Positions 1 to 64,000 are shown, counted from the first letter of the stretch. The stretch is DNA of 64,000 nucleotides from Gammaproteobacteria bacterium (GCA_965215365.1 CBDCDS010000003.1:544001-608000); one strand, 5' to 3'. Numbers and translations are program-made. Notes: a model not told the origin generated them from the letters alone.

Positions 1-730
1 CGGCCAGGGCGCGGTAACTGTCAAAGTCGAAAGAGGCAAAGCGGCGCGCGCGCAATTCCGGCACCAGTGGCAGGGTGGCCCGGGTTTTTATGCCCAGCGC
101 GCCGGTATCACAGCAGAACAGGCCGGTCAGGTCGGGGCCATAGTGGCGGAAAAACGGGGCGCCGTGGCGCTGCGCGTTTGACCCGGTATCCAGGATCGTC
201 CCGTCCGCCAGCACCACCTCTAGGCTCAGTACGGAATCCGCGGCGCTGCCGTAACGCCCGGAGCCCCAGAAGATGCTGTTCTGCGACAGGCCGCCGCCCA
301 CCGTGGCCCTGATGCCGGACAGCGGGCCCCAGTACGGGGTACGGCAACCGCTGCCGCGTAAGGCCTGGTGCAAGTCGTTCCAGGTGCAGCCGCTTTCCAC
401 GGTCACGTACATGTCTTCGGTGTTGCACTCCACCACCCGGTTAAGACGGCTCAGGTCAAGCAGGATGGTATCGGCCTCCGACGGCACGTAACCACTGCTG
501 TAGGACATGCCGCCGCCGCGGGCCACCACCGCATGACCCCGCTGCGTCGCCGCGGCCACCACCTCGGCGACCTGCGCGGTGGCGCCGGGGCGCACTACGG
601 CCAGGGCCGGCAGGGCCTTGGTATAAATATCCTGGGCATGGAAGGCGCAACTGTGGGCATCGGTGAGCACCGCGTCGGCGCCGACCTGCGCGGTGATCGT
701 CTCAAGCAGCGTTGCTGTATTTGACGCCAT
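1..730 (-). CDS. FAD-binding oxidoreductase (FAD_binding_4/GlcD-like); runs off window start
   Basis: Manual translation from ATG at 730: MASNTATLLE...VVRPG...VVARGGGMSYSSG...LDLSRLNRV...VESGCTW...ATVGGGLSQN...GALGI. Absent from the ORF track because it is truncated. Confidence 0.9.
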   Translation of the reverse strand, partial: MASNTATLLETITAQVGADAVLTDAHSCAFHAQDIYTKALPALAVVRPGATAQVAEVVAAATQRGHAVVARGGGMSYSSGYVPSEADTILLDLSRLNRVVECNTEDMYVTVESGCTWNDLHQALRGSGCRTPYWGPLSGIRATVGGGLSQNSIFWGSGRYGSAADSVLSLEVVLADGTILDTGSNAQRHGAPFFRHYGPDLTGLFCCDTGALGIKTRATLPLVPELRARRFASFDFDSYRALA

Positions 731-778
731 GGGCTGTGAAAAAGAAATGCGATGCGATTGGAGTTGTATTTAAGTTAT

Positions 779-805
779 GGTAACCTCTAACTGATAGAGG
801 TGACC
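779..805. repeat. MITE family A, minimal copy (TIR-only hairpin)
   Basis: GGTAACCTCTA-ACTGA-TAGAGGTGACC; same termini as the longer copies. Confidence 0.7.
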
Positions 806-855
806 TCATAGCATTATATCATTGCCAGGTAAACTTCTGCGTTAGCCCGCACATC

Positions 856-1866
856 GTGAACAATACACGGGTCATATTAAAACAACGAGCCGCCGGCATC
901 CCCCGGGAACAGGATTTTGAATTGCTGCACGCGCCCGCAGCGCGCCCGGGCGCAGGGGAACTGCTGTGTGAGACCCGGTATCTGTCGCTGGACCCGTACC
1001 TGCGCGGCCAGATCAGCGGGCGGCACATTTCCGGCGCCGTTAATGTCGGCGAGCTCATGGGCGGGGAAGCGCTCAGCAGGGTCATCGAGTCGAAGTCGGA
1101 CGGGTTTGAACGAGGCGACATCATCGCCGCGCACAGCGGTTGGCAGAGCCACCCCGTGGTGCCGGCCGCGACCGCAAGAAAGCTGAACCCGGCGCTGGGG
1201 CCGCTGTCCACCCTGCTGGGTATTCTTGGTATGCCGGGGCTTACTGCCTATGCCGGCATGACCCGTCTGGCCGATTTGCAGGCCGGCGACACGGTGGTCG
1301 TCTCGGCGGCGTCCGGGCCGGTGGGGTCCATGGTCGGGCAGATTGCCAAACGGCATGGTTGCCGTAGCGTCGGTATTGCCGGGTCCGAGGAGAAATGCCG
1401 CTGGACGGTGGAGCAGGCCGGCTTTGAACACTGCATCAACTACAAAACAGAAACGCTTAGAGACGGCCTCAAGCGCGCCTGCCCTGATGGCATAAACGTT
1501 TACTTCGATAACGTCGGCGGCGACACCTTGCAGGCCTGCATGGAACAACTGGCGGCGGGCGCCACGGTCATCCTGTGCGGACTGATGGCGCAGTACAATA
1601 CGGACGACATACCCCCCGGACCCAATCCGGGTCTCATCATCAGAGCCAGGGCCACCGTGCGCGGTCTGGTCGTCTATGACCATGAAGACCTGCGGCCGGA
1701 ATTTGAGCAACAGGTCAGCCAGTGGTTGCAGCAGGGACAGCTCAGCTACAAGGAAGATCTGGCAGAGGGTTTGCAGGCCGCGCCCGGGCTGTTCTGCCGG
1801 CTGATGCGCGGCGAGAATTTCGGTAAGGCAATAGTGCGGGTTGCCGAAGAGAGTACACTGATATGA
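856..1866 (+). CDS. NADP-dependent oxidoreductase (prostaglandin reductase/CurA-like MDR)
   Basis: YLSLDPYLRG, LGMPGLTAYAG, VSAASGPVGS, FDNVGG, GENFGK motifs. Confidence 0.93.
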   Translation: MNNTRVILKQRAAGIPREQDFELLHAPAARPGAGELLCETRYLSLDPYLRGQISGRHISGAVNVGELMGGEALSRVIESKSDGFERGDIIAAHSGWQSHPVVPAATARKLNPALGPLSTLLGILGMPGLTAYAGMTRLADLQAGDTVVVSAASGPVGSMVGQIAKRHGCRSVGIAGSEEKCRWTVEQAGFEHCINYKTETLRDGLKRACPDGINVYFDNVGGDTLQACMEQLAAGATVILCGLMAQYNTDDIPPGPNPGLIIRARATVRGLVVYDHEDLRPEFEQQVSQWLQQGQLSYKEDLAEGLQAAPGLFCRLMRGENFGKAIVRVAEESTLI

Positions 1867-2405
1867 GCAAGGCGCCCACCGATTTTCGGCGTGTTACCAT
1901 GCTGGTAAACGACATTGAAACGCCATTGAAAATCTATCGGGATATTCTTGGAGTGATCCCCAAAAATGCCCGGTCTGGCATTTGCAGAGTTGTCCTGACG
2001 CTCATGCTGGCACCGCTGCTGTTGCTCGCGCCGGTGGGCGCGCTGCCGTCCGAGCTCGACAATGCCACCTGGTACAAAGGCTGGATGGCCGTGAAAAAGC
2101 ATAAGGTGGACCCTGATGCAGACCTGTCCGAGTGGATCTTCGCCAGAATTGAGCGCATGCACAACCAGGGGCAGAAAATACCGCTGACGGATGAGGCCGG
2201 CAACAACACCGGCTACACCCTGTCGCTGGAAAGCCTGACCTACGAGGAAACCCAGGTGCCGGTGCTGAAAATCGGCGTGATCGAAGACCGCACCGGTTAC
2301 ACTCTGGCGTATTCCTGGGCCGACCCGGGGTCACATCGGGTGGGGCTGAACGTGCGCTGGTTCCAGGCCGGCATGACGCGTATCGACGAGGAACATCATG
2401 AATAG
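1863..2405 (+). pseudogene. Chimeric remnant: VOC N-terminus + signal peptide + C-terminal domain resembling CpcT/CpeT-like proteins of heterotrophs
   Basis: First 30 aa RRVTMLVNDIETPLKIYRDILG match the glyoxalase beta-alpha start; then an internal signal-peptide-like segment; then ...LTYEETQVPVLKIG...YSWADPGSHRVGLNVRWFQAG. The CpcT-like assignment is from recall. Confidence 0.55.
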
Positions 2406-2688
2406 CTCTGCTACCGGCGCCGGCAACCACAGCGGATACCCCGCCGCCGGCTACGCTTAGTACATGGTGATCCTGCTCACCCTGGCGTATATCTGCTCCT
2501 TCATCGACCGCTTCATGCTGGGGCCGACCACCATCGGCATTCTCAACGACCAGATGTTCGGCGAGGCCGGCCTGAAATACTCCATGGCACTGCTGCCGTT
2601 CGTCTATGGCGTACCGGTGCTGCTGCTGGTTCCCGTGACGCTACGGCTGTACGCCCACACCTGCGCGGAAATGCGCGCCGAGGGCTGA
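2398..2688 (+). pseudogene. MFS transporter (spinster-like) pseudogene with in-frame TAG and large internal deletion
   Basis: MNSS...GYA*YMVILLTLAYICSFIDRFML (TM1) is joined directly to GPTTIGILNDQMFG...LKYSM (TM11-12); only about 96 codons. Confidence 0.8.
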
Positions 2689-2729
2689 TGTCCGGCATTC
2701 AGCGGGAATCACCATGGCTTCAGTTTGTG

Positions 2730-2987
2730 TTACGTCACACCCTGCCTGCCGATCCATTCGCGTAGTGCCTTGTCGATCCGCGTCTGCCAACCGCGCCCAT
2801 CAGCCTTGAAGTAATCCAGCACTTCTTTCGACAAACGGATAGTGGTCGATACCCTCGGACTGGCAACGGGGGGGCGTCCTCGACGAACTGGTACCTGGGC
2901 AAATTTCTCCGGCCAGCCATCTTTGGAAAGATCGGGGGCAGTGTCTGGATCAAAGTCTTGGCTTGTAGTGTTTTCTCTCACGTTCAT
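2730..2987 (-). CDS. brnA: BrnA antitoxin
   Basis: RRGRPP...TIRLSKEVLDYFKADGRGWQTRIDKALRE. Confidence 0.92.
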   Translation of the reverse strand: MNVRENTTSQDFDPDTAPDLSKDGWPEKFAQVPVRRGRPPVASPRVSTTIRLSKEVLDYFKADGRGWQTRIDKALREWIGRQGVT

Positions 2988-3190
2988 TGGCTTTTCTCAT
3001 GCTTATGATCCTGTAGCTATCATTGCGCGGCGTCCAGACAATAACTACCATCGTGCCATCAAGAAACCCAACGGTTATAAACCGTGTCTCGCCATAGTTA
3101 CGCCTGTCGTCTTCCACAGTCAATGTAGGGCCATCAAACACCTCTCCGACCCGGGCCATGTCTAATCCCCTGAATTCAAGAGTAGCAGCA
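2950..3190 (-). pseudogene. brnT: BrnT toxin, probably 5'-truncated
   Basis: YGETRFITVG...RIISMRKANERE; upstream frame reads AATLEFRGLD but meets a stop before the usual MxFEWDxxK start. Confidence 0.75.
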
Positions 3191-3228
3191 GGGCAACCGC
3201 ATACTTTTATATGTCAATGGCAAGACAT

Positions 3229-3272
3229 GGTAACCTCTCAAAATGCCACGGAGGGCATTTTGAGAGGTTACC
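3229..3272. repeat. MITE family A short copy, perfect hairpin with ACGGAG loop
   Basis: GGTAACCTCTCAAAATGCC-ACGGAG-GGCATTTTGAGAGGTTACC. Confidence 0.85.
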
Positions 3273-3347
3273 TCACGGAATAGGTCGTCGTCTGTTTCAT
3301 TTTCGTGCTGGTATTAATCCGCGTACTTTGGCATTATTTCATCCATT

Positions 3348-4532
3348 ATGAAAACGACAAGCATTATATTGCTGCTCAGCATGTTGCTGTGCATGGGGCC
3401 AGCCCCGGCGGCGGATCGCGCTCATCCGGAAAATCCGTTTACATCCACCTCCCGCAGCCCGGCGCCGGCCATGGCAAGCGAGCTTCCCGGCACGGGGATC
3501 AGTGGTGTCTATGAGGTGATGGTTGGCGCCGACGATGCCGGGCCGTTGCTTGAGTACTTCGGCGAGTTCGGCTTCAGTATCAAAAACGAAGCGGTGCTGG
3601 ACGCGGCGGTGGCGCAAGAACTCTATGGCGTCAATTCTGCCCTGCGTTCCATCCGCCTGCAGAACGGCGCCGTCGACAGCCATGGGCTGCTGCGTATCCT
3701 GGAATGGGAACAACCGTTAGGGCCGGGCGTCGGCTATGCGCCGCCGGAAACCGTGGGGCAGCGCATGTCGGTCATGCGCACCCGCGATATTGTCCGCCTG
3801 TACGACACGTTTTCCGACCTGCGTCATAAGGCCAGGGAACCCTGGCTTCCCGTGGAACCGATCTTTGATGATTTGTATGACCTGGGCACGGATAATGTTT
3901 CCATAACGCAACGGCGCGTCGGTGTGCGCGAGAACGCGGTGTACGGGCGCTTTTTCAACCATGTTTTCTTCCAGCGTTACGGCTACACCATCCCCGGCTA
4001 CGGCACCGTCAACCCGGCGGCGCCGTTGCAGACCAGTGAGTTTACTCACCATGACTTTATTATCGCCGGCGACCTGACGGTGGTGACGGCGTATTATGAG
4101 TCCGTGTTGGGGTTGCGCGCCGAGACTGAGCCGGTCGTTAGCGGCGACTGGCAGCCCGGCCCGGGGCGAGTGTTCCTGATGGAGCCGGGAGAGAGCCACT
4201 GGTACCGCGGCTTTGTGTCACCAAACAACATCTGCGGTAAACTCAAGTTTTTCGCTGCGCGCGACCCGGCGCATGAACGCGATCGCCGCCACCACCAGCG
4301 CCTCGGCGAGTTGGGCATCACCCTGCACAGCCTGTACACACCCGTGCCGGAGTATGTGCATGGGCTTGCCGTCGAACACGGTTTGCAGCCCTCAGCCATC
4401 ATGCACAACGAATTCTCCGAACGCTCATTCCTGTTCACCGGCCCGGACGGGGTCACCTGGCAAATCCTAGAGCAGCCGCTTGTTATGACCCCACCGACAA
4501 CCGAATTTGAACTGGTGAGGGTGAATAATTGA
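3348..4532 (+). CDS. Secreted VOC (glyoxalase-like) family protein
   Basis: Signal peptide; YEVMVG, YYESVLGL and FTGPDGVTWQILE VOC-like modules. Confidence 0.75.
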   Translation: MKTTSIILLLSMLLCMGPAPAADRAHPENPFTSTSRSPAPAMASELPGTGISGVYEVMVGADDAGPLLEYFGEFGFSIKNEAVLDAAVAQELYGVNSALRSIRLQNGAVDSHGLLRILEWEQPLGPGVGYAPPETVGQRMSVMRTRDIVRLYDTFSDLRHKAREPWLPVEPIFDDLYDLGTDNVSITQRRVGVRENAVYGRFFNHVFFQRYGYTIPGYGTVNPAAPLQTSEFTHHDFIIAGDLTVVTAYYESVLGLRAETEPVVSGDWQPGPGRVFLMEPGESHWYRGFVSPNNICGKLKFFAARDPAHERDRRHHQRLGELGITLHSLYTPVPEYVHGLAVEHGLQPSAIMHNEFSERSFLFTGPDGVTWQILEQPLVMTPPTTEFELVRVNN

Positions 4533-5938
4533 GCCTGCAAGCCCTCACTCGCCGTCACTTCCTGCAGGCCGGCAGCGCCGCCATGCTGGCCGCCCTGTAC
4601 CGCCCGGTGTTCGCCGCCCGCAAGCATTATGACGTCATTATCATCGGCGCCGGTCTGGCCGGATTACAGGCGGGACGCATGTTACAACACCAAGGGGTGG
4701 ATTTTTTGTTGCTGGAAGGCTCCGAACGTGTCGGCGGGCGGGTTTACACGCTGGATCACTTGCCCGGCCGGCCGGAAGCCGGGGGTGCCCGGCTGGGCAC
4801 GAATTACCAGGCGCTGAACCAGGCACTGGCGGAATTGAATATCGCCGCGACCAACCCCACAACGGGCGCGCCGGGGATGACGCTGCTGGTCAACGGCAGC
4901 CTCAGCGCTGCCGAAAACTGGCCCGCCAGCCCTGGCAATCGGCTGCCGGAAACGGCGAAAGAGGTGCCGCCATACCGGTTATTGTCAACGCTGCTGCGCA
5001 ACGGTAACTTCCTGTCGGCGCCGTTGGACTGGTGGCAACCGGAATTTAGCGAGCTGGATATCCCGTTGCAGGCGTACCTGCAACAGCTGGGCGCTGACGC
5101 TGAGGCCATCCGCCTGATAGATGCCAACCTCAATGGTGAAAGCATTGAGACGCTGTCGGCCTTGGACCTGCTGCGCAAGCTGGCAGTGTTGCAAAACGCC
5201 GGCGCGCCGCAGGAAGTCCGCGTCGGTATGCAACGCTTGCCCGAGGCCATGTATGACGCGCTCAAGGCGGCTGTGATGATGGGTAAACAGGTCACGAGTA
5301 TTGACTCTGCGAATGCAGGGGTGCGGCTGCGCACTGCCGACTCGGACAGTTTTACCTGCCGGCGGTGTCTGGTGGCGCTGCCGTTCAGTGTGTTGCGGCG
5401 GTTGCAGGTGCAGATGCCGTTATCCGAACCCAAGCAACAGGCCATTTCGCGCATGGGCTATACCCCTGTCACCCAAGTCTATCTGCGGCCGCGCAGCCCG
5501 TTCTGGCTGGCCGATGAACTGAGCCCGAATATGTGGACCGACACCGACCTGGGCCGGGTATTCACCCATACCGACGAACAGGGCGAAGTGCTGCGTCTGC
5601 GCGCCTGGATCCAGGGCGCCACGGCGCAACGACTGCACGGCATGTCAGACGCAGAGCTTGGCAGGCATATCGTGGCGCAGCTGGAACAGGCACGGCCGGC
5701 GGCAAAATCGCAACTGGAGGTGGAATGGATCATCTCCTGGGGCAAATATCCTTTCAGCCAAGGCGCGTTCTCCCATTACCTGGCCGGCGGTGTCGGGCAG
5801 TTCAGCCGCGCGGTGAGCAGCCCGGAAGGGCCGTTACACTTCATCGGCGCCCACACCGAACCGTCCGCCTCGGGCATGGAGGCAGCCGTCAAGTCCGGCA
5901 ACCGGGGCGCACAGGAAATCATCGAGCGCTTATCCTGA
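4529..5938 (+). CDS. Flavin monoamine oxidase family protein, Tat-exported
   Basis: TRRHFLQ Tat motif, IIGAGLAGL, RVGGR, GMEAAVKSG. Confidence 0.92.
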   Translation: MSLQALTRRHFLQAGSAAMLAALYRPVFAARKHYDVIIIGAGLAGLQAGRMLQHQGVDFLLLEGSERVGGRVYTLDHLPGRPEAGGARLGTNYQALNQALAELNIAATNPTTGAPGMTLLVNGSLSAAENWPASPGNRLPETAKEVPPYRLLSTLLRNGNFLSAPLDWWQPEFSELDIPLQAYLQQLGADAEAIRLIDANLNGESIETLSALDLLRKLAVLQNAGAPQEVRVGMQRLPEAMYDALKAAVMMGKQVTSIDSANAGVRLRTADSDSFTCRRCLVALPFSVLRRLQVQMPLSEPKQQAISRMGYTPVTQVYLRPRSPFWLADELSPNMWTDTDLGRVFTHTDEQGEVLRLRAWIQGATAQRLHGMSDAELGRHIVAQLEQARPAAKSQLEVEWIISWGKYPFSQGAFSHYLAGGVGQFSRAVSSPEGPLHFIGAHTEPSASGMEAAVKSGNRGAQEIIERLS

Positions 5939-5961
5939 CAGCCCTTGTCCAGATTACTTCA

Positions 5962-6137
5962 GGTAACCTCTAAACCCTCATGATCAGGGTGCTGCGCACC
6001 CTGATCATGAGGGTTTAGACACGGAAATGAAAAAGTGTAATTTTTCATTTCCTTAATTTTCAAGCACTGACGTGCTTGCAGTGACTGGCAGCACATCCCT
6101 GTGCTGCACGGGCACCTCGTGTTTGTGAGAGGTGCCC
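5962..6137 (+). mobile_element. MITE family A full copy
   Basis: GGTAACCTCT...AGAGGTGCCC termini; core is shared with 7913-8067 (inverted), 26221-26372 and 61512-61634. Confidence 0.88.
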
Positions 6138-6200
6138 TTCAACACCGGGTACAGGCTCGGTGGCGGGGATTTTTTACCGCAGGCAGGCTATACTCGCGCC

Positions 6201-7418
6201 ATGAGTGTGAGCGCAAACAAGACGATAGACTGGGATAAACTGGTCAGGTTGTTCGTCCCCGGCTCGGGTGTGACGCCGCCCTTGCTGGCCGGCAGGGAAG
6301 GACCTCTGCAAAAACTCGCCGATCTGGTTGGCTACCTGCAGGAAGGCGGCAGCGCTGCGCCCGGAGATGTCGTGCTGTTGGGGCCGCGCGGCAATGGTAA
6401 AACGGTATTGTTGAACGCGTTCAGACAGCAGTCAGACGGCAAGGATATCGATATTCTGTCGTTGAAAGCAAAACAGGTTAGTGACGAGGTCAGGCTTGCG
6501 ATATATCTGCTCCGTCAACGCGAAGTCTCGATGAAAGATGCTGAGGCGCTCAAACTTGACAAGGGAAAAGTGGGCTTGAATTTCGTGTCAGGAGAATTGA
6601 GCAGGATGAACCGGGAGGACCGGGAAGCCCACATGACCACCCACCTGTTTGACCTCCTGGCGGCCCGCTGCCGCAACAGGCCATTGATGGTGACCATTGA
6701 CGAGGCGCATACACTGGATGTCGAGACCGGGCGTCTGCTGCTGAACACCAGCCAGGCAGTACGAGAAACCGGCGCCCCATTCCTGCTTGCGCTGGCCGGG
6801 ACGCCCAACCTGCGCGATCACCTGGACCTTATGAGCGCCACCTTCTGGGATCGCGCAGAAATCATCAGCGTAGGCAGACTGGATAGTGCAGCCACCCGCG
6901 CCGCGTTATTGGAGCCTCTTAAGGCGTCCGGAGTCAGCGTTGAGCATGAGGCGCTGGAGGTGGTCAGCACCGAGAGCCAACAATACCCGTACTTCATCCA
7001 GGCCTGGGGCAAAGCCCTGTGTCTGGCGTTACGGGACCGGAAGGCCACACATATTGATACGTTGCTGGTTGACGCGGCCCGTCCGATCTTTGCGGAGAGA
7101 AGGATCGATTACTACGAAAAACGTTATGAGGAGCTAATCCGGCAGGACTTGCTTGAAGCCGCCAAGGCCGTGTCTGCGGGATTTGAGGACGCACAGGTCG
7201 TTGACAGTGATGTGTTAAAAGAGAATCTGGTTGCCGCCCTGTCTCTGGATTCACAGGGCGCGCTCGACCTGCTCAGAAAACTCTCTCATCTCGGGTTTAT
7301 CTGGAAACCACCGGCCAGCATTTACTACGAACCCGGCATTCCCAGCCTCATGGGCTATGTGTTGGCAGGGCGGGGGGAACTCTCTGGCGATGGAAAAAGC
7401 GCCAATCCCGTAGCATGA
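6201..7418 (+). CDS. AAA family ATPase (AAA_16/Orc1-like, probable C-terminal winged helix)
   Basis: FVPGSGVTPPLLAGRE, Walker A GPRGNGKT, Walker B TIDEAH, YPYFIQ; paralog of 41006-42286. Confidence 0.88.
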   Translation: MSVSANKTIDWDKLVRLFVPGSGVTPPLLAGREGPLQKLADLVGYLQEGGSAAPGDVVLLGPRGNGKTVLLNAFRQQSDGKDIDILSLKAKQVSDEVRLAIYLLRQREVSMKDAEALKLDKGKVGLNFVSGELSRMNREDREAHMTTHLFDLLAARCRNRPLMVTIDEAHTLDVETGRLLLNTSQAVRETGAPFLLALAGTPNLRDHLDLMSATFWDRAEIISVGRLDSAATRAALLEPLKASGVSVEHEALEVVSTESQQYPYFIQAWGKALCLALRDRKATHIDTLLVDAARPIFAERRIDYYEKRYEELIRQDLLEAAKAVSAGFEDAQVVDSDVLKENLVAALSLDSQGALDLLRKLSHLGFIWKPPASIYYEPGIPSLMGYVLAGRGELSGDGKSANPVA

Positions 7419-7524
7419 GCGTCCGCCCTTCAGGCTGATTTTATACCGGAAAATTCTGCGTTTGGTTACAAGCATCCTGTTTTGCTATACTTGGTGCAAT
7501 GAGCCGCTCGGAGAAACAAAGAAC

Positions 7525-7707
7525 TTGAAATATCGGTCGAACAAAGAACAAATTAAGGCTCTGCTGAGAAACTTTGGTTTGGCTGTTACTCTGGGCGGTC
7601 TGTTTTACGGCACTTTGGACGGCGGCAGCTTAACCATAACAGTAGTCTTGTTTGGAGCGGGCGCCATAATCGCATACATCGGCACTTTGGAGAAAAAGCA
7701 TGATTGA
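7525..7707 (+). CDS. Small 2-TM membrane protein (start uncertain)
   Basis: Two hydrophobic segments; stop overlaps the next ATG. Confidence 0.55.
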   Translation: MKYRSNKEQIKALLRNFGLAVTLGGLFYGTLDGGSLTITVVLFGAGAIIAYIGTLEKKHD

Positions 7708-7819
7708 AGTACTGACCCATCCTCTGATAGTGGGCACGTTCATATCCTCTACGATATTGCTGGGTGCCTGGTATCATGCCATGCAACAGGATGACGAGCC
7801 GGAGGAGGAAGATCGATGA
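7700..7819 (+). CDS. 39-aa single-TM peptide
   Basis: MIEVLTHPLIVGTFISSTILLGAWYHAMQQDDEPEEEDR; GGAG RBS; overlaps upstream stop. Confidence 0.5.
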   Translation: MIEVLTHPLIVGTFISSTILLGAWYHAMQQDDEPEEEDR

Positions 7820-7887
7820 ATATCAGCCTGGTGGTGGTCACCGGCCTGGTCATGTCGTGGGCAGCCCGGCGTCAGAACTCCGAATAG
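7816..7887 (+). CDS. 23-aa hydrophobic peptide
   Basis: MNISLVVVTGLVMSWAARRQNSE; GGAGGAGG RBS and ATGA overlap. Confidence 0.35.
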   Translation: MNISLVVVTGLVMSWAARRQNSE

Positions 7888-7912
7888 TTCCTGGCACGGA
7901 CAGATGTCTTAA

Positions 7913-8067
7913 GGGTGCCTCTCACAAACACGAGGCGCCCGTGCAGCACAGGGATGTGCTGCCAGTCACTGCAAGCACGTAAGTGCTTGAAAATGAAGGA
8001 AATGAAAAATCACACTTTTTCATTTCCGTCTCACAAATCCGCCCGGAGCGGATTTTTAGAGGTTACC
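7913..8067 (-). mobile_element. MITE family A full copy, inverted relative to 5962-6137
   Basis: Reverse complement of the family core; flanks TTAA / TTAG. Confidence 0.88.
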
Positions 8068-8094
8068 TTAGAAAACAACGTCAGAAAAATTGTG

Positions 8095-8159
8095 TTGACA
8101 TGTTGCAAACTGTAGTCTTAAATGTCATAAGGTTATGACATTCCTATCTGTTGCAAACT
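8095..8159 (+). promoter_or_regulatory. Sigma70-like promoter with palindromic operator upstream of the TonB receptor
   Basis: TTGACA 8095-8100; perfect palindrome AATGTCATAA-GG-TTATGACATT 8121-8142; direct repeat TGTTGCAAACT at 8101 and 8149. Confidence 0.65.
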
Positions 8160-8203
8160 TGGGCGAGCCTGCCCATGTACCTTGAGCGAGAGGGGCGACC
8201 ATT

Positions 8204-10588
8204 ATGTTAACGAATAAGTTACACCACACCAATATTCGTGCGGGGGGGCTGGTAGCGGCCTTTGCGTTCGCATTGACATCCTTTGTTCCGCAGTATTCCT
8301 ACGGTCAGGGTGCGCTGGAAGAGATCATCGTCACCGCAAGAAAGCGGGAGGAAAACCTGCAGGAGATTCCGTTGACGGTGAATGCGTTTACCGAAGCGGC
8401 ACTGGAGGCGCGCGGCATCACCTCGTTGCAGGATATTGCCGATTCCACGCCAGGCTTCGACTTTGCTCAGGCCTTCGGCAGGAATGATTTTCGTCCGGTC
8501 ATGAGGGGCCAGTCCAATATTGAGGGGCGCGCCAATGCCGGCCTGTTTTTGGAGGGGATTATCATTGAACAGGGCAACGCTACGATCCCGCTTAGCGCAT
8601 TGGAACGGGTCGAAGTAGTGAAAGGGCCACAGAGCACTCTGTACGGGCGCTCGACCCTAGCCGGCGCCGTCAACTATGTGTTGAAAAAGCCCGGCGATGA
8701 ATTTACAGGTGAAGTGACCGCCGAGTATGGCGAGCGTGACCATGTTCAGGTTGATTTACACGCCAGTGGCCCTATAGGTGAGGCTGCCGGGCTCGCCATC
8801 ACTCTGAGTCACTACGAACGGGGTGGTGAGTATGATAATTACTATCCGGGTAACGTACTGGGAACGCCCGAATACGAAAACGAAGTAGGCGGCGAAGAGA
8901 CCGACAGTTTGACAGCAGTCCTGACTTTCGATCCCACTGATCGTATCAGCCTGCAAGGTCACTTCATGTACGAGGAAACTGACGATGACCACTACGCCTT
9001 TGCCGTGCAACCCGCCAGCGCCAATAATTGCTATCGGGTGCCTCCGGGTACGCAGCCGATGCCGCCTGCAGGAACCCCTGTAGCGAGTGTGCCACGCATA
9101 GGCTCGCCTCATTATGGCGGTAGTGGTTATTATTGTGGGCGTATTGATGTGGACGATGTGCTGGCATACAACGAGGGCAATACCAAATTGGAGACCAGTT
9201 ACTTCAATGACCCGGGCACTGAGTATAAAACTACGCGCTTGGGCTTGAGGGCTGATATGGACGTGACCGATGCGGTTACTCTTACATCAGTGACCGGTTA
9301 CAATAATGTCGAGACACAGTCCAGGTGGGATTTATCCTGGGGCACTGAGGATCTGATCTTTTTTGGTCCCCGTGGCTTTGTCAGAGTAGGGTTTCTCGAC
9401 TCGGATGATGGTGATTTCGATGACTTTTCACAGGAACTGCGTCTGAGCTTTGACGGCGGGAACGCCTTCCGTTCTGTGTTTGGATTCTACTATTACGAAT
9501 CCGATTTCAAAAATCTGGATGGAGGAACTTCCGCATTTTCTGGGGCAATAAAGGAGACCTCTGCTCCATCAACTCTTACTGAGCAAGAGTACATTCAGAG
9601 TTGGTCGGTGTTCGGTTCAGTGGAGTTTGATTTCATGGAAAAAATGACGGTTGGTGCTGAGTTCCGCTATAATGAAGATGATATAGAGAAAGGTGGGGGT
9701 GGCGATACCATAAAACGCTCTTTTGATGCTTTCTTGCCCAAGTTCACTGCGAGCTATAAGGCAAACGACGACTTTATGCTCTACGCTAACATCTCCAAAG
9801 GCAACAAGCCGGGCGACGTGAATATCCAAGAAAATCTCCCTGACTCTGAAAGACCGGTAGATGAAGAAGACGCTTGGAACTTTGAGTTTGGTATAAAATC
9901 CGCTTGGATGGACAACCGTGTCATCGCCAATGCTGCGGTGTACCATATCGACTGGAGCGACCAACAGCTTACCACCACGCGTTTTATCAATAATGAACAG
10001 TTCTCTATCTTGGAAAACATAGGTAAATCCACCGTCACCGGCATCGAGCTTGATCTTGCTGTGCAGTTGACAGACTTCTGGGACGCTCGCATTGGTTATG
10101 CTTGGACCGATACCGAAATTGACGAATTGCTTTATGCGGTGGATGAGGGTGCACAAAGTGTGCCGGGCACTTTCAAAGAGGCAGCCTTGATTTTCGGCTA
10201 TACACCTGATGGCAACGTGTTAATCAGTGGGACGGAACTGCCTCAAACCTCCAAGCACCAGCTGAGCCTGTCCAGTACGTTGCATGGTAACGTCGCGGAT
10301 AGTTGGTCATGGTTCCTGCGCGGCGATTTCAACTATAACTCAAGGCGTTATGACCAAGTATATAATCTGGCTCACACCGGCAGCAGGGAAAGGGTCAATC
10401 TACGCGGTGGCATCAAAAGTGGTAACTTTGATGTTGAGGTCTGGGTAGACAATCTTTTCGACAATGAAACTCCGCCAGCACTGATCCGCTACGCCGAGTT
10501 TGGAGCGTTTTTCTCGACCACCAGGGTCATCGGCGTGACCCTGCCGGAAAAACGGCGCATCGGCGTCACCGCCCGCTACCGGTTCTGA
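8204..10588 (+). CDS. TonB-dependent receptor
   Basis: LEEIIVTARKREE TonB box, ERVEVVKGPQSTLYG plug motif, C-terminal RYRF. Confidence 0.97.
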   Translation: MLTNKLHHTNIRAGGLVAAFAFALTSFVPQYSYGQGALEEIIVTARKREENLQEIPLTVNAFTEAALEARGITSLQDIADSTPGFDFAQAFGRNDFRPVMRGQSNIEGRANAGLFLEGIIIEQGNATIPLSALERVEVVKGPQSTLYGRSTLAGAVNYVLKKPGDEFTGEVTAEYGERDHVQVDLHASGPIGEAAGLAITLSHYERGGEYDNYYPGNVLGTPEYENEVGGEETDSLTAVLTFDPTDRISLQGHFMYEETDDDHYAFAVQPASANNCYRVPPGTQPMPPAGTPVASVPRIGSPHYGGSGYYCGRIDVDDVLAYNEGNTKLETSYFNDPGTEYKTTRLGLRADMDVTDAVTLTSVTGYNNVETQSRWDLSWGTEDLIFFGPRGFVRVGFLDSDDGDFDDFSQELRLSFDGGNAFRSVFGFYYYESDFKNLDGGTSAFSGAIKETSAPSTLTEQEYIQSWSVFGSVEFDFMEKMTVGAEFRYNEDDIEKGGGGDTIKRSFDAFLPKFTASYKANDDFMLYANISKGNKPGDVNIQENLPDSERPVDEEDAWNFEFGIKSAWMDNRVIANAAVYHIDWSDQQLTTTRFINNEQFSILENIGKSTVTGIELDLAVQLTDFWDARIGYAWTDTEIDELLYAVDEGAQSVPGTFKEAALIFGYTPDGNVLISGTELPQTSKHQLSLSSTLHGNVADSWSWFLRGDFNYNSRRYDQVYNLAHTGSRERVNLRGGIKSGNFDVEVWVDNLFDNETPPALIRYAEFGAFFSTTRVIGVTLPEKRRIGVTARYRF

Positions 10589-10630
10589 GCAGGATACAGC
10601 AGTTTCCTCCGATACTTGTCGGGGCTTTAC

Positions 10631-10671
10631 CTGCGGGTGGTTTCGCTGAAACCGCCCGCAGTGTTTTTTTT
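10631..10671 (+). terminator. Rho-independent terminator
   Basis: CTGCGGGTGGTTTC-GCT-GAAACCGCCCGCAG hairpin followed by a T-tract. Confidence 0.85.
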
Positions 10672-10774
10672 CGATGACTTTGAATTTACTGACAGCTCTT
10701 GCCGCTCTAGTGGGCGGTGCTGTATTGGCCAGTTGGACCCGGGCACATACTTGATTTCAAGAATAACAGAGAGT

Positions 10775-11512
10775 ATGAGCATTGACGCGATACGCGCCGA
10801 TCTGGAGCGTTTCCCGGAACCGTTGCATTTACCGTTGCGTTACAACAGCCTGGGCAGCCCGTATGTGACGATCGAAACCGATGGCGCCACCGTCACCCGC
10901 CTAGCTGAAGACTCTCTCATTAACACGTTCCGTCGGGTGCTGCTCGATCCCCTGCGCGGGCTGGTGATGTTGATGTCACCGAGCTCTCGGCACGAGGACC
11001 TTGCCATTGCCACCGATGGTCTGGTCGAAGCGATAACCCGAGTCATGCGTATCGGTTGTACACCGTTGAGAGCGACGCGTTGGGGCGATGACAATCAGGG
11101 CATGGTGGAAGCCGACGAAAGCTATTATATCGGCGCCAAGGCGGATGCTTATCTTGCCGCGAAGAGGGTCGGGCTTCAGGCCGGAGAGCGGTTTACCCGC
11201 GAGCATGTGCCGGATCTGGTCGTCGAAGCCACCGTCACGCACTATGATGCCTACAAGCTGGAAGCATATAAACGCCTAGGTGTGACCGAGTACTGGCAGA
11301 TAAAAGCGGATAAACGGGAAGACCTGCTGAAAGAAGCCGATGTGCTGCTCATGGAGGTGCAATCCGATACGGCTATCGCCGTCTCCGGCCTGTTGCCCGA
11401 GGTCACCCCGGCTCTGCTTGTTGAATGCCTGAACAAGCTGAATGTCACGTCCAGGCATGAGTGGCATGAGGTAGTTAATCAGGTATTGCGCGCGCGGCAT
11501 CATATCTATTGA
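10775..11512 (+). CDS. Uma2 family (DUF820) endonuclease-like protein
   Basis: MSPSSRHE, EADESYYIG, PDLVVEA, KLEAYKRLGVTEYW. Confidence 0.85.
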   Translation: MSIDAIRADLERFPEPLHLPLRYNSLGSPYVTIETDGATVTRLAEDSLINTFRRVLLDPLRGLVMLMSPSSRHEDLAIATDGLVEAITRVMRIGCTPLRATRWGDDNQGMVEADESYYIGAKADAYLAAKRVGLQAGERFTREHVPDLVVEATVTHYDAYKLEAYKRLGVTEYWQIKADKREDLLKEADVLLMEVQSDTAIAVSGLLPEVTPALLVECLNKLNVTSRHEWHEVVNQVLRARHHIY

Positions 11513-11575
11513 CAACGACTGACCTGTGCAAAAACAGATACACCACTTTATTCACACCACCACCGACGAGTACTT

Positions 11576-12448
11576 ATGAAAATTACCTTCACCCTCGCAT
11601 GGGCTGGCGCTGCCCTGCTCGCCAGCGCCAGCCTGTTTGCTCAGATAGATTTTGCCACCGGCACAGGTTACATCCAGGCGCAGCGTAAAATTCATTGCTC
11701 CTTAAAAGACAACGACCCGGTGACCTATATGTGGCAGGGCAGGGGCTATGCGCGGGTGCCGGGGGAACGGGACAAGCTGCTGTTCAAGGTGCTGGGCATG
11801 AACGTGCGCCAGTGCGTCACCGTCAACGATGCGGAGAAGGGCGAAGGATACCGTATGGTGTCACGGGAAATCATGTTGTACCTGGACCCGCAAACCGGAG
11901 AGATATTGCGCGAGTGGGACAACCCCTGGACCGGGGAGACCGTGGCAGTACTGCATGTCGCCAATGACCCGGTGAACCAACCGCCGCATTTCGCGGTGGG
12001 CAGGGACGGCAAGCAACGCCGGTTTGAGCCTATGATGATAGGCGACACCGCGTTTTTGGCGTATGAAATTCCACTGTTTTATACCAACCCGCTGGGCGGA
12101 GACTACCAAAAGTATGTGGGCAACCGCTACCACGCCACAGAGATCTTCGATTTTACCGCCGACATCAACGATATTGCCGACCTGTCTGAAGATACCGCCC
12201 AGGTCAATGTCGCCTGGGTACGTATGGCCCCCTGGCTGCCGTGGATGAAAATGGGCAGCCGCGCCGGGTTGACGTATTTCAACGCAGTTGGTGCCAAGCT
12301 GAACAGCTGGGACGAGCTGCCGGCCTTGATGAAGGATGAAATCAAGGCCAACTACCCGGACTATACCAGCCCGCCCCCGGGTGACGACGCCAGACCGAAC
12401 GAAACCAGTTGGACTTACTTCAAGAAAATCAAGGATGCCGCCGAGTAG
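11576..12448 (+). CDS. DUF1838 family secreted protein
   Basis: Signal peptide; LFKVLGMNVRQC, YLDPQTGEIL..WDNPWTGETV.V.HVANDPVN, WLPWMKMG, PNETSWTYFK. Confidence 0.85.
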   Translation: MKITFTLAWAGAALLASASLFAQIDFATGTGYIQAQRKIHCSLKDNDPVTYMWQGRGYARVPGERDKLLFKVLGMNVRQCVTVNDAEKGEGYRMVSREIMLYLDPQTGEILREWDNPWTGETVAVLHVANDPVNQPPHFAVGRDGKQRRFEPMMIGDTAFLAYEIPLFYTNPLGGDYQKYVGNRYHATEIFDFTADINDIADLSEDTAQVNVAWVRMAPWLPWMKMGSRAGLTYFNAVGAKLNSWDELPALMKDEIKANYPDYTSPPPGDDARPNETSWTYFKKIKDAAE

Positions 12449-12504
12449 CCGGTAGAGGTTCCCTTGGGTCAATCCAGGGGCTTGTCCGGTTGCTCACCCG
12501 AATG

Positions 12505-12639
12505 CTAGGGTCGCGGCGCCAGTAAACCTTCAATACGGCTGACCCGGTCGGCAAGATCATCCAACCGGCTCCCTTGACGCAAGATGAGCCCCGCCAGTGC
12601 GATAGCCGAGCCGATGATCGCAATAAGTTCAGGTGACAT
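12505..12639 (-). CDS. Small TM + coiled-coil protein (MSPELI type)
   Basis: MSPELIAIIGSAIALAGLIL...RVSRIEGLL; AAGGAG RBS. Confidence 0.65.
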   Translation of the reverse strand: MSPELIAIIGSAIALAGLILRQGSRLDDLADRVSRIEGLLAPRP

Positions 12640-12767
12640 AATTTTCTCCTTATTCAACGGTTCAATCATGGTTGTCGTCCCTCCCAAAGTGTGCTGGCAA
12701 TTATAGCAAAAATTTTAAGATGGAGGGCATTTTTGCTATGTAAATTTTGCAAATTTACATACAGTCG

Positions 12768-12807
12768 GGGCGTGCAACACCCTGATCATGAGGGTTTAGA
12801 GGCTACC
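12768..12807 (-). repeat. MITE family A partial copy overlapping the MFS stop codon
   Basis: CACCCTGATCATGAGGGTTTAGAGG matches the arm of the 5962 copy. Confidence 0.75.
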
Positions 12808-14044
12808 TCAATACAGCATTCCGATTCCGGCGTATCAATACGACGATGAGCAGCGCCGACACGGCACACAGGGTTATCAGCAAATCGAAAGCCGGCAGGT
12901 ACGACCCCTGGGCGTCGCGCACAGTGCCCAGGTATTTTATGCCGGCGGCACCGGCAAGGGAGTCCACGGCGGTCATCAGCGCCAGGATCTTGCCGTAGGA
13001 GGCACCGGCGAAATATTCTGCCAGAACCTGCTGGATCATGCTGAACGTCCCGCCGAAACCCATACCGAACACCACCGAGTATGCATACAGCATGAAGAGC
13101 TTGTCGGCGGCGACGAGGCGCAGCAATGCCAGCCCCAGTATCAGGCTCAGGACCGTGCAGAACATGACCCAGAGCTTGGGAAGTTTGTCGCTGAGCCAGC
13201 CGAGCAGCAGTTTACCGATGATGGCGCACCAGAAGAACAGGCTGAATATCAACGGCAACCGGGCTGCGTCCACGCCCAGGTCTTTACCGATGAAGATGGA
13301 CTGGTGCTGGATCATGCTCATCGTGGCGAACCAGAGCGCGCCGGTGACAAACGCCAGCATATAAAACACCGGCATTTTCACAGCTTGTCCCAGAGTCGGC
13401 CCTGCACTTGCCGTCACCGCGACGCCCGCGGTTGCGGCCGGCAAGGCATCGCCGTCCACATTGAGCCCCAGTTCCTCGGGGCGGTTGCGCACCAGCAGCA
13501 AGACTGCGCCTACCATCATCACGCTGCCCAAAATCGCAATCATCAGTGCCGCCTGACGCCAGCCCTGGGTGATCAGCGTCTCCCTGGCGACTAACGGAAA
13601 TATGGCGCCGCCGACGGTGGACCCGGTCAGCAACAGCCCCAGGGCCAGCCCTCGATGACGTTTGAACCAGCGCGTCAGTATCAGCATGTTGGGCACCAGG
13701 CCACAAGCGGCCAGACCCAGGGCAAAGACAATGTAAATCGCAGTCAGCTGGTGCAGGGAGGTGATGGCCGGATAAAAACACAGCGCCGCGATCAGGGCAA
13801 CAATTCCGAGCAGCATGATCATGCGCGTGGAATAGCGGTCAAACAAGGCCCCGATGAACGGCGTGAGCAAGGCTGCCACCACATAAAACAGCGCGGCCGG
13901 GCGCGTCACCTCGGCACTGCTCCAGCCAAACTCGGCGATGAGTTCGGGATAAAATAACGGCAAGGTGTACATCAGTATGCCGTTGTTGGCCGCGTAAATC
14001 AGAAACAGGCCCAACAGCACCCACCACCCGTAGAAAATTTTCAT
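12803..14044 (-). CDS. MFS transporter
   Basis: IFYGWW, GALFDRYSTR, WFKRHRGLA, GWLSDK; about 12 hydrophobic segments. Confidence 0.95.
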   Translation of the reverse strand: MKIFYGWWVLLGLFLIYAANNGILMYTLPLFYPELIAEFGWSSAEVTRPAALFYVVAALLTPFIGALFDRYSTRMIMLLGIVALIAALCFYPAITSLHQLTAIYIVFALGLAACGLVPNMLILTRWFKRHRGLALGLLLTGSTVGGAIFPLVARETLITQGWRQAALMIAILGSVMMVGAVLLLVRNRPEELGLNVDGDALPAATAGVAVTASAGPTLGQAVKMPVFYMLAFVTGALWFATMSMIQHQSIFIGKDLGVDAARLPLIFSLFFWCAIIGKLLLGWLSDKLPKLWVMFCTVLSLILGLALLRLVAADKLFMLYAYSVVFGMGFGGTFSMIQQVLAEYFAGASYGKILALMTAVDSLAGAAGIKYLGTVRDAQGSYLPAFDLLITLCAVSALLIVVLIRRNRNAVLR

Positions 14045-14229
14045 ATCAATAAACCTCTTGAAGGAGGGCACATAAGCAGAGGTTACTTGCTATCGAACGC
14101 ACGCTTTGTCGCCAGTATAGCAGCAATAGCAAACAGGAATCCGGTGGCTGACAAAAACAGCGCGCGCCGTTGCGGTTATTTTCATATAATGGGTGCTTCT
14201 AACCACCTTTTTTGCAAGAGAACAGGACC

Positions 14230-15471
14230 ATGAGCGTCAATTACATAGACGAACACTTGGATGAGGTACGCGCCGAATTCAAACTGCTGGAGCACTGGGT
14301 GTACCTGAACGCAGCCGACCAGATGGTGCCGGGCAATTACTGGCTGCACGCAGTGCGGGAATTTTATAACTATGTCGAGTACGGCCGCATGGAGGACATT
14401 CCGGTTGCCGACATCGCCACCCATCCGTTCCTGTTGCCCAAGTGGGATGAGAGCGTGCGCCTGAGCGCCAAATTCATCAACGCCGACCCGGACGAGGTCA
14501 CCAACGCCTACCGTCCGGCCATCACCACGAACCTGATCCTGTACAACATGATGGAGTGGGAAGCCGGTGACAATGTGGTGATTACCGACCTGTCCTACCC
14601 GTCTATCCCCTACATCCTGCAGGACCTGCGGCGCCGTTACGGCCTCGAGCTCCGGGTGGCGCGTAACGTCAACGGCGAGATTCTCATGGAAGACCTGGAA
14701 CAGCTGGTGGATGGCAACACCCGCATGGTGATCGTGGATCGCACTACGGCGTTCTGCGGCTTCACCTTCGATATGCAGGAAGTCTGCCGCATCGCCCATG
14801 CACAGGGCGCGCTGGTGCTGGACGATGCCATACAAAGCCTGGGCGCGGTGAATATAGACGTGAAAGCCGACGATGTGGACTTCCTGGTATCGGGCGCCTA
14901 CAAGTGGCAGTGCGGCCCGGAGGGCGCCGGCATTTTCTATATCAAGCGCGCCGTGATGGACCGCATCGACGCCCGCTACCGCAACTATATCTGGGCCGAT
15001 GTCCCCGGTTCCATGCCGTTTTCGCACCGCGACCACGACAACATCGAAAGCTGGACCTGTCCCCCGGTCAACAACGCCAACCGCTTCTCGCAGGACACCA
15101 CCATCGGCTCCTCCCTGTTCGGCTGGGTGGCCACGCTCAAGTTTTACGAGAAGATCGGCATCAAAAACGTGGAGGAACGGGTGCGACGCCTCGGTACCTA
15201 TACCATCGAGCGGTTACAGGACATCGGCTGCCGGGTCACCTGCCCCACCGCCCCGAATAAACGCCACGGCCTGATCACCTACACCAGCGGCGATTACGAC
15301 AAGGATCAGGCCTTTTTCGAGCGCTGCGCCGCCCCCGGCCGCTGCCGGAGGCCCATTAAAATCTCCATGCGCACCTTAGGCGGTATCGGCAACCTGCGCG
15401 TCAGCACGCATTTCTTCAACACCGAGGAAGAGATTGACTACCTGATCGATTTGCAGAAGCAGATGCTGTGA
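14230..15471 (+). CDS. Aminotransferase class V PLP-dependent enzyme
   Basis: VYLNAA, LDDAIQSLG, SGAYKWQCGPEG (PLP lysine), LRVSTHFFNTEEEID. Confidence 0.93.
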   Translation: MSVNYIDEHLDEVRAEFKLLEHWVYLNAADQMVPGNYWLHAVREFYNYVEYGRMEDIPVADIATHPFLLPKWDESVRLSAKFINADPDEVTNAYRPAITTNLILYNMMEWEAGDNVVITDLSYPSIPYILQDLRRRYGLELRVARNVNGEILMEDLEQLVDGNTRMVIVDRTTAFCGFTFDMQEVCRIAHAQGALVLDDAIQSLGAVNIDVKADDVDFLVSGAYKWQCGPEGAGIFYIKRAVMDRIDARYRNYIWADVPGSMPFSHRDHDNIESWTCPPVNNANRFSQDTTIGSSLFGWVATLKFYEKIGIKNVEERVRRLGTYTIERLQDIGCRVTCPTAPNKRHGLITYTSGDYDKDQAFFERCAAPGRCRRPIKISMRTLGGIGNLRVSTHFFNTEEEIDYLIDLQKQML

Positions 15472-15492
15472 GCAGCGTCTCTGAAGACAGCC

Positions 15493-16614
15493 TCAGCCAA
15501 GCCTGTCAAGCCATTTTCCCAGCGGCAAGGTGTTAATTCCGTCTTGCTCTTCGGCGCGGTCCAATTGTAGTACAAGTTGTATAGACCGTTCAGGTTGCAA
15601 CTTGTCGGAGTAATACCTGAGGCTGTTACTGATGGTGGTATCCGATTTTTTCACCTCAATCAGGGTATGCACCCGCCGGTTGCGCGTGACCACAAAATCC
15701 ACTTCCCGTTTTTCCTTATCGCGTAGGTAAAACAGGCCCCAGTTCTCCCCGGTGGAATCTTTTCTGAACTGGATATGCTTCAACAGACAACAAGCGACCA
15801 GGTTTTCCAGTTGTGCGCCCTGCGTCTCATCATACGCCGCCGCGCAATCGTAAAAAAACACCCGCTTTTCCTTACGGATGCTGCGGGCGACGCGGCTTGA
15901 ATAGGGCGGCAGCAGAAACACGAGGTAAAGTTTCTCCAACAGTTCCACCCAGCTTCTGACTGTTGGCGGGGATACCCCCAGGTTGCGTGCAAGACCGTCA
16001 TACTTGACCGGTTTGCCCACGCCATCGCGCAGCAATTCCACCAGGTCGGCAGCGCCGCGCCAGGCATTGAGACGAGACAGGTCGCGACTGTCTTCCCTGA
16101 CAACCAGATCCAGCCGATCATTAAGCAGTCGCTGCGCTTCATCCGGATTCAGCAAGGCTTCCGGGAACCCCCCTGTTTGCAGCAATCGCAGCACGCGTTC
16201 GGCGAGGGGAACATCAGGCAGGAAGTATTTCGCTTCGGCGATGTCAACAGGATGCAGCCGGTAGAAATAATGCCTGCCGGTCAAGGCATCCCCGGTTCTG
16301 CGCAACGCATCAAGACGGGCACTGCCGGTGACAAGCACGGGAGGTGTATTGCCGAATTCATCAACCACCCCTTTCAGCAGATTTTTCCACTTGGGCGCCT
16401 TGTGCAATTCATCCAGCACCACCAGCGACGCATCCTTGGGCCAGGCTACCTCCCGAATAATCCTGCGGTCCCTGACGATGTCCCAGTTCAGATATTGACC
16501 CTCCTGGTCCAGCAACGATTTGGCCAGAGTCGTTTTACCACACTGACGCGGCCCGGCCAGGATGACCATTTTTTTATCCAGGTCCGCGCGCAGCTTGGGC
16601 AACAGGTAGCGCAT
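15493..16614 (-). CDS. AAA_14 / DUF4143 ATP-binding protein
   Basis: GPRQCGKTT, VLDELHK, VTGSA, GGFPE, YLRDKEKREVDF, IEVK. Confidence 0.92.
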   Translation of the reverse strand: MRYLLPKLRADLDKKMVILAGPRQCGKTTLAKSLLDQEGQYLNWDIVRDRRIIREVAWPKDASLVVLDELHKAPKWKNLLKGVVDEFGNTPPVLVTGSARLDALRRTGDALTGRHYFYRLHPVDIAEAKYFLPDVPLAERVLRLLQTGGFPEALLNPDEAQRLLNDRLDLVVREDSRDLSRLNAWRGAADLVELLRDGVGKPVKYDGLARNLGVSPPTVRSWVELLEKLYLVFLLPPYSSRVARSIRKEKRVFFYDCAAAYDETQGAQLENLVACCLLKHIQFRKDSTGENWGLFYLRDKEKREVDFVVTRNRRVHTLIEVKKSDTTISNSLRYYSDKLQPERSIQLVLQLDRAEEQDGINTLPLGKWLDRLG

Positions 16615-16673
16615 CCGACCATTATAAATAACAACTTATTTTGGTCAAGACTATTCTGAAGCAGTATTTATTT

Positions 16674-16718
16674 TAGCCCGCATATCTCACCAGGTGATGC
16701 GAAGATCGCGCCGGATTT
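16674..16718 (+). repeat. MITE family B partial copy
   Basis: TA-GCCCGCATATCTCACCAGGTGATGCGAAGATCGCGCCGGATT. Confidence 0.8.
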
Positions 16719-16903
16719 TTTGATGCGCCCCTTCCCCATCCCGGTGGATTTCCTCAAGACATTTCAGTTGCCGGCTAACGGGGAGCGTGACTGATCGGCA
16801 CCTTGCCGCTGCCGGCCTTCACCCGACACAAGCATCAGCTGGAGAGGTCAGCGCACCCCCAACGTCGCCTTGCTTCCTGGCTGCCCGTAGTCTGGCCGGA
16901 GGG

Positions 16904-17025
16904 TGTCCAGGTTCTGTCCAAGTTCAATGCATATGAGACTCAGGGGTGTGCTGTGTGAGTTGTTGATAATACTCCATCGGGGTCAATAAACCCATACCGT
17001 CATGCGGGCGGGTAGGTATTGTAGT
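16904..17025 (-). mobile_element. IS481-like right end with transposase 3' remnant
   Basis: Minus strand encodes RPHDGMGLLTPMEYYQQL (integrase C-terminus), then ...TTGAACTTGGACA end. Confidence 0.75.
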
Positions 17026-17251
17026 GTTCTAATGAGGGGTTATGCGGCTGTACGAGGCCGTCGCGTACCCCGCAGCACTTCCTTGTGCCGCGGGCGTCCC
17101 TGTTAGTCCGCTACCAGATATGCGGGGTGTGTGCGGTTACTGCTAGATAGTACCGTCGGTCTGGCCCGACAGGTTGACCGTCGCGCAGCCCTTGCCGCCC
17201 ATGAACAGGAGGTAGGCGCTGCCGGCGGTCGTCCATTGGTTATTTTCCTCA

Positions 17252-17648
17252 TCAAGACATCCGGTTAATAGCGCGATGATGCCTAGGCCCTGTTTCGTAG
17301 TTCTCTTGGCTTTTATTTTTGTCCGGGGATATTTTGATGAGCGTTTTGCTTTTGCTTTTTGCAAGTTTTGATATCATTTTGGGGACTAGTGGTTCGAGAT
17401 ATTCAGCTTTAACTTCTCGGGCTGATAGAACAACGATTGTAATGGGTAATGTGTTCAGGTTTTGTTGATGTTCCATACTTTTATCAACAGTGATAAGAGC
17501 GTCGAAACCTGCTGTTGCTGCTTTTCTTAGAAGTTCACCGTTTTCTGTTCCTCTCCAGTCCTGCGCGTTGTGTGGTTATCGCCGTGATATGTTCTGGTAA
17601 ATATTTGATTATTTTTCGATCTACAGACTCATCAAGCAACAATTTCAT
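17252..17648 (-). pseudogene. DUF5615 PIN-like toxin, frameshifted
   Basis: MKLLLDESV...QRAG, then a +1 shift to WRGTENGELLRKAATAGFDALITVDKSMEHQQNL. Confidence 0.82.
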
Positions 17649-17678
17649 TTTCTTTCATCTTCTTTACCTTTTGATTAA

Positions 17679-17817
17679 GGCCACCTCTAATTTTTAGAGG
17701 TGGCCTTATGATAACACTGCTGCTCTTTCCACCTAACACACTGCGCTTGATGCGCCCTCGCTGGTCTTGGTGAGATATGCGGGCTAAATACCACGGAGAG
17801 CATTTTTAGAAGTTCCC
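17679..17817. mobile_element. Nested MITE A/B insertion in the DUF433 gene 3' end
   Basis: TTAA on both sides (17675-78 and 17818-21); contains family A ends and a family B segment (17712-17786). Confidence 0.85.
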
Positions 17818-18017
17818 TTAAGCAACTTAATAAAATTAAGAGCTTGTTCACGTGTTACGGTTGGGAAGCTGTCTGTGAAGCCATCCAAGCTGCCACCGTC
17901 TTCAATATATTGAAGCAAATGAGTAATGGGGACTCGGGTTCCGGCAAAGACCGGTGTTCCTCCGAGAATATTCGGGTTGCTGGTGGCAATATCTGTTATT
18001 TGGGTGTAAGTGTTCAT
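17784..18017 (-). CDS. DUF433 antitoxin (C-terminus replaced by MITE sequence)
   Basis: NPNILGGTPVFAGTRVP...FPTVTREQA. Confidence 0.88.
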   Translation of the reverse strand: MNTYTQITDIATSNPNILGGTPVFAGTRVPITHLLQYIEDGGSLDGFTDSFPTVTREQALNFIKLLKGTSKNALRGI

Positions 18018-18174
18018 CGTTTTCTCTATAGCGTTGAATAACCGACGAAAGCTTCTTTATAGTCCATGTCAGCGATTGGGCGGGTCAACGCGAGTTTTCG
18101 GCCGGGGGCAGTGGCTGTCGAGACCAAGTTACCAAACCAGTGTAAGGAGAATTAGATGAACTTGTCAAGAAAAT

Positions 18175-18193
18175 TGTCCAGGTTCAATACATA
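18175..18193 (-). mobile_element. Isolated IS481-like right end
   Basis: TGTCCAGGTTCAATACATA, identical to the ends at 40756 and 42382. Confidence 0.7.
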
Positions 18194-18362
18194 ATTAAAG
18201 CTGTCCCGCGTCACATTGGGGTTAGTGGACGAGAGGATCAGCTTCATGCGGCCGGGCGTGGCGTGGTCGCCGCAGCCGCAGCCGTCCACGACTGGAGAGA
18301 CCGATGCAAGCGTGACGGTGCAGATGCTCGGGTTGCATCCTGCCCGAAATGTTATAGCATTA

Positions 18363-18388
18363 GGGTGCCTCTATTAATAGAGGCTCCC
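18363..18388. repeat. MITE family A minimal copy
   Basis: GGGTGCCTCTATTAATAGAGGCTCCC. Confidence 0.65.
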
Positions 18389-18436
18389 ATTATATCAACT
18401 GTTTCAGGTCCCAACTCACGTAGAGGTTATACATCC

Positions 18437-19120
18437 ATGGGCATTAACGAACTTGACGTATTACGCTGGCTGCACATCCTGGCTATGGTCTATTGGCTCG
18501 GCGGTGAATGGGGGGTTTTTCAGACCTCTTACAATGTCATCAATCGTGACTTGCCCATGGCTGAACGGCGCCGGCACATGGAGACCGCCTACCGCATCGA
18601 CATTCTTGCCCGCACCGGCATCATCCTGTTGTTGCCGCTGGGCCTGCACATGGGGTCTTTATTGTATATGCACGACTATGGCGGCAGCTGGCTGGTGGTT
18701 ATGTGGCTGGCGTTCGCCGCCTGGCTGTCCCTGACCTTGATGGCCTTCGTTAAACGTGAAACCGATGCCGGCATCCGCTTGACAAAGATCGACGAAGCCA
18801 TTCGCTTTGTCGTTATCCCCTTACTGCTGATTGCCAGCATCAGTTCACTGCTGGGTTACGGGCCGTTCCTCGCCGGAGCCGGCAATGCCTGGTTTGCAAC
18901 CAAGCTGCTGCTCTATGCCTTATTACTGGTGATCGGCCTGAAACTGCGTTTTGTCATGCGTGAGTGGACGGTAATGTTCAGACGCCTCGCTACGGAGGGC
19001 GATTCGCCACAGATAGAAGCTGTGCTGGACCAATCCATCCGCCAGGCGCGCATGTTGGCTTATATTTACTGGGTTGGCATTGCCTCAGTGGCCTTCCTGG
19101 GCGCCACCAAGGCGCTATAG
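18437..19120 (+). CDS. Hypothetical multi-pass membrane protein
   Basis: WLHILAMVYWLGGEWGVF; 6-7 hydrophobic helices. Confidence 0.8.
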   Translation: MGINELDVLRWLHILAMVYWLGGEWGVFQTSYNVINRDLPMAERRRHMETAYRIDILARTGIILLLPLGLHMGSLLYMHDYGGSWLVVMWLAFAAWLSLTLMAFVKRETDAGIRLTKIDEAIRFVVIPLLLIASISSLLGYGPFLAGAGNAWFATKLLLYALLLVIGLKLRFVMREWTVMFRRLATEGDSPQIEAVLDQSIRQARMLAYIYWVGIASVAFLGATKAL

Positions 19121-19140
19121 GTAACCTCTAAACCCCATGC

Positions 19141-19335
19141 TCAGGACGCTGCACACCCCGCTGGCATGTAAGGTCGTTTGCCTATTCTTGCAACAGCAAG
19201 CGTGCGTATTTGGCTGATTTTCACCCATGACTGCCGGGGTAAGCCGTCAATTTCAAGTTTGTAGGTTAGTGGAAAACTGGCGCGTTGTGGTTGGCTCGTG
19301 AGCGCCATAGCAATGATCGTGTTTCTCCTGTGGTT
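19141..19335 (-). pseudogene. PemK/MazF-family toxin fragment
   Basis: TIIAMALTSQPQRASFPLT...SWVKISQIRTL...RIGKR; N-terminal GxRP region missing; 3' end runs into a MITE A remnant. Confidence 0.8.
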
Positions 19336-19391
19336 ATGGTATCCATCGGGGTTTCCCAAACACAAGTCCCGGACGGTTTACTCTGACACCT

Positions 19392-19841
19392 TCACAATAC
19401 GCTGCTCATCCATTTCGCAATCCTGTCGTATAGAACCACATTCACGGCTGCGGCCAGATTAAGACTACCGCTTGATGGGATAATAACTGACTGAGGGCAC
19501 CTATCCACAATACGCTTGCCAAGCGTATGGTCCTCAGCGCCAAAGATATAGAATGCCCGTTGCGGATGTTTGAAATCAGGTAACGGGACAGCCCCGTCAA
19601 GAATATCCACCGCTACGGGCACACAGCTGTATGGCAGCGCTTCAAAGACATCGTTCGCAATGACCGTAGGAATGGTTCGATAGGCTTTCATGGTATCGGT
19701 TGGATGATTCATGTACTTCGCGATTCGATTTCCGCTGATTACTACCAACGATGCCCCGAATATGCCTGCTGCCCGCAATGCTCCGCCGACGTTCTCCGGA
19801 TCTTTTATATTGTCCAGCGCGACTGCAGCAAAACCTTTCAT
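19392..19841 (-). CDS. SpoU/TrmH family RNA methyltransferase
   Basis: LDNIKDPENVG, YIFGAED, SLNLAAAVNVVLYDR. Confidence 0.9.
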   Translation of the reverse strand: MKGFAAVALDNIKDPENVGGALRAAGIFGASLVVISGNRIAKYMNHPTDTMKAYRTIPTVIANDVFEALPYSCVPVAVDILDGAVPLPDFKHPQRAFYIFGAEDHTLGKRIVDRCPQSVIIPSSGSLNLAAAVNVVLYDRIAKWMSSVL

Positions 19842-19871
19842 TCAGCGTCGGCCCGTCAGTTGTGTTGCCGC

Positions 19872-20780
19872 CTATGCCGCCTTGGCGGCGGGAAACACCC
19901 CGGCGCGAGTGAGCATGGCGGGCATGGGGGCGTTCAGAGGCCCTTCCAGCCACTTCGCAGTGTCGATGATTTTATTGATGTCGATACCGGTCTCAAAACC
20001 CATGCGCCGGATCATGTATAGCAGGTCTTCGGTCGCCACGTTGCCGGTTGCGGCCGGGGCGAACGGACAGCCGCCGACGCCGCCGCAGCTGGCATCGAAG
20101 GAGCGGACGCCTTCCTGTATGGCCGCGTAGGTGTTTGCCACCGCAGTATTGCGGGTGTTATGGAAATGGCAGCCCAGGACCAGGTCGGGCTCAAGGCTGC
20201 TGATGCGGCTTATCATGGCGGCAACATCCGACGGGCCGGCGGCGCCGATGGTGTCTGCCAGGGAAATTTCGTGATACCCCATTGCCGCCAGACGCTGCAC
20301 CAGATTGACTACCCTCTCCATCGGCATTTCACCCTCGAAAGGGCAACCGAAGGCGGCGCTGATAGTCACTGCCTTGCCGATGCCGGCGGCTTCAACTTCC
20401 CGGGTTAGCTGCCCGACCAGTGCCATGGTCTGTTCCGTGGTGGCGCCCTGGTTACGGGTACTGAAGGTGTCCGAGGCCACCACCGCACATTTTACCTCAT
20501 CGACCTTGCAGGCCAGGGCGCGTTCGAAGCCGCGCAGGTTCAGCGCCAGCCCGATGTATGATACGTCCGCGCGTTGCGGCAGGCCGCGCACCACCTCTTC
20601 TGCATCCGCCATCTGCGGAACCCGCTTGGGATTGACGAAACTGGCCACCTCCATGCGTCGGATACCGGCGTCTATGAGCCGGCGGATCAATTCCAGTTTG
20701 TGCTCGACGCTCAATAGCACCGGCTGGCTTTGCAGGCCGTCGCGGGGACTGACATCGACGATTTCAACGCATTTCGACAT
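19872..20780 (-). CDS. Hydroxymethylglutaryl-CoA lyase
   Basis: VSPRDGLQ, FGCPFEG, HFHNTR, GGCPFAPAATGNVATED. Confidence 0.95.
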   Translation of the reverse strand: MSKCVEIVDVSPRDGLQSQPVLLSVEHKLELIRRLIDAGIRRMEVASFVNPKRVPQMADAEEVVRGLPQRADVSYIGLALNLRGFERALACKVDEVKCAVVASDTFSTRNQGATTEQTMALVGQLTREVEAAGIGKAVTISAAFGCPFEGEMPMERVVNLVQRLAAMGYHEISLADTIGAAGPSDVAAMISRISSLEPDLVLGCHFHNTRNTAVANTYAAIQEGVRSFDASCGGVGGCPFAPAATGNVATEDLLYMIRRMGFETGIDINKIIDTAKWLEGPLNAPMPAMLTRAGVFPAAKAA

Positions 20781-20803
20781 GACTGGTCTCTTCTGAGGTT
20801 CCT

Positions 20804-20860
20804 TAACCCGCATATCGCATCACTTGGTGAGATATACGGGCTAGTGAGATATGCGGGTTA
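20804..20860. repeat. MITE family B collapsed copy with an extra right end
   Basis: TA-ACCCGCATATC...GGTGAGATATACGGGC-TA-GTGAGATATGCGGGT-TA. Confidence 0.8.
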
Positions 20861-20991
20861 AATGCTTTCAGGGCGGCTATAATACACCATCGACCATGAG
20901 GCCGTCATTCACTTCCTGCTCAAGATGGTAACTGACAACTATGACCCCGATGGGGTATTCCCCGATTTCACCGGACGCTGACCGGCACAGG

Positions 20992-22026
20992 ATGAAGATC
21001 TGCGTGATTATGCTCGCCAAAAAATTTGGCGGGGCGGAACGTTTTTTTGTCGATTTGACCAATGACCTGGCGCGCCGCGGCCATGAGGTTCTTGCCATTG
21101 CCAATGTCCGCTCAAACGCAGCAAAGCGCATCGAAGCGCGGCACAACCTCAAGTGTGCAACGCTGCGGACGCTGGGTCCCTGGGACCTGCTGGCGGCGCG
21201 GAAAATCCTCAGATGGGTCAGGGAGTTTGCCCCGGACATCATCCAGACCTCGCTGGGACGCGCCGCGCACCTGGCCGGCACGGCGGCGCGGCAACTCAAC
21301 ATCCCGCTGGTGGCGCACACGCATGATTTTGTGGACCTGAAATATTTCCGGCATACCCGCATGTTCACGCCCACCACCCGGGCGCAACGGGACTACCTTG
21401 TCGGGCAGGGCATTGCCGCCGAAAGGATACGATTGATCCCCAATTTCTCCGATTTCCCTCCGGTCACCGAGGTTCGCTGCCGCCCGACAGTGACAAAAAT
21501 TGTCGCCCACGGCAGGTTTGTGCAGAAAAAAGGTTTCGACCTGTTGTTGCGCAGCTTCAGCCGGTTGGTGGCGGCCGATGTACGCTTGTATATCGCCGGA
21601 GACGGTGTGGAACGGCGCCGGCTGACGCAGTTAGCAAAGCGCCTGAAGCTGGGCAACAGGGTTTGTTTTGTTGGCTGGCAGGACGATATACGCGATTTCC
21701 TGCTGCAGGGCGATCTGTTCGTGCTGCCCTCCAGGTATGAGCCGTTCGGTATCGCCGTGCTGGAAGCGATGGCCTGCGGCCTCCCCATCATCGCCACCCG
21801 CTGCCACGGCCCGGTGGAAATTCTGGCTGAGGCCAGTGCCTGGCTTTGTGAGGCGCAGGAGGAGTCGTTGACTGCGGCGTTGCAGGCGGCTATTGACCAC
21901 CCTGAGGCGCGCGCGCAGCGCGCACGGGCGGCATGGGCAGTGTTCCAGGAGCGTTATGCCGCCGAGCAGGTGGTGCCGAGGTTTGAGCGGTTATATGAGA
22001 GTTTGCAGCCAATACGCAGGCCGTGA
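20992..22026 (+). CDS. Glycosyltransferase family 4
   Basis: GGAER, GRFVQKKGFD, PSRYEPFGIAVLEAMACGLP. Confidence 0.95.
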   Translation: MKICVIMLAKKFGGAERFFVDLTNDLARRGHEVLAIANVRSNAAKRIEARHNLKCATLRTLGPWDLLAARKILRWVREFAPDIIQTSLGRAAHLAGTAARQLNIPLVAHTHDFVDLKYFRHTRMFTPTTRAQRDYLVGQGIAAERIRLIPNFSDFPPVTEVRCRPTVTKIVAHGRFVQKKGFDLLLRSFSRLVAADVRLYIAGDGVERRRLTQLAKRLKLGNRVCFVGWQDDIRDFLLQGDLFVLPSRYEPFGIAVLEAMACGLPIIATRCHGPVEILAEASAWLCEAQEESLTAALQAAIDHPEARAQRARAAWAVFQERYAAEQVVPRFERLYESLQPIRRP

Positions 22027-23232
22027 GCAGCCATAAAAAACCACTCCAATAGGAACCGTAAAACGCCAGGTGCGCATTCAGCGGGAAGGTTGCGGCCAGT
22101 AAAGCCGCAGCCCAGGCGCCGCTGCCGGTGGCGTGCCTGGAGCGCCACCAATAGCGCAGTATGGTAAGGTAAAACAGGATAAACCCGAGCAGCCCTGGCA
22201 CCCCGGTTTCGACTGCGATTTCCAGAAAAACCAGGTGCGGATGGGTCTGGCCATCCTGCCCCTGGCGCATGAAGTGGTTGTCTGCGTCCGCATACCTGCC
22301 GTAGGCATAGCGGAACCCCCTGGGGCCGACCCCATTCAGCCAGTTGTCCTGAAACATGTTCAGCGCCGTGTCCCAGATCGGCGTGCGCATGGAGGTTGCC
22401 CGTTCGGCCTGGTATTCACTGCTGACAATGCCGGTCAGTAACACCATGCGGCGGTTGAGGTCCGGGCTCTTGAAATATAGGCTGCCCACCAGTGCCACGG
22501 CGCCGCACAAGGCACCGGCGATGATATACCGGGCGCGGGCCGACAGTGTTACAAACACCAGCGGCAGGTAGGCGGACAAGCCAATCAGCAACATCAGCCA
22601 GGCGCTGCGCCGGCCGCCCAGCACCACCACCACGGCAAACGGAATCAGCAGTAACCAGGGGTAGGGACTGTCACGGTTCAGGTTCCTGACAGCTTCCAAG
22701 GCCACGGGGACCAGCACCGCGAGAATGATTCCCAAGCGCAGTTTCGGATAAAACATCCCGCTCAACATCCCATCCTGGTGGGGGTAGCCGAGCAGGTTGG
22801 TCCCGGTGGCGTACTGGATCAGTCCGTCCACGCACCAGAAAATCACGATGAGCAGCAGTGCCAGAGACAGGCGGGCGAGGTGGCCGGGCCGCCGCAGTTC
22901 CTGCAGGATGAAGACCCCGCAAAACAGGTACAGCGGGTAGAGCAAGGCGAGCTTGCCCGAACGCTCCAGGTTCACAGCGCCGACCAGGGACGCAAGTTGC
23001 GGCACCCACAGGCACAGGAACAGCCACAGCAATACCTGCAGCGCCCGCTCCCGGTAGAGTCGGTGCGGCGCCCGACCGAGCCGGTACATGCCCAGTGCCG
23101 CCATGATGCCCAGCGGGATGAGGAACAGAGTTTCGGCTGACAGCAGCAGCAACGCAGCGGCGACCAGTATCCAGGCCTGGTTATCTTTAATGCACCGGAT
23201 AACAACACGGTAATTGAATGCGGATATTGTCA

Positions 23233-23233
<1 letters not shown>
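21890..23233 (-). CDS. O-antigen ligase family protein
   Basis: GRRSAW, RTPIW..AL.MF...WLNGVG, HPHLVFLEIAVETG. Confidence 0.9.
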
Positions 23234-24339
<1,106 letters not shown>

Positions 24340-25371
24340 TCACAGGTCGCGCCGGGAGATAAACATGGCGTCACCATAACTGAAAAACCGGTAGCTTGTC
24401 GCCACCGCGTGCCGGTAGGCGCGCAAAATATTCTCCGGTCCCGCAAACGCGCACACCAGCAGCAACAACGTGGAGCCGGGCAGGTGGAAGTTGGTAATCA
24501 TGGCATCCACGGTGCCGAACTCATAGCCGGGGTAGATAAAGATGTCGGTCTCTCCCTGAAACGGTTGCAGCCGACCCGCCACCGTGGCCGCTTCCAAACA
24601 GCGCACCGAGGTGGTGCCTACGGCGATGACCCGACGGCCGGCCTGCCGCGCCGCGCGCACCTGCTCACACACCTGTTTACTGACCTCAAACCACTCGCTG
24701 TGCATGCGGTGGTTTTCAATAACATCTGCCCGGATGGGCTGAAAAGTCCCGGCCCCGATGTGCAGGGTAACATAAGCGCATTGTACTCCCTTGCCCTGCA
24801 GTTCCCCGAGCAGCGCGCGGGTAAAGTGCAGGCCCGCAGTCGGCGCCGCCACCGCGCCGGGCCGGCGCGCGTACACGGTCTGGTAGCGCTGTGCATCAAG
24901 CGCTTCAGCGCGGCGCCGGATGTAAGGCGGCAAGGGTATGTGTCCCTGTTGTTCCAGCACCTCAGCCAGACCGCCGCCGTCCGCCCGTTCCAGTTCAAAC
25001 AGGCCATCCCGGCGGCCGCAGACTCGCAGTTCAATGCCACCGTCCAGACTCAGCAGGTCATCCTGTTTGGGCGCCTTGCTGGCCTGCACCTGGGCCAGGC
25101 ATTTGTACCCATCGAGCAGGCGCTCTAACATGATCTCAACCCGCCCGCCGGTGGCCTTGCGTGCAAATAGCCGGGCCGGGAGCACCCGGGTGTCGTTGAA
25201 TACCAACAGGTCGCCTGCGTCCACCAGCGAGAGAACCTCACGGAACTGCCGATCGGCATACTCGCCGGTTACACCGTCCAGCGCCAGCAACCGGGAAGCA
25301 TCCCGTACCGACGCCGGATACTGAGCAATCAATTCCTCCGGCAGGTCAAAGTGGAAATCCTGGCGCAACAT
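24340..25371 (-). CDS. queA: SAM:tRNA ribosyltransferase-isomerase
   Basis: FDLPEELIAQYP, PLPPYI, AAPTAGLHF, YRFFSYGDAM. Confidence 0.99.
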   Translation of the reverse strand: MLRQDFHFDLPEELIAQYPASVRDASRLLALDGVTGEYADRQFREVLSLVDAGDLLVFNDTRVLPARLFARKATGGRVEIMLERLLDGYKCLAQVQASKAPKQDDLLSLDGGIELRVCGRRDGLFELERADGGGLAEVLEQQGHIPLPPYIRRRAEALDAQRYQTVYARRPGAVAAPTAGLHFTRALLGELQGKGVQCAYVTLHIGAGTFQPIRADVIENHRMHSEWFEVSKQVCEQVRAARQAGRRVIAVGTTSVRCLEAATVAGRLQPFQGETDIFIYPGYEFGTVDAMITNFHLPGSTLLLLVCAFAGPENILRAYRHAVATSYRFFSYGDAMFISRRDL

Positions 25372-25443
25372 GGCCGCAGAGTTTAACAAGAAACCAGTGC
25401 GCAAGTGTGCTTTCTGCTATACTTCCCCGGCTTTTCATCACCC

Positions 25444-25530
25444 GCCGGGGTGGCGGAACTGGTAGACGCGCCGGACTCAAAATCCGGTTCTGGCAACAGA
25501 GTGAGAGTTCGAGTCTCTCTCCCGGCACCA
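25444..25530 (+). tRNA. tRNA-Leu(CAA)
   Basis: Cloverleaf with long variable arm; anticodon arm CCGGA-CTCAAAA-TCCGG; GTTCGAG; 3' CCA. Confidence 0.97.
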
Positions 25531-25623
25531 TTTTTCTACCGTTCAATGCGGGCCTAGTACTCTTTCCATTTAATTCTGACCGGTTCAGAGCTAACCAGCG
25601 CTGCCAGGACAAGGCGCAGCCCG

Positions 25624-25751
25624 CAGGGAATGGCGCGCCCTTATCAAGGGCTGTAACGCCGTATTGGCGGCGCTGGTCAGCTCCCTGCGGGCGGGCCGGG
25701 AAGCGGTCGCGCGCGGCGTTACACCGCTTGGCAAGGACACGCCATTCCCTG
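25624..25751. mobile_element. 128-bp MITE with about 38-bp imperfect TIRs starting CAGGG (ISAs1-like)
   Basis: CAGGGAATGGCGCGCCCTTATCAAGGGCTGTAACGCCG versus right-end reverse complement CAGGGAATGGCGTGTCCTTGCCAAGCGGTGTAACGCCG. Confidence 0.7.
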
Positions 25752-26174
25752 CGCGGCGCTCGAGTTGGCCGGTGACCCGGATGAGCACCTCCGGGCCGAG
25801 GTCTGCGGCCCAGCGTTTGAGGCGCTGGGGCGACCACTGTTTCTGGGCCCGGTGGCGCTCGGGCATGTGAGCCGGACAGGTGGTAAAGCCGTAGCCGTCC
25901 CGGCGGGGATGGGTAGCGATGCAGCGTTGGCGGATGTAGGGTTTAATCAAGGTGCTGGTAGCGTGCAGTTCGAGCCGCTCGCCGACTAAGTGGTGCGGCA
26001 CGGAGTAGTAATGCTGGCGGTACTGAACAGGGTTGCCGCCCGGTTGAGCAGCTTCTGCACCCCGCCGACACTGAGCTTGGTACTGCGGCTGATGGCGCGG
26101 ATGGACAGGCCGGCTTGCAGCCGGAGCCGTAAGGTCTCTCGTAGTTTACGCATGGTCACTCGCTGGGTTGGCAT
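25752..26174 (-). pseudogene. istA: IS21-family transposase IstA remnant, internally deleted
   Basis: MPTQRVTMRKLRETLRLRLQAGLSIRAISRS N-terminus joined to HYYSVPHHLVG...TT.PAHMPERHR...WSPQRLKRWA. Confidence 0.85.
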
Positions 26175-26220
26175 GACATGATGGCCAGATGTTTGGTGGT
26201 AAATAAATGAAACTTTCTTA

Positions 26221-26372
26221 GGGCAACCTCTAAAAATACCCTCCGTGGTATTTTTAGAAGCGGAAATGAAAAAGTGTGATTTTTCATTTCCTTCATTTTC
26301 AAGCACTTACGTGACTAAAAATGGCAGCACATCCCTGTGCTGCACGGGCACCTCTAATTAATAGAGGTGCCC
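26221..26372 (+). mobile_element. MITE family A full copy
   Basis: GGGCAACCTCTAAAAA...TAGAGGTGCCC with the conserved core. Confidence 0.88.
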
Positions 26373-26576
26373 ATCATGGCTATGATGTTATCCAGTGGCC
26401 CAAAAAAGGTTGACCCTACAGGCCATTGGCATTATCTTCATGTCAGCATTGAGGATGGATGCGTGCACGAGTTGCGCCCTTCGAACGAGTTGGAAACGCC
26501 CGTATAGGGTGTTTGTCTGTAGCGTCCTATGGATGCAGAACAAGGAATATATTCATCAATATGAGGATATCCAACT

Positions 26577-27131
26577 ATGTACAGCGAACGTAGAACTGCT
26601 CAAATGGCAGCTTTCATGTTGCTTCGGTGTGGTGGACAAATGTCCCACTTGAAGCTGATGAAACTGTTGTATCTTGCAGATCGCGAAGCAGTTAAGCGTT
26701 ATGGCCGATCCATATCAGAAGACTATGCTGTAGCAATGCCCCATGGCCCGGTACTGTCGATGACTTTAGACCTGATGAGCGGCAACTGCGATCCGGAGCC
26801 TGACGGTTGGGGCACTTGGATATCAGCGAAAGCCGACCACAAGGTTTCTCTCCTGAACGAACCCGAAATTGATGACTTAGATGAGCTGAGCGTCTCTGAC
26901 CTGGAAGTGCTCGAGGCAGTCTGGCAAAAATTCGGCCACATGGACCGTTGGCAAATTCGAGATTGGGCCCATGAAAACTGCCCTGAATGGAAAGATCCTG
27001 GAGGATCGTCAAATCCAATCACTAACGAGGACTTGTACAAAGCAGTGGGTTACACGCCCGAAGCCATATCGGAATTGTTGGATGAGTTTAAGACTCATCG
27101 AAGAGTAGATGCTATCTTCAGTAATTTGTGA
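26577..27131 (+). CDS. Panacea (DUF4065/SocA-like) antitoxin
   Basis: LKLMKLLYLADRE, MPHGPV, HENCPEW. Confidence 0.9.
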   Translation: MYSERRTAQMAAFMLLRCGGQMSHLKLMKLLYLADREAVKRYGRSISEDYAVAMPHGPVLSMTLDLMSGNCDPEPDGWGTWISAKADHKVSLLNEPEIDDLDELSVSDLEVLEAVWQKFGHMDRWQIRDWAHENCPEWKDPGGSSNPITNEDLYKAVGYTPEAISELLDEFKTHRRVDAIFSNL

Positions 27132-27538
27132 GTCTGTTCATACCCTATTCTCGGGCCACAATCCTTATACCGTCCGGCCCCATTTCTGATCCCGATCGCT
27201 ATCACCTTTTCATTGTCATTAACGACCCTGTTCCGCATAGCGGAGAGGGAGAAGTTTTACTGGTGTCTGTAAGCACTGTGAAGGCGCAATCCTATTATGA
27301 CCAAACCTGCTTACTGAGTGCTGGTTGCCATGAATTTATCAAACGCGACAGCTTTGTAGATTATGGAAAGGCGCGGATCGAGTCTGTTCAGAAACTCATG
27401 TATGGCGTGTCACAGGGCAATCTTATCCCCAAACAGCCAATGGATGATGAACCATTTCAAAGAGTCCGCGCCGGACTGTTTTCCTCGCCGCACACCAAGA
27501 AGAAAATCAAGCAATTTCTGGGCAAACTCACGGGTTAA
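27128..27538 (+). CDS. Putative toxin partner of Panacea (possibly PemK-like fold)
   Basis: GTGA overlap; HLFIVINDP, LLVSVST, CLLSAGCHEFIKRDSFVDY. Confidence 0.65.
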   Translation: MSLFIPYSRATILIPSGPISDPDRYHLFIVINDPVPHSGEGEVLLVSVSTVKAQSYYDQTCLLSAGCHEFIKRDSFVDYGKARIESVQKLMYGVSQGNLIPKQPMDDEPFQRVRAGLFSSPHTKKKIKQFLGKLTG

Positions 27539-27810
27539 CCCGCATATCTCACCAAGTGATGCGAAGATCGCGCCGGATTTTGTGCGCTTGCGGGTGCCGG
27601 CGAACGAAAGCATAGTGGTTCTCTGGTTGAGTGACAAATCGGCAGGACTGCCGATTTGCACGGCGTCAGCCGCCCGTAGGGTTGCGTCCATGGATGGACG
27701 CAATGAACAGGTGCCCGCAGGCGCACAAAAGACCAGCGAGGGCGTATCAAGCGCAGTGTGTTATGCGGAAAGAGCATCAGTCGTTCGTTACCAGCAAGGC
27801 TCAATAACGA
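27538..27810 (+). mobile_element. MITE family B long copy (right end degraded)
   Basis: Begins at the TA of the toxin stop codon; blocks shared with 29311-29551 and 52586-52717. Confidence 0.8.
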
Positions 27811-27853
27811 CCGCGCAAAACTGTTGCTGACGAAGCCGGTTGTCGGCACTGGC

Positions 27854-28564
27854 CTATTTAATCGCCAGGAAACCCTCGAAGCTGACGTATTTCATCACCG
27901 TCATCACATCGGTGAAACCGGCCCGGTGCAGCAGGCCTGAGTTGCCGGCGCTGGAGAAGGGTTTGAGCACACCTTTTAAGCTTAACTCCTTGTTCAGTAT
28001 TTCCTCGGCGCTGAAGCCGTTGCGCTGTTTGAACTCCCGGTACAGGCAGGACATCATGTCCTGAAAACGGGAGTCCGGCGCGCCGACTTTCTCAAACAGG
28101 ACGAACGCGCCACCCCAGTTCAAGGCCTGGTGGATTTTGTCGAACAGCGCCTGGCGCTGTCGTTCCTCGATGAACTGTATGGTGTAATAGGCGATGATCA
28201 TGTCGGCCTGCCCGAGCTCGCCGGTGCCGATGTCCTCACAACGTAACTCCACATTGTCCAGCCCGGCGCAGGTGTTGGTGGCCTGTTCAATCATGGCCTG
28301 TTCCCGGTCCAGCCCGACCCAGCGCACGCCGGGTTTGTGTGCATGGCGCCTTGCCAGTTGTTGCAGCAGGAGGCCGGTGGCACAGCCCAGATCATATACG
28401 GTACTGTCTGGCGCCACGAAGAAGTCACTCAGGTAACAGATGAGCTCGTGCCCGTCTGCGTAATAGGGAATGGAACGCCTGGCATGGTCGGGAAACGCGG
28501 CCGCCACCGCACCGTCGAACGACCAGGCGGAGCGTTGGGCGCGGATGCCGGCGTCGACTTTCAT
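27854..28564 (-). CDS. CmoA-like SAM-dependent methyltransferase
   Basis: WSFD..VA..F.DHARRSIPYY, YDLGCATG, LFEKV. Confidence 0.82.
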   Translation of the reverse strand: MKVDAGIRAQRSAWSFDGAVAAAFPDHARRSIPYYADGHELICYLSDFFVAPDSTVYDLGCATGLLLQQLARRHAHKPGVRWVGLDREQAMIEQATNTCAGLDNVELRCEDIGTGELGQADMIIAYYTIQFIEERQRQALFDKIHQALNWGGAFVLFEKVGAPDSRFQDMMSCLYREFKQRNGFSAEEILNKELSLKGVLKPFSSAGNSGLLHRAGFTDVMTVMKYVSFEGFLAIK

Positions 28565-28568
28565 ATCC

Positions 28569-29318
28569 TCATAGCGCAGGGCGGTTGTGCCGCGCCTCGC
28601 CGCCCAAGCGTAAAATTGCCGCCACCAGCGCCGCCGTCGCCGCCTTCAGGCGCGCCGCATCGGTGCCGCGCAGCACCAGGTTCACCCCCAGTTTGCCTTT
28701 TCTGAAGTAGGGATAACTGCCCATACTGATGTCGGGATATTGTTCCTGCAATGCACCCAGGTCGGCGGCGAGCTCGCTTTCCGGCAGGTTGGTGGTGACG
28801 TTGTCCGTGATGATGGGGTCGCCGCCCACGAGCCGGTCGGTCAGTCCGTCGAACATGGCTTCCATAATGGCCGGCACGCCGGGCAGCACAAACACGTTCT
28901 CCAGCTGAAACCCCGGCGCGCCGCTGACGGGGTTGTCAATCAGGCGGGCACCGGCCGGGATGTCCGCCATTTTCAGCCGGGCCTCGGTCAGGCGTTTGGG
29001 TTCGTAGTAGCGATCCAGTGCTTGGCGCGCGTCTTCATTACGCAACAGTTCCACGTTGAAGGCGCTGGCCACGGCCGCGGCGGTGATATCGTCATGGGTG
29101 GGCCCGATGCCGCCGGTGGTGAACACGTAGGTAAACCGCGCGCGGCAGGTATTGACCGCCTCGACAATAGCCGTTTCGGTGTCTGCAATAACCCGCGCCT
29201 CGGTCAGCCGGATACCTAGGGCATCGCATTTCCCGCCGATGAGGGCCAGGTTGGCATCCTGGGTGCGGCCGGACAGGATTTCATTGCCGATGATGATCAG
29301 GCCGGCGCTAACCCGCAT
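28569..29318 (-). CDS. CinA-like molybdopterin-binding protein
   Basis: IIIGNEILSGRTQDAN, TTGGIGPTHDDIT, LPGVP. Confidence 0.93.
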   Translation of the reverse strand: MRVSAGLIIIGNEILSGRTQDANLALIGGKCDALGIRLTEARVIADTETAIVEAVNTCRARFTYVFTTGGIGPTHDDITAAAVASAFNVELLRNEDARQALDRYYEPKRLTEARLKMADIPAGARLIDNPVSGAPGFQLENVFVLPGVPAIMEAMFDGLTDRLVGGDPIITDNVTTNLPESELAADLGALQEQYPDISMGSYPYFRKGKLGVNLVLRGTDAARLKAATAALVAAILRLGGEARHNRPAL

Positions 29319-29551
29319 ATCTCACCCAGTCGCTTGTTGCATTGTGGAACATTTTTGCTCTCAATAAGTGATGATCATACTGCTGCTCTTTCCGCATAAC
29401 CCACTGCGCTTGATGCGCCCTCGCGGGTCTTGGTTCTGCCTGCGGGCACGTGCTTGTTCAACCATAGCTACCGCTATGGTTTCGGGCGCAGGCACCCGCA
29501 GGCAGAACCAATCCGGCGCGATCTTCGCATCACTTGGTGAGATCTGCGGGC
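29311..29551 (-). mobile_element. MITE family B complete copy, TA target duplication (IS630-like)
   Basis: TA-ACCCGCATATCTCACC ... GGTGAGATCTGCGGGC-TA. Confidence 0.9.
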
Positions 29552-29562
29552 TAATCGGGTCA

Positions 29563-29612
29563 GGTTGTGACACGGTGGTTGGTCAAGGGTTGTGACACGG
29601 TGGTTGGTCAGG
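29563..29612. repeat. 25-bp tandem duplication
   Basis: GGTTGTGACACGGTGGTTGGTCA(A/G)G twice. Confidence 0.85.
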
Positions 29613-29650
29613 GGTTGGGAAACAGGCCGCCACCTTATCACATTTTTCGG

Positions 29651-30739
29651 CTAAAACGCGTACTGCCAGCCGGCGCTAATGGTCCAGTCGGTTTCCATTT
29701 GCGGGCCGTTGAGGTCGCGGTGCAGCGGCAGGCTCAGTTCCACAGCCAGGCGCTGGCCGGCCAGGGCGCCGCGCTGGCCCATCAGGTTCATGCCGAGATT
29801 CAGGTTCAGCTCATCCCCGCCGTAGTAGTCGGGGTTGGCGGTCTGCACCGGGCCGGCGATGCGTGCGTCGATACCGTCGATCCGACCCAGTGTGTGGTAT
29901 TGCAGGCGTAGCGAGGTACTGATGAAGGGGCGCCACTGGTAGTTCAGCCAACCGCTCAAGCTGTGCTTGTCGCCCAGGGCATAGCCCTGGTCCCGGTGCA
30001 GTCGCAACGTTCCCAGGTACTGGCCGCCCCAGTACCAGCGCTGCCTGTTGCCGTTGTAAGTGATACCCGGCAGCAGGTCATAGGTGCCCGAACCCAGCTG
30101 CATGGCGTAGGGCACGCGCAGCGTCGGGCGCGCCCCCCCGGGGGTCAGGATCTCGTGCGTCCTGGTGGTGGAAGCGGTGGGCAAACTGACCCCGGCGTTC
30201 AGGTGCAGGCGTTGCCCGGTGCCGTCGTACAACCGCAGCAGGCCGGACAGGCGGGTATCGCCAATGCCGGCGGTGTTGACCCTGAAGCTGCCGCGCACAT
30301 TCGTGCCCATGCCGCCCATGTAGGTGGTGTGTTCCATGTCCTTTTCGATATACATGCCCATGGCCATCAACGTCAGCCAGTCCGTGGGCGCGTACATGGC
30401 ACCGACCATGTGCATGTCCATGCTCATTTGCGTGGGCACGATACGCAAGGTCGGCGGCTGCATGGGCCGACCGAAAAACCGGTTGGGAATGGCAGTTGCG
30501 ATGGTGTCTGCATCAATGCTGTCGGTAGCGTCGCGGTTGCCCTGCATGTCCATGTGCATGAAGCGGTAGCTGAGCATGAATTCGCCCTGCTGGTGCAGGT
30601 GGTCGCCCATGACGCCAATGGGAGCATGGTCGGCGGCATTGTTTAAGGAGGTGCCGGGCGCAGCTGCGTGCGCGTGCATGAGAAAAAGACTTGCCGCCAG
30701 CACTACCACTGCACCGGTTGACCGTAAACGATGACTCAT
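29651..30739 (-). CDS. His/Met-rich outer-membrane beta-barrel transporter (probably metal-related)
   Basis: Signal peptide, DHAPIGVMGDHLH, MDMHM, QLGSGTYD, C-terminal WQYAF. Confidence 0.8.
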   Translation of the reverse strand: MSHRLRSTGAVVVLAASLFLMHAHAAAPGTSLNNAADHAPIGVMGDHLHQQGEFMLSYRFMHMDMQGNRDATDSIDADTIATAIPNRFFGRPMQPPTLRIVPTQMSMDMHMVGAMYAPTDWLTLMAMGMYIEKDMEHTTYMGGMGTNVRGSFRVNTAGIGDTRLSGLLRLYDGTGQRLHLNAGVSLPTASTTRTHEILTPGGARPTLRVPYAMQLGSGTYDLLPGITYNGNRQRWYWGGQYLGTLRLHRDQGYALGDKHSLSGWLNYQWRPFISTSLRLQYHTLGRIDGIDARIAGPVQTANPDYYGGDELNLNLGMNLMGQRGALAGQRLAVELSLPLHRDLNGPQMETDWTISAGWQYAF

Positions 30740-30782
30740 AAATGCTCTCAGGTTCGTAACAAGCGGGTCATTCTAATGACTA

Positions 30783-30815
30783 TGCGGCAGGGCGGGAATG
30801 CGACAAATTGTCGCA
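30783..30815. promoter_or_regulatory. RegA/PrrA-type binding site
   Basis: TGCGGCA half-site plus palindrome TGCGACAA-A-TTGTCGCA between the divergent transporter and regB. Confidence 0.75.
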
Positions 30816-30866
30816 GGTTCGATTGGGTCCCGGTTGGGTTGGATTAGGGTAATATGCAATATCACC

Positions 30867-32111
30867 ATGCTCAACAACCTGAAATACCTGTTGCTGGTCC
30901 GCTTTATTGCCATGGGCGGGCAGGTGCTGGCCTTGCTGTTCCTGCAACGGGTCTTTGCCATTGACCTGCCGGCCGCGCCGGCGCTGTGGGTCATCCTCGC
31001 CCTGGCCCTGTTTACTCTGGCATCCTGGCTGCGCTTGCGGGCGCGCGCCGAACTGTCCGATTGGGTGTTCCTGGGACAGTTGCTGGTGGATGTGGTGGCA
31101 TTGACCCTGCTGGTTTATTTCACCGGCGGTTCCGCCAACCCGTTTATCTTCCTGTTCATCCTGCCGGTTATCTTTGCCGCCGCCAGCATTCGCCCGGCGT
31201 TGGCTGCCCTGATCGCCCTGGCCGCGGCCTGCGGATATACCCTGCTGATGTTCTTTCACGTGCCGGTGGCCGAGCAGGCTACGGGTCAGCACGGGGCGCA
31301 GTTACATGTGTGGGGCATGTGGTACGGGTTTATCCTGAGCGCCGGGCTGGTGACATTTTTTGTTTCCCGTATCGCCGCGGCGCTGCGGCAACGGGATCGC
31401 GCCCTGGCCGCGGCGCGGGAAGAGGCGTTGCGTGCCGAGCAGGTTGTGACCCTGGGCGCCCTGGCTGCGGGCACCGCGCATGAATTGGGCACGCCGCTAT
31501 CGACTATGGCGGTGCTGGCGCAGGCGCTGCAGGAACAATATGCCGACCAACCGCGCCTGCACAAAGATCTGGAACTTATGCGGGAACAGTTGGGCCGGTG
31601 CAAGACTATCCTGGCGGAAATGGCCTCCGATGCCGGGCAGTTGCAGGCCGACTCCGGCTATATCGTCTCTGTCGAGGAATTTCTGCTGGACCTGTTTGCA
31701 CAATGGCAACAGGCTCGCGGCGATATTCCTGTTGACATCGACTGCCAGGGTCAGCAACCGGCGCCGTTGATCATTGCGGACAAGTCCCTGAGACAGGCCA
31801 TCACCAATATCCTCAACAATGCGGCCGACGCGTCCCGGGCGCACATTCAGTTGACCGGGAACTGGACTGCCGAGCGCCTGACGATTGGCGTCATCGACGA
31901 CGGGCAAGGCATCCCGGAGGCGTATCAGGCTGAACTCGGCAACAGGATACTGGAGAGCACATCATCCGGTCAGGGCATCGGCCTGTTCCTGGCCCAGACT
32001 ACGCTGAAACGGCTGGGCGGGGGCCTGGCGTTTACCAACCTGCCGGGTGGCGGCTTGCGCACCCGGATTGAACTGCCATTGCAACGGCTACTGGCGCGCA
32101 ATGCCGGCTGA
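30867..32111 (+). CDS. regB: RegB/PrrB-family sensor histidine kinase
   Basis: TGGSANPF quinone-binding motif, AHELGTPL H-box, conserved RC, GQGIGLFL. Confidence 0.9.
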   Translation: MLNNLKYLLLVRFIAMGGQVLALLFLQRVFAIDLPAAPALWVILALALFTLASWLRLRARAELSDWVFLGQLLVDVVALTLLVYFTGGSANPFIFLFILPVIFAAASIRPALAALIALAAACGYTLLMFFHVPVAEQATGQHGAQLHVWGMWYGFILSAGLVTFFVSRIAAALRQRDRALAAAREEALRAEQVVTLGALAAGTAHELGTPLSTMAVLAQALQEQYADQPRLHKDLELMREQLGRCKTILAEMASDAGQLQADSGYIVSVEEFLLDLFAQWQQARGDIPVDIDCQGQQPAPLIIADKSLRQAITNILNNAADASRAHIQLTGNWTAERLTIGVIDDGQGIPEAYQAELGNRILESTSSGQGIGLFLAQTTLKRLGGGLAFTNLPGGGLRTRIELPLQRLLARNAG

Positions 32112-32640
32112 CAACAGACTGTTGCTGGTGGACGATGATGAGGTCTATTGCAATCTGTTGGCGCGGGCGCTGGCGCGGCGCGGGATGGAGGTGGTCAGCG
32201 CCTATAACCGACAGGACGCGCTGGCGCAGGCCCGGGACAACTGCCCCGGGGTGGCCGTGGTGGACTTGCGCATCGGTGCTGATTCAGGCCTGGAACTGCT
32301 CCCGGCGTTGTTAGATACCAACCCGGCTATGCGTATCATCGTCTTAACCGGCTATGCCAGCATTGCCACTGCGGTAGCGGCCATCAAGCTGGGCGCGCGG
32401 CAATACCTGACCAAGCCCGCGGATGCAGACGCCGTCATGGCAGCCATCCGGCAGGAAACGGGCCGCGCGGATGTTGCCCTGCGGGACACGCCGGTGCCTT
32501 TGGCCAGGCTGGAATGGGAACACATACAGAAAACCCTGGCGGAATGCGACGGCAACATCTCTGCCGCGGCGCGGCGGCTCGGTATGCACCGGCGCACCCT
32601 GCAAAGAAAATTGCAAAAGCGCCCGGTCAGGATGGGCTAA
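32101..32640 (+). CDS. regA: RegA/PrrA-family response regulator
   Basis: LTGYASIATAV.AIKLGA, RLEWEHIQ, NISAAARRLGMHRRTLQRKL. Confidence 0.93.
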   Translation: MPADNRLLLVDDDEVYCNLLARALARRGMEVVSAYNRQDALAQARDNCPGVAVVDLRIGADSGLELLPALLDTNPAMRIIVLTGYASIATAVAAIKLGARQYLTKPADADAVMAAIRQETGRADVALRDTPVPLARLEWEHIQKTLAECDGNISAAARRLGMHRRTLQRKLQKRPVRMG

Positions 32641-33481
32641 CCCGCACCTGTACGTTGTCAATCAGGCGCGCTGGCCCCAGCCAGGCTGCGGCCAGAATGG
32701 ACAGGCGGGTGTCTGCCGGCGCCGGCGCGCGCAGGTCTTCACTGCGGCGGACGCTGACGTATTCGGGCCGGAACCCGGCCTGCTCCAGCTTGTGCATGGC
32801 CTCCCGTTCAATGGCTTTCAGGTCGGCGCCCTGACGCAAACTGGCGGCTGCGGCTTGCAGGGTATGGTAGATCGCTGGCGCCTGACGCCGTTCCGCCGGC
32901 GCCAGATAGGCATTGCGGGAACTCATCGCCAGCCCGTCCGCCTCGCGCACGATGGGCATGCCGACGATCTCCACCGGCAGGCATAAGTCCCGCACCATAC
33001 GCTTGATGACCAGCAACTGCTGGTAGTCCTTCTCGCCGAACAGGGCCACATCCGGTTGCGCGTTGGCGAACAGCTTGGCGACTACGGTGGCGACCCCGGA
33101 GAAGTGGCCGGGCCTGAATTCCCCGCACAGTATGTTGGATAATTCCGGCACGTTGACGCGGGTGTCGGCATCGGTGCCGCCCGGGTAAAGCTGGTCCAGG
33201 TCCGGCGTGAACAGCAGGTCCAGGCCATACTTTTCCAGGTTTTTCTTGTCCTCGGCCAGGGTGCTGGGATACTTTTCGTAATCTTCCCCCCTGCCGAATT
33301 GTATCGGGTTCACAAAAATACTGACTACGGTGCGCGCCGCGCACGCGCGGGCCTGGCGCAGCAACGACAGGTGCCCGTCATGCAGGTTGCCCATGGTAGG
33401 GACTAAGGCGATGCTGTGTCCGGCCTGGCGCCAGCTGCCGATGCGCGCACGCAAATCGGCCAGACTCGATACCGTTTCCAT
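32627..33481 (-). CDS. panC: Pantoate--beta-alanine ligase
   Basis: PTMGNLHDGH, RPGHFSGV, FGEKDYQQ, MSSRN. Confidence 0.99.
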   Translation of the reverse strand: METVSSLADLRARIGSWRQAGHSIALVPTMGNLHDGHLSLLRQARACAARTVVSIFVNPIQFGRGEDYEKYPSTLAEDKKNLEKYGLDLLFTPDLDQLYPGGTDADTRVNVPELSNILCGEFRPGHFSGVATVVAKLFANAQPDVALFGEKDYQQLLVIKRMVRDLCLPVEIVGMPIVREADGLAMSSRNAYLAPAERRQAPAIYHTLQAAAASLRQGADLKAIEREAMHKLEQAGFRPEYVSVRRSEDLRAPAPADTRLSILAAAWLGPARLIDNVQVRVSPS

Positions 33482-33542
33482 GATCGGTGTCCCGGTCAAC
33501 GGCGCGGTGATGTGTGGGTCTTTAGCCCGCATAATCATACTC

Positions 33543-34340
33543 TCACTTGAAGGAATTTTCCGGCCCCGGGAATTCACCGGCTTTGACTGCGCGCACATAT
33601 TCCTGCACGGCAGCCGCTACGCCGCCGCTCCCTGCCAGAAAGTTTTTGGCCAGGTGCGGGCGGTATGGGGAGATGCCGAGCATGTCATAGCTGACCAGCA
33701 CCTGACCGTCGCAGTGTTCACCGGCACCGATGCCGATGGTGGGGATGGTAAGTGCGTCACTGATGCGTGCGGCCAGGCTGGCGGGGATACATTCCAGCAC
33801 CACCATGGCGGCGCCGGCGCTCTGCAGGGCCTGCGCGCCAGCCATGATGCGCCGGGCCTGGTGTTGCTCCCGGCCCTGCACCTTGAAACCGCCATACTCG
33901 CGCACCGACTGAGGCTGCATCCCCACATGGCCGCAGACCGGAATACCCTGTTCAACAAGACCGGCCACGGTTTGCGCCTGCTCCTCGCCGCCTTCCAGTT
34001 TCACCACCTCGGCGCCGCCCTCCGCTACCAGCCGGCGCGCATTCTCACCAGCCAGGGCCGGCGTCTCGTAGCTCAGATACGGCATATCGACGACCACCAG
34101 CGCCCGCCGGCAGGCGCGGCTGACCAGGCCGCTGTGGTAAACCATGTCGTCCATGGTCACGCTCAAGGTGTCTTCCCGGCCCTGCAGGACCATGCCCAGC
34201 GAGTCGCCCACCAGGGCGATGTCCATACCGGCCGCGTCCAGGATCGCAGCGAAACTGGTATCGTAGGCAGTGAGGGCGGCGATTTTCTCCCCGGCCTGTT
34301 TCATCCCCTGCACGCGTGCAATGCTCAGCTTGTCATTCAT
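33543..34340 (-). CDS. panB: 3-methyl-2-oxobutanoate hydroxymethyltransferase
   Basis: LTAYD, LVGDSLG, VKLEGG, GIGAG..CDGQVLV. Confidence 0.99.
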   Translation of the reverse strand: MNDKLSIARVQGMKQAGEKIAALTAYDTSFAAILDAAGMDIALVGDSLGMVLQGREDTLSVTMDDMVYHSGLVSRACRRALVVVDMPYLSYETPALAGENARRLVAEGGAEVVKLEGGEEQAQTVAGLVEQGIPVCGHVGMQPQSVREYGGFKVQGREQHQARRIMAGAQALQSAGAAMVVLECIPASLAARISDALTIPTIGIGAGEHCDGQVLVSYDMLGISPYRPHLAKNFLAGSGGVAAAVQEYVRAVKAGEFPGPENSFK

Positions 34341-34840
34341 GCTGGCGCGATACCCGCATGACCGACGCGCGCCAGCCACTCCGCGGCCCGACCAAGGCCG
34401 GGCAGGTCCAGGTCCGGCGCCAGCTCGAGCAACGGCATCAGCACAAAATTCCGATGTTTAAGCTGTGGGTGCGGCACCACCAGTTCGGGCTCATCAATAA
34501 TCTCATCACCGTACAGCAGTATATCAAGATCCAGGGTGCGCGCCCCCCATCTGGGCCCGTTCCGCACCCGTCCCTGGTCGTTTTCAATGGCTTGCAGTTG
34601 CCCCAACAGTTGCCGCGCCGGCAGGCCACAAGCAAGCCGCGCCACTGCGTTCAGGTAATCCGGCTGGCCGCTCGGCCCCAGCGGCTTACTGCGATAATAC
34701 GAGGAATGCTGCACCAGCTTTGTATCCGGGATAGTATCCAGCGCCACCAGCGCCGCGTCCAACCGGGCCGCGGGGTTATCAAGGTTGCTGCCCAGGCCGA
34801 TGTAGCATTCCACGCTGTGTGGCAGCTGTTTATGCCTCAT
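34337..34840 (-). CDS. folK: 2-amino-4-hydroxy-6-hydroxymethyldihydropteridine diphosphokinase
   Basis: IGLGSNL, RWGARTLDLDILLY, VPHP. Confidence 0.98.
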   Translation of the reverse strand: MRHKQLPHSVECYIGLGSNLDNPAARLDAALVALDTIPDTKLVQHSSYYRSKPLGPSGQPDYLNAVARLACGLPARQLLGQLQAIENDQGRVRNGPRWGARTLDLDILLYGDEIIDEPELVVPHPQLKHRNFVLMPLLELAPDLDLPGLGRAAEWLARVGHAGIAPA

Positions 34841-34858
34841 CCCTGTGTAACAGTATTA

Positions 34859-36139
34859 TCACCGGCGGCGGCGGCGGTTGCGCCGGTTACGGGTGGGGCT
34901 TTTTGTTTCCGGCTGGTCCTGTTGAAACTGTGTCCACCACTTCGCCAGCTCGGCCACATCCTCCCCGGATTGCGCGCGCAGCAACAGAAAATCATAGCCG
35001 GCCCGGAACCGGGGGTTTTCCATTAACCGCTGCGGGCGGCGGTTGCTGCGCCGGGTCAGGCGTGGCTGTAACTGCCAGATCTCGCGCGCCATGCCGGTAA
35101 AGCGGCGCGGCACGGCGATGGCGCGGGTTTGCCGGGAGACAACGATATCCCCGGCCAGCATGAGGGCGTCCATTTCATTCATGCCCCGGGCGATATGTTC
35201 CCGGATCAGTTTCTCCATGGGCAGCCATAACAGCGCGGCGATGAGAAACCCCGGCGTCACCGGCTTGTTCTGCGTCAGCCGCTCGTCGGTGTTGCGCAGC
35301 GCGTTGGTCAGGAACGTGTGGGGAAAGCCGCCTTGTTGCTCTGTCAGCGTGTCCTCGGTTTGTGGAAATAATTGCTTGAACAGGTCATAACGGCGCAGTT
35401 GTTCAAAGGTTTGCAAGGCATAGCCATTAAAAAACAGTTTCAGGCATTCCTCGAACAGGCGCGCCGGCGCAATGTCACCCAGCGCTGAGGCCAGCTCCGG
35501 GATGCGGCTGCCGGTCTCCGGGCTGATCTTAAAGCCCAGCTTGGTTGCAAACCGCACCGCCCGCAGCAGCCGCACCGGGTCTTCGGTAAAACGCCGGCGC
35601 GGGTCACCAATCAACCTGATGCAGCCGGATTTTATGTCGTCCATGCCCTGTACATAGTCCACCACCGACTCGTCTGCAATATTGTAGAACAAGGCATTAA
35701 CGGTGAAGTCGCGGCGCCAGACGTCTTCATCAATGCTGCCATAGACATTGTCGCGGATGATGCGTCCGTCCAAAACATGGCCGGCGTCGCCGCTGTCGTG
35801 ATGCGGGGCGCGGAAGGTGGATACCTCCACAATCTCAGCGCCAAAGCGCACATGGGCGAGCCGGAACCGACGTCCGATCAGGCGGCTGTTGCGAAACAAT
35901 TCCCTTATCTGCTCCGGCGTGGCGTCCGTGACCACATCGAAGTCCTTGGGCTCGCGCCCGAGCAGCAGGTCGCGCACCCCGCCACCGACCAGATAACCGG
36001 CATAACCGGCATTCTTCAAGCGGTACAATACCTTCAGCGCGCCCTGACTGATGTTGCTGGTGGAGATGTTGTGTCTGGCACGAGGAATAATGTCGGGCGT
36101 CGGGCGCAGGTAAGAAACTTTATCGTGGTTTTTTCTCAT
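34859..36139 (-). CDS. pcnB: Poly(A) polymerase I
   Basis: LVGGGVRDLLLG.EPKDFD, LIGRRFRLAHV, RRDFTVNAL, Arg-rich tail. Confidence 0.98.
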   Translation of the reverse strand: MRKNHDKVSYLRPTPDIIPRARHNISTSNISQGALKVLYRLKNAGYAGYLVGGGVRDLLLGREPKDFDVVTDATPEQIRELFRNSRLIGRRFRLAHVRFGAEIVEVSTFRAPHHDSGDAGHVLDGRIIRDNVYGSIDEDVWRRDFTVNALFYNIADESVVDYVQGMDDIKSGCIRLIGDPRRRFTEDPVRLLRAVRFATKLGFKISPETGSRIPELASALGDIAPARLFEECLKLFFNGYALQTFEQLRRYDLFKQLFPQTEDTLTEQQGGFPHTFLTNALRNTDERLTQNKPVTPGFLIAALLWLPMEKLIREHIARGMNEMDALMLAGDIVVSRQTRAIAVPRRFTGMAREIWQLQPRLTRRSNRRPQRLMENPRFRAGYDFLLLRAQSGEDVAELAKWWTQFQQDQPETKSPTRNRRNRRRRR

Positions 36140-36169
36140 AGACTGCTATTATACTACAAAACCACACCC

Positions 36170-36245
36170 GCTCCCTTCGTCTAGTGGCCCAGGACGCTGG
36201 CCTCTCACGCCGGAAACAGGGGTTCGATTCCCCTAGGGAGCGCCA
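36170..36245 (+). tRNA. tRNA-Glu(CTC)
   Basis: GCTCCCT/AGGGAGC acceptor stem; anticodon loop CT-CTC-AC; GTTCGAT; CCA. Confidence 0.97.
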
Positions 36246-36381
36246 TTTCACGCCGAGGATAAGCCCTGTTACAGGGGCTTAATGAACAGAGATATTTCCT
36301 TACCACCCGGTGAACTGCCTGCCTTTCCCAAGCGCCCTATAATTCGGACTCATTTGCTAAATCGCATATATCGGCAGATTA

Positions 36382-36612
36382 TCAATCGAAGTTCCCACCA
36401 AGAAACTTATCCAGGGTAAGCTCAATATCCTTTGCGACCTGTCGTAGTAAAATTGGAGAAATATCACGACCTTTGTGGAATGGGATGGTTGTTGCCCTGC
36501 CGTCAGGGTGACGAAACTGCCTGTGGGAGCCACGGCGTCTTGCTTCTTTGAAACCCGCAGAGATTAGCAGGCGCATTACCTCTTGCGGCTTAAGAACCGG
36601 AACTTTTGACAC
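36382..36612 (-). CDS. hicA: HicA toxin
   Basis: GF...RRRGSHRQFRHPDGRATTIPFH. Confidence 0.93.
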   Translation of the reverse strand: MSKVPVLKPQEVMRLLISAGFKEARRRGSHRQFRHPDGRATTIPFHKGRDISPILLRQVAKDIELTLDKFLGGNFD

Positions 36613-36615
36613 TTT

Positions 36616-36822
36616 TCAGGCTATAGCGATTTGTTGCGTTCCTACAAACTCGGTTCCCAGTTCAGGTGTACCGTCTTCCAGCAACAGGGCCATGACTTCA
36701 TGCAGGTTCTTATTCAGTTCATCAAGGGTTTTTCCTTGAGAATGAGCGCCTGTAAAACCCGGCACATAGCCTACATAAAGTCCTGTTTCCTTGCAGTGCT
36801 CAACAACTGCCGTAAAATTCAT
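36616..36822 (-). CDS. hicB: HicB antitoxin, short form
   Basis: YVGYVPGFTGAHSQGKTLDEL..NL.E; lacks a DNA-binding domain. Confidence 0.9.
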   Translation of the reverse strand: MNFTAVVEHCKETGLYVGYVPGFTGAHSQGKTLDELNKNLHEVMALLLEDGTPELGTEFVGTQQIAIA

Positions 36823-36945
36823 GTTAATACCTCATGACTTTCAAAGACGAGTCGGACAATATTCAAATGACCGCACACAGGGTATATCAACCAAGTGCTT
36901 TCATCAACATACGAAGCTTCATCTGATTAAAGATCCCTCAAGACC

Positions 36946-39837
36946 ATGACAAGAGCATCCACGACAGAACCGGCATTCAACGTCATACTGGGAGAGGCGC
37001 TGCGTAACAAGCACCCGCTTTGGACGCAGTATCTCGGCGCCGAGCAAACCCGGGTGATGGAGCGGGCGCCGGGGAAACAACCCGATATTGTTATTGCGGT
37101 GCCCAATAGCACGCCGGTTGTTATTGAAACAGAATATTTTCCGGCTGTTACCGTCGAGCAAGATGCTCGCGCCCGGCTGAATGAAGCGCTGACAAGCACC
37201 GGTAGAACTATTGAACACACGTTCGCAGTACGTATCCCCGAGAACATGAAAACTGCGCCACAGGGAGACCTCAGGTCCGATATTAAAACCACTGTTTTTG
37301 ACTACTGTATTTTTTCCCTGAAGATGGATTTAACCACGAAACCGACCATCGAACGCTGGCCGGAAAGGGGTTGGCTGAAGGGCGATATCAATGATCTTGC
37401 CAGCAGCATTGAGTCGGTTTCCATCTCTGAGTCACTGTTGGCAACCAGCACCGATGAACTTGAACGTGGCGTCGCGCAGGCAGCCAATATCCTGCAACAG
37501 GCGCCGACCCATACCGGGGAAAAAATTGCCCGGGAACTGCGCCAGGAAACAGGAGAGCAAACCGCGCGTATGGCCACGGCGATTATCGCCAATGCCATCA
37601 TTTTTCACACCCGGATAGAAGGCCAGCAGGGAATTCCCACCCTGTCCGAACTACAGTCAGAGACCGGCGCGTTGAGCCGCAACGGGCTGGTTGAATGCTG
37701 GCATTGGATTGTAGAGGAAATCAACTATCACCCGATATTCAGGATTGCCTCAGACCTGCTGAGACTGATTCCCACCCAACAGGCAGGCCCTATCCTGAAA
37801 CGGCTCGTGGAAACTTCCGACAGACTGACGGAAATTGGCGCAACCGGCATTAACGACCTGTCGGGGCGAATGTTCCAGACGCTTATATCGGACAGAAAAT
37901 TTCTGGCAACCTTCTACACCTTGCCCGTTTCTGCAACCTTACTGGCAGAGCTTGCCATGGCGCGGCTGGCGCTCGACTGGAGCGATGAGAACGCGGTCAA
38001 AGCCTTGCGGATCGGCGATCTGGCCTGCGGCACGGGCGCGTTATTGAATGCCGCCTATCATTCGATTCGAGCGCGCTTTCGGCGCGCCGGCCACGACGAT
38101 GCAAGCATCCATGCCGCGCTGATCGAAGCCTCCCTGTATGCCTGCGACATCATGCCGGCCGCTACCCATCTTACGGCATCGACATTGTCCAATGCGCATC
38201 CCGGAGCGACTTTCGGCAGCACCAGGATCATCACCATGCCCTACGGACATGATGAAGATAACGTCCCGCACATCGGGTCATTGGAATTGATTGCCCAGGA
38301 GGAAACCATGCCGTTATTCAGCTTGGGGCGAGAACAGTTGCAAGGCAGGGTGGGTGAGGGGGCTACTTCGAGTATCAGCGTTCCCCACCAATCCATGGAT
38401 GTCGTCATTATGAACCCGCCGTTTACCCGTCCGACCAACCATGAGTCCACCACCGTACCGGTGCCCTCATTCGCCGGATTTGGCGCCGGGCATCGCGAAC
38501 AGAGGGCGATGAGCGAACGGTTGAAAGTCATGCGCCGTTCACTTTCGGAACCGGCGGGGAACGGCAACGCCGGGTTGGCGTCAAATTTCCTCGACCTTGC
38601 CCATGTCAAGCTGAAGCCTGGCGGTGTATTGGCGCTGGTGCTGCCGGCGTCTTTCGCGCAAGGTGAATCATGGAGCGATGCGCGCCGGCTGTTATGCAGG
38701 CATTATCAGGACATGCTGATCGTCTCCATTGCCAATACAGGTAAAAACGACCAAGCATTTTCCGCAGACACGGGTATGGCGGAAGTGCTGGTGGTTGCGA
38801 AAAAGCGAGCAGACGACACTCCGGCTAACAGCGAAGAAGATAGCAAAAACACGATCCAATTCGCCAATCTGGTACGCCGACCTGTGCATCACGTGGCCGC
38901 AACGGAGGCAGCAAAGTCGATTGAAACCATCCGCAAAGATTCCGGCATGGGTCATATCAGGCTGGGAGATGAGTACAGTAACGGTGGGTGTATCAGCGCG
39001 GATCATTTTGAAGGCGGTTGCGCCGGTCTGGTGGAGCCGGTGCTTGCACAATTCATGCTATCGCTCGCGCAAGGGGTCTTTTCACATCCAAGAACAAATC
39101 AAATTGGCAACCTGCCGATTACCACACTGGGCAGCCTCGGTAACAGAGGGCTGGTTCATAGAGATATTATTGGAGACCCTCCCCGCGGGCCATTCGACAA
39201 GATCCCGTTACAGACATCCACACCAACCTACCCGGCATTGTGGAATCATGATGCAGAGCAGGAACGGTCGTTCATCGTTCAACCTGATTGCGAGCTGCGA
39301 GTCCGCCCCGGGCAGGCAGAACGATCTGCTAATATCTGGGAACACTCTGTTTCTCGACTTCATCTGACACTGGACTTTCGGTTAAACTCCCAAAGCCTTG
39401 CAGCCTGTTTTACCCCGGAAAAATCTGTCGGAGGAACAGCTTGGCCGAACTTCATCCCAGCGGATGATGCTTCACAAAGCGTGATTCTGCTCTGGTTCAA
39501 TTCGACCCTGGGGTTGATGAGTTACTGGTGGGGCGGCACTCGACAACAACTGGGTAGAACTCGCGTAACAATAAGCGCCCTACCGTCACTTCTCACACTG
39601 GATACACGGCAATTCGACCAGACCCGTTTCAATTCATGGAATGAGCTGTGCAAACGATTCGAAAAAACAACATTCTTACCCGCAAATGAAGCCTGCCAGG
39701 ACCACAACCGCATCGCCCTGGATAACGCAATATTGGACCTGCTTGGAATTGCTGCCTCGGTTACAGAAGGCTTCGACTTAATCCGCCGCCAATGGTGCAA
39801 CGAGCCGAGCGTGCATGGTGGGAAAGGTGGCAGGTAA
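36946..39837 (+). CDS. Fused restriction-modification enzyme (Type IIG-like N6-adenine methyltransferase)
   Basis: N-terminal PDIVI...VIETEY, TFYT, DLACGTGALL, VVIMNPPFTR, TRD-like C-terminus. Confidence 0.85.
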   Translation: MTRASTTEPAFNVILGEALRNKHPLWTQYLGAEQTRVMERAPGKQPDIVIAVPNSTPVVIETEYFPAVTVEQDARARLNEALTSTGRTIEHTFAVRIPENMKTAPQGDLRSDIKTTVFDYCIFSLKMDLTTKPTIERWPERGWLKGDINDLASSIESVSISESLLATSTDELERGVAQAANILQQAPTHTGEKIARELRQETGEQTARMATAIIANAIIFHTRIEGQQGIPTLSELQSETGALSRNGLVECWHWIVEEINYHPIFRIASDLLRLIPTQQAGPILKRLVETSDRLTEIGATGINDLSGRMFQTLISDRKFLATFYTLPVSATLLAELAMARLALDWSDENAVKALRIGDLACGTGALLNAAYHSIRARFRRAGHDDASIHAALIEASLYACDIMPAATHLTASTLSNAHPGATFGSTRIITMPYGHDEDNVPHIGSLELIAQEETMPLFSLGREQLQGRVGEGATSSISVPHQSMDVVIMNPPFTRPTNHESTTVPVPSFAGFGAGHREQRAMSERLKVMRRSLSEPAGNGNAGLASNFLDLAHVKLKPGGVLALVLPASFAQGESWSDARRLLCRHYQDMLIVSIANTGKNDQAFSADTGMAEVLVVAKKRADDTPANSEEDSKNTIQFANLVRRPVHHVAATEAAKSIETIRKDSGMGHIRLGDEYSNGGCISADHFEGGCAGLVEPVLAQFMLSLAQGVFSHPRTNQIGNLPITTLGSLGNRGLVHRDIIGDPPRGPFDKIPLQTSTPTYPALWNHDAEQERSFIVQPDCELRVRPGQAERSANIWEHSVSRLHLTLDFRLNSQSLAACFTPEKSVGGTAWPNFIPADDASQSVILLWFNSTLGLMSYWWGGTRQQLGRTRVTISALPSLLTLDTRQFDQTRFNSWNELCKRFEKTTFLPANEACQDHNRIALDNAILDLLGIAASVTEGFDLIRRQWCNEPSVHGGKGGR

Positions 39838-39840
39838 GGC

Positions 39841-40050
39841 TTAACAGTCCTGCCGCCCGAACAACCTCAGCGGAATCCGTTGCAAACGGGCCTGCTGTTT
39901 CTCATTTGACTCCGTCGGTAGCAGCGGAATTTTTTCCAATATTGCCTCCATTTTATGCCACTCGTTAATCAATTCCATATCGATGTTCGGATTATTCTGA
40001 ATTACAGTTTCAACCTCTTGGATAAAGCGGTTTTCTTGGTGTGTGCTCAT
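39841..40050 (-). CDS. Small hypothetical protein
   Basis: ATGA-coupled to the upstream fragment; AT-rich. Confidence 0.5.
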   Translation of the reverse strand: MSTHQENRFIQEVETVIQNNPNIDMELINEWHKMEAILEKIPLLPTESNEKQQARLQRIPLRLFGRQDC

Positions 40051-40448
40051 ATAAATATCCGGCTATGTATGATGAATCCCCCGGCACCCGCATATTCCGC
40101 AAGAGACCAGAAATAACTCCAAACTAACTGCTTCAGCCGAGTGTCTTCGCCATAATCATTAATTCTCAAACGGAGGTCCCGCTCCAGAATGTCTTTGTGA
40201 ATACTTGAACCATGAGTATACCACCTTTGGTGATCATTCAACTTTTCTGCAATCTCTTTAGCCCTTTCTTGTTTGTGGGATTCGCTCTTTTCCCAGTTCT
40301 TGAATTTATACTTTGTCAACCAATCTCCAATGAGTGACACGGAAAGTTTTGCCGCTAATTCAAACTGGTGCAGCTGTGCCAGGTCCAGCTTGTTCAGTAG
40401 AATTAGCTCGGCGGATGATAGCTCTCCTTTTTTAGAGCTTTCTATCAA
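40047..40448 (-). pseudogene. C-terminal fragment of SDH/ClpP-class serine protease
   Basis: KQERAKEIAEKLNDHQRWYTHGSSI; 5' part cut off at the 40449 element. Confidence 0.7.
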
Positions 40449-40633
40449 TTTTTGTAACTACTCGCCCCCTCCCTCTAATTCTACTGAATTTTTTGTCAAG
40501 GCGTCCTTGACAACATAGCGTCATGGCGTTATGTTGGTCGTCATGGGGAATGCGTACCGAGGGTCGAAAGCCACGACGGGTCTGTGCCAGCCGCTCATTG
40601 CGATGAGAGGGAGGGGGCGAGTAGTTACAAAAA
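40449..40633. mobile_element. MITE with 28-bp perfect inverted ends and an internal promoter
   Basis: TTTTTGTAACTACTCGCCCCCTCCCTCT ... AGAGGGAGGGGGCGAGTAGTTACAAAAA; TTGACA-N17-TATGTT inside. Confidence 0.82.
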
Positions 40634-40767
40634 AACATGGGATTTGTCGCAATCGGAAATAGTTATACAGGTTCGACTGCGTATTCTGGCGAACGTGAAC
40701 ACTGATTCCGGTTCATGGCGTGTTGTGTCTTTTTACCTCAAGTGTTCACGATGAGTGTCCAGGTTCA
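40629..40767 (+). repeat. Direct repeat copy 1, containing an IS21-like end
   Basis: Matches 42735-42899 apart from a 26-bp indel and one mismatch; TGCGTATTCTGGCGAACGTGAACAC IS21-type end. Confidence 0.9.
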
Positions 40768-40862
40768 ATACATATGAGACTCAGAGGTGTTCTGTGTGTG
40801 TCCAGGTTCAATACCTGTGAGACTCAGGGATGTGCTGTGTGAATAGTTGATCATGCTCCATC
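40756..40862 (-). mobile_element. Two tandem IS481-like right ends
   Basis: TGTCCAGGTTCAATAC at 40756 and 40799. Confidence 0.8.
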
Positions 40863-40879
40863 TGCAAATGAACAAGCGC

Positions 40880-40979
40880 CGCCTTCCAGATACGATTCAA
40901 TGCAGCCTCTGAGCTCAGCTAACGCCGACGATGTGAAGTCCTTACCGCCGGCAAAATCCAAATCTTCACTGTAGCGCCC
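40880..40979 (-). pseudogene. AbiEii (type IV TA) nucleotidyltransferase fragment
   Basis: Minus-strand frame RYSEDLDFAGGKDFTSSALAELRGCIESYL. Confidence 0.65.
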
Positions 40980-41005
40980 CTAGCCGAGGACACCTTAAGG
41001 GTTTG

Positions 41006-42286
41006 TCAGGGCCTCAGCGTTGGCGGCGTTGCGTCCAGGTCCTCAGCGAGCGCCTCGCGCACATAGGTCATCAGCGAGGGAATACCCGGCTCGATCTCCC
41101 GCCCGCCCTCAGGCGCCCAGGTGTAGCCCACATCGGCGAGTTGCCCGAGCGCCGCCTCGGCCGCCTTGGCGTCTAAGCCGACCTCCTCACACAACACCGC
41201 CTTGAGCGTTGCCTTATGCACGCGCGTAGCGCCCTCGCCCTCGAAGGCCTCGCCCACCGATGCGCCGGCCTCGAGCAGGCCACGCTCTTCGAGCTCCTCA
41301 TAGCGCTCGCCGTAATAACGTTCGCGGCGCGCGGCGACTGCGGGGGTGGCCTGCTCGACGAGCTCTGCCGTGACCGTATGGCTGTGCAACTGCTCGACCA
41401 AGACACCACACAACGCTCGCCCCCAAAGCTGAATAAAATACGGGTAACACTGTGAGTCATCGACCACCTTACCCAAGGCATCGGGCTCGATAGTCACCGA
41501 CCAATCACCGAGCGGCTCGGTTAAGGCCTGCGCGGTGGCCGCAGCGCTCAACCGGCCAATGGGCTGGATCTCAGAGCGGCTCCAGAAGGTGGCGCTCATC
41601 TTGCCCAAATGCGCCTCGAGCTGCGGCGTGCCAGCTAAGATGAGCACGAACGGGACCTTCGATGCGCGCAGCTGCTGACTGAGGTTGAGCAGGCGCCGAC
41701 CGATATCGATATCGAGCGTATGCGCTTCGTCCACGGCGACCAACAGCGGTTGGGCGCGACAACGCGCGGTCAGCTTGGCCTCGCCATACACCCGCAGCTC
41801 ATCGTCTGAGACGGCGCTGAGCTCAGCACTGAGCTCCGCGCTGAGATCGCCCGCTCCCACGCGTAAGCTCGCCGCCGAGGCCTTCTGTGTACGCGCCGCG
41901 CACCGCCCCAACAAGCGCCCGAGCCAGGGCCCGCCCGACGCCAGCGTCGATGGCGGACGCTGCAATAAGTTTCTGATTAGCTGTGCTGGGGAATCAATAT
42001 CATCAGGCGTCAGCGAGAGCACGCCGACCCCGGCCTCAGCGGCGGTGGCCCCGAGCTTTTTAAGCAACACCGTCTTGCCGTTGCCGCGCGGCCCGAAGAG
42101 CACCAGGTCCGCCGCCGGGCCGCGTCCCTTGCGCAAGGCGAGCAACAGCCGGCGCTCAAAGACCTTCGTCTCGTCACCGCGCCCGGCGAGCTTGGGCGGG
42201 GTCACGCCCGTGCCAGGCTGGAACAGGCCTAGCAGCGCCTCGGTGTAACGTTCGTCACTGAAATCATGCGGGAACGGTGTGGTCAT
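41006..42286 (-). CDS. AAA family ATPase, paralog of 6201-7418
   Basis: FQPGTGVTPPKLAGR, GPRGNGKT, AVDEAH, YPYFIQ, EPGIPSLM. Confidence 0.88.
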   Translation of the reverse strand: MTTPFPHDFSDERYTEALLGLFQPGTGVTPPKLAGRGDETKVFERRLLLALRKGRGPAADLVLFGPRGNGKTVLLKKLGATAAEAGVGVLSLTPDDIDSPAQLIRNLLQRPPSTLASGGPWLGRLLGRCAARTQKASAASLRVGAGDLSAELSAELSAVSDDELRVYGEAKLTARCRAQPLLVAVDEAHTLDIDIGRRLLNLSQQLRASKVPFVLILAGTPQLEAHLGKMSATFWSRSEIQPIGRLSAAATAQALTEPLGDWSVTIEPDALGKVVDDSQCYPYFIQLWGRALCGVLVEQLHSHTVTAELVEQATPAVAARRERYYGERYEELEERGLLEAGASVGEAFEGEGATRVHKATLKAVLCEEVGLDAKAAEAALGQLADVGYTWAPEGGREIEPGIPSLMTYVREALAEDLDATPPTLRP

Positions 42287-42381
42287 GGCCGATCTCTCGA
42301 TAAGACAGTGGATGTAAGTTTGAAATATCCTTATCTATGTTCAACAGCGTACATTGCGGCGCGCCCTTAAGTCAATAAGCT

Positions 42382-42730
42382 TGTCCAGGTTCAATACATA
42401 TGAGACTCAGGGGTGTGCTGTGTGAGTTGTTGATAATACTCCATTGGGGTTAATAAACCAATACCGTCATGCGGCCGGTAGGTACGGTCACGCCGTCCGT
42501 GAAGCCGACACTCATTCGCGTAACGTCGCAACCCATTCCAACTGCTGCAAACGACCGCGCGCGTCAGCATCGGTAGTATCATCCACGCGCCAACTGCGAT
42601 ATGATTTCACCCGCTTACCTTTTGATCTGCATCGGGTAGTCCTCCTGTGTAAGTTAATCGAAATCACTTTACACACTTAACTACCCGATTTCTTTATCTA
42701 AAGAGTCTCACTTGTTTCTGAACCCGGACA
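42382..42730 (-). mobile_element. Internally deleted IS481-like element (both ends)
   Basis: TGTCCAGGTTCA...TGAACCCGGACA; RBS and ATG near the left end; RPHDGIGLLTPMEYY near the right end. Confidence 0.82.
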
Positions 42731-42734
42731 TATC

Positions 42735-42899
42735 AAAAAAACATGGGATTTGTCGCAATCGGAAATAGTTATACAGGTTCGACTGCGTATTCTGGCGAAC
42801 GTGAACACTGATTCCGGTTCATCGTGAACGCGGTTTTTTCCCACGCATGGCGTGTTGTGTCTTTTTACCTCAAGTGTTCACGATGAGTGTCTAGGTTCA
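42735..42899 (+). repeat. Direct repeat copy 2, overlapping the tupC 3' end
   Basis: See 40629-40767. Confidence 0.9.
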
Positions 42900-43533
42900 C
42901 TATGTTATCCGACAGTGACTGCGCCCGCAGTCGGTCGTGGGTGCTGAAGATGACGGTTTTTGTGCGAGCTTGCCGTTGCCCGTTGAGCCACTGTTCTATT
43001 TCATGTACGGTTGCCTCATCTAGGTAGGTGAACGGTTCGTCCATGATCACTACTTCGGGTTGCAGCGCCAGCGCCCGGGCCAGCGCCACTTTCTGTAGCT
43101 CGCCGCCGGACAGCTGGTTGGCATCGCGGCCCAGCAACGCAGTGAGCCCCAGTTCTCCGGCCACGGCATTCACGGTTGCGTCGATGACGCGGCGCGGCGC
43201 GCCCCGAAACTTCAGTCCCAGGCCGATATTGTCCCGCACCGACATCTTCATCAGGTACGGTTTTTGCTGCACGTAACCGACCTGACGCCGTAACTGCGCG
43301 CGACCACCCCCCGCAACCAGTGTCCCGCGGAACAGTATCGTACCGGCCCGGGGCGCGCGCAGAAAAGCCAGCAAGTCGAACAAGGTGCTCTTGCCGGAAC
43401 CGTTCGGTCCAACCACTGCGGTGACCCGGTTTTGCTCGATAAGCAACTCGTCCAGCTCCAGCGCGTTGCGGTCCTGGTAGGAGAAGGACAGGTTGCAGAT
43501 TTGGTATAAGTGAGTCACCGACATAGCGTCCAC
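42865..43533 (-). CDS. tupC: Tungstate-type ABC transporter ATP-binding protein
   Basis: GPNGSGKST, LSGGE, MDEP, STHD; follows tupB. Confidence 0.82.
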   Translation of the reverse strand: MDAMSVTHLYQICNLSFSYQDRNALELDELLIEQNRVTAVVGPNGSGKSTLFDLLAFLRAPRAGTILFRGTLVAGGGRAQLRRQVGYVQQKPYLMKMSVRDNIGLGLKFRGAPRRVIDATVNAVAGELGLTALLGRDANQLSGGELQKVALARALALQPEVVIMDEPFTYLDEATVHEIEQWLNGQRQARTKTVIFSTHDRLRAQSLSDNIVNLDTHREHLR

Positions 43534-43565
43534 AGGAACCTCTGATCAAATCCGGGCTTCCCTTG

Positions 43566-44255
43566 CTAATCCATGGCCTGGAAGCGCTGCACCGCGAAGT
43601 TCACCAGGAAGGCCGTGGCCAGCAGCAAGATGCCTAAAGCTAGGGCGAACTCGAATTCACCCTTGCTGGTTTCCAGGGCAATGGCGGTGGTCATGGTGCG
43701 GGTGAAGCCCTCGATATTGCCGCCCACCATCATGGCCACGCCCACCTCGCCGATGGCGCGACCAAAGCCAGCGACTAAGGCTGCGGCTAGGGCAAACTTT
43801 ACCTCGTGCACATACATGGCGCCCTGTTGCCAAAGCGATGCGCCCAGGGCCTGGCTGGTGGGTAGCAGGCGCGGGTCGGCGCCGGCGGCTGCGGCAATGG
43901 AGAGGTTCCAGATAATGGGCAATATTAACAGCATCTGACCGATGATAATGGCGCCGGTGGTATATAACAGCCCCAGCTGCCCGAGCAACCCTTGCCGGGT
44001 CAGCAGCCCGTACAGCAACAGCCCCACCACCACCGTGGGTAGCGCCATCAGCGTATTCAGCGTCTGCAACAGCAGGCGTTTTCCCGCAAAATCGCGCAGC
44101 GCCACCAGCATGCCCAGAGGGATGCCCGGCAACGCCGCCAGCGTCACTGCAAGCAGGGAAATAGACAGGGAAGTCCAGACGACCGTATAGATTTCCCTGT
44201 CAAAACTGAAAATGAGCGCCAGCGCCGCGCCGAACGCCGTGGAGAAATAATCCAT
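43566..44255 (-). CDS. tupB: Tungstate-type ABC transporter permease
   Basis: LMALPTVVVGL, FGRAIGEVG.AMMVGGNI.G.TRTMTTAIALETSKG. Confidence 0.9.
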   Translation of the reverse strand: MDYFSTAFGAALALIFSFDREIYTVVWTSLSISLLAVTLAALPGIPLGMLVALRDFAGKRLLLQTLNTLMALPTVVVGLLLYGLLTRQGLLGQLGLLYTTGAIIIGQMLLILPIIWNLSIAAAAGADPRLLPTSQALGASLWQQGAMYVHEVKFALAAALVAGFGRAIGEVGVAMMVGGNIEGFTRTMTTAIALETSKGEFEFALALGILLLATAFLVNFAVQRFQAMD

Positions 44256-44273
44256 GGCCCAGGCCGGGCTGCG

Positions 44274-44636
44274 CTAGCCGGCTGCCACTCCCAGGATAGC
44301 CAGCAGCAACGCGATCAGCGCCAGCACGAAGGCAAACGTGGAACGTTGCTGTTGCCGCCGCAGCGATGCGACCAGCGCCTCATTCTGGCTCGCCAGTTGC
44401 TTGATGAGCTTGAGTTGTTCAACGCTGGCTTCATCCATGGTATCTAAGCGCCGTTCCAGCCTGACCACCACTTCCTCCAGATTATCCGGCGTGATCGGGA
44501 CGCTCTCGGTACGGCCGGAGTCGACCTGCTCACGCTCCTTGACCATATCGATTAACTTACCCGCCGCCTGGATGATCATGGGCGCGGAATTGAGGATGGT
44601 GCCGATGGTAAACGGGTTCATAAACTTTTTTAGCAT
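44274..44636 (-). CDS. Hypothetical coiled-coil protein with C-terminal TM anchor
   Basis: Heptad-rich middle, hydrophobic C-terminus. Confidence 0.7.
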   Translation of the reverse strand: MLKKFMNPFTIGTILNSAPMIIQAAGKLIDMVKEREQVDSGRTESVPITPDNLEEVVVRLERRLDTMDEASVEQLKLIKQLASQNEALVASLRRQQQRSTFAFVLALIALLLAILGVAAG

Positions 44637-44670
44637 GGTGCTCTACAGGAAATGGAACCGCGCAGCTGCG

Positions 44671-44698
44671 CTTGAAAAATTCTAACGTATCCCCATCT
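44671..44698 (+). promoter_or_regulatory. Sigma32 (RpoH) promoter
   Basis: CTTGAAA-N13-CCCCATCT upstream of Hsp20. Confidence 0.85.
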
Positions 44699-44758
44699 TT
44701 TGTACCAGTAGCACGATCTACCACACACTGAACCCTATAACCATTTTGGAGGTGACAC

Positions 44759-45184
44759 ATGGTCAGATTATATTCAAATCCGGTCGGCAACCTGTTGACC
44801 TTGCCAAACGCTCTGTCGGATACGATACTGAGTGACTGGTTTGATTCTGAACCCGCCGGCCGCGGCAGGTTCCCCGCCATCGACATATTCCAGCAGGACG
44901 GCGAATACACCATCAAGGCTGAACTGCCGGGTGTGAAGCGGGACGATATTGATATCGATGTGCAGCGCAACCGTATCAGGATTTCCGGGAAAAAGGAGCT
45001 GGATTACGGTGCAGGCGTGAGCGTGTGCCGGCAGGAACAGCAGACCGGTGCGTTCGAGCGCACTTTTGCCATGCCGTTCGAGATAGACGCGGAACAGGTG
45101 CGGGCTGAATACCGTGACGGTATCCTGGCGTTGTCCCTGCCGCGCGCCGAGCAGGACAAGCCGCGCTCGATCAGTATTTCCTGA
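44759..45184 (+). CDS. Hsp20 small heat-shock protein
   Basis: PAIDI, AELPGV, FERTF, AEYRDGIL...LPR. Confidence 0.95.
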   Translation: MVRLYSNPVGNLLTLPNALSDTILSDWFDSEPAGRGRFPAIDIFQQDGEYTIKAELPGVKRDDIDIDVQRNRIRISGKKELDYGAGVSVCRQEQQTGAFERTFAMPFEIDAEQVRAEYRDGILALSLPRAEQDKPRSISIS

Positions 45185-45185
45185 A

Positions 45186-45212
45186 GGACACCTCTGACAA
45201 TCAGAGGTATCC
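45186..45212. repeat. MITE family A minimal copy
   Basis: GGACACCTCTGA-CAA-TCAGAGGTATCC. Confidence 0.6.
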
Positions 45213-45241
45213 TTGCAGCATGGGAATATCCGTCTCAGAAA

Positions 45242-46264
45242 ATGTCAAATAAATCCGAGATACTCCGGCTCAAGTCGTTCATCTCCCGCCATATCATCGG
45301 CCAGCACAAGCTGGTGGAGCGGTTGCTGCTGGCCTTGCTGGCGGATGGGCATCTGCTGGTGGAGGGTGCGCCGGGGCTGGCCAAGACCCGCGCCGTCAAG
45401 GTGCTGGGTGACGGCATCGACGCCGACTTTCACCGCGTGCAGTTCACGCCCGACTTGCTGCCCGCCGACCTGACCGGCACCGAGATCTACCGGCCTCAGG
45501 ACGGTTCCTTTCAGTTCCAGCGTGGCCCGTTGTTCCACAATCTGGTCCTGGCTGATGAAGTAAACCGGGCGCCGGCCAAGGTGCAGTCGGCGTTGCTGGA
45601 AGCCATGGCCGAGCGGCAGATCACCGTCGGCAGGGAAACCTACCGCTTGCCGCAGTTGTACCTGGTGATGGCAACCCAAAATCCCATCGAGCAGGAAGGC
45701 ACTTACCCGTTACCCGAAGCACAGCTTGACCGCTTCCTGCTACACGTACAAGTCACTTACCCGGACGCCCAGGAAGAGCAGGACATCCTGGCGCTGGCCC
45801 GGCAGGAAGCCAGACAAGGGCCTGGACAGGAGGCCGGGCAAGAGCTTGGGCAGGAGTCCAAGCAAGAACTTGGGCAGGAAGCTGGGCAGGCGCAAGCGGC
45901 GGCGGTGACGCAGGAGGTGATTTTTGCCGCGCGTAACGAAGCGCTGGACACCTACATGGCGGAAAACCTGCAGCAATACCTGATCCAACTGGTGCTGGCC
46001 ACCCGCAATCCGGCTGCCTACGGTGACGATCTGGCCCAGTGGTTGCAGTACGGCGGCAGCCCGCGCGCCACCATTGCCTTGGATCGTTGCGCACGCGTCC
46101 AGGCCTGGCTCAACGACCGCGATTTCGTGGGGCCGGAAGATGTGCAGGCAGTGGTCTATGACGTGCTGCGCCATCGCCTGATCCTGAATTATGAAGCCGA
46201 GGCTGAAGGGGTCACCACCGACCATGTCATCGGTGAGTTGATCAACCGCATCGCGGTGCCCTGA
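45242..46264 (+). CDS. moxR: MoxR family AAA ATPase
   Basis: EGAPGLAKT, QFTPDLLPAD, ATQNPIEQEGTYPLPEAQLDRF. Confidence 0.96.
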   Translation: MSNKSEILRLKSFISRHIIGQHKLVERLLLALLADGHLLVEGAPGLAKTRAVKVLGDGIDADFHRVQFTPDLLPADLTGTEIYRPQDGSFQFQRGPLFHNLVLADEVNRAPAKVQSALLEAMAERQITVGRETYRLPQLYLVMATQNPIEQEGTYPLPEAQLDRFLLHVQVTYPDAQEEQDILALARQEARQGPGQEAGQELGQESKQELGQEAGQAQAAAVTQEVIFAARNEALDTYMAENLQQYLIQLVLATRNPAAYGDDLAQWLQYGGSPRATIALDRCARVQAWLNDRDFVGPEDVQAVVYDVLRHRLILNYEAEAEGVTTDHVIGELINRIAVP

Positions 46265-46290
46265 GAACAGAGTTAAAGGAACCTGCAACA

Positions 46291-47250
46291 ATGCCCACCG
46301 TGGCAGCCAGCGTTGATCCGACCCGGGTATCGGTCCCGGACCTGGTGGCCCTGAGCCGCGCCGCAGCTTCCATCCGGTTGGGACGCGGCAGGATACTGTC
46401 CCGCCGTAGCGGTGATTACCAGTCGCCGTTCCGGGGGCGCGGCATGGAATTCGATGAATCCAGGTTATACCAGCCGGGGGACGATGTCCGCAACATCGAC
46501 TGGCGGGTGACGGCCAGGACCGGCAAGGCCCATACCAAACTGTTCCGTGAAGAGCGCGAGCGACCGGTATTCGTGTGGCTGGACTTGCGCAGACCCATGC
46601 ACTTTGCCACCCGCGGCAGGTACAAATCGGCGCTGGCCGCGCAGCTGGCCGCGCTGGTTGCCTGGAGCGCCTTACACAATGGAGACCGGGTGGGCGGGGT
46701 GATATTTTCCGAACAGGAACACCATGAGTTGAAACCCAAGCGCGGCAAGGCTGCGGTACTGCGCCTGCTCAACCGTATCGTTCACAACCCATCCTGGACC
46801 GCCGCGCCGTCTTCTGCGGCAGACACACACTCCCTGGAACCTGCTTTGGAACGCTTGCGCCGGGTGGCGCGACCGGGCAGCCTGATTTTCCTGATCAGTG
46901 ATTTCCGTCTTATGGATACCCAAGCGGAGATACCACTGACAAGGTTATGCCAGCACAACGAGGTGGCGATGTTGTTCGTCCATGACCGGCTGGAACAGGA
47001 ACTGCCGCCACCCGGCCGTTACCGGCTCAGCGATGGCCGCAGGGACTTCCTGGTAGACAGTTCAGACAACCGGTTAAGCAAGCAGTACCGGCAGCGTTTC
47101 CAGGCGCGCCGGCAACGCCTGCAACAACTGTCCGCAGCGAATCGAATGCTGTTGATCCCGTGCCGGACTGAGGCCGAACCGCTGTCCCTGTTGCACGGCG
47201 GCCTGAGACCGGAAAAGAGCAGTCATAACCGCCTTGCCGCAGGCGCTTGA
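46291..47250 (+). CDS. DUF58 protein
   Basis: GRGMEF.E.R.YQPGDDVRNIDW.VTAR, ISDF. Confidence 0.93.
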   Translation: MPTVAASVDPTRVSVPDLVALSRAAASIRLGRGRILSRRSGDYQSPFRGRGMEFDESRLYQPGDDVRNIDWRVTARTGKAHTKLFREERERPVFVWLDLRRPMHFATRGRYKSALAAQLAALVAWSALHNGDRVGGVIFSEQEHHELKPKRGKAAVLRLLNRIVHNPSWTAAPSSAADTHSLEPALERLRRVARPGSLIFLISDFRLMDTQAEIPLTRLCQHNEVAMLFVHDRLEQELPPPGRYRLSDGRRDFLVDSSDNRLSKQYRQRFQARRQRLQQLSAANRMLLIPCRTEAEPLSLLHGGLRPEKSSHNRLAAGA

Positions 47251-47259
47251 CTTGCCGAC

Positions 47260-47817
47260 ATGCAGTCTCCTGCATTGGATCCGTCAACCTTACCGCTACG
47301 GGATATCCATCTCCCGGAGAATGTCGGCTGGTGGCCGCCGGCGCCCGGATGGTGGCTGTTGCCGGCGCTGGCAGTACTGGCGCTTGCGGCAGCATGGTAC
47401 GCGCGCCGGCTGTACCGCCGCCGCCGCTACTCTGCCGTGAACATGGCAAAACAGGAGCTTGCCGGGATCCGTGCCCGTTATAACATTGATGGCGACGCGG
47501 TGCAATGTGTGCGCGCTGTTTCTGCCCTGTTACGACGCGTCAGCATCAGCCTGTTTCCCAGAGCTGCAAGCGCCGGCTTGACCGGCGCCGACTGGTTGGC
47601 GTTGTTGCGGTCAGGTAACATTCAGCAAAAAACAGGCAAGGAAGAACCCGCCGGGGGCGTTATACTCGAAGATATTCACACCTTACTGCTCGAAGCCCCC
47701 TACCGGCGCCAGGTTGCCGCAGCAGAGGTCGAGTCCCTGCTCGGTTTCTGCGCGGACTGGCTCGACCGGCGGTCCCGAAGCAAGCCCTGCCGGGGCAGCT
47801 TATGCCGGAGCAAATGA
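47260..47817 (+). CDS. DUF4381 protein
   Basis: LRDIHLP..VGWWPPAPGWW. Confidence 0.9.
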   Translation: MQSPALDPSTLPLRDIHLPENVGWWPPAPGWWLLPALAVLALAAAWYARRLYRRRRYSAVNMAKQELAGIRARYNIDGDAVQCVRAVSALLRRVSISLFPRAASAGLTGADWLALLRSGNIQQKTGKEEPAGGVILEDIHTLLLEAPYRRQVAAAEVESLLGFCADWLDRRSRSKPCRGSLCRSK

Positions 47818-48794
47818 TGATTGGCTTTGAGTGGCCCTGGCTGGCACTGTTGCTGCCCTTGCCGTATTTCATCTACCGCTACGCGCGACCCCGCAAGGTG
47901 GCTGCGGGTTCGGCGTTACAAGTGCCGTTTGCAGATGATTTTATCGAAGCTGAGCAGGGCGCCGTACCCTCGTCGCGCAACTGGCCGCTGTGGCTGGCGC
48001 TGGCGGCCTGGATCTTGCTGGTACTTGCCGCAATGCGCCCGCAATGGCTGGGCGAGCTGGTTGAAGTGCCCGTTAGCGGCCGTGAACTGATGCTGGCGGT
48101 GGACCTGTCCGGCAGTATGGAACAGCGCGACTTTGCCTTACGCAACAAGCGCATCGACCGCCTGACTGCGACCAAGCTGGTTGCCGGTGACTTTATCGAG
48201 CGCCGGGTCGGTGACCGCATCGGCCTGATACTGTTCGGTGAACAGGCTTACCTGCAAGCGCCGTTGACGTTTGATCGGGAGACGGTCAAGACCTTGCTGT
48301 CCGAGGCCGTGATCGGGCTGGCCGGCAAGGCCACTGCAATTGGAGACGCTATCGGTCTGGCGGTGAAACGTCTGCGCGAACGGGATGCCAGCCAGCGGGT
48401 GCTGGTGCTGTTGACCGACGGCGCCAATACCGCCGGGGTGGTGGAGCCGATCCCGGCCGCACAACTGGCAAGCCAAGAGGGACTGAAAATTTATACTATC
48501 GGTATCGGCGCTACGGAGCTGCTGGAACGCAGCCTGTTCGGAACCCGCCGGATCAACCCCTCGGCTGACCTGGATGAGGCTGCCTTGACCGAGATTGCCA
48601 ACCTCACCGGCGGCGCCTATTTCCGCGCCCGCGACCTGGGGGAACTGGAACGCATTTACGCCCTGATAGACGAGCTGGAGCCGATAGAACAGGAGCCAAA
48701 GAAGTATCGACCGCGCACCTCCCTGTATTATTGGCCCCTGGCCGCGGCTTTGTTACTGGGCGCGTTACTTGCCCTAGTGAGACGTGGGGAATGA
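47814..48794 (+). CDS. batA: VWA domain protein BatA
   Basis: DLSGSM MIDAS motif, GDRIGLILFG, LLTDGAN. Confidence 0.92.
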   Translation: MMIGFEWPWLALLLPLPYFIYRYARPRKVAAGSALQVPFADDFIEAEQGAVPSSRNWPLWLALAAWILLVLAAMRPQWLGELVEVPVSGRELMLAVDLSGSMEQRDFALRNKRIDRLTATKLVAGDFIERRVGDRIGLILFGEQAYLQAPLTFDRETVKTLLSEAVIGLAGKATAIGDAIGLAVKRLRERDASQRVLVLLTDGANTAGVVEPIPAAQLASQEGLKIYTIGIGATELLERSLFGTRRINPSADLDEAALTEIANLTGGAYFRARDLGELERIYALIDELEPIEQEPKKYRPRTSLYYWPLAAALLLGALLALVRRGE

Positions 48795-48819
48795 CGAACA
48801 GCTATCCCGAACACCGGCC

Positions 48820-50634
48820 ATGATTGACATAGAACTGTTTCACTTCCTGCGCCCGCACTGGTTTATTGCGCTGTTGCCGCTGGTGCTGTTGCTGTGGTTC
48901 CTGTTTTTCCGTAAGGGCGCGCAGAGCAACTGGGAAACGGTAGTCGATGAGCCGCTGTTGCCGCATATCCTGAGCAAGGGCGCCTCCGGGCCGCGGCGCG
49001 CGGCGCTCCTGCTCAGCGCCGGCGCCGGACTGCTGGGCATTCTGGCGCTGGCGGGTCCGGTCTGGGAGAAACTGCCACAACCTGTATTCACTACGCAGGA
49101 GGCTTTGGTAATCGCCCTGGATCTTACTCGTTCCATGGACGCCAACGACATCTCGCCCAGCCGGCTGCAGCGGGCGCGTTACAAGATCAGCGACCTCCTA
49201 GAGCAACGCCAGGAAGGACAGACTGCACTGCTGGTATATGCCGGGGACGCATTTACCGTAACTCCGTTGACCGATGACGTCGAGACCATCAGAGCGCAGT
49301 TGAACGCGCTGGATACCGGTATCATGCCGGCGACCGGCAATCGTACCGACAAGGCCATTACTCTGGCACTGGACCTGCTCAGGCAAGGCGGGATGGAGCA
49401 TGGTCAGGTTCTGTTGATCACCGATGAAGTGAACCCGGATCTTGCCGGCGCCAGCGTGGCGCGCTTGCGCGGCGAGGGCTACCGACTATCCGTACTGGGG
49501 GTGGGCACGCAGCATGGGGCGCCGGTACTGTTGCCGGACGGCGGTTTCCTGCAAGGCCGCGACGGCGCCATCGTGCTCCCCATTCTGGCTGAGGATGAGT
49601 TGCGCGAACTGGCTGGCGCCGGTGGCGGCATGTACGTTCGCGTGAGCAAGGATGATGCGGATGTCGAGCGCCTGAACCAGTTTTTTGCCGGCGCGCAGCC
49701 ACAAGGTGAGCAGGCCGGCGCCGAAATCAGCGCGGATGTATGGCGCGAACAAGGCCCGTGGCTGGTATTATGCCTGCTGCCCCTGGCCGCGTTGCTGTTC
49801 CGGCGCGGCTATGTGCTGGGGCTGCTGTTGTTGCCCCTGGCCGATACCGCGCAGGCCCTGGACTGGGAGAGGCTATGGCTGCGCCAGGACCAACAGGCGC
49901 AGCGGGCGATGGCTGCTCAGGATTACACGGGCGCGGCGGTACTGTTCGATGATCCGGCCTGGAAAGCCGCCGCGCAGCACCGCGCCGGGGATTATCAGGG
50001 CGCGGTTGACAGCCTAGAGCCACTGGTCGACGCGCAAAGCAGCTACAACCGGGGCAACGCGCTGGCGCGTCTGGGGCGTTACCCCGAGGCCATTGCGGCA
50101 TACCAGCACACGCTGGCTGCGCAACCCGAGCACGCCGACGCCAAATTCAATAAGGAGTTGCTGGAACAAGCTCTCAAACAGCAACAGCAGCAGCAGCAAC
50201 AGCAAGGTGAACAGGAACAGGACGCGCAGCCCGAGCAGCAACAGCCGCATGAACAAGAGGCAGGGGACGGCGGCGAACAGCACACTGAGGGCGGGCAGCA
50301 GCAGCAGGCAGAAAATGAAGCGCGGCAACAGCCCGACCAACCGCAACAGGAAGCGGCGGAGCAAAATGAAGCATCTGCGGCCGACCAGGAGCAACAACAA
50401 GAAGAACGGCGGCAACAGGGTGAACAGGCTCAGCAACAGGCCCGGCAACAGGACGCTGAGCAAGCCTTGGCCCAGGCCCAGGCCGCTGAGCAAAAGACTG
50501 CCGAACAGCAACAGGCCACCGAACAGTGGCTGCGCCGCATTCCTGACGACCCGTCCGCACTGCTGCGCAGAAAGTTCCGCTATCAATACCAGCAGCGTGA
50601 ATATGAAGAGAGTCGCGATGATCAGACCTGGTAA
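48820..50634 (+). CDS. VWA + TPR protein (BatB/BatC fusion) with Gln-rich linker
   Basis: DLTRSM, YNRGNALA, WLRRIPDDP..LLRRKF. Confidence 0.92.
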   Translation: MIDIELFHFLRPHWFIALLPLVLLLWFLFFRKGAQSNWETVVDEPLLPHILSKGASGPRRAALLLSAGAGLLGILALAGPVWEKLPQPVFTTQEALVIALDLTRSMDANDISPSRLQRARYKISDLLEQRQEGQTALLVYAGDAFTVTPLTDDVETIRAQLNALDTGIMPATGNRTDKAITLALDLLRQGGMEHGQVLLITDEVNPDLAGASVARLRGEGYRLSVLGVGTQHGAPVLLPDGGFLQGRDGAIVLPILAEDELRELAGAGGGMYVRVSKDDADVERLNQFFAGAQPQGEQAGAEISADVWREQGPWLVLCLLPLAALLFRRGYVLGLLLLPLADTAQALDWERLWLRQDQQAQRAMAAQDYTGAAVLFDDPAWKAAAQHRAGDYQGAVDSLEPLVDAQSSYNRGNALARLGRYPEAIAAYQHTLAAQPEHADAKFNKELLEQALKQQQQQQQQQGEQEQDAQPEQQQPHEQEAGDGGEQHTEGGQQQQAENEARQQPDQPQQEAAEQNEASAADQEQQQEERRQQGEQAQQQARQQDAEQALAQAQAAEQKTAEQQQATEQWLRRIPDDPSALLRRKFRYQYQQREYEESRDDQTW

Positions 50635-52447
50635 TACAAATCCGGACCATTCCGGCATGGATCGGAACGCGGTAATGCCAAGGCTGGTCGTTGCTGCGCT
50701 GCAATCCTGCGTCGGACTGCCGCTTGTGCGGGAGTGGCTCATTGCTCCCACCTTGCTGCTCATTCTGGCCGCCGCGCTGTTGTTGTTTCCCCCTCTAGGC
50801 GCCGCCGCCACCATTACCGTTTACACGGATCGCGACCCGGCCGTGTTACAGGAATCCTTCCAGTTGACCTTCGAGGCCACGGGGGATGTGGAAGGCGACC
50901 CTGATTTCTCACCGTTGGAACAGGATTTCCAAGTGCTCTCCACCAGCGCCAGTACCAGCATGAGCATCGTCAACGCGAAAATTACCAGCACCAGGCAATG
51001 GCGTCTGGCCCTGATGCCGTTGCGGGCCGGGGAGTTGCTCATCCCCGCTATCTCGTTCGGCAACGAGCAAAGCCCGCCAGCCACCCTGACGGTCACCCCG
51101 GCGCGCAGTGACGCCAGCGGGCGCGACACAATATTCCTTAACGTGCAGGCAGAGCCGCAAATCGTCCATGTTCAGCAACAGGTCATTTACACCGTCAAGC
51201 TGTATCGGGCGCTATCCACCTCCAATGAGGCCTTGTCCGAACCGGTGGTGGATCAGGGTGAGGCAATCATTGAACTGCTCGATGCAGACCGCAGCTACAA
51301 TACCTTTATCCAGGGCCAGCCTTACTCCGTGTTTGAACGGAGTTACGGCATCTATCCCCAGGTCAGTGGCGACCTGTTGATCCAACCGGTACGATTTCAG
51401 GCACAGTTATCCTCGGGAGCGCACTTCAGCCTGGACCCATTCGGCGCCGGTGCCAGCACGGTAGTGCGGCAATCGGAGCCGGTGCAGTTACAGGTCAAAC
51501 CGGTCCCTGTCGCTTACCAGGGCCAGCATTGGTTGCCCGCAACCGACGTGAAGGTCAGTGAGACATGGTCAACAGATCCGAATGGTTTGGTGTCCAACGA
51601 GCCGGTCACTCGCACCCTCACGCTAACGGTGCAGGGGTTGACGGCCAGCCAGCTGCCGGAGCTGCCGGAACTGTTTCCCGAAAGCTTCAAGCAGTACCCC
51701 GACCAGCCGGCGTTGGACAATCGCAACGGCGCCGACGGGATCACGGGCAGCAGGCAGCAGAAAAACGCCATCATCCCGGTGCAGGCTGGCGCCTATACCT
51801 TGCCGGAGGTGTCCCTGCCGTGGTGGAACACGCAGACCCAAAGCCTGGAATATGCGGTGTTGCCGGCGCGTTCGATACAGGTCACGGCTGGCGCCGTTGC
51901 TGCGTCAGGAGCAGGGCTCGAGGCGCCGGCATCAACGGCTCCGACCGGGGAGGCAGCGGGCGCGCAGCAGGCGGCGCCGCTAATAGGCGAAGCCGGCGCG
52001 CCGGTAAGCCCGGACCTTACCTTATGGCAATGGCTGACCGGCCTGCTGGCCGTGGCTTGGCTGAGCACGCTGGGTTATCTGCTGAAAACTCGCCGGTCGG
52101 CGCCTGGGCCAACCCCGCCGGCGCCGCCAGCAAAGCTTGGGCAAGCGCGCAGAAAACTTGCCCGCGCATGCCGCGACAATGACCCGGAACAGGTCAAAAC
52201 CGCCCTGTTGCAATGGGCAAGAGCGCGCCCGCAGGGGCCGCCGATCACCAGTCTCGGCGACCTGGCGCAGCACAGCAACGAGCATCTGGCTGCCGAGTTA
52301 CGCAACCTGTCGCGCTGTCTCTATGCCCGCAGCGCAGAATCCTGGCGCGGCGAACCGCTCTGGCAAGCGTTTTTGCAGGAAGAGCAAGCATCCGCCGTCG
52401 CAGCTACCCCGGCGCACGGGGAACTGGAACCGCTATACCGTTTGTAA
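50618..52447 (+). CDS. batD: BatD family protein (start uncertain)
   Basis: PDFSPLEQDF.V, WLPA, LPWWNT, TM then LEPLY. Confidence 0.88.
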   Translation: MIRPGNTNPDHSGMDRNAVMPRLVVAALQSCVGLPLVREWLIAPTLLLILAAALLLFPPLGAAATITVYTDRDPAVLQESFQLTFEATGDVEGDPDFSPLEQDFQVLSTSASTSMSIVNAKITSTRQWRLALMPLRAGELLIPAISFGNEQSPPATLTVTPARSDASGRDTIFLNVQAEPQIVHVQQQVIYTVKLYRALSTSNEALSEPVVDQGEAIIELLDADRSYNTFIQGQPYSVFERSYGIYPQVSGDLLIQPVRFQAQLSSGAHFSLDPFGAGASTVVRQSEPVQLQVKPVPVAYQGQHWLPATDVKVSETWSTDPNGLVSNEPVTRTLTLTVQGLTASQLPELPELFPESFKQYPDQPALDNRNGADGITGSRQQKNAIIPVQAGAYTLPEVSLPWWNTQTQSLEYAVLPARSIQVTAGAVAASGAGLEAPASTAPTGEAAGAQQAAPLIGEAGAPVSPDLTLWQWLTGLLAVAWLSTLGYLLKTRRSAPGPTPPAPPAKLGQARRKLARACRDNDPEQVKTALLQWARARPQGPPITSLGDLAQHSNEHLAAELRNLSRCLYARSAESWRGEPLWQAFLQEEQASAVAATPAHGELEPLYRL

Positions 52448-52585
52448 CGAGCCCTACAATAATATGCGGGCTAACGTAATTGAAGTTTTTCATGCTTGCC
52501 CAACAAGACGGTGAAGCATTATATATTGGAAAATTTTTCGTGTTTATCCCCCCTTGACACAACAAACATAAGCACTATCATTTTA

Positions 52586-52717
52586 GCCCGAATATCTCAC
52601 CAAGCGAGGGCGCATCAAGCGCAGTGGGTTATGCGGAAAGAGCAGCAGCATTACCATAACTTATTGAGAGAAATCATGTTTCACAAGGCAACAAGCGACT
52701 TGGTGAGATCTGCGGGT
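52586..52717 (+). mobile_element. MITE family B copy with both TIRs, TA flanks
   Basis: TA-GCCCGAATATCTCACC...GGTGAGATCTGCGGGT-TA. Confidence 0.88.
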
Positions 52718-52754
52718 TAGCATGGGGAAGCGCAAAAGGCTGGCCGGGGAAATT

Positions 52755-53876
52755 ATGAGTTTTCCATCTATTGATGCGCTACAGCGTGCATTGGCCGATC
52801 GGGTATTCGGCTATGCCAGTGATCGAAAAAAGGCAGCTGGTCGCGCATTGGGGACGCTGGTTGAAATTATCACGTTCTATACCTTGCGCACCTGGGGTTT
52901 ATCAAGTCATATCTGCATTGAGCGCCGCGTGCCGGAGTTTGCAAATCCCGATATTGTCCACAATGTCGAGTTTTCTTTGCACCGCATCAACGGCCGATAT
53001 AACTTGCACATCCCATCACTGCAACTTCCCTTGACAACAGCGAAGCTGAAACGCGATCTGCCGTTGCTCAATAAGTACGACTGCAAAACCAATACCATCC
53101 TTACCCGTGACCTGTTAAAGCGGAATTGTGCTGTACTGGCAGAAAGTGAAACGGAGATCATTATTGCCAATATAGATACACTGGACCAGGCAGCATGTGA
53201 CGTTGCGGTCTGTGCGCTTGAGATACATCCCTTTGCTATTTTCGAATGTAAACGGGTTGGTGTTGAAGAGGGAATGAAGAAAGGCCCACAAACCATTGAG
53301 AAGGCGAAGCAAGGAGCTTATGTAGCGCGTACAGTGTCGTCATTGCAGAAGATCCGACTTCGTAATGGGGAACTGCAAGGGGTCATCGAAAAATCAGACG
53401 GAAAACTTGAAGCGGGCCCGTATGCGGACATGCTGCATACGGTTATCAATACGGCATCTGTCCATGATTATCCGGGCTTTACCCTGACTGTCGGTATCGT
53501 CAGCAATCACGGAAACTGGTTTACCTCTGACAATCCTAACAAGGAAATGAGCGTACTTGCCCAGTCCTATGACTGGTTGCTGTTCCTGACGGATGAAGGA
53601 TTGTCACTATTTATTGAAAGTGTCATTCTCAATCCCTTGCCGGAACTTAAACCGATAAGTAACGCGTTCCATAGCAGTTATTCAGGAAAGCGGGGTACAA
53701 ACCGATTTACAAAAGTGCGCATGGATGCAGAAGCAGAGCACGCATTGCAAGACTACTTTGCAGATGAGGCAGGGAGTATTGAATCATGGTTTAATATCAT
53801 CGCACCCCGCAAGGGGACAATCAGCATCCTGCGCCATGATCTGAGAACCCTTGCCGACAAAAGGGCATCAACATGA
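52755..53876 (+). CDS. Putative Type II restriction endonuclease
   Basis: FECKRVG (ExK) motif, lower GC, ATGA-coupled to a methyltransferase. Confidence 0.65.
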   Translation: MSFPSIDALQRALADRVFGYASDRKKAAGRALGTLVEIITFYTLRTWGLSSHICIERRVPEFANPDIVHNVEFSLHRINGRYNLHIPSLQLPLTTAKLKRDLPLLNKYDCKTNTILTRDLLKRNCAVLAESETEIIIANIDTLDQAACDVAVCALEIHPFAIFECKRVGVEEGMKKGPQTIEKAKQGAYVARTVSSLQKIRLRNGELQGVIEKSDGKLEAGPYADMLHTVINTASVHDYPGFTLTVGIVSNHGNWFTSDNPNKEMSVLAQSYDWLLFLTDEGLSLFIESVILNPLPELKPISNAFHSSYSGKRGTNRFTKVRMDAEAEHALQDYFADEAGSIESWFNIIAPRKGTISILRHDLRTLADKRAST

Positions 53877-54472
53877 CCGCCGGCAGGACTAATTCAGAAG
53901 CACTGAGTCAACATTGGTGTACGCCGCCGAAGTATGTTGATGCGATACGCGAGTTTTTCGGCGGGTCCATTGCGCTTGATCCATGTTCTAATGAATATTC
54001 CATCGTCCAGGCCGACACGGAATATACCCTGCCTGACTGCAATGGCCTGTATGATACGTGGGACTTCCCGACTATTTTCGTCAACCCGCCTTATGGCAGG
54101 GACAAGAATAGAAACACGTCTATTAAAAACTGGTTGCACAGATGCGCGCAGGCATACACACAACACGGAGCGGAAGTTCTCGCGCTCGTGCCTGTTGCAA
54201 CAAATACGCGGCACTGGAAGGATTATGTGTTTGCCGAAGCTGCGGCAGTGGCTTTCCTGTACGACACGCGTCTTCGATTCATGGAAAACGGGAACTGTGG
54301 TGGCAAGGGCGCGCCTATGTCATGCGCGATGATTTACTGGGGAAACGAATATAATCGCTTTGAAAGCATATTTATTCGATTCGGGGCCGTAGTGCGCCTC
54401 AGCCACTTGCAGGGGAAGCTGGTTGGAACACATGAACATACGCAAGTCGCAACACTTGATCTGGGGATATAA
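53873..54472 (+). CDS. DNA N6-adenine methyltransferase (phage Dam-like)
   Basis: WCTP, LDPC, FVNPPYG, VPVATNTRHW. Confidence 0.88.
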   Translation: MTAGRTNSEALSQHWCTPPKYVDAIREFFGGSIALDPCSNEYSIVQADTEYTLPDCNGLYDTWDFPTIFVNPPYGRDKNRNTSIKNWLHRCAQAYTQHGAEVLALVPVATNTRHWKDYVFAEAAAVAFLYDTRLRFMENGNCGGKGAPMSCAMIYWGNEYNRFESIFIRFGAVVRLSHLQGKLVGTHEHTQVATLDLGI

Positions 54473-54552
54473 CGCCATGAGTAAACAGGCCATTCCAGTG
54501 CACACGCCTGACAGTCCGACAATGTAGAAGGGGGACTATTGCCCAAAAATCT

Positions 54553-55353
54553 TCACAGCTTGACAAACTTCATCGTCATCCGGTCGCTTTCACCTATTTC
54601 GGTGTACTTAGCTCGGTCCTGATCACCCAGGCGGTACGAGGGCGGCAAGCTCCAGACGCCTTCCTGGTAGTCTTTGGTATCCTTGGGGTTGGCGTTGAGC
54701 TCGGACTTATCGACCAGCTCGAAGCCGGCGTCTTCCAATAACCGGATCAGGTAAGCCTCTGGCACATAGCCCTGTTCGGCGCTGGCCTTGACGTCGCTGC
54801 CAGCGGCCGCACGGTGCTGCACCACACCTAAGATACCGCCGGGCTTCAACACCCGGTAAATGGCCTGATAGACCTCCTCAATACCACCGAAGCGTATCCA
54901 GTTGTGGGTGTTGCGGAACGTCAGCGCCATGTCGAAACTTTCATCTTCAAAATCATCCAGGTAGCCTTCGCCCTGGAACAGTCCCACTGCCACCTTGCCA
55001 TAAACTTCCGGCGCCGCGTCGAATTTTTCCATCAGCTTGAGATGGATGCCGCGCAGGTACTCAGCCGGGTGCTCAGCGCCGAAGCTGGCCACTGCCAGCA
55101 GGCCGTCATCTTTCAGGTACGGCGCCAGTATCTCCGTGTACCAGCCGCCGCCGGGGAGAATTTCCAGCACTTGCAGGTCGGGCCTGATGCCGAAGAACGA
55201 CAAGGTTTCCTGCGGATGACGGTAACCGTCCCGGGCCACGTTCTGCGCCTCCCGCTGCGCCCCGGAAACAGCCGCCGCCAACGGGTCCGGACCATTGTCG
55301 GCACAGCCTGAGGTGGCTACTGTGAGCAACAGGACACAGAGTAGTTTACGCAT
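54553..55353 (-). CDS. Exported class I SAM-dependent methyltransferase (possible lipoprotein)
   Basis: TSGC lipobox-like, YRHP.ETL.FFG, PGGGWYT, TFRNTHNW, IGESDRM. Confidence 0.88.
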   Translation of the reverse strand: MRKLLCVLLLTVATSGCADNGPDPLAAAVSGAQREAQNVARDGYRHPQETLSFFGIRPDLQVLEILPGGGWYTEILAPYLKDDGLLAVASFGAEHPAEYLRGIHLKLMEKFDAAPEVYGKVAVGLFQGEGYLDDFEDESFDMALTFRNTHNWIRFGGIEEVYQAIYRVLKPGGILGVVQHRAAAGSDVKASAEQGYVPEAYLIRLLEDAGFELVDKSELNANPKDTKDYQEGVWSLPPSYRLGDQDRAKYTEIGESDRMTMKFVKL

Positions 55354-55382
55354 GATTTTTTCTCCTGTAAGTGGTCTGCTGC

Positions 55383-55712
55383 TCATATTTTCGGCAGTTG
55401 AAACTTTGCCGGAGCAGCCCATCGGTAAGTTATCAGGTCAATTATACCATCTGTCGAGAAAACGATACCCTCGGCTTCCAGCAGCATCCGTTGCAGATGA
55501 TGCCCCTCAGAGCCAACGCGCAAGCTGATTCGTCCCTGACTGTTGATAATCCTGTGCCAGGGTGTATCGTCGCCATCCCGCAGTGCCGCCATCGCATAGC
55601 CCACCTGCCTGGCCGAACATGCGCCTGCCAGCTTGGCTATCTGGCCGTAAGTGGCGACTTTTCCCGCCGGTACGCGGCGCACCCAATCATAGATTTTAGT
55701 GTAACGGGTCAC
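55383..55712 (-). CDS. Alkyltransferase-like protein (ATL/YbaZ)
   Basis: GKVATYGQIA, PWHR (Trp in place of the catalytic Cys). Confidence 0.9.
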   Translation of the reverse strand: MTRYTKIYDWVRRVPAGKVATYGQIAKLAGACSARQVGYAMAALRDGDDTPWHRIINSQGRISLRVGSEGHHLQRMLLEAEGIVFSTDGIIDLITYRWAAPAKFQLPKI

Positions 55713-55784
55713 TGTTTAATTGACAATCCTCCCGGATAGGATTACTGTGCCGAGGTCAAACGTTAACTTAAGGAGTGATTTATC

Positions 55785-55853
55785 ATGAGCCCGGAATTAA
55801 TTGGAATCATCACCGTGGGGGTATCGTTGGGAGGATTTTCGGGAAAAACCTGA
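55785..55853 (+). pseudogene. Truncated MSPELI-type small protein
   Basis: AAGGAG RBS; MSPELIGIITVGVSLGG then a stop. Confidence 0.55.
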
Positions 55854-57296
55854 CTAACCGTCGCGCACTGTCTGCGCGGTGGCCTTAATCAGCCGCCATG
55901 CCTGTTCCACATGTTCGAGTTCGGTGTGGGACTGGCCGATGCAAAGGCGTAGTACGAAGCGGTTGTTGAGTTTGGTGTGGGTCAGGAAAATTTTGCCGCT
56001 GCCGTTCAGTTCATCCATAAGCCGCTTGTTCAACTCGTCGCCGCCCCGGTGGCGGAAACAAATCAGGTTGAACGGTGCCGGCGCCACCATCTCGAAATTG
56101 TCATCGGCGGTAATCCATTCAGCCAACAGCCGCGTCAGCTCGATGTGCCGACGGATATGGTATTGCAAGCCTTCGACGCCGTAGTAGCGTAGCACGAACC
56201 AGAGTTTAAGCGCCCGAAACCGGCGTCCTAATGGCACCTGCCAGTCGCGGTAGTCAAACACGGCGCCGCTCTGCGTGGCCTCGTTCAGCAGATATTCCGG
56301 CAGGATCGACAAGGCATTGAGCAGCGCCGTGCGGTCAGCCACCCAGAAGCAGGAGCAGTCGAAATTGGTGAACATCCATTTATGCGGGTTGAAACAATAG
56401 CTGTCGCTGTACTCAATGCCGTCATGCAGGTAGCGGTATTCAGGGCATAACACCGCGGTGCCGGACATGGCTGCGTCCACATGGAACCACAGTCCTTCCT
56501 CGTTGCAAAGCCGGCCGATGGCGGCGATGGGGTCGAGCGCATTGGATGAGGTTGTACCCAGGGTGGCGCACACAAAGATGGGCCGCAACCCTGCGGCTTT
56601 GTCGGTCTTGATTTGCGCCGCCAGCCGGTCTGCATCTAGGGCAAAGTTCTCATCCGTCGCAATCTGGCGCAGGTTAGCGCGCCCCAGGCCGGCGATGCCC
56701 ATGGCTTTTTCCAGCGAGGAATGGGTCTGGGTGGAACAGTAAGCCACCTGCCTGCCGTCGCAACCTTCCCGGTTGCTGCGCTGGCTGGAGTCCCGCTCGC
56801 GCGCCGCCAGCAGCGCGCACAGGACGGCGCTGGAAGCGGTATCCTGGAGCACGCCGCCGCCGCTGGCCGTGGACCGGTATTTGTCCGGCAATGCCAGCAG
56901 GTCTGCCAGCCAGTCCATGACCCGGGTTTCGACCTCAGTGCAGGCCGGGCTGGTGGACCACAACATACCCTGCACCCCCAGGCCCGAAGACAATAGGTCG
57001 CCCAGTATCGCCGGGCCTGAAGTATTGGCCGGGAAATACGCGTGAAAGTGGGGCGATTGCCAGTGGGTGATGCCGGGCAGGATTTTCTGTTCAACATCCG
57101 CAACGATAGCCGTAAAATCCTCCCCCTGTGACGGTACCGCGGCCGGCAGGGAGGCCGCTATCTCCCCGGGTTTAACCTGTGACTGCACCGGATACTGCGC
57201 CACGTTTTCGTAATAATCGGCGATCCGGTCGATCATCTCCTTGCCATGCCGACGGAAATCTTCCATCGACATGTGATAGTTTTTTAATTCAGACAT
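55854..57296 (-). CDS. Aromatic L-amino acid decarboxylase family (group II PLP)
   Basis: PGITHWQSP, SPACTE, HVDAA, NPHKW, PLGRRFRALKLWF. Confidence 0.95.
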   Translation of the reverse strand: MSELKNYHMSMEDFRRHGKEMIDRIADYYENVAQYPVQSQVKPGEIAASLPAAVPSQGEDFTAIVADVEQKILPGITHWQSPHFHAYFPANTSGPAILGDLLSSGLGVQGMLWSTSPACTEVETRVMDWLADLLALPDKYRSTASGGGVLQDTASSAVLCALLAARERDSSQRSNREGCDGRQVAYCSTQTHSSLEKAMGIAGLGRANLRQIATDENFALDADRLAAQIKTDKAAGLRPIFVCATLGTTSSNALDPIAAIGRLCNEEGLWFHVDAAMSGTAVLCPEYRYLHDGIEYSDSYCFNPHKWMFTNFDCSCFWVADRTALLNALSILPEYLLNEATQSGAVFDYRDWQVPLGRRFRALKLWFVLRYYGVEGLQYHIRRHIELTRLLAEWITADDNFEMVAPAPFNLICFRHRGGDELNKRLMDELNGSGKIFLTHTKLNNRFVLRLCIGQSHTELEHVEQAWRLIKATAQTVRDG

Positions 57297-57314
57297 GGTG
57301 CCGGACTGACGACG

Positions 57315-58994
57315 TTATTCGTCCGTAACACAACCCAGCGAGGCTGACTTGACGTTGCGGATGTATTTGAACAAGGTGCCACGCGTCGCCTTGTAGGGCG
57401 GCATCACCCAGTCGGCCTTGCGTTGCGCCAGTTCTTCGTCGCTCAGATCTAGGTTTATCAGGTTGGTCTTTGCATTGATGATGACATGATCCCCGTTTTT
57501 GACTAGGGCGATGGGGCCGCCTTCCTGAGCTTCCGGCACGACATGGCCGATGATAAACCCATGGGAGCCGCCGGAGAAACGGCCATCGGTGATCATGGCG
57601 ACACTGTCGCCCAGGCCGGCGCCCATCAGGGCTGAGGTCGGGGTCAGCATTTCCGGCATACCGGGACCGCCTTTGGGTCCCTCGTAACGGATGACCACGA
57701 CATCACCTTGTTTGATTTGATCCTGCTCCAGCGCGGCCAACATCTCCTCCTCGGAGTCGAAAACCTTAGCCGGGCCGCTGAATTGCTCCCCTTCCTTGCC
57801 GGTGATCTTGGCCACGGCGCCGCCCGGTGCCAGATTGCCCTTGAGGATGCGGATGTGACCACTGCTTTTGAACGGCTTGGCCAGCGGCCTGAGCACCTCC
57901 TGCCCCTCGCTCAGCCCCGGCAGGTCGGCCAGATTTTCGGCAACGGTGCGGCCTGTGACCGTCATGCAACTACCGTCGATCATGTCGTGTTCCAGCAGGT
58001 ACTTCATCACCGCCGGCACGCCGCCCACCTGGTGCAGGTCTTCCATCACGTAACGCCCGCTGGGTCTGAGGTCTGCTAGGTACGGGGTGCGGTCGCTCAC
58101 GGCCGCAAAGTCATCGACCGTCAGCGCCACCTCGACGGCGCGGGCCATGGCGATCAGGTGCAGCACCGCGTTGGTGGAACCGCCCAGCACGGTGACCATG
58201 ACCATGGCGTTCTCAAATGCTGCGCGCGTCATGATAGCGCGTGGTTTCAAGTCCAGCTCCAACAGTTTTTTTATAGCGGCGCCAGCCTGCACGCATTCCT
58301 CCAGCTTTTGCGGGTCAACCGCGGGGGTCGAAGAACTGTAGGGCAGGGACATGCCCAGCGCCTCAATCGCCGAGGCCATGGTGTTGGCGGTGTACATGCC
58401 ACCGCAGGCGCCGGCGCCGGGGCAAGCGGCGCGCACGATGGCGCGGCGGCCCTGTTCGTTGATCCGTCCCGAGATGAACTCGCCGTAGCTCTGGAAGGCG
58501 GAGACGATGTCCACCTTGTCGCCGTTGCGGTAGCCCGGCTTGATGGTGCCGCCGTAGAGCATCAGCGCCGGGCGGTTCAGGCGCCCCATGGCCATGATGC
58601 AGCCGGGCATGTTCTTGTCGCAACCCGGGATCGAGATATTGGCGTCGTACCATTGGGCGCACATGATGGTTTCGATGGAATCTGCGATCAGGTCGCGGGA
58701 TTGCAGAGAAAAGCTCATGCCCTCGGTGCCCATGGAGATGCCGTCGCTGACACCCACGGTGTTACAGCGCATCCCGACCAAGTCCTGACCGTCCACCCCT
58801 TCCTTGACCTTGGCCGCCAAGTCCAGCAGGTGCATATTACAGGGATTGCCTTCAAACCAGACACTGGCAATACCCACCTGGGGTTTAGCCATGTCCTGGT
58901 CGGTCATGCCGGTGGCGTACAGCATGGCTTGTGACGCCCCCTGCGATTTCTCCTGTGTTATCCTTGTACTGTAACGGTTTAATGCTTTTTTCAT
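57315..58994 (-). CDS. ilvD: Dihydroxy-acid dehydratase
   Basis: [35 protein letters not shown]. Confidence 0.98.
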
Positions 58995-59045
58995 GATCTC
59001 ATATACACTAATCTGCGTCGGCTTGCAGATAATCAAAGGCCATAC

Positions 59046-60197
59046 ATGATAACACTACCCGCCTTCAAGGAGTCATTTGCGGCGCTCATCGGGGCGCCGA
59101 CCGTGAGCAGCATTGACCCGCGCCATGATCAAAGCAACCTGCCCGTGGTGGATTTGCTGGCCAACTGGTTTGCCGACTTAGGTTTTGCTATTGAGATCAT
59201 GCCGGTTGCGGAGCGGCCGGGCAAGGTCAACCTGGTGGCCAGCCTGGGTACAGGCGGTGGCGGCCTGGTATTATCCGGACATACCGACACCGTGCCTTAC
59301 ACCGAGTCCGCCTGGCATCAGGACCCGTTCCGGCTCACGGAGAAAGACAATCGCTATTACGGCCTGGGCACCTCGGATATGAAGTGCTTTTTCCCCATCG
59401 TCATGCAGGTGTTGCAATCCTTGCAGCTGCAGCAGCCCAAACGTCCCATCATCCTGCTGGCAACCTGTGATGAGGAATGCACCATGGCCGGCGCTAGGGC
59501 ACTGGTGGCTGCCAACCGGGGCCTGGGACGCTATGCGCTCATCGGCGAACCCACCGGCTTAAAACCGATCATCATGCACAAGGGGGTGATGCTTGAGACC
59601 ATTACCCTCAAGGGACAGTCCGGACATGCCAGCAACCCGGCCCTGGGCAACAGCGCCATGGAAGGCATGTATGAGGTGATGAAGGCTTTACTGCAGTGGC
59701 GCGCGGCCATACAGGAGCAGTTCGCCAACGACCAATTCGAGGTGCCCGTGCCAACCATGAACCTGGGCATGATCCACGGTGGCGATAACCCCAACCGGAT
59801 TTGTGCCGAATGTGAACTTAAGATCGATATCAGAGTGTTGCCCGGTATGCAGGTGGATGAAGTGCGCGGCAACTTGCGCCGGGCAGTGCAGGCGGCCGTC
59901 GCCGGCAGCGGCCTTACCCTTGAGTTCGACGAGGTCCTGCCGGGGATGCCGGCCATGGAAACCGACCCCGCCAGTGAACTGGTTAAAGTCGCAGAAAAGC
60001 TGACCGGCCATGCCGCCGGAACAGTCAATTTTGGCACCGAAGGACCTTACCTGAATGCCATGGGCATGGACACCGTGGTATTGGGGCCGGGAGACATTGA
60101 GCAGGCGCATCAGGCCAACGAATACATTGAGCAGAAACGCATACGCCCCATGCAGGACCTGCTGGAAAAAATGATCGTGCATTTTTGTGCGGGTTAA
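59046..60197 (+). CDS. argE: Acetylornithine deacetylase
   Basis: [28 protein letters not shown]. Confidence 0.96.
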
Positions 60198-60201
60198 TGA
60201 T

Positions 60202-61530
60202 ATGAATAACGCCCAATTCGTCAGCTGGTTCCGGTCGGCCTCGCCCTATATCCGTATCCACCGCGGCAGGACTTTCGTCATCCAGGTCGGTGACCAGACG
60301 TTACACAGCGACGGCTTCACCGCGCTGGTGCATGATCTGGCCCTGCTCACCAGCCTGGGGGTCAGGCTGGCGCTGGTGTTCGGCGCGCGCACGACTATTG
60401 AAGCCGGCCTGGATGAAAAAAAGCTGGCTTCCAGGTACCACGCCGGGATCCGGGTCACCGATGCAAAGACCATCGGCGTCGTCAAGGAGGTGGTCGGGCG
60501 CCTGTTACTGGAGATACAGGCCAGACTGTCCACAGGGCTCGGCAACACTCCCATGTCCAATGCCGCCATCAGGGTGAGCACCGGCAATTACGTGTCTGCA
60601 AAACCTTTGGGAGTTATAGACGGAGTGGACTACGAGCTGACCGGCACAACCCGCGCGGTCGATACCGGGGCCATGACTGCCAAGCTGGATAACGGTGAAA
60701 TCATTGTTCTGCCACCGCTGGGCTATTCCGTAACGGGGGAGGCTTATAACCTGTCGGCGCCAGCGCTGGCGGCGGAGGTGGCGGTGGCCCTGCGTGCAGA
60801 CAAGCTGATTTACCTGACCGAAGCAGACCTCCTGTCCACCTTGACCAGCGCGCCCCCCACCAGGCAGTTGAGCCGGGATGACGCGCAGCAGTTGTTGCGC
60901 CGGCTTGATGAGCAGGCGGACAGTTATCAATACCTGCAACATGCCCTGGAAGTCAGTGACCGCGGGGTCGAGCGGGTACACCTGCTGAACCGGGAAGAGG
61001 ACGGCGCCATTCTCAATGAGCTGTTCACCCGGGATGGGTCGGGGTTGATGATTACCACTTCTCCTTATGATGTGGCGCGCACCGCCGACGGCAACGACAT
61101 CAACGGCATACTGGACCTGATCGAACCCCATGAACAGCAGGGCGCCCTGGTGAAGCGTTCCCGGGAGAAACTGGAACTGGAAGCCGAACGTTTTACCATT
61201 CTCACCCGGGATGGAGTCATCATTGGCTGTGCCGGTTTGTATCCTTATCCTGAAGACGGTATGGGAGAGATTGCCGGCTTGGCGGTACACCCGGATTACC
61301 AGGATGCCGGCCACGGCAACCGCCTGCTGGATAAAGTCGAACAGGAAGCACAGCGTCAGGGCCTGCACAGCGTGTTTGTACTGACCACCCAGGCCCAACA
61401 CTGGTTTCTGGAACGAGGCTTTAAGGAAGCCGCTTTGGCAAGCCTGCCCATGGCAAGGCAGGACTTGTACAACTACCGGCGTAATTCCAAGATTCTACTC
61501 AAGGAACTGGAGGGTGCCTCTAATTTTTAG
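60202..61530 (+). CDS. argA: Amino-acid N-acetyltransferase
   Basis: WFR...PYI..HRG.TFV, ELFTRDG.G, GNAT domain, YNYRRNSK. Confidence 0.97.
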   Translation: MNNAQFVSWFRSASPYIRIHRGRTFVIQVGDQTLHSDGFTALVHDLALLTSLGVRLALVFGARTTIEAGLDEKKLASRYHAGIRVTDAKTIGVVKEVVGRLLLEIQARLSTGLGNTPMSNAAIRVSTGNYVSAKPLGVIDGVDYELTGTTRAVDTGAMTAKLDNGEIIVLPPLGYSVTGEAYNLSAPALAAEVAVALRADKLIYLTEADLLSTLTSAPPTRQLSRDDAQQLLRRLDEQADSYQYLQHALEVSDRGVERVHLLNREEDGAILNELFTRDGSGLMITTSPYDVARTADGNDINGILDLIEPHEQQGALVKRSREKLELEAERFTILTRDGVIIGCAGLYPYPEDGMGEIAGLAVHPDYQDAGHGNRLLDKVEQEAQRQGLHSVFVLTTQAQHWFLERGFKEAALASLPMARQDLYNYRRNSKILLKELEGASNF

Positions 61531-61634
61531 ACACGGAAACAGAAAAATGCCCGAAAAAGTGGGACATTCCGTTTCCTTCATTTTCAGTCACTTACGTGAC
61601 TGCAGTTACTGGCAGCACCTCCTTGTGCTGCGGG
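61512..61634 (+). mobile_element. MITE family A diverged copy overlapping the argA stop
   Basis: GGGTGCCTCTAATTTTTAGACACGGAAA...GCAGCACCTCCTTGTGCTGC. Confidence 0.8.
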
Positions 61635-61700
61635 CCGTCCCTGTCAGTTTGCTGCTACTCACCAAGTGACGCGCCGCTTCCCGTAGCCGGTGCCGACCCG

Positions 61701-64000
61701 TTACCAGTTATACAGCGCCCGGAAGTAGTAGAAACCACCGTTGAAACCGTAGGGTGAGGTTTCGGCGTATTGCATCCCGGACGGGTAGGGCGAGGCGTTT
61801 TTGCTCTGGTTGGTGGGGGTGGTGTCGATAAAGTTCTCGGCGCCCGCTATCAGGGTGATGTTGTCGTTAAGCGAATAGCCCAGTTCGGCGTCCATGAGGA
61901 AGCGTGAACCGGCGTTCAGCCGGGCGCTGGCGTCATCGGTGGAGAACTCCACGAAACCGTCATAGAAACGGCCCCGTAACATTGCTCGCCATGGTCCCTG
62001 GGTGTGATTCAACGTGGTGGTGAAGCGGAACTCGGGGTTGTTTTTCTCCAGTTGTGTCACTCTCTTGTCGTCAATCAACTCAGGATTGCGCTTATCCACT
62101 TCCGTGTCGGTCCAGTTGCCGGCGAAACTGAGGCTGGAGTCGCCGCCGGCCATTGCAAACGGCAGCGTCGCAACGATGTCTATCCCTTGGGTAGTGGTTT
62201 CGAAATCATTGACGTAAAAGCGTATGTTCGTGAAACTGAGTGCATCCGCCACGCCCTGGGATAACAGCGTTTGGCGGTCGGCGTCGGTCAGCGCCCGGTC
62301 ACTGCTGCGGGCGATGCGATCTTCTACATTGATGTTGAAATAGTCGATGGTCACGTCCATGTCCCCCACATTGAATACCGCACCGAGGGTGAAGTTGGTG
62401 GATTCCTCCGGTGTCAACGCCTTGCCCCCCACTAGCGTCGAGGCCGGGTGAGTGGGTGGTAACGTGGCTTCATCAGCCAACATGCCGCCGGTAAATGCCG
62501 TGGTGACGTTCTGCACGTTGGCCTGACCTACCGTCGGCGCCCGGAAGCCGGTGCTCACGGCGCCGCGCAATGCCAGTGTGTCGGTTACATCCGCGCGCGC
62601 GCTGATCTTGAAATCCCAGGTCTCGCCCACGCCTTTGTGGTCTTCGTAGCGACCCGCCGCGCCCAGCACAATGCGGTCGGTCACCTCGGCCTCTACATCG
62701 ATATAACCGGCGTAGCTGTTACGTGACCAGGTCCCGGCAATGCGCGGGCTGAACCCGGCAAAGCCATTGGAGCCGATGCCAAAACCCTGTTCGGCCAGAC
62801 CACCGGACCGAGCATCAATGAACCAGGAGTTCATGCCGCCCGGAGTCACCTTGAATTCCTCCTGCCGATGTTCCGCGCCGAACGCCACATTCACCGGTGC
62901 GGCAAACAGCGGTAGGTGCAGCAGTTTTGTTACGTCCAGGTTCAAGGTGTAATCCGTTTCAGTGTAAGAACCGGGGATATAATCCGTCGGGATATTGGCG
63001 ACGGTAACGTCCGGCATGGCCAGCAACTGCGGGTTCAACGTATGACGCATGAAGAAATCGGCCCGGTGGCGACCATACACGCCACTCACGTCCACGTTCC
63101 AGTCGTTGCCCAACTCACCGCGCACGCCCAGCGCAAAGCTGTAATCTTCCATGGTGCCGCCGAAACGCGGCACAAAACCGCCGGGGAAACGGGTGATGAA
63201 GGATTCGCAGTTGGGATCGGCCTCCACTGCGGCAATGTCTGCGGCATTAGCCACATCGTTCATAATCCGGATCACAGGACAGTTTTCTCCTACGCCCGTG
63301 CCGTTAACATCCGCGACCTTGACGGTGTCATAAGTCATCCCGTCAATGGTAACTTCCGGGCCATCGAAAACACCGCCGCGGGTGTGCGGGTTACGAAAGT
63401 AGAAGCCGCCTTCCACCTTGCGCTTGGCGTAGTTGCCGTAGCCGTAGGCTTCAAAGTTATCGCTGAGGTCGATGCCCATGTTGCCGAAGAACTTGTAATC
63501 ATACTCGAACTCCGGGGCGCCCCAGACCATGACGGTGGGGTGGAACACGCTATCGTAGTCGGGATCTTCGATATACGGATTGCCAGCGTCCACCAGCGCC
63601 TGCGCGTCGGTGCGTTGCCGCGCCCGACTGGTCGGGTCGGCCTCCTTGTACTCCATGCTCAGGTTAAGAAAGCCGTTGCCGGTCATGGGCAAGCCGATGT
63701 TGCCGGCGAAGTTGAAGCCATCGCCGTCGCCTTCGTAAAACTGGCCCCAGCGCGCCTCGACCGTGCCGCCTTCGGCATCGTCTTTCAGTTCAAAGTTGAT
63801 GACTCCGGCGATGGCATCGGAGCCGTACTGGGCAGCGGCGCCGTCACGCAGCACTTCCACCCGCTTTAGTGCCACCGAGGGGATGACCGAGACATCCGGC
63901 CCTTGCGAGCCGTCCGCCACGCCGTTGCCCAGGAAGGTAATCACCGCCGCGCGGTGGCGACGTTTGCCGTTCACCAACACCAGGGTGGAGTCCGGCGGCA
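61701..64000 (-). CDS. TonB-dependent receptor; 5' end beyond window
   Basis: LVNGKRRH, RVEVLRDGAAAQYGSDAIAGVIN, SPYGFNGG, C-terminal YNW. Confidence 0.97.
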   Translation of the reverse strand, partial: PPDSTLVLVNGKRRHRAAVITFLGNGVADGSQGPDVSVIPSVALKRVEVLRDGAAAQYGSDAIAGVINFELKDDAEGGTVEARWGQFYEGDGDGFNFAGNIGLPMTGNGFLNLSMEYKEADPTSRARQRTDAQALVDAGNPYIEDPDYDSVFHPTVMVWGAPEFEYDYKFFGNMGIDLSDNFEAYGYGNYAKRKVEGGFYFRNPHTRGGVFDGPEVTIDGMTYDTVKVADVNGTGVGENCPVIRIMNDVANAADIAAVEADPNCESFITRFPGGFVPRFGGTMEDYSFALGVRGELGNDWNVDVSGVYGRHRADFFMRHTLNPQLLAMPDVTVANIPTDYIPGSYTETDYTLNLDVTKLLHLPLFAAPVNVAFGAEHRQEEFKVTPGGMNSWFIDARSGGLAEQGFGIGSNGFAGFSPRIAGTWSRNSYAGYIDVEAEVTDRIVLGAAGRYEDHKGVGETWDFKISARADVTDTLALRGAVSTGFRAPTVGQANVQNVTTAFTGGMLADEATLPPTHPASTLVGGKALTPEESTNFTLGAVFNVGDMDVTIDYFNINVEDRIARSSDRALTDADRQTLLSQGVADALSFTNIRFYVNDFETTTQGIDIVATLPFAMAGGDSSLSFAGNWTDTEVDKRNPELIDDKRVTQLEKNNPEFRFTTTLNHTQGPWRAMLRGRFYDGFVEFSTDDASARLNAGSRFLMDAELGYSLNDNITLIAGAENFIDTTPTNQSKNASPYPSGMQYAETSPYGFNGGFYYFRALYNW

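Follow-up and report, generated by a model that had tools for sequence, protein, structure and literature searches.

CsrA/RsmA, a main global post-transcriptional regulator of the Gammaproteobacteria, is known to be antagonized by dedicated small RNAs. The sponge RNAs CsrB, RsmY and RsmZ (Rfam clan CL00106) are strings of short hairpins with GGA in the loops, and a CsrA dimer can bridge two sites within a limited distance. Short repeats that fold as RNA are known from other settings. Correia/NEMIS elements of Neisseria and ERIC sequences of enterobacteria are small, non-coding and intergenic, have inverted ends and duplicate a short stretch of the target; they fold when co-transcribed and affect neighbouring transcripts. 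REP/BIME modules with their RAYT transposases are dispersed intergenic hairpins, often mosaic and found in both orientations. To our knowledge, no conserved CsrA-type loop has been reported in Correia/NEMIS or ERIC, and a search of the literature on CsrA together with MITEs, REPs, insertion sequences or stem-loop repeats returned no report of such an element. Here we analyzed a 64,000-nt stretch of gammaproteobacterial DNA (the window) in which an earlier note had listed mobile repeats with hairpins closing GGA-containing loops.

The listed hairpins were all found in place and with the loops described for them. AGGGAT loops occur at 7943-7962 on the plus strand and at 6088-6107 and 26324-26343 on the minus strand, AAGGAG at 61612-61631 (minus), ACGGAG at 3229-3272 (plus), near 17790 (plus) and at 26226-26261 (minus), and ATGGAT in the hairpin TTGCGTCC-ATGGAT-GGACGCAA at 27681-27704 (plus). 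The core pattern GCAGCAC-N6-GTGCTGC, with at most one mismatch, matched the window five times (at 6088, 7943, 17072, 26324 and 61612) against 0.07 expected by chance, and none of 100 shuffles reached five. The match at 17072, absent from the earlier list, belongs to a minus-strand hairpin (17069-17094, CCCGCGGCAC-AAGGAA-GTGCTGCGGG) that resembles hairpin 2 of the repeat described below and lies in another sequence context. The whole genome has 24 exact core hairpins, and on one strand every one of them has the loop A[AG]GGA[TCG]. Under a loose definition, chance alone produces many GGA-loop hairpins (51 in the window versus about 37 in shuffles); the signal is the repeated, long-stemmed ANGGAN hairpin, not the loose one.

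The main repeat, family A, is a MITE, a non-autonomous transposon, about 150-165 nt long and made up of five consecutive hairpins. Its ends read GGNNNCCTCT...AGAGGNNNCC, and the 5' GGNNNCCTCTAAAAAT and the reverse-complemented 3' end form a terminal inverted repeat; distant families have ends of the GGAACCTCTGA type. Target duplications are 4 bp long, AT-rich and WTWA/YTAR-like, with matching flanks (TATA, TAAA, ATAA, TTAA, TTGA, TTAG, CTAG) in most of the copies read and mismatches in a few. The host genome (G000) contains 95 non-overlapping family A matches, about 35 of them full length at 150-165 nt, and they have no coding capacity. A conserved GAAAATGAAG was considered as a start codon with a ribosome-binding site and rejected, as it pairs with CATTTTC and lengthens hairpin 3. 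Terminal-repeat pairs 0.4-3.5 kb apart in the host genome hold only host genes and no transposase that could be an autonomous partner, a terminal-repeat pattern scan of the carriers G153, G136 and G043 gave no clear candidate for a parent insertion sequence, and a blastn comparison of a distant family copy with plasmids gave no match.

Two full family A copies lie in the window. The one at 7912-8066 (plus) includes the hairpin 2 at 7943-7962 and a hairpin-5 variant, AAATCCGC-CCGGA-GCGGATTT, at 8035-8055 (plus), and its RNA is predicted to form a five-hairpin fold (z -6.7). The one at 26223-26373 (minus) combines the hairpin 2 at 26324-26343 with a hairpin 5 whose ACGGAG loop closes a 15-bp stem (26226-26261). 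The copy at 6009-6138 (minus) covers model positions 2-127, includes the hairpin 2 at 6088-6107 and ends 3' in a different long palindrome; that at 61521-61632 (minus) covers positions 31-127 with the AAGGAG hairpin 2, and a weak partial match at 45185-45229 (plus) covers positions 2-46 (E 0.00078). A minimal palindromic unit at 3229-3272 (plus) consists of two terminal repeats with the ACGGAG loop between them on a 19-bp stem. A broken copy at 17677-17815 comprises a weakly matching hairpin-1 fragment (17677-17706) and, at about 17785-17815 (plus), an end that resembles hairpin 5 and has an ACGGAG loop; the end of a second MITE, family B, sits between the two pieces. A family B copy at 27535-27790 (plus) carries an extra insert module of about 75 nt, which contains the hairpin GTTGCGTCC-ATGGAT-GGACGCAAT noted above. 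Short-read contigs from three DNA runs break at the repeats in window positions 3000-19000.

Among 151 genomes sampled across the class, 24 have full-length family A matches, including the host genome and an unpublished one (G165); family A is old and widespread in Gammaproteobacteria. Many marine members of the class carry the repeat. With roughly one in six of the sampled families carrying the element, a cultured carrier should exist. ANGGAN loops also occur in at least four repeat modules besides family A; among 1454 perfect hairpins that have 6-nt loops, 173 are of the ANGGAN form, and by their stems these make up about six families drawn from different repeat modules. Up to four GGA hairpins are packed into about 240 nt of a composite; in one array, a 72-nt unit with two GGA hairpins is repeated six times (12 GGA loops). 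This recurrence in unrelated modules counts in favor of a CsrA reading. The earlier statement that paired GGA hairpins of an element share a strand is correct for the main family, in which about 90 nt separate hairpins 2 and 5; it fails in composites, in which another GGA-loop module is inverted relative to family A.

We then asked how much of this conservation is specific to the loops. Hairpin-2 copies were collected by profile searches; a loop-blind fuzzy search was dropped (177 matches versus 78 in the reversed genome). Of 167 unique copies, 164 have GGA in the loop of hairpin 2; for hairpin 5 the count is 147 of 151. By parsimony over 130 full copies, GGA sites changed 1.33 times per site and stems 3.54 times, versus 13.6 for the other sites of the same loops. 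In 36 diverse copies, each of the seven pairs in the hairpin-2 stem has undergone compensatory change while the loop remains A-N-G-G-A, with A10, G12 and A14 invariant in 36/36; paired cells amount to 94.5% versus 81.2% in shuffles and 11-53% in slid controls. The claim that GGA is kept while stems vary is thus borne out. The p-values attached to such comparisons overstate, because copies share descent, and within the host genome most element columns are at least 95% conserved, on par with GGA, so in-genome conservation alone proves little. Indeed, this uniformity, together with the chance frequency of loose GGA-loop hairpins, is what a reading without function would call on, in which GGA persists only because a handful of recent master copies gave rise to the rest, and the CsrA likeness is accidental. 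Against it, GGA was retained in the hairpin-2 loop of all 18 loci read from different families despite turnover of the stem and other loops, adjacent loop positions change about tenfold more frequently, and the ANGGAN share among perfect hairpins is as given above. Such a reading is already disfavored, and we regard it as very improbable.

Pairing in the stems is asymmetric between strands. On the GGA strand, hairpins 2-4 contain 81 G.U against 17 A.C pairs (16 against 4 when counted by pair position), and their sense RNA is more stable than the antisense in 124 of 130 copies. For the copy at 26223-26373, the predicted energies are -78.2 kcal/mol sense versus -66.5 antisense; one window copy folds almost equally well on both strands (-65.3 versus -66.1 kcal/mol), which, like the inverted module of the composites, counts against a CsrA reading. 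Wobble pairs on the GGA strand mean that this strand, single-stranded, is what selection sees. We conclude that the hairpin motif of family A is under selection on the GGA strand.

Single-stranded DNA also tolerates G.T wobbles, and the hairpins with their loops might serve transposition, read on extruded or single-stranded DNA by a transposase or a host DNA-binding factor, with the CsrA likeness coincidental. The terminal repeats and 4-bp duplications of a MITE, a hairpin 5 that lies within the terminal-repeat region, and conservation that tracks element lineages rather than host genes all fit this possibility. However, DDE enzymes move elements of this type, with their terminal repeats and target duplications, in double-stranded form and read sequence, yet the hairpin-2 stem sequence turns over completely. 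The strand asymmetry is missing from the terminal-repeat hairpin (19 to 22), the ANGGAN loop recurs in several modules that are unrelated to one another, and the host genome yielded no partner transposase. A role in transposition appears somewhat unlikely.

Hairpin 2 reads (Y)AC-ANGGAU-GU(R) and, judged by sequence, would be an optimal CsrA/RsmE recognition element. The RsmE-type 10-mer (A/U)CANGGANG(U/A) and the SELEX 12-mer RUACARGGAUGU, in which ACA and GGA are fixed, were taken from PMC4347634 and PMC6849547. The 10-mer was matched by 24 of 36 diverse hairpin-2 copies. The SELEX sequence, to whose core the loop had been likened, was matched at 12 of 12 positions in five of these 36 and at 11 in 14, together 19/36, in keeping with that likeness. 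Matches to the 10-mer are limited to 49 of 167 copies in the genus-level set, because a subfamily with a U-A closing pair dominates there. csrA, named in the earlier note as a check, is present in the host genome in one copy (PF02599, 90 bits against a cut-off of 27), has a reading frame free of stops and looks canonical. It was also found in 20 of 23 other element-bearing genomes, the three without it being 62-75% complete. The presence of csrA does not separate carriers (21/24) from non-carriers (102/127), which counts against a CsrA reading. So does the build of the basic unit, with two sites only, about 90 nt apart (about 35-40 nt in the 72-nt array units and composites), and with no conserved promoter or terminator for a GGA-strand RNA. 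Even so, the loops of family A suggest an interaction with CsrA.

Between same-direction genes, as called by a crude ORF caller, the GGA strand is mRNA-sense in 37 of 100 copies and antisense in 63. Of 40 copies in divergent regions, only 13 lie closer to the gene read in sense, against 27 that lie closer to the other. Given this deficit, sense copies look avoided in leaders, not recruited. The proposal that the repeats rewire neighboring transcripts is not upheld in its adaptive part, and the bias opposes widespread use in host mRNAs; it fits an active, mostly repressive sense strand. That mRNA-sense orientation is not preferred also suits a role in transposition. Replichores of the contig, C3, could not be defined, as GC skew and gene-strand bias are too weak.

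The excess of antisense copies (63 to 37) also suits a CsrA-independent action at the RNA level. Mimicry of Shine-Dalgarno sequences, which loops such as AAGGAG resemble, is one form that it could take; the GGA loops could also be bound by another protein, or the antisense strand could terminate transcription or pair its UCC loops with ribosome-binding sites. The only terminator-like call in the two copies scanned is hairpin 4 with a T-rich tail on the antisense strand of both, with none on the sense strand, and there is a weak ctRNA-like antisense match (32.7 bits; gathering score 45). However, wobble asymmetry and fold energies indicate the GGA strand, several distant lineages lack the U-rich tail, and two conserved closing pairs with A-N-GGA-U fit CsrA/RsmE better than a plain Shine-Dalgarno sequence. 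We consider a CsrA-free RNA mechanism unlikely.

The explanation we prefer, held tentatively and at somewhat under even confidence, is that the hairpins are selected CsrA-type sites on the GGA-strand RNA that serve the element and are mostly unwelcome in gene leaders. The selected form would be RNA and the ligand presumably a CsrA dimer, which would bind any transcript holding the element in sense orientation. The site might benefit the element lineage, for example as the leftover leader of a lost parent transposase; alternatively, read-through RNA might be protected or silenced. Such an arrangement would entail no host-adaptive rewiring of neighbors: sense copies in host gene leaders would mostly be harmful and be purged. 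Transcribed copies and multi-hairpin composites could together titrate CsrA. A mobile element that has retained an optimal CsrA hairpin throughout the existence of its family would tie transposon biology to CsrA, either because the element is under CsrA control or because it loads or titrates CsrA. New here are the breadth of family A (24/151), the covariation of hairpin 2, the retention of GGA in its loop, the consensus match, the wobble asymmetry, the further ANGGAN modules and the presence of csrA.

No conventional CsrB/RsmY/Z-type gene was detected in the lineage, as represented by the host genome: the CsrB, RsmZ and RsmY models (RF00018, RF00166, RF00195) had no match there, no GacA/UvrY-type box was found, and an RNA model scan of the window at gathering score returned two tRNAs only. 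Conventional Csr small-RNA candidates from a GGA-density scan were rejected, as they look coding or unstructured. Hairpin 2 aligned with RsmV only locally, at 10 bits. Like the sponge RNAs, family A strings short hairpins with GGA in the loops; unlike CsrB, RsmY and RsmZ, it is mobile, with terminal repeats, target duplications and dozens of dispersed copies, and its basic unit has just two sites without a conserved terminator. That family A and its sister hairpin modules act as mobile CsrA decoys, a distributed equivalent of CsrB/RsmY/Z made up of transcribed copies, composites and the 6 x 72-nt array, with transposition tuning CsrA, seems to us decidedly doubtful.

With Correia/NEMIS and ERIC, family A shares the general build and no sequence relation. 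The insert module at 27681-27704, with its GTAG-like lead, is REP/BIME-like in style, whereas REPs lack the terminal inverted repeats and 4-bp duplications that mark the main family. A precedent, which counts in favor of a CsrA reading, comes from Pseudomonas putida KT2440: RIP-seq of RsmA, RsmE and RsmI enriched intergenic RNA next to copies of ISPpu8 and beside a long palindromic 'insertion site', and the authors left the meaning of this open (PMC7937890). The likeness is one of setting, in that CsrA-family proteins would meet a mobile element; the ISPpu8 RNA comes from the flanks of a full insertion sequence, whereas family A is a MITE. CsrA-type sites kept by mobile elements, if real, would account for that pull-down.

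The family A repeat, which has full copies in the window at 7912..8066 (+) and 26223..26373 (-), is built of five hairpins in succession. Hairpin 1 contains the 5' terminal repeat; an ANGGAN loop marks hairpin 2; hairpin 3 is a long one whose loop is GTAA-type; hairpin 4 is rich in A/U; and hairpin 5 combines an NNGGAN loop with the 3' terminal repeat. RNA folding of two window copies gave exactly these five hairpins (z -6.7 and -13.2). When window positions 7900-8075 were used as a blastn query, 83 matches were obtained, 42 of them long copies aligning over ~155 nt; a profile search of the source genome (G000; 2.73 Mb, three contigs, GC 0.58) returned 101 matches, 95 non-overlapping and ~35 full length. 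Because its ends are inverted repeats and matching 4-bp AT-rich duplications flank most copies, family A is a MITE. No autonomous partner element was found in G000. At window positions 6009-8066, two inverted copies bracket a gene (6132-7418, +) and a small ORF (7462-7707).

An earlier note, made from the sequence alone, had described recurring hairpins with GGA in the loop; direct reading of the sequence confirmed its loops and strands, and the observation proved stronger than a sequence-only reader could know. Five window matches to GCAGCAC-N6-GTGCTGC (at most one mismatch) were found against an expectation of 0.07, and 0/100 shuffles contained five or more. The exact hairpin occurs 24 times in G000, always with the loop A[AG]GGA[TCG] on one strand.

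Conservation inside G000 alone says little about selection on GGA, since most columns of the element are at least 95% conserved. We therefore cite changes on a parsimony tree of 130 full-length copies, i.e., those of 196 unique copies with fewer than eight gaps. The six GGA sites changed 1.33 times on average (1, 0, 0, 0, 2, 5), compared with 13.6 for the five remaining sites of the same loops (27, 9, 10, 13, 9), 6.65 for other loops, 3.54 for stems, and 3.19 for linkers; the one-sided Mann-Whitney p values of 0.004 and 0.01 are too strong, as the copies share descent. GGA is present in 164/167 unique copies of the hairpin-2 loop, whose first A is found in 167/167, and in 147/151 of the hairpin-5 loop. 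A covariance model was built from 55 diverse copies, and hairpin 2 was compared in 36 diverse sequences from 18 families plus nearer relatives. Compensatory changes were seen at 7/7 stem pairs, and 94.5% of cells were paired, versus 81.2% after shuffling (0/500 as high) and 11%-53% with slid partners. Variation is lower at the two closing pairs (A-U, C-G) than in mid-stem. The A, G, and A of the loop never vary, and the middle G is kept in 35/36, the sole exception having GGA displaced by one base. This complete turnover of the stem around an unchanged loop is independent of the p values, and the claim that GGA is kept while stems vary holds. That the GGA hairpins have no function is, in our judgment, very improbable.

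By blastn, family A was found in 18/41 related genomes (G000 counted); the carriers comprise 15/22 genomes of the genus and reach one further genus within the family and one further family. When the covariance model was run on 151 genomes that sampled the class evenly, with a single genome per family, 24 had full-length matches; the 24 include G000 and the unpublished G165, without which the count is 23/150. One locus was read from each of 18 other carriers, the G165 locus (L152) being excluded. Records bearing the element are MAGs of uncultured Gammaproteobacteria, several with sponge-style isolate names.

Mismatches were tallied on the GGA strand, the strand that shows GGA in the loops of hairpins 2 and 5, over the 196 unique copies. 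A strand-symmetric mutation process would yield equal numbers of G.U and A.C. The observed ratios were 31:9 in hairpin 2, 23:2 in hairpin 3, and 27:6 in hairpin 4 (sum 81:17), or 16:4 by pair position (sign test p 0.012, overstated by shared descent); terminal-repeat hairpin 1 gave 19:22, and hairpin 5, with its alignment disturbed by indels, 48:24. We conclude that selection acts on the GGA strand in its single-stranded form. Consistently, hairpins 2-4 are predicted to be more stable as sense than as antisense RNA in 124/130 copies, the average difference being 4.5 kcal/mol; one window copy has no such difference (-65.3 vs -66.1 kcal/mol). RNA is the simplest reading of the selected form, and single-stranded DNA the other. 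A role of the GGA hairpins in transposition is a possibility that we consider unlikely.

Genes were called with a codon-usage ORF caller written for this analysis, the longest ORF setting the start. Among 84 G000 matches with hairpin 2 or 5, 19 lie sense and 27 antisense between same-direction genes, 24 are in divergent and 12 in convergent regions, and 2 are inside genes; the 94 loci of relatives, mostly from one MAG, gave 23, 40, 19, and 13 for the first four classes. When hairpin-2 copies from G000 and from the loci of relatives were pooled, 37 were sense and 63 antisense between same-direction genes (p 0.012). The distance to the downstream start is greater for sense copies (median 138 vs 52 nt), and 13/37 sense and 35/63 antisense copies are within 60 nt of it (p 0.06). 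In divergent regions the sense-read gene is the nearer one in 13/40; convergent regions had no orientation bias (13 to 10). Hence the GGA strand is avoided in leaders, not recruited, which agrees with a sense strand that is active there and usually harmful. The suggestion that the repeats rewire neighbouring transcripts is not supported insofar as it means widespread, selection-kept rewiring. Avoidance in leaders also fits rival explanations; among these, another RNA-level role for the hairpins is in our view improbable. Hairpin 4 with its T-rich tail has been called terminator-like on the antisense strand, but the tail is missing from several distant lineages. Hairpins 4-5 in antisense (window 7988-8058, -) match the plasmid ctRNA_pND324 model at 32.7 bits (gathering score 45, E 0.0017), probably reflecting only the hairpin plus U-tail architecture. 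The only window matches at Rfam gathering score are two tRNA genes, 25444-25527 and 36170-36242 (+).

GGA loops are also found in other repeats. ANGGAN loops occur in 173 of 1454 perfect hairpins of G000 (stem at least 6 bp, 6-nt loop), and their inner stems fall into hairpin 5 (70), hairpin 2 (43), an "AACTAC" module (31), CGTCCC (9), CGCCCC (8), GCGTCC, the family B insert module (7), and singles (5); as a rough figure read off the table, ~1/3 of repeated hairpin families have loop GGA. The hairpin formerly assigned to family B (27681-27704, in the copy at 27535..27790, +) belongs to a ~75-nt insert that is present in few family B copies and also within family A copies. Family B itself has 248 blastn matches in G000, most lacking this middle 75 nt. 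Composite elements carry up to four GGA hairpins in ~240 nt. Outside the window (G000:C3:2120443-2120874), an intergenic region of 1.1 kb has a split family A copy enclosing six identical head-to-tail 72-nt units with two GGA loops apiece, AAATTCG-TCTGGAA-CGAATTT and AAACTAC-ACGGAT-GTAGTTT. In composites the AACTAC module and family A point in opposite directions, so GGA loops of compound elements are not always on one strand; the same-strand rule proposed earlier stands within family A but not always for composites. The window contains a further repeat family (TGTCCAGGTTCAATAC...; 16915-17011, 40756-40895, and 42382-42478) and a perfect 89-nt direct repeat (40628-40716 and 42734-42822) flanking an ORF (41006-42286, -); the ORF with its flanking repeats is possibly an insertion sequence bounded by a long duplication.

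In the CsrA SELEX consensus, RUACARGGAUGU, ACA and GGA are fixed, the latter lying in a hairpin loop (as quoted in PMC4347634), and the structure-based RsmE consensus is (A/U)CANGGANG(U/A) (as quoted in PMC6849547). Of the 36 diverse hairpin-2 copies, 24 fit the RsmE 10-mer, 5 fit the SELEX 12-mer fully, and 14 fit it at 11/12. In the genus-level set the 10-mer is found in only 49/167 copies, since many of these belong to a subfamily closed by a U-A pair. G000 has a single csrA with an intact frame (90 bits, cut-off 27), upstream of a tRNA-Ser gene. Downstream of csrA (L001:900-1310, G000:C3), tRNA-Ser(GCT) is followed by a segment present twice, which duplicates the tRNA's final ~20 nt and includes the AACTAC GGA-loop module; the two copies look like integration remnants at the tRNA end. 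csrA was detected in 123/151 class-sampled genomes and in 20/23 carriers other than G000, the three without it being 62%-75% complete; its distribution neither supports nor refutes the CsrA reading. In G000, the CsrB, RsmZ, and RsmY models and a GacA-box motif had no match, and a GGA-density scan gave no convincing conventional sponge gene.

Judged from sequence, family A is an ancient, widespread MITE that keeps what would be an optimal CsrA-type hairpin on one strand. The most likely of the readings considered, at somewhat less than an even chance, is a real CsrA-RNA interaction that is part of how the element itself works and that would also affect neighbours and perhaps the pool of free CsrA. 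Among the papers listed by full-text literature searches, none was seen to describe CsrA-type sites on MITEs or REPs. For Salmonella, CsrA has been suggested as a possible partner of IS200 5' RNA (PMC12594629). The closest precedent appears to be P. putida RIP-seq, where all three Rsm proteins bound RNA beside ISPpu8 copies and likewise a long palindromic "insertion site," both left unexplained (PMC7937890).
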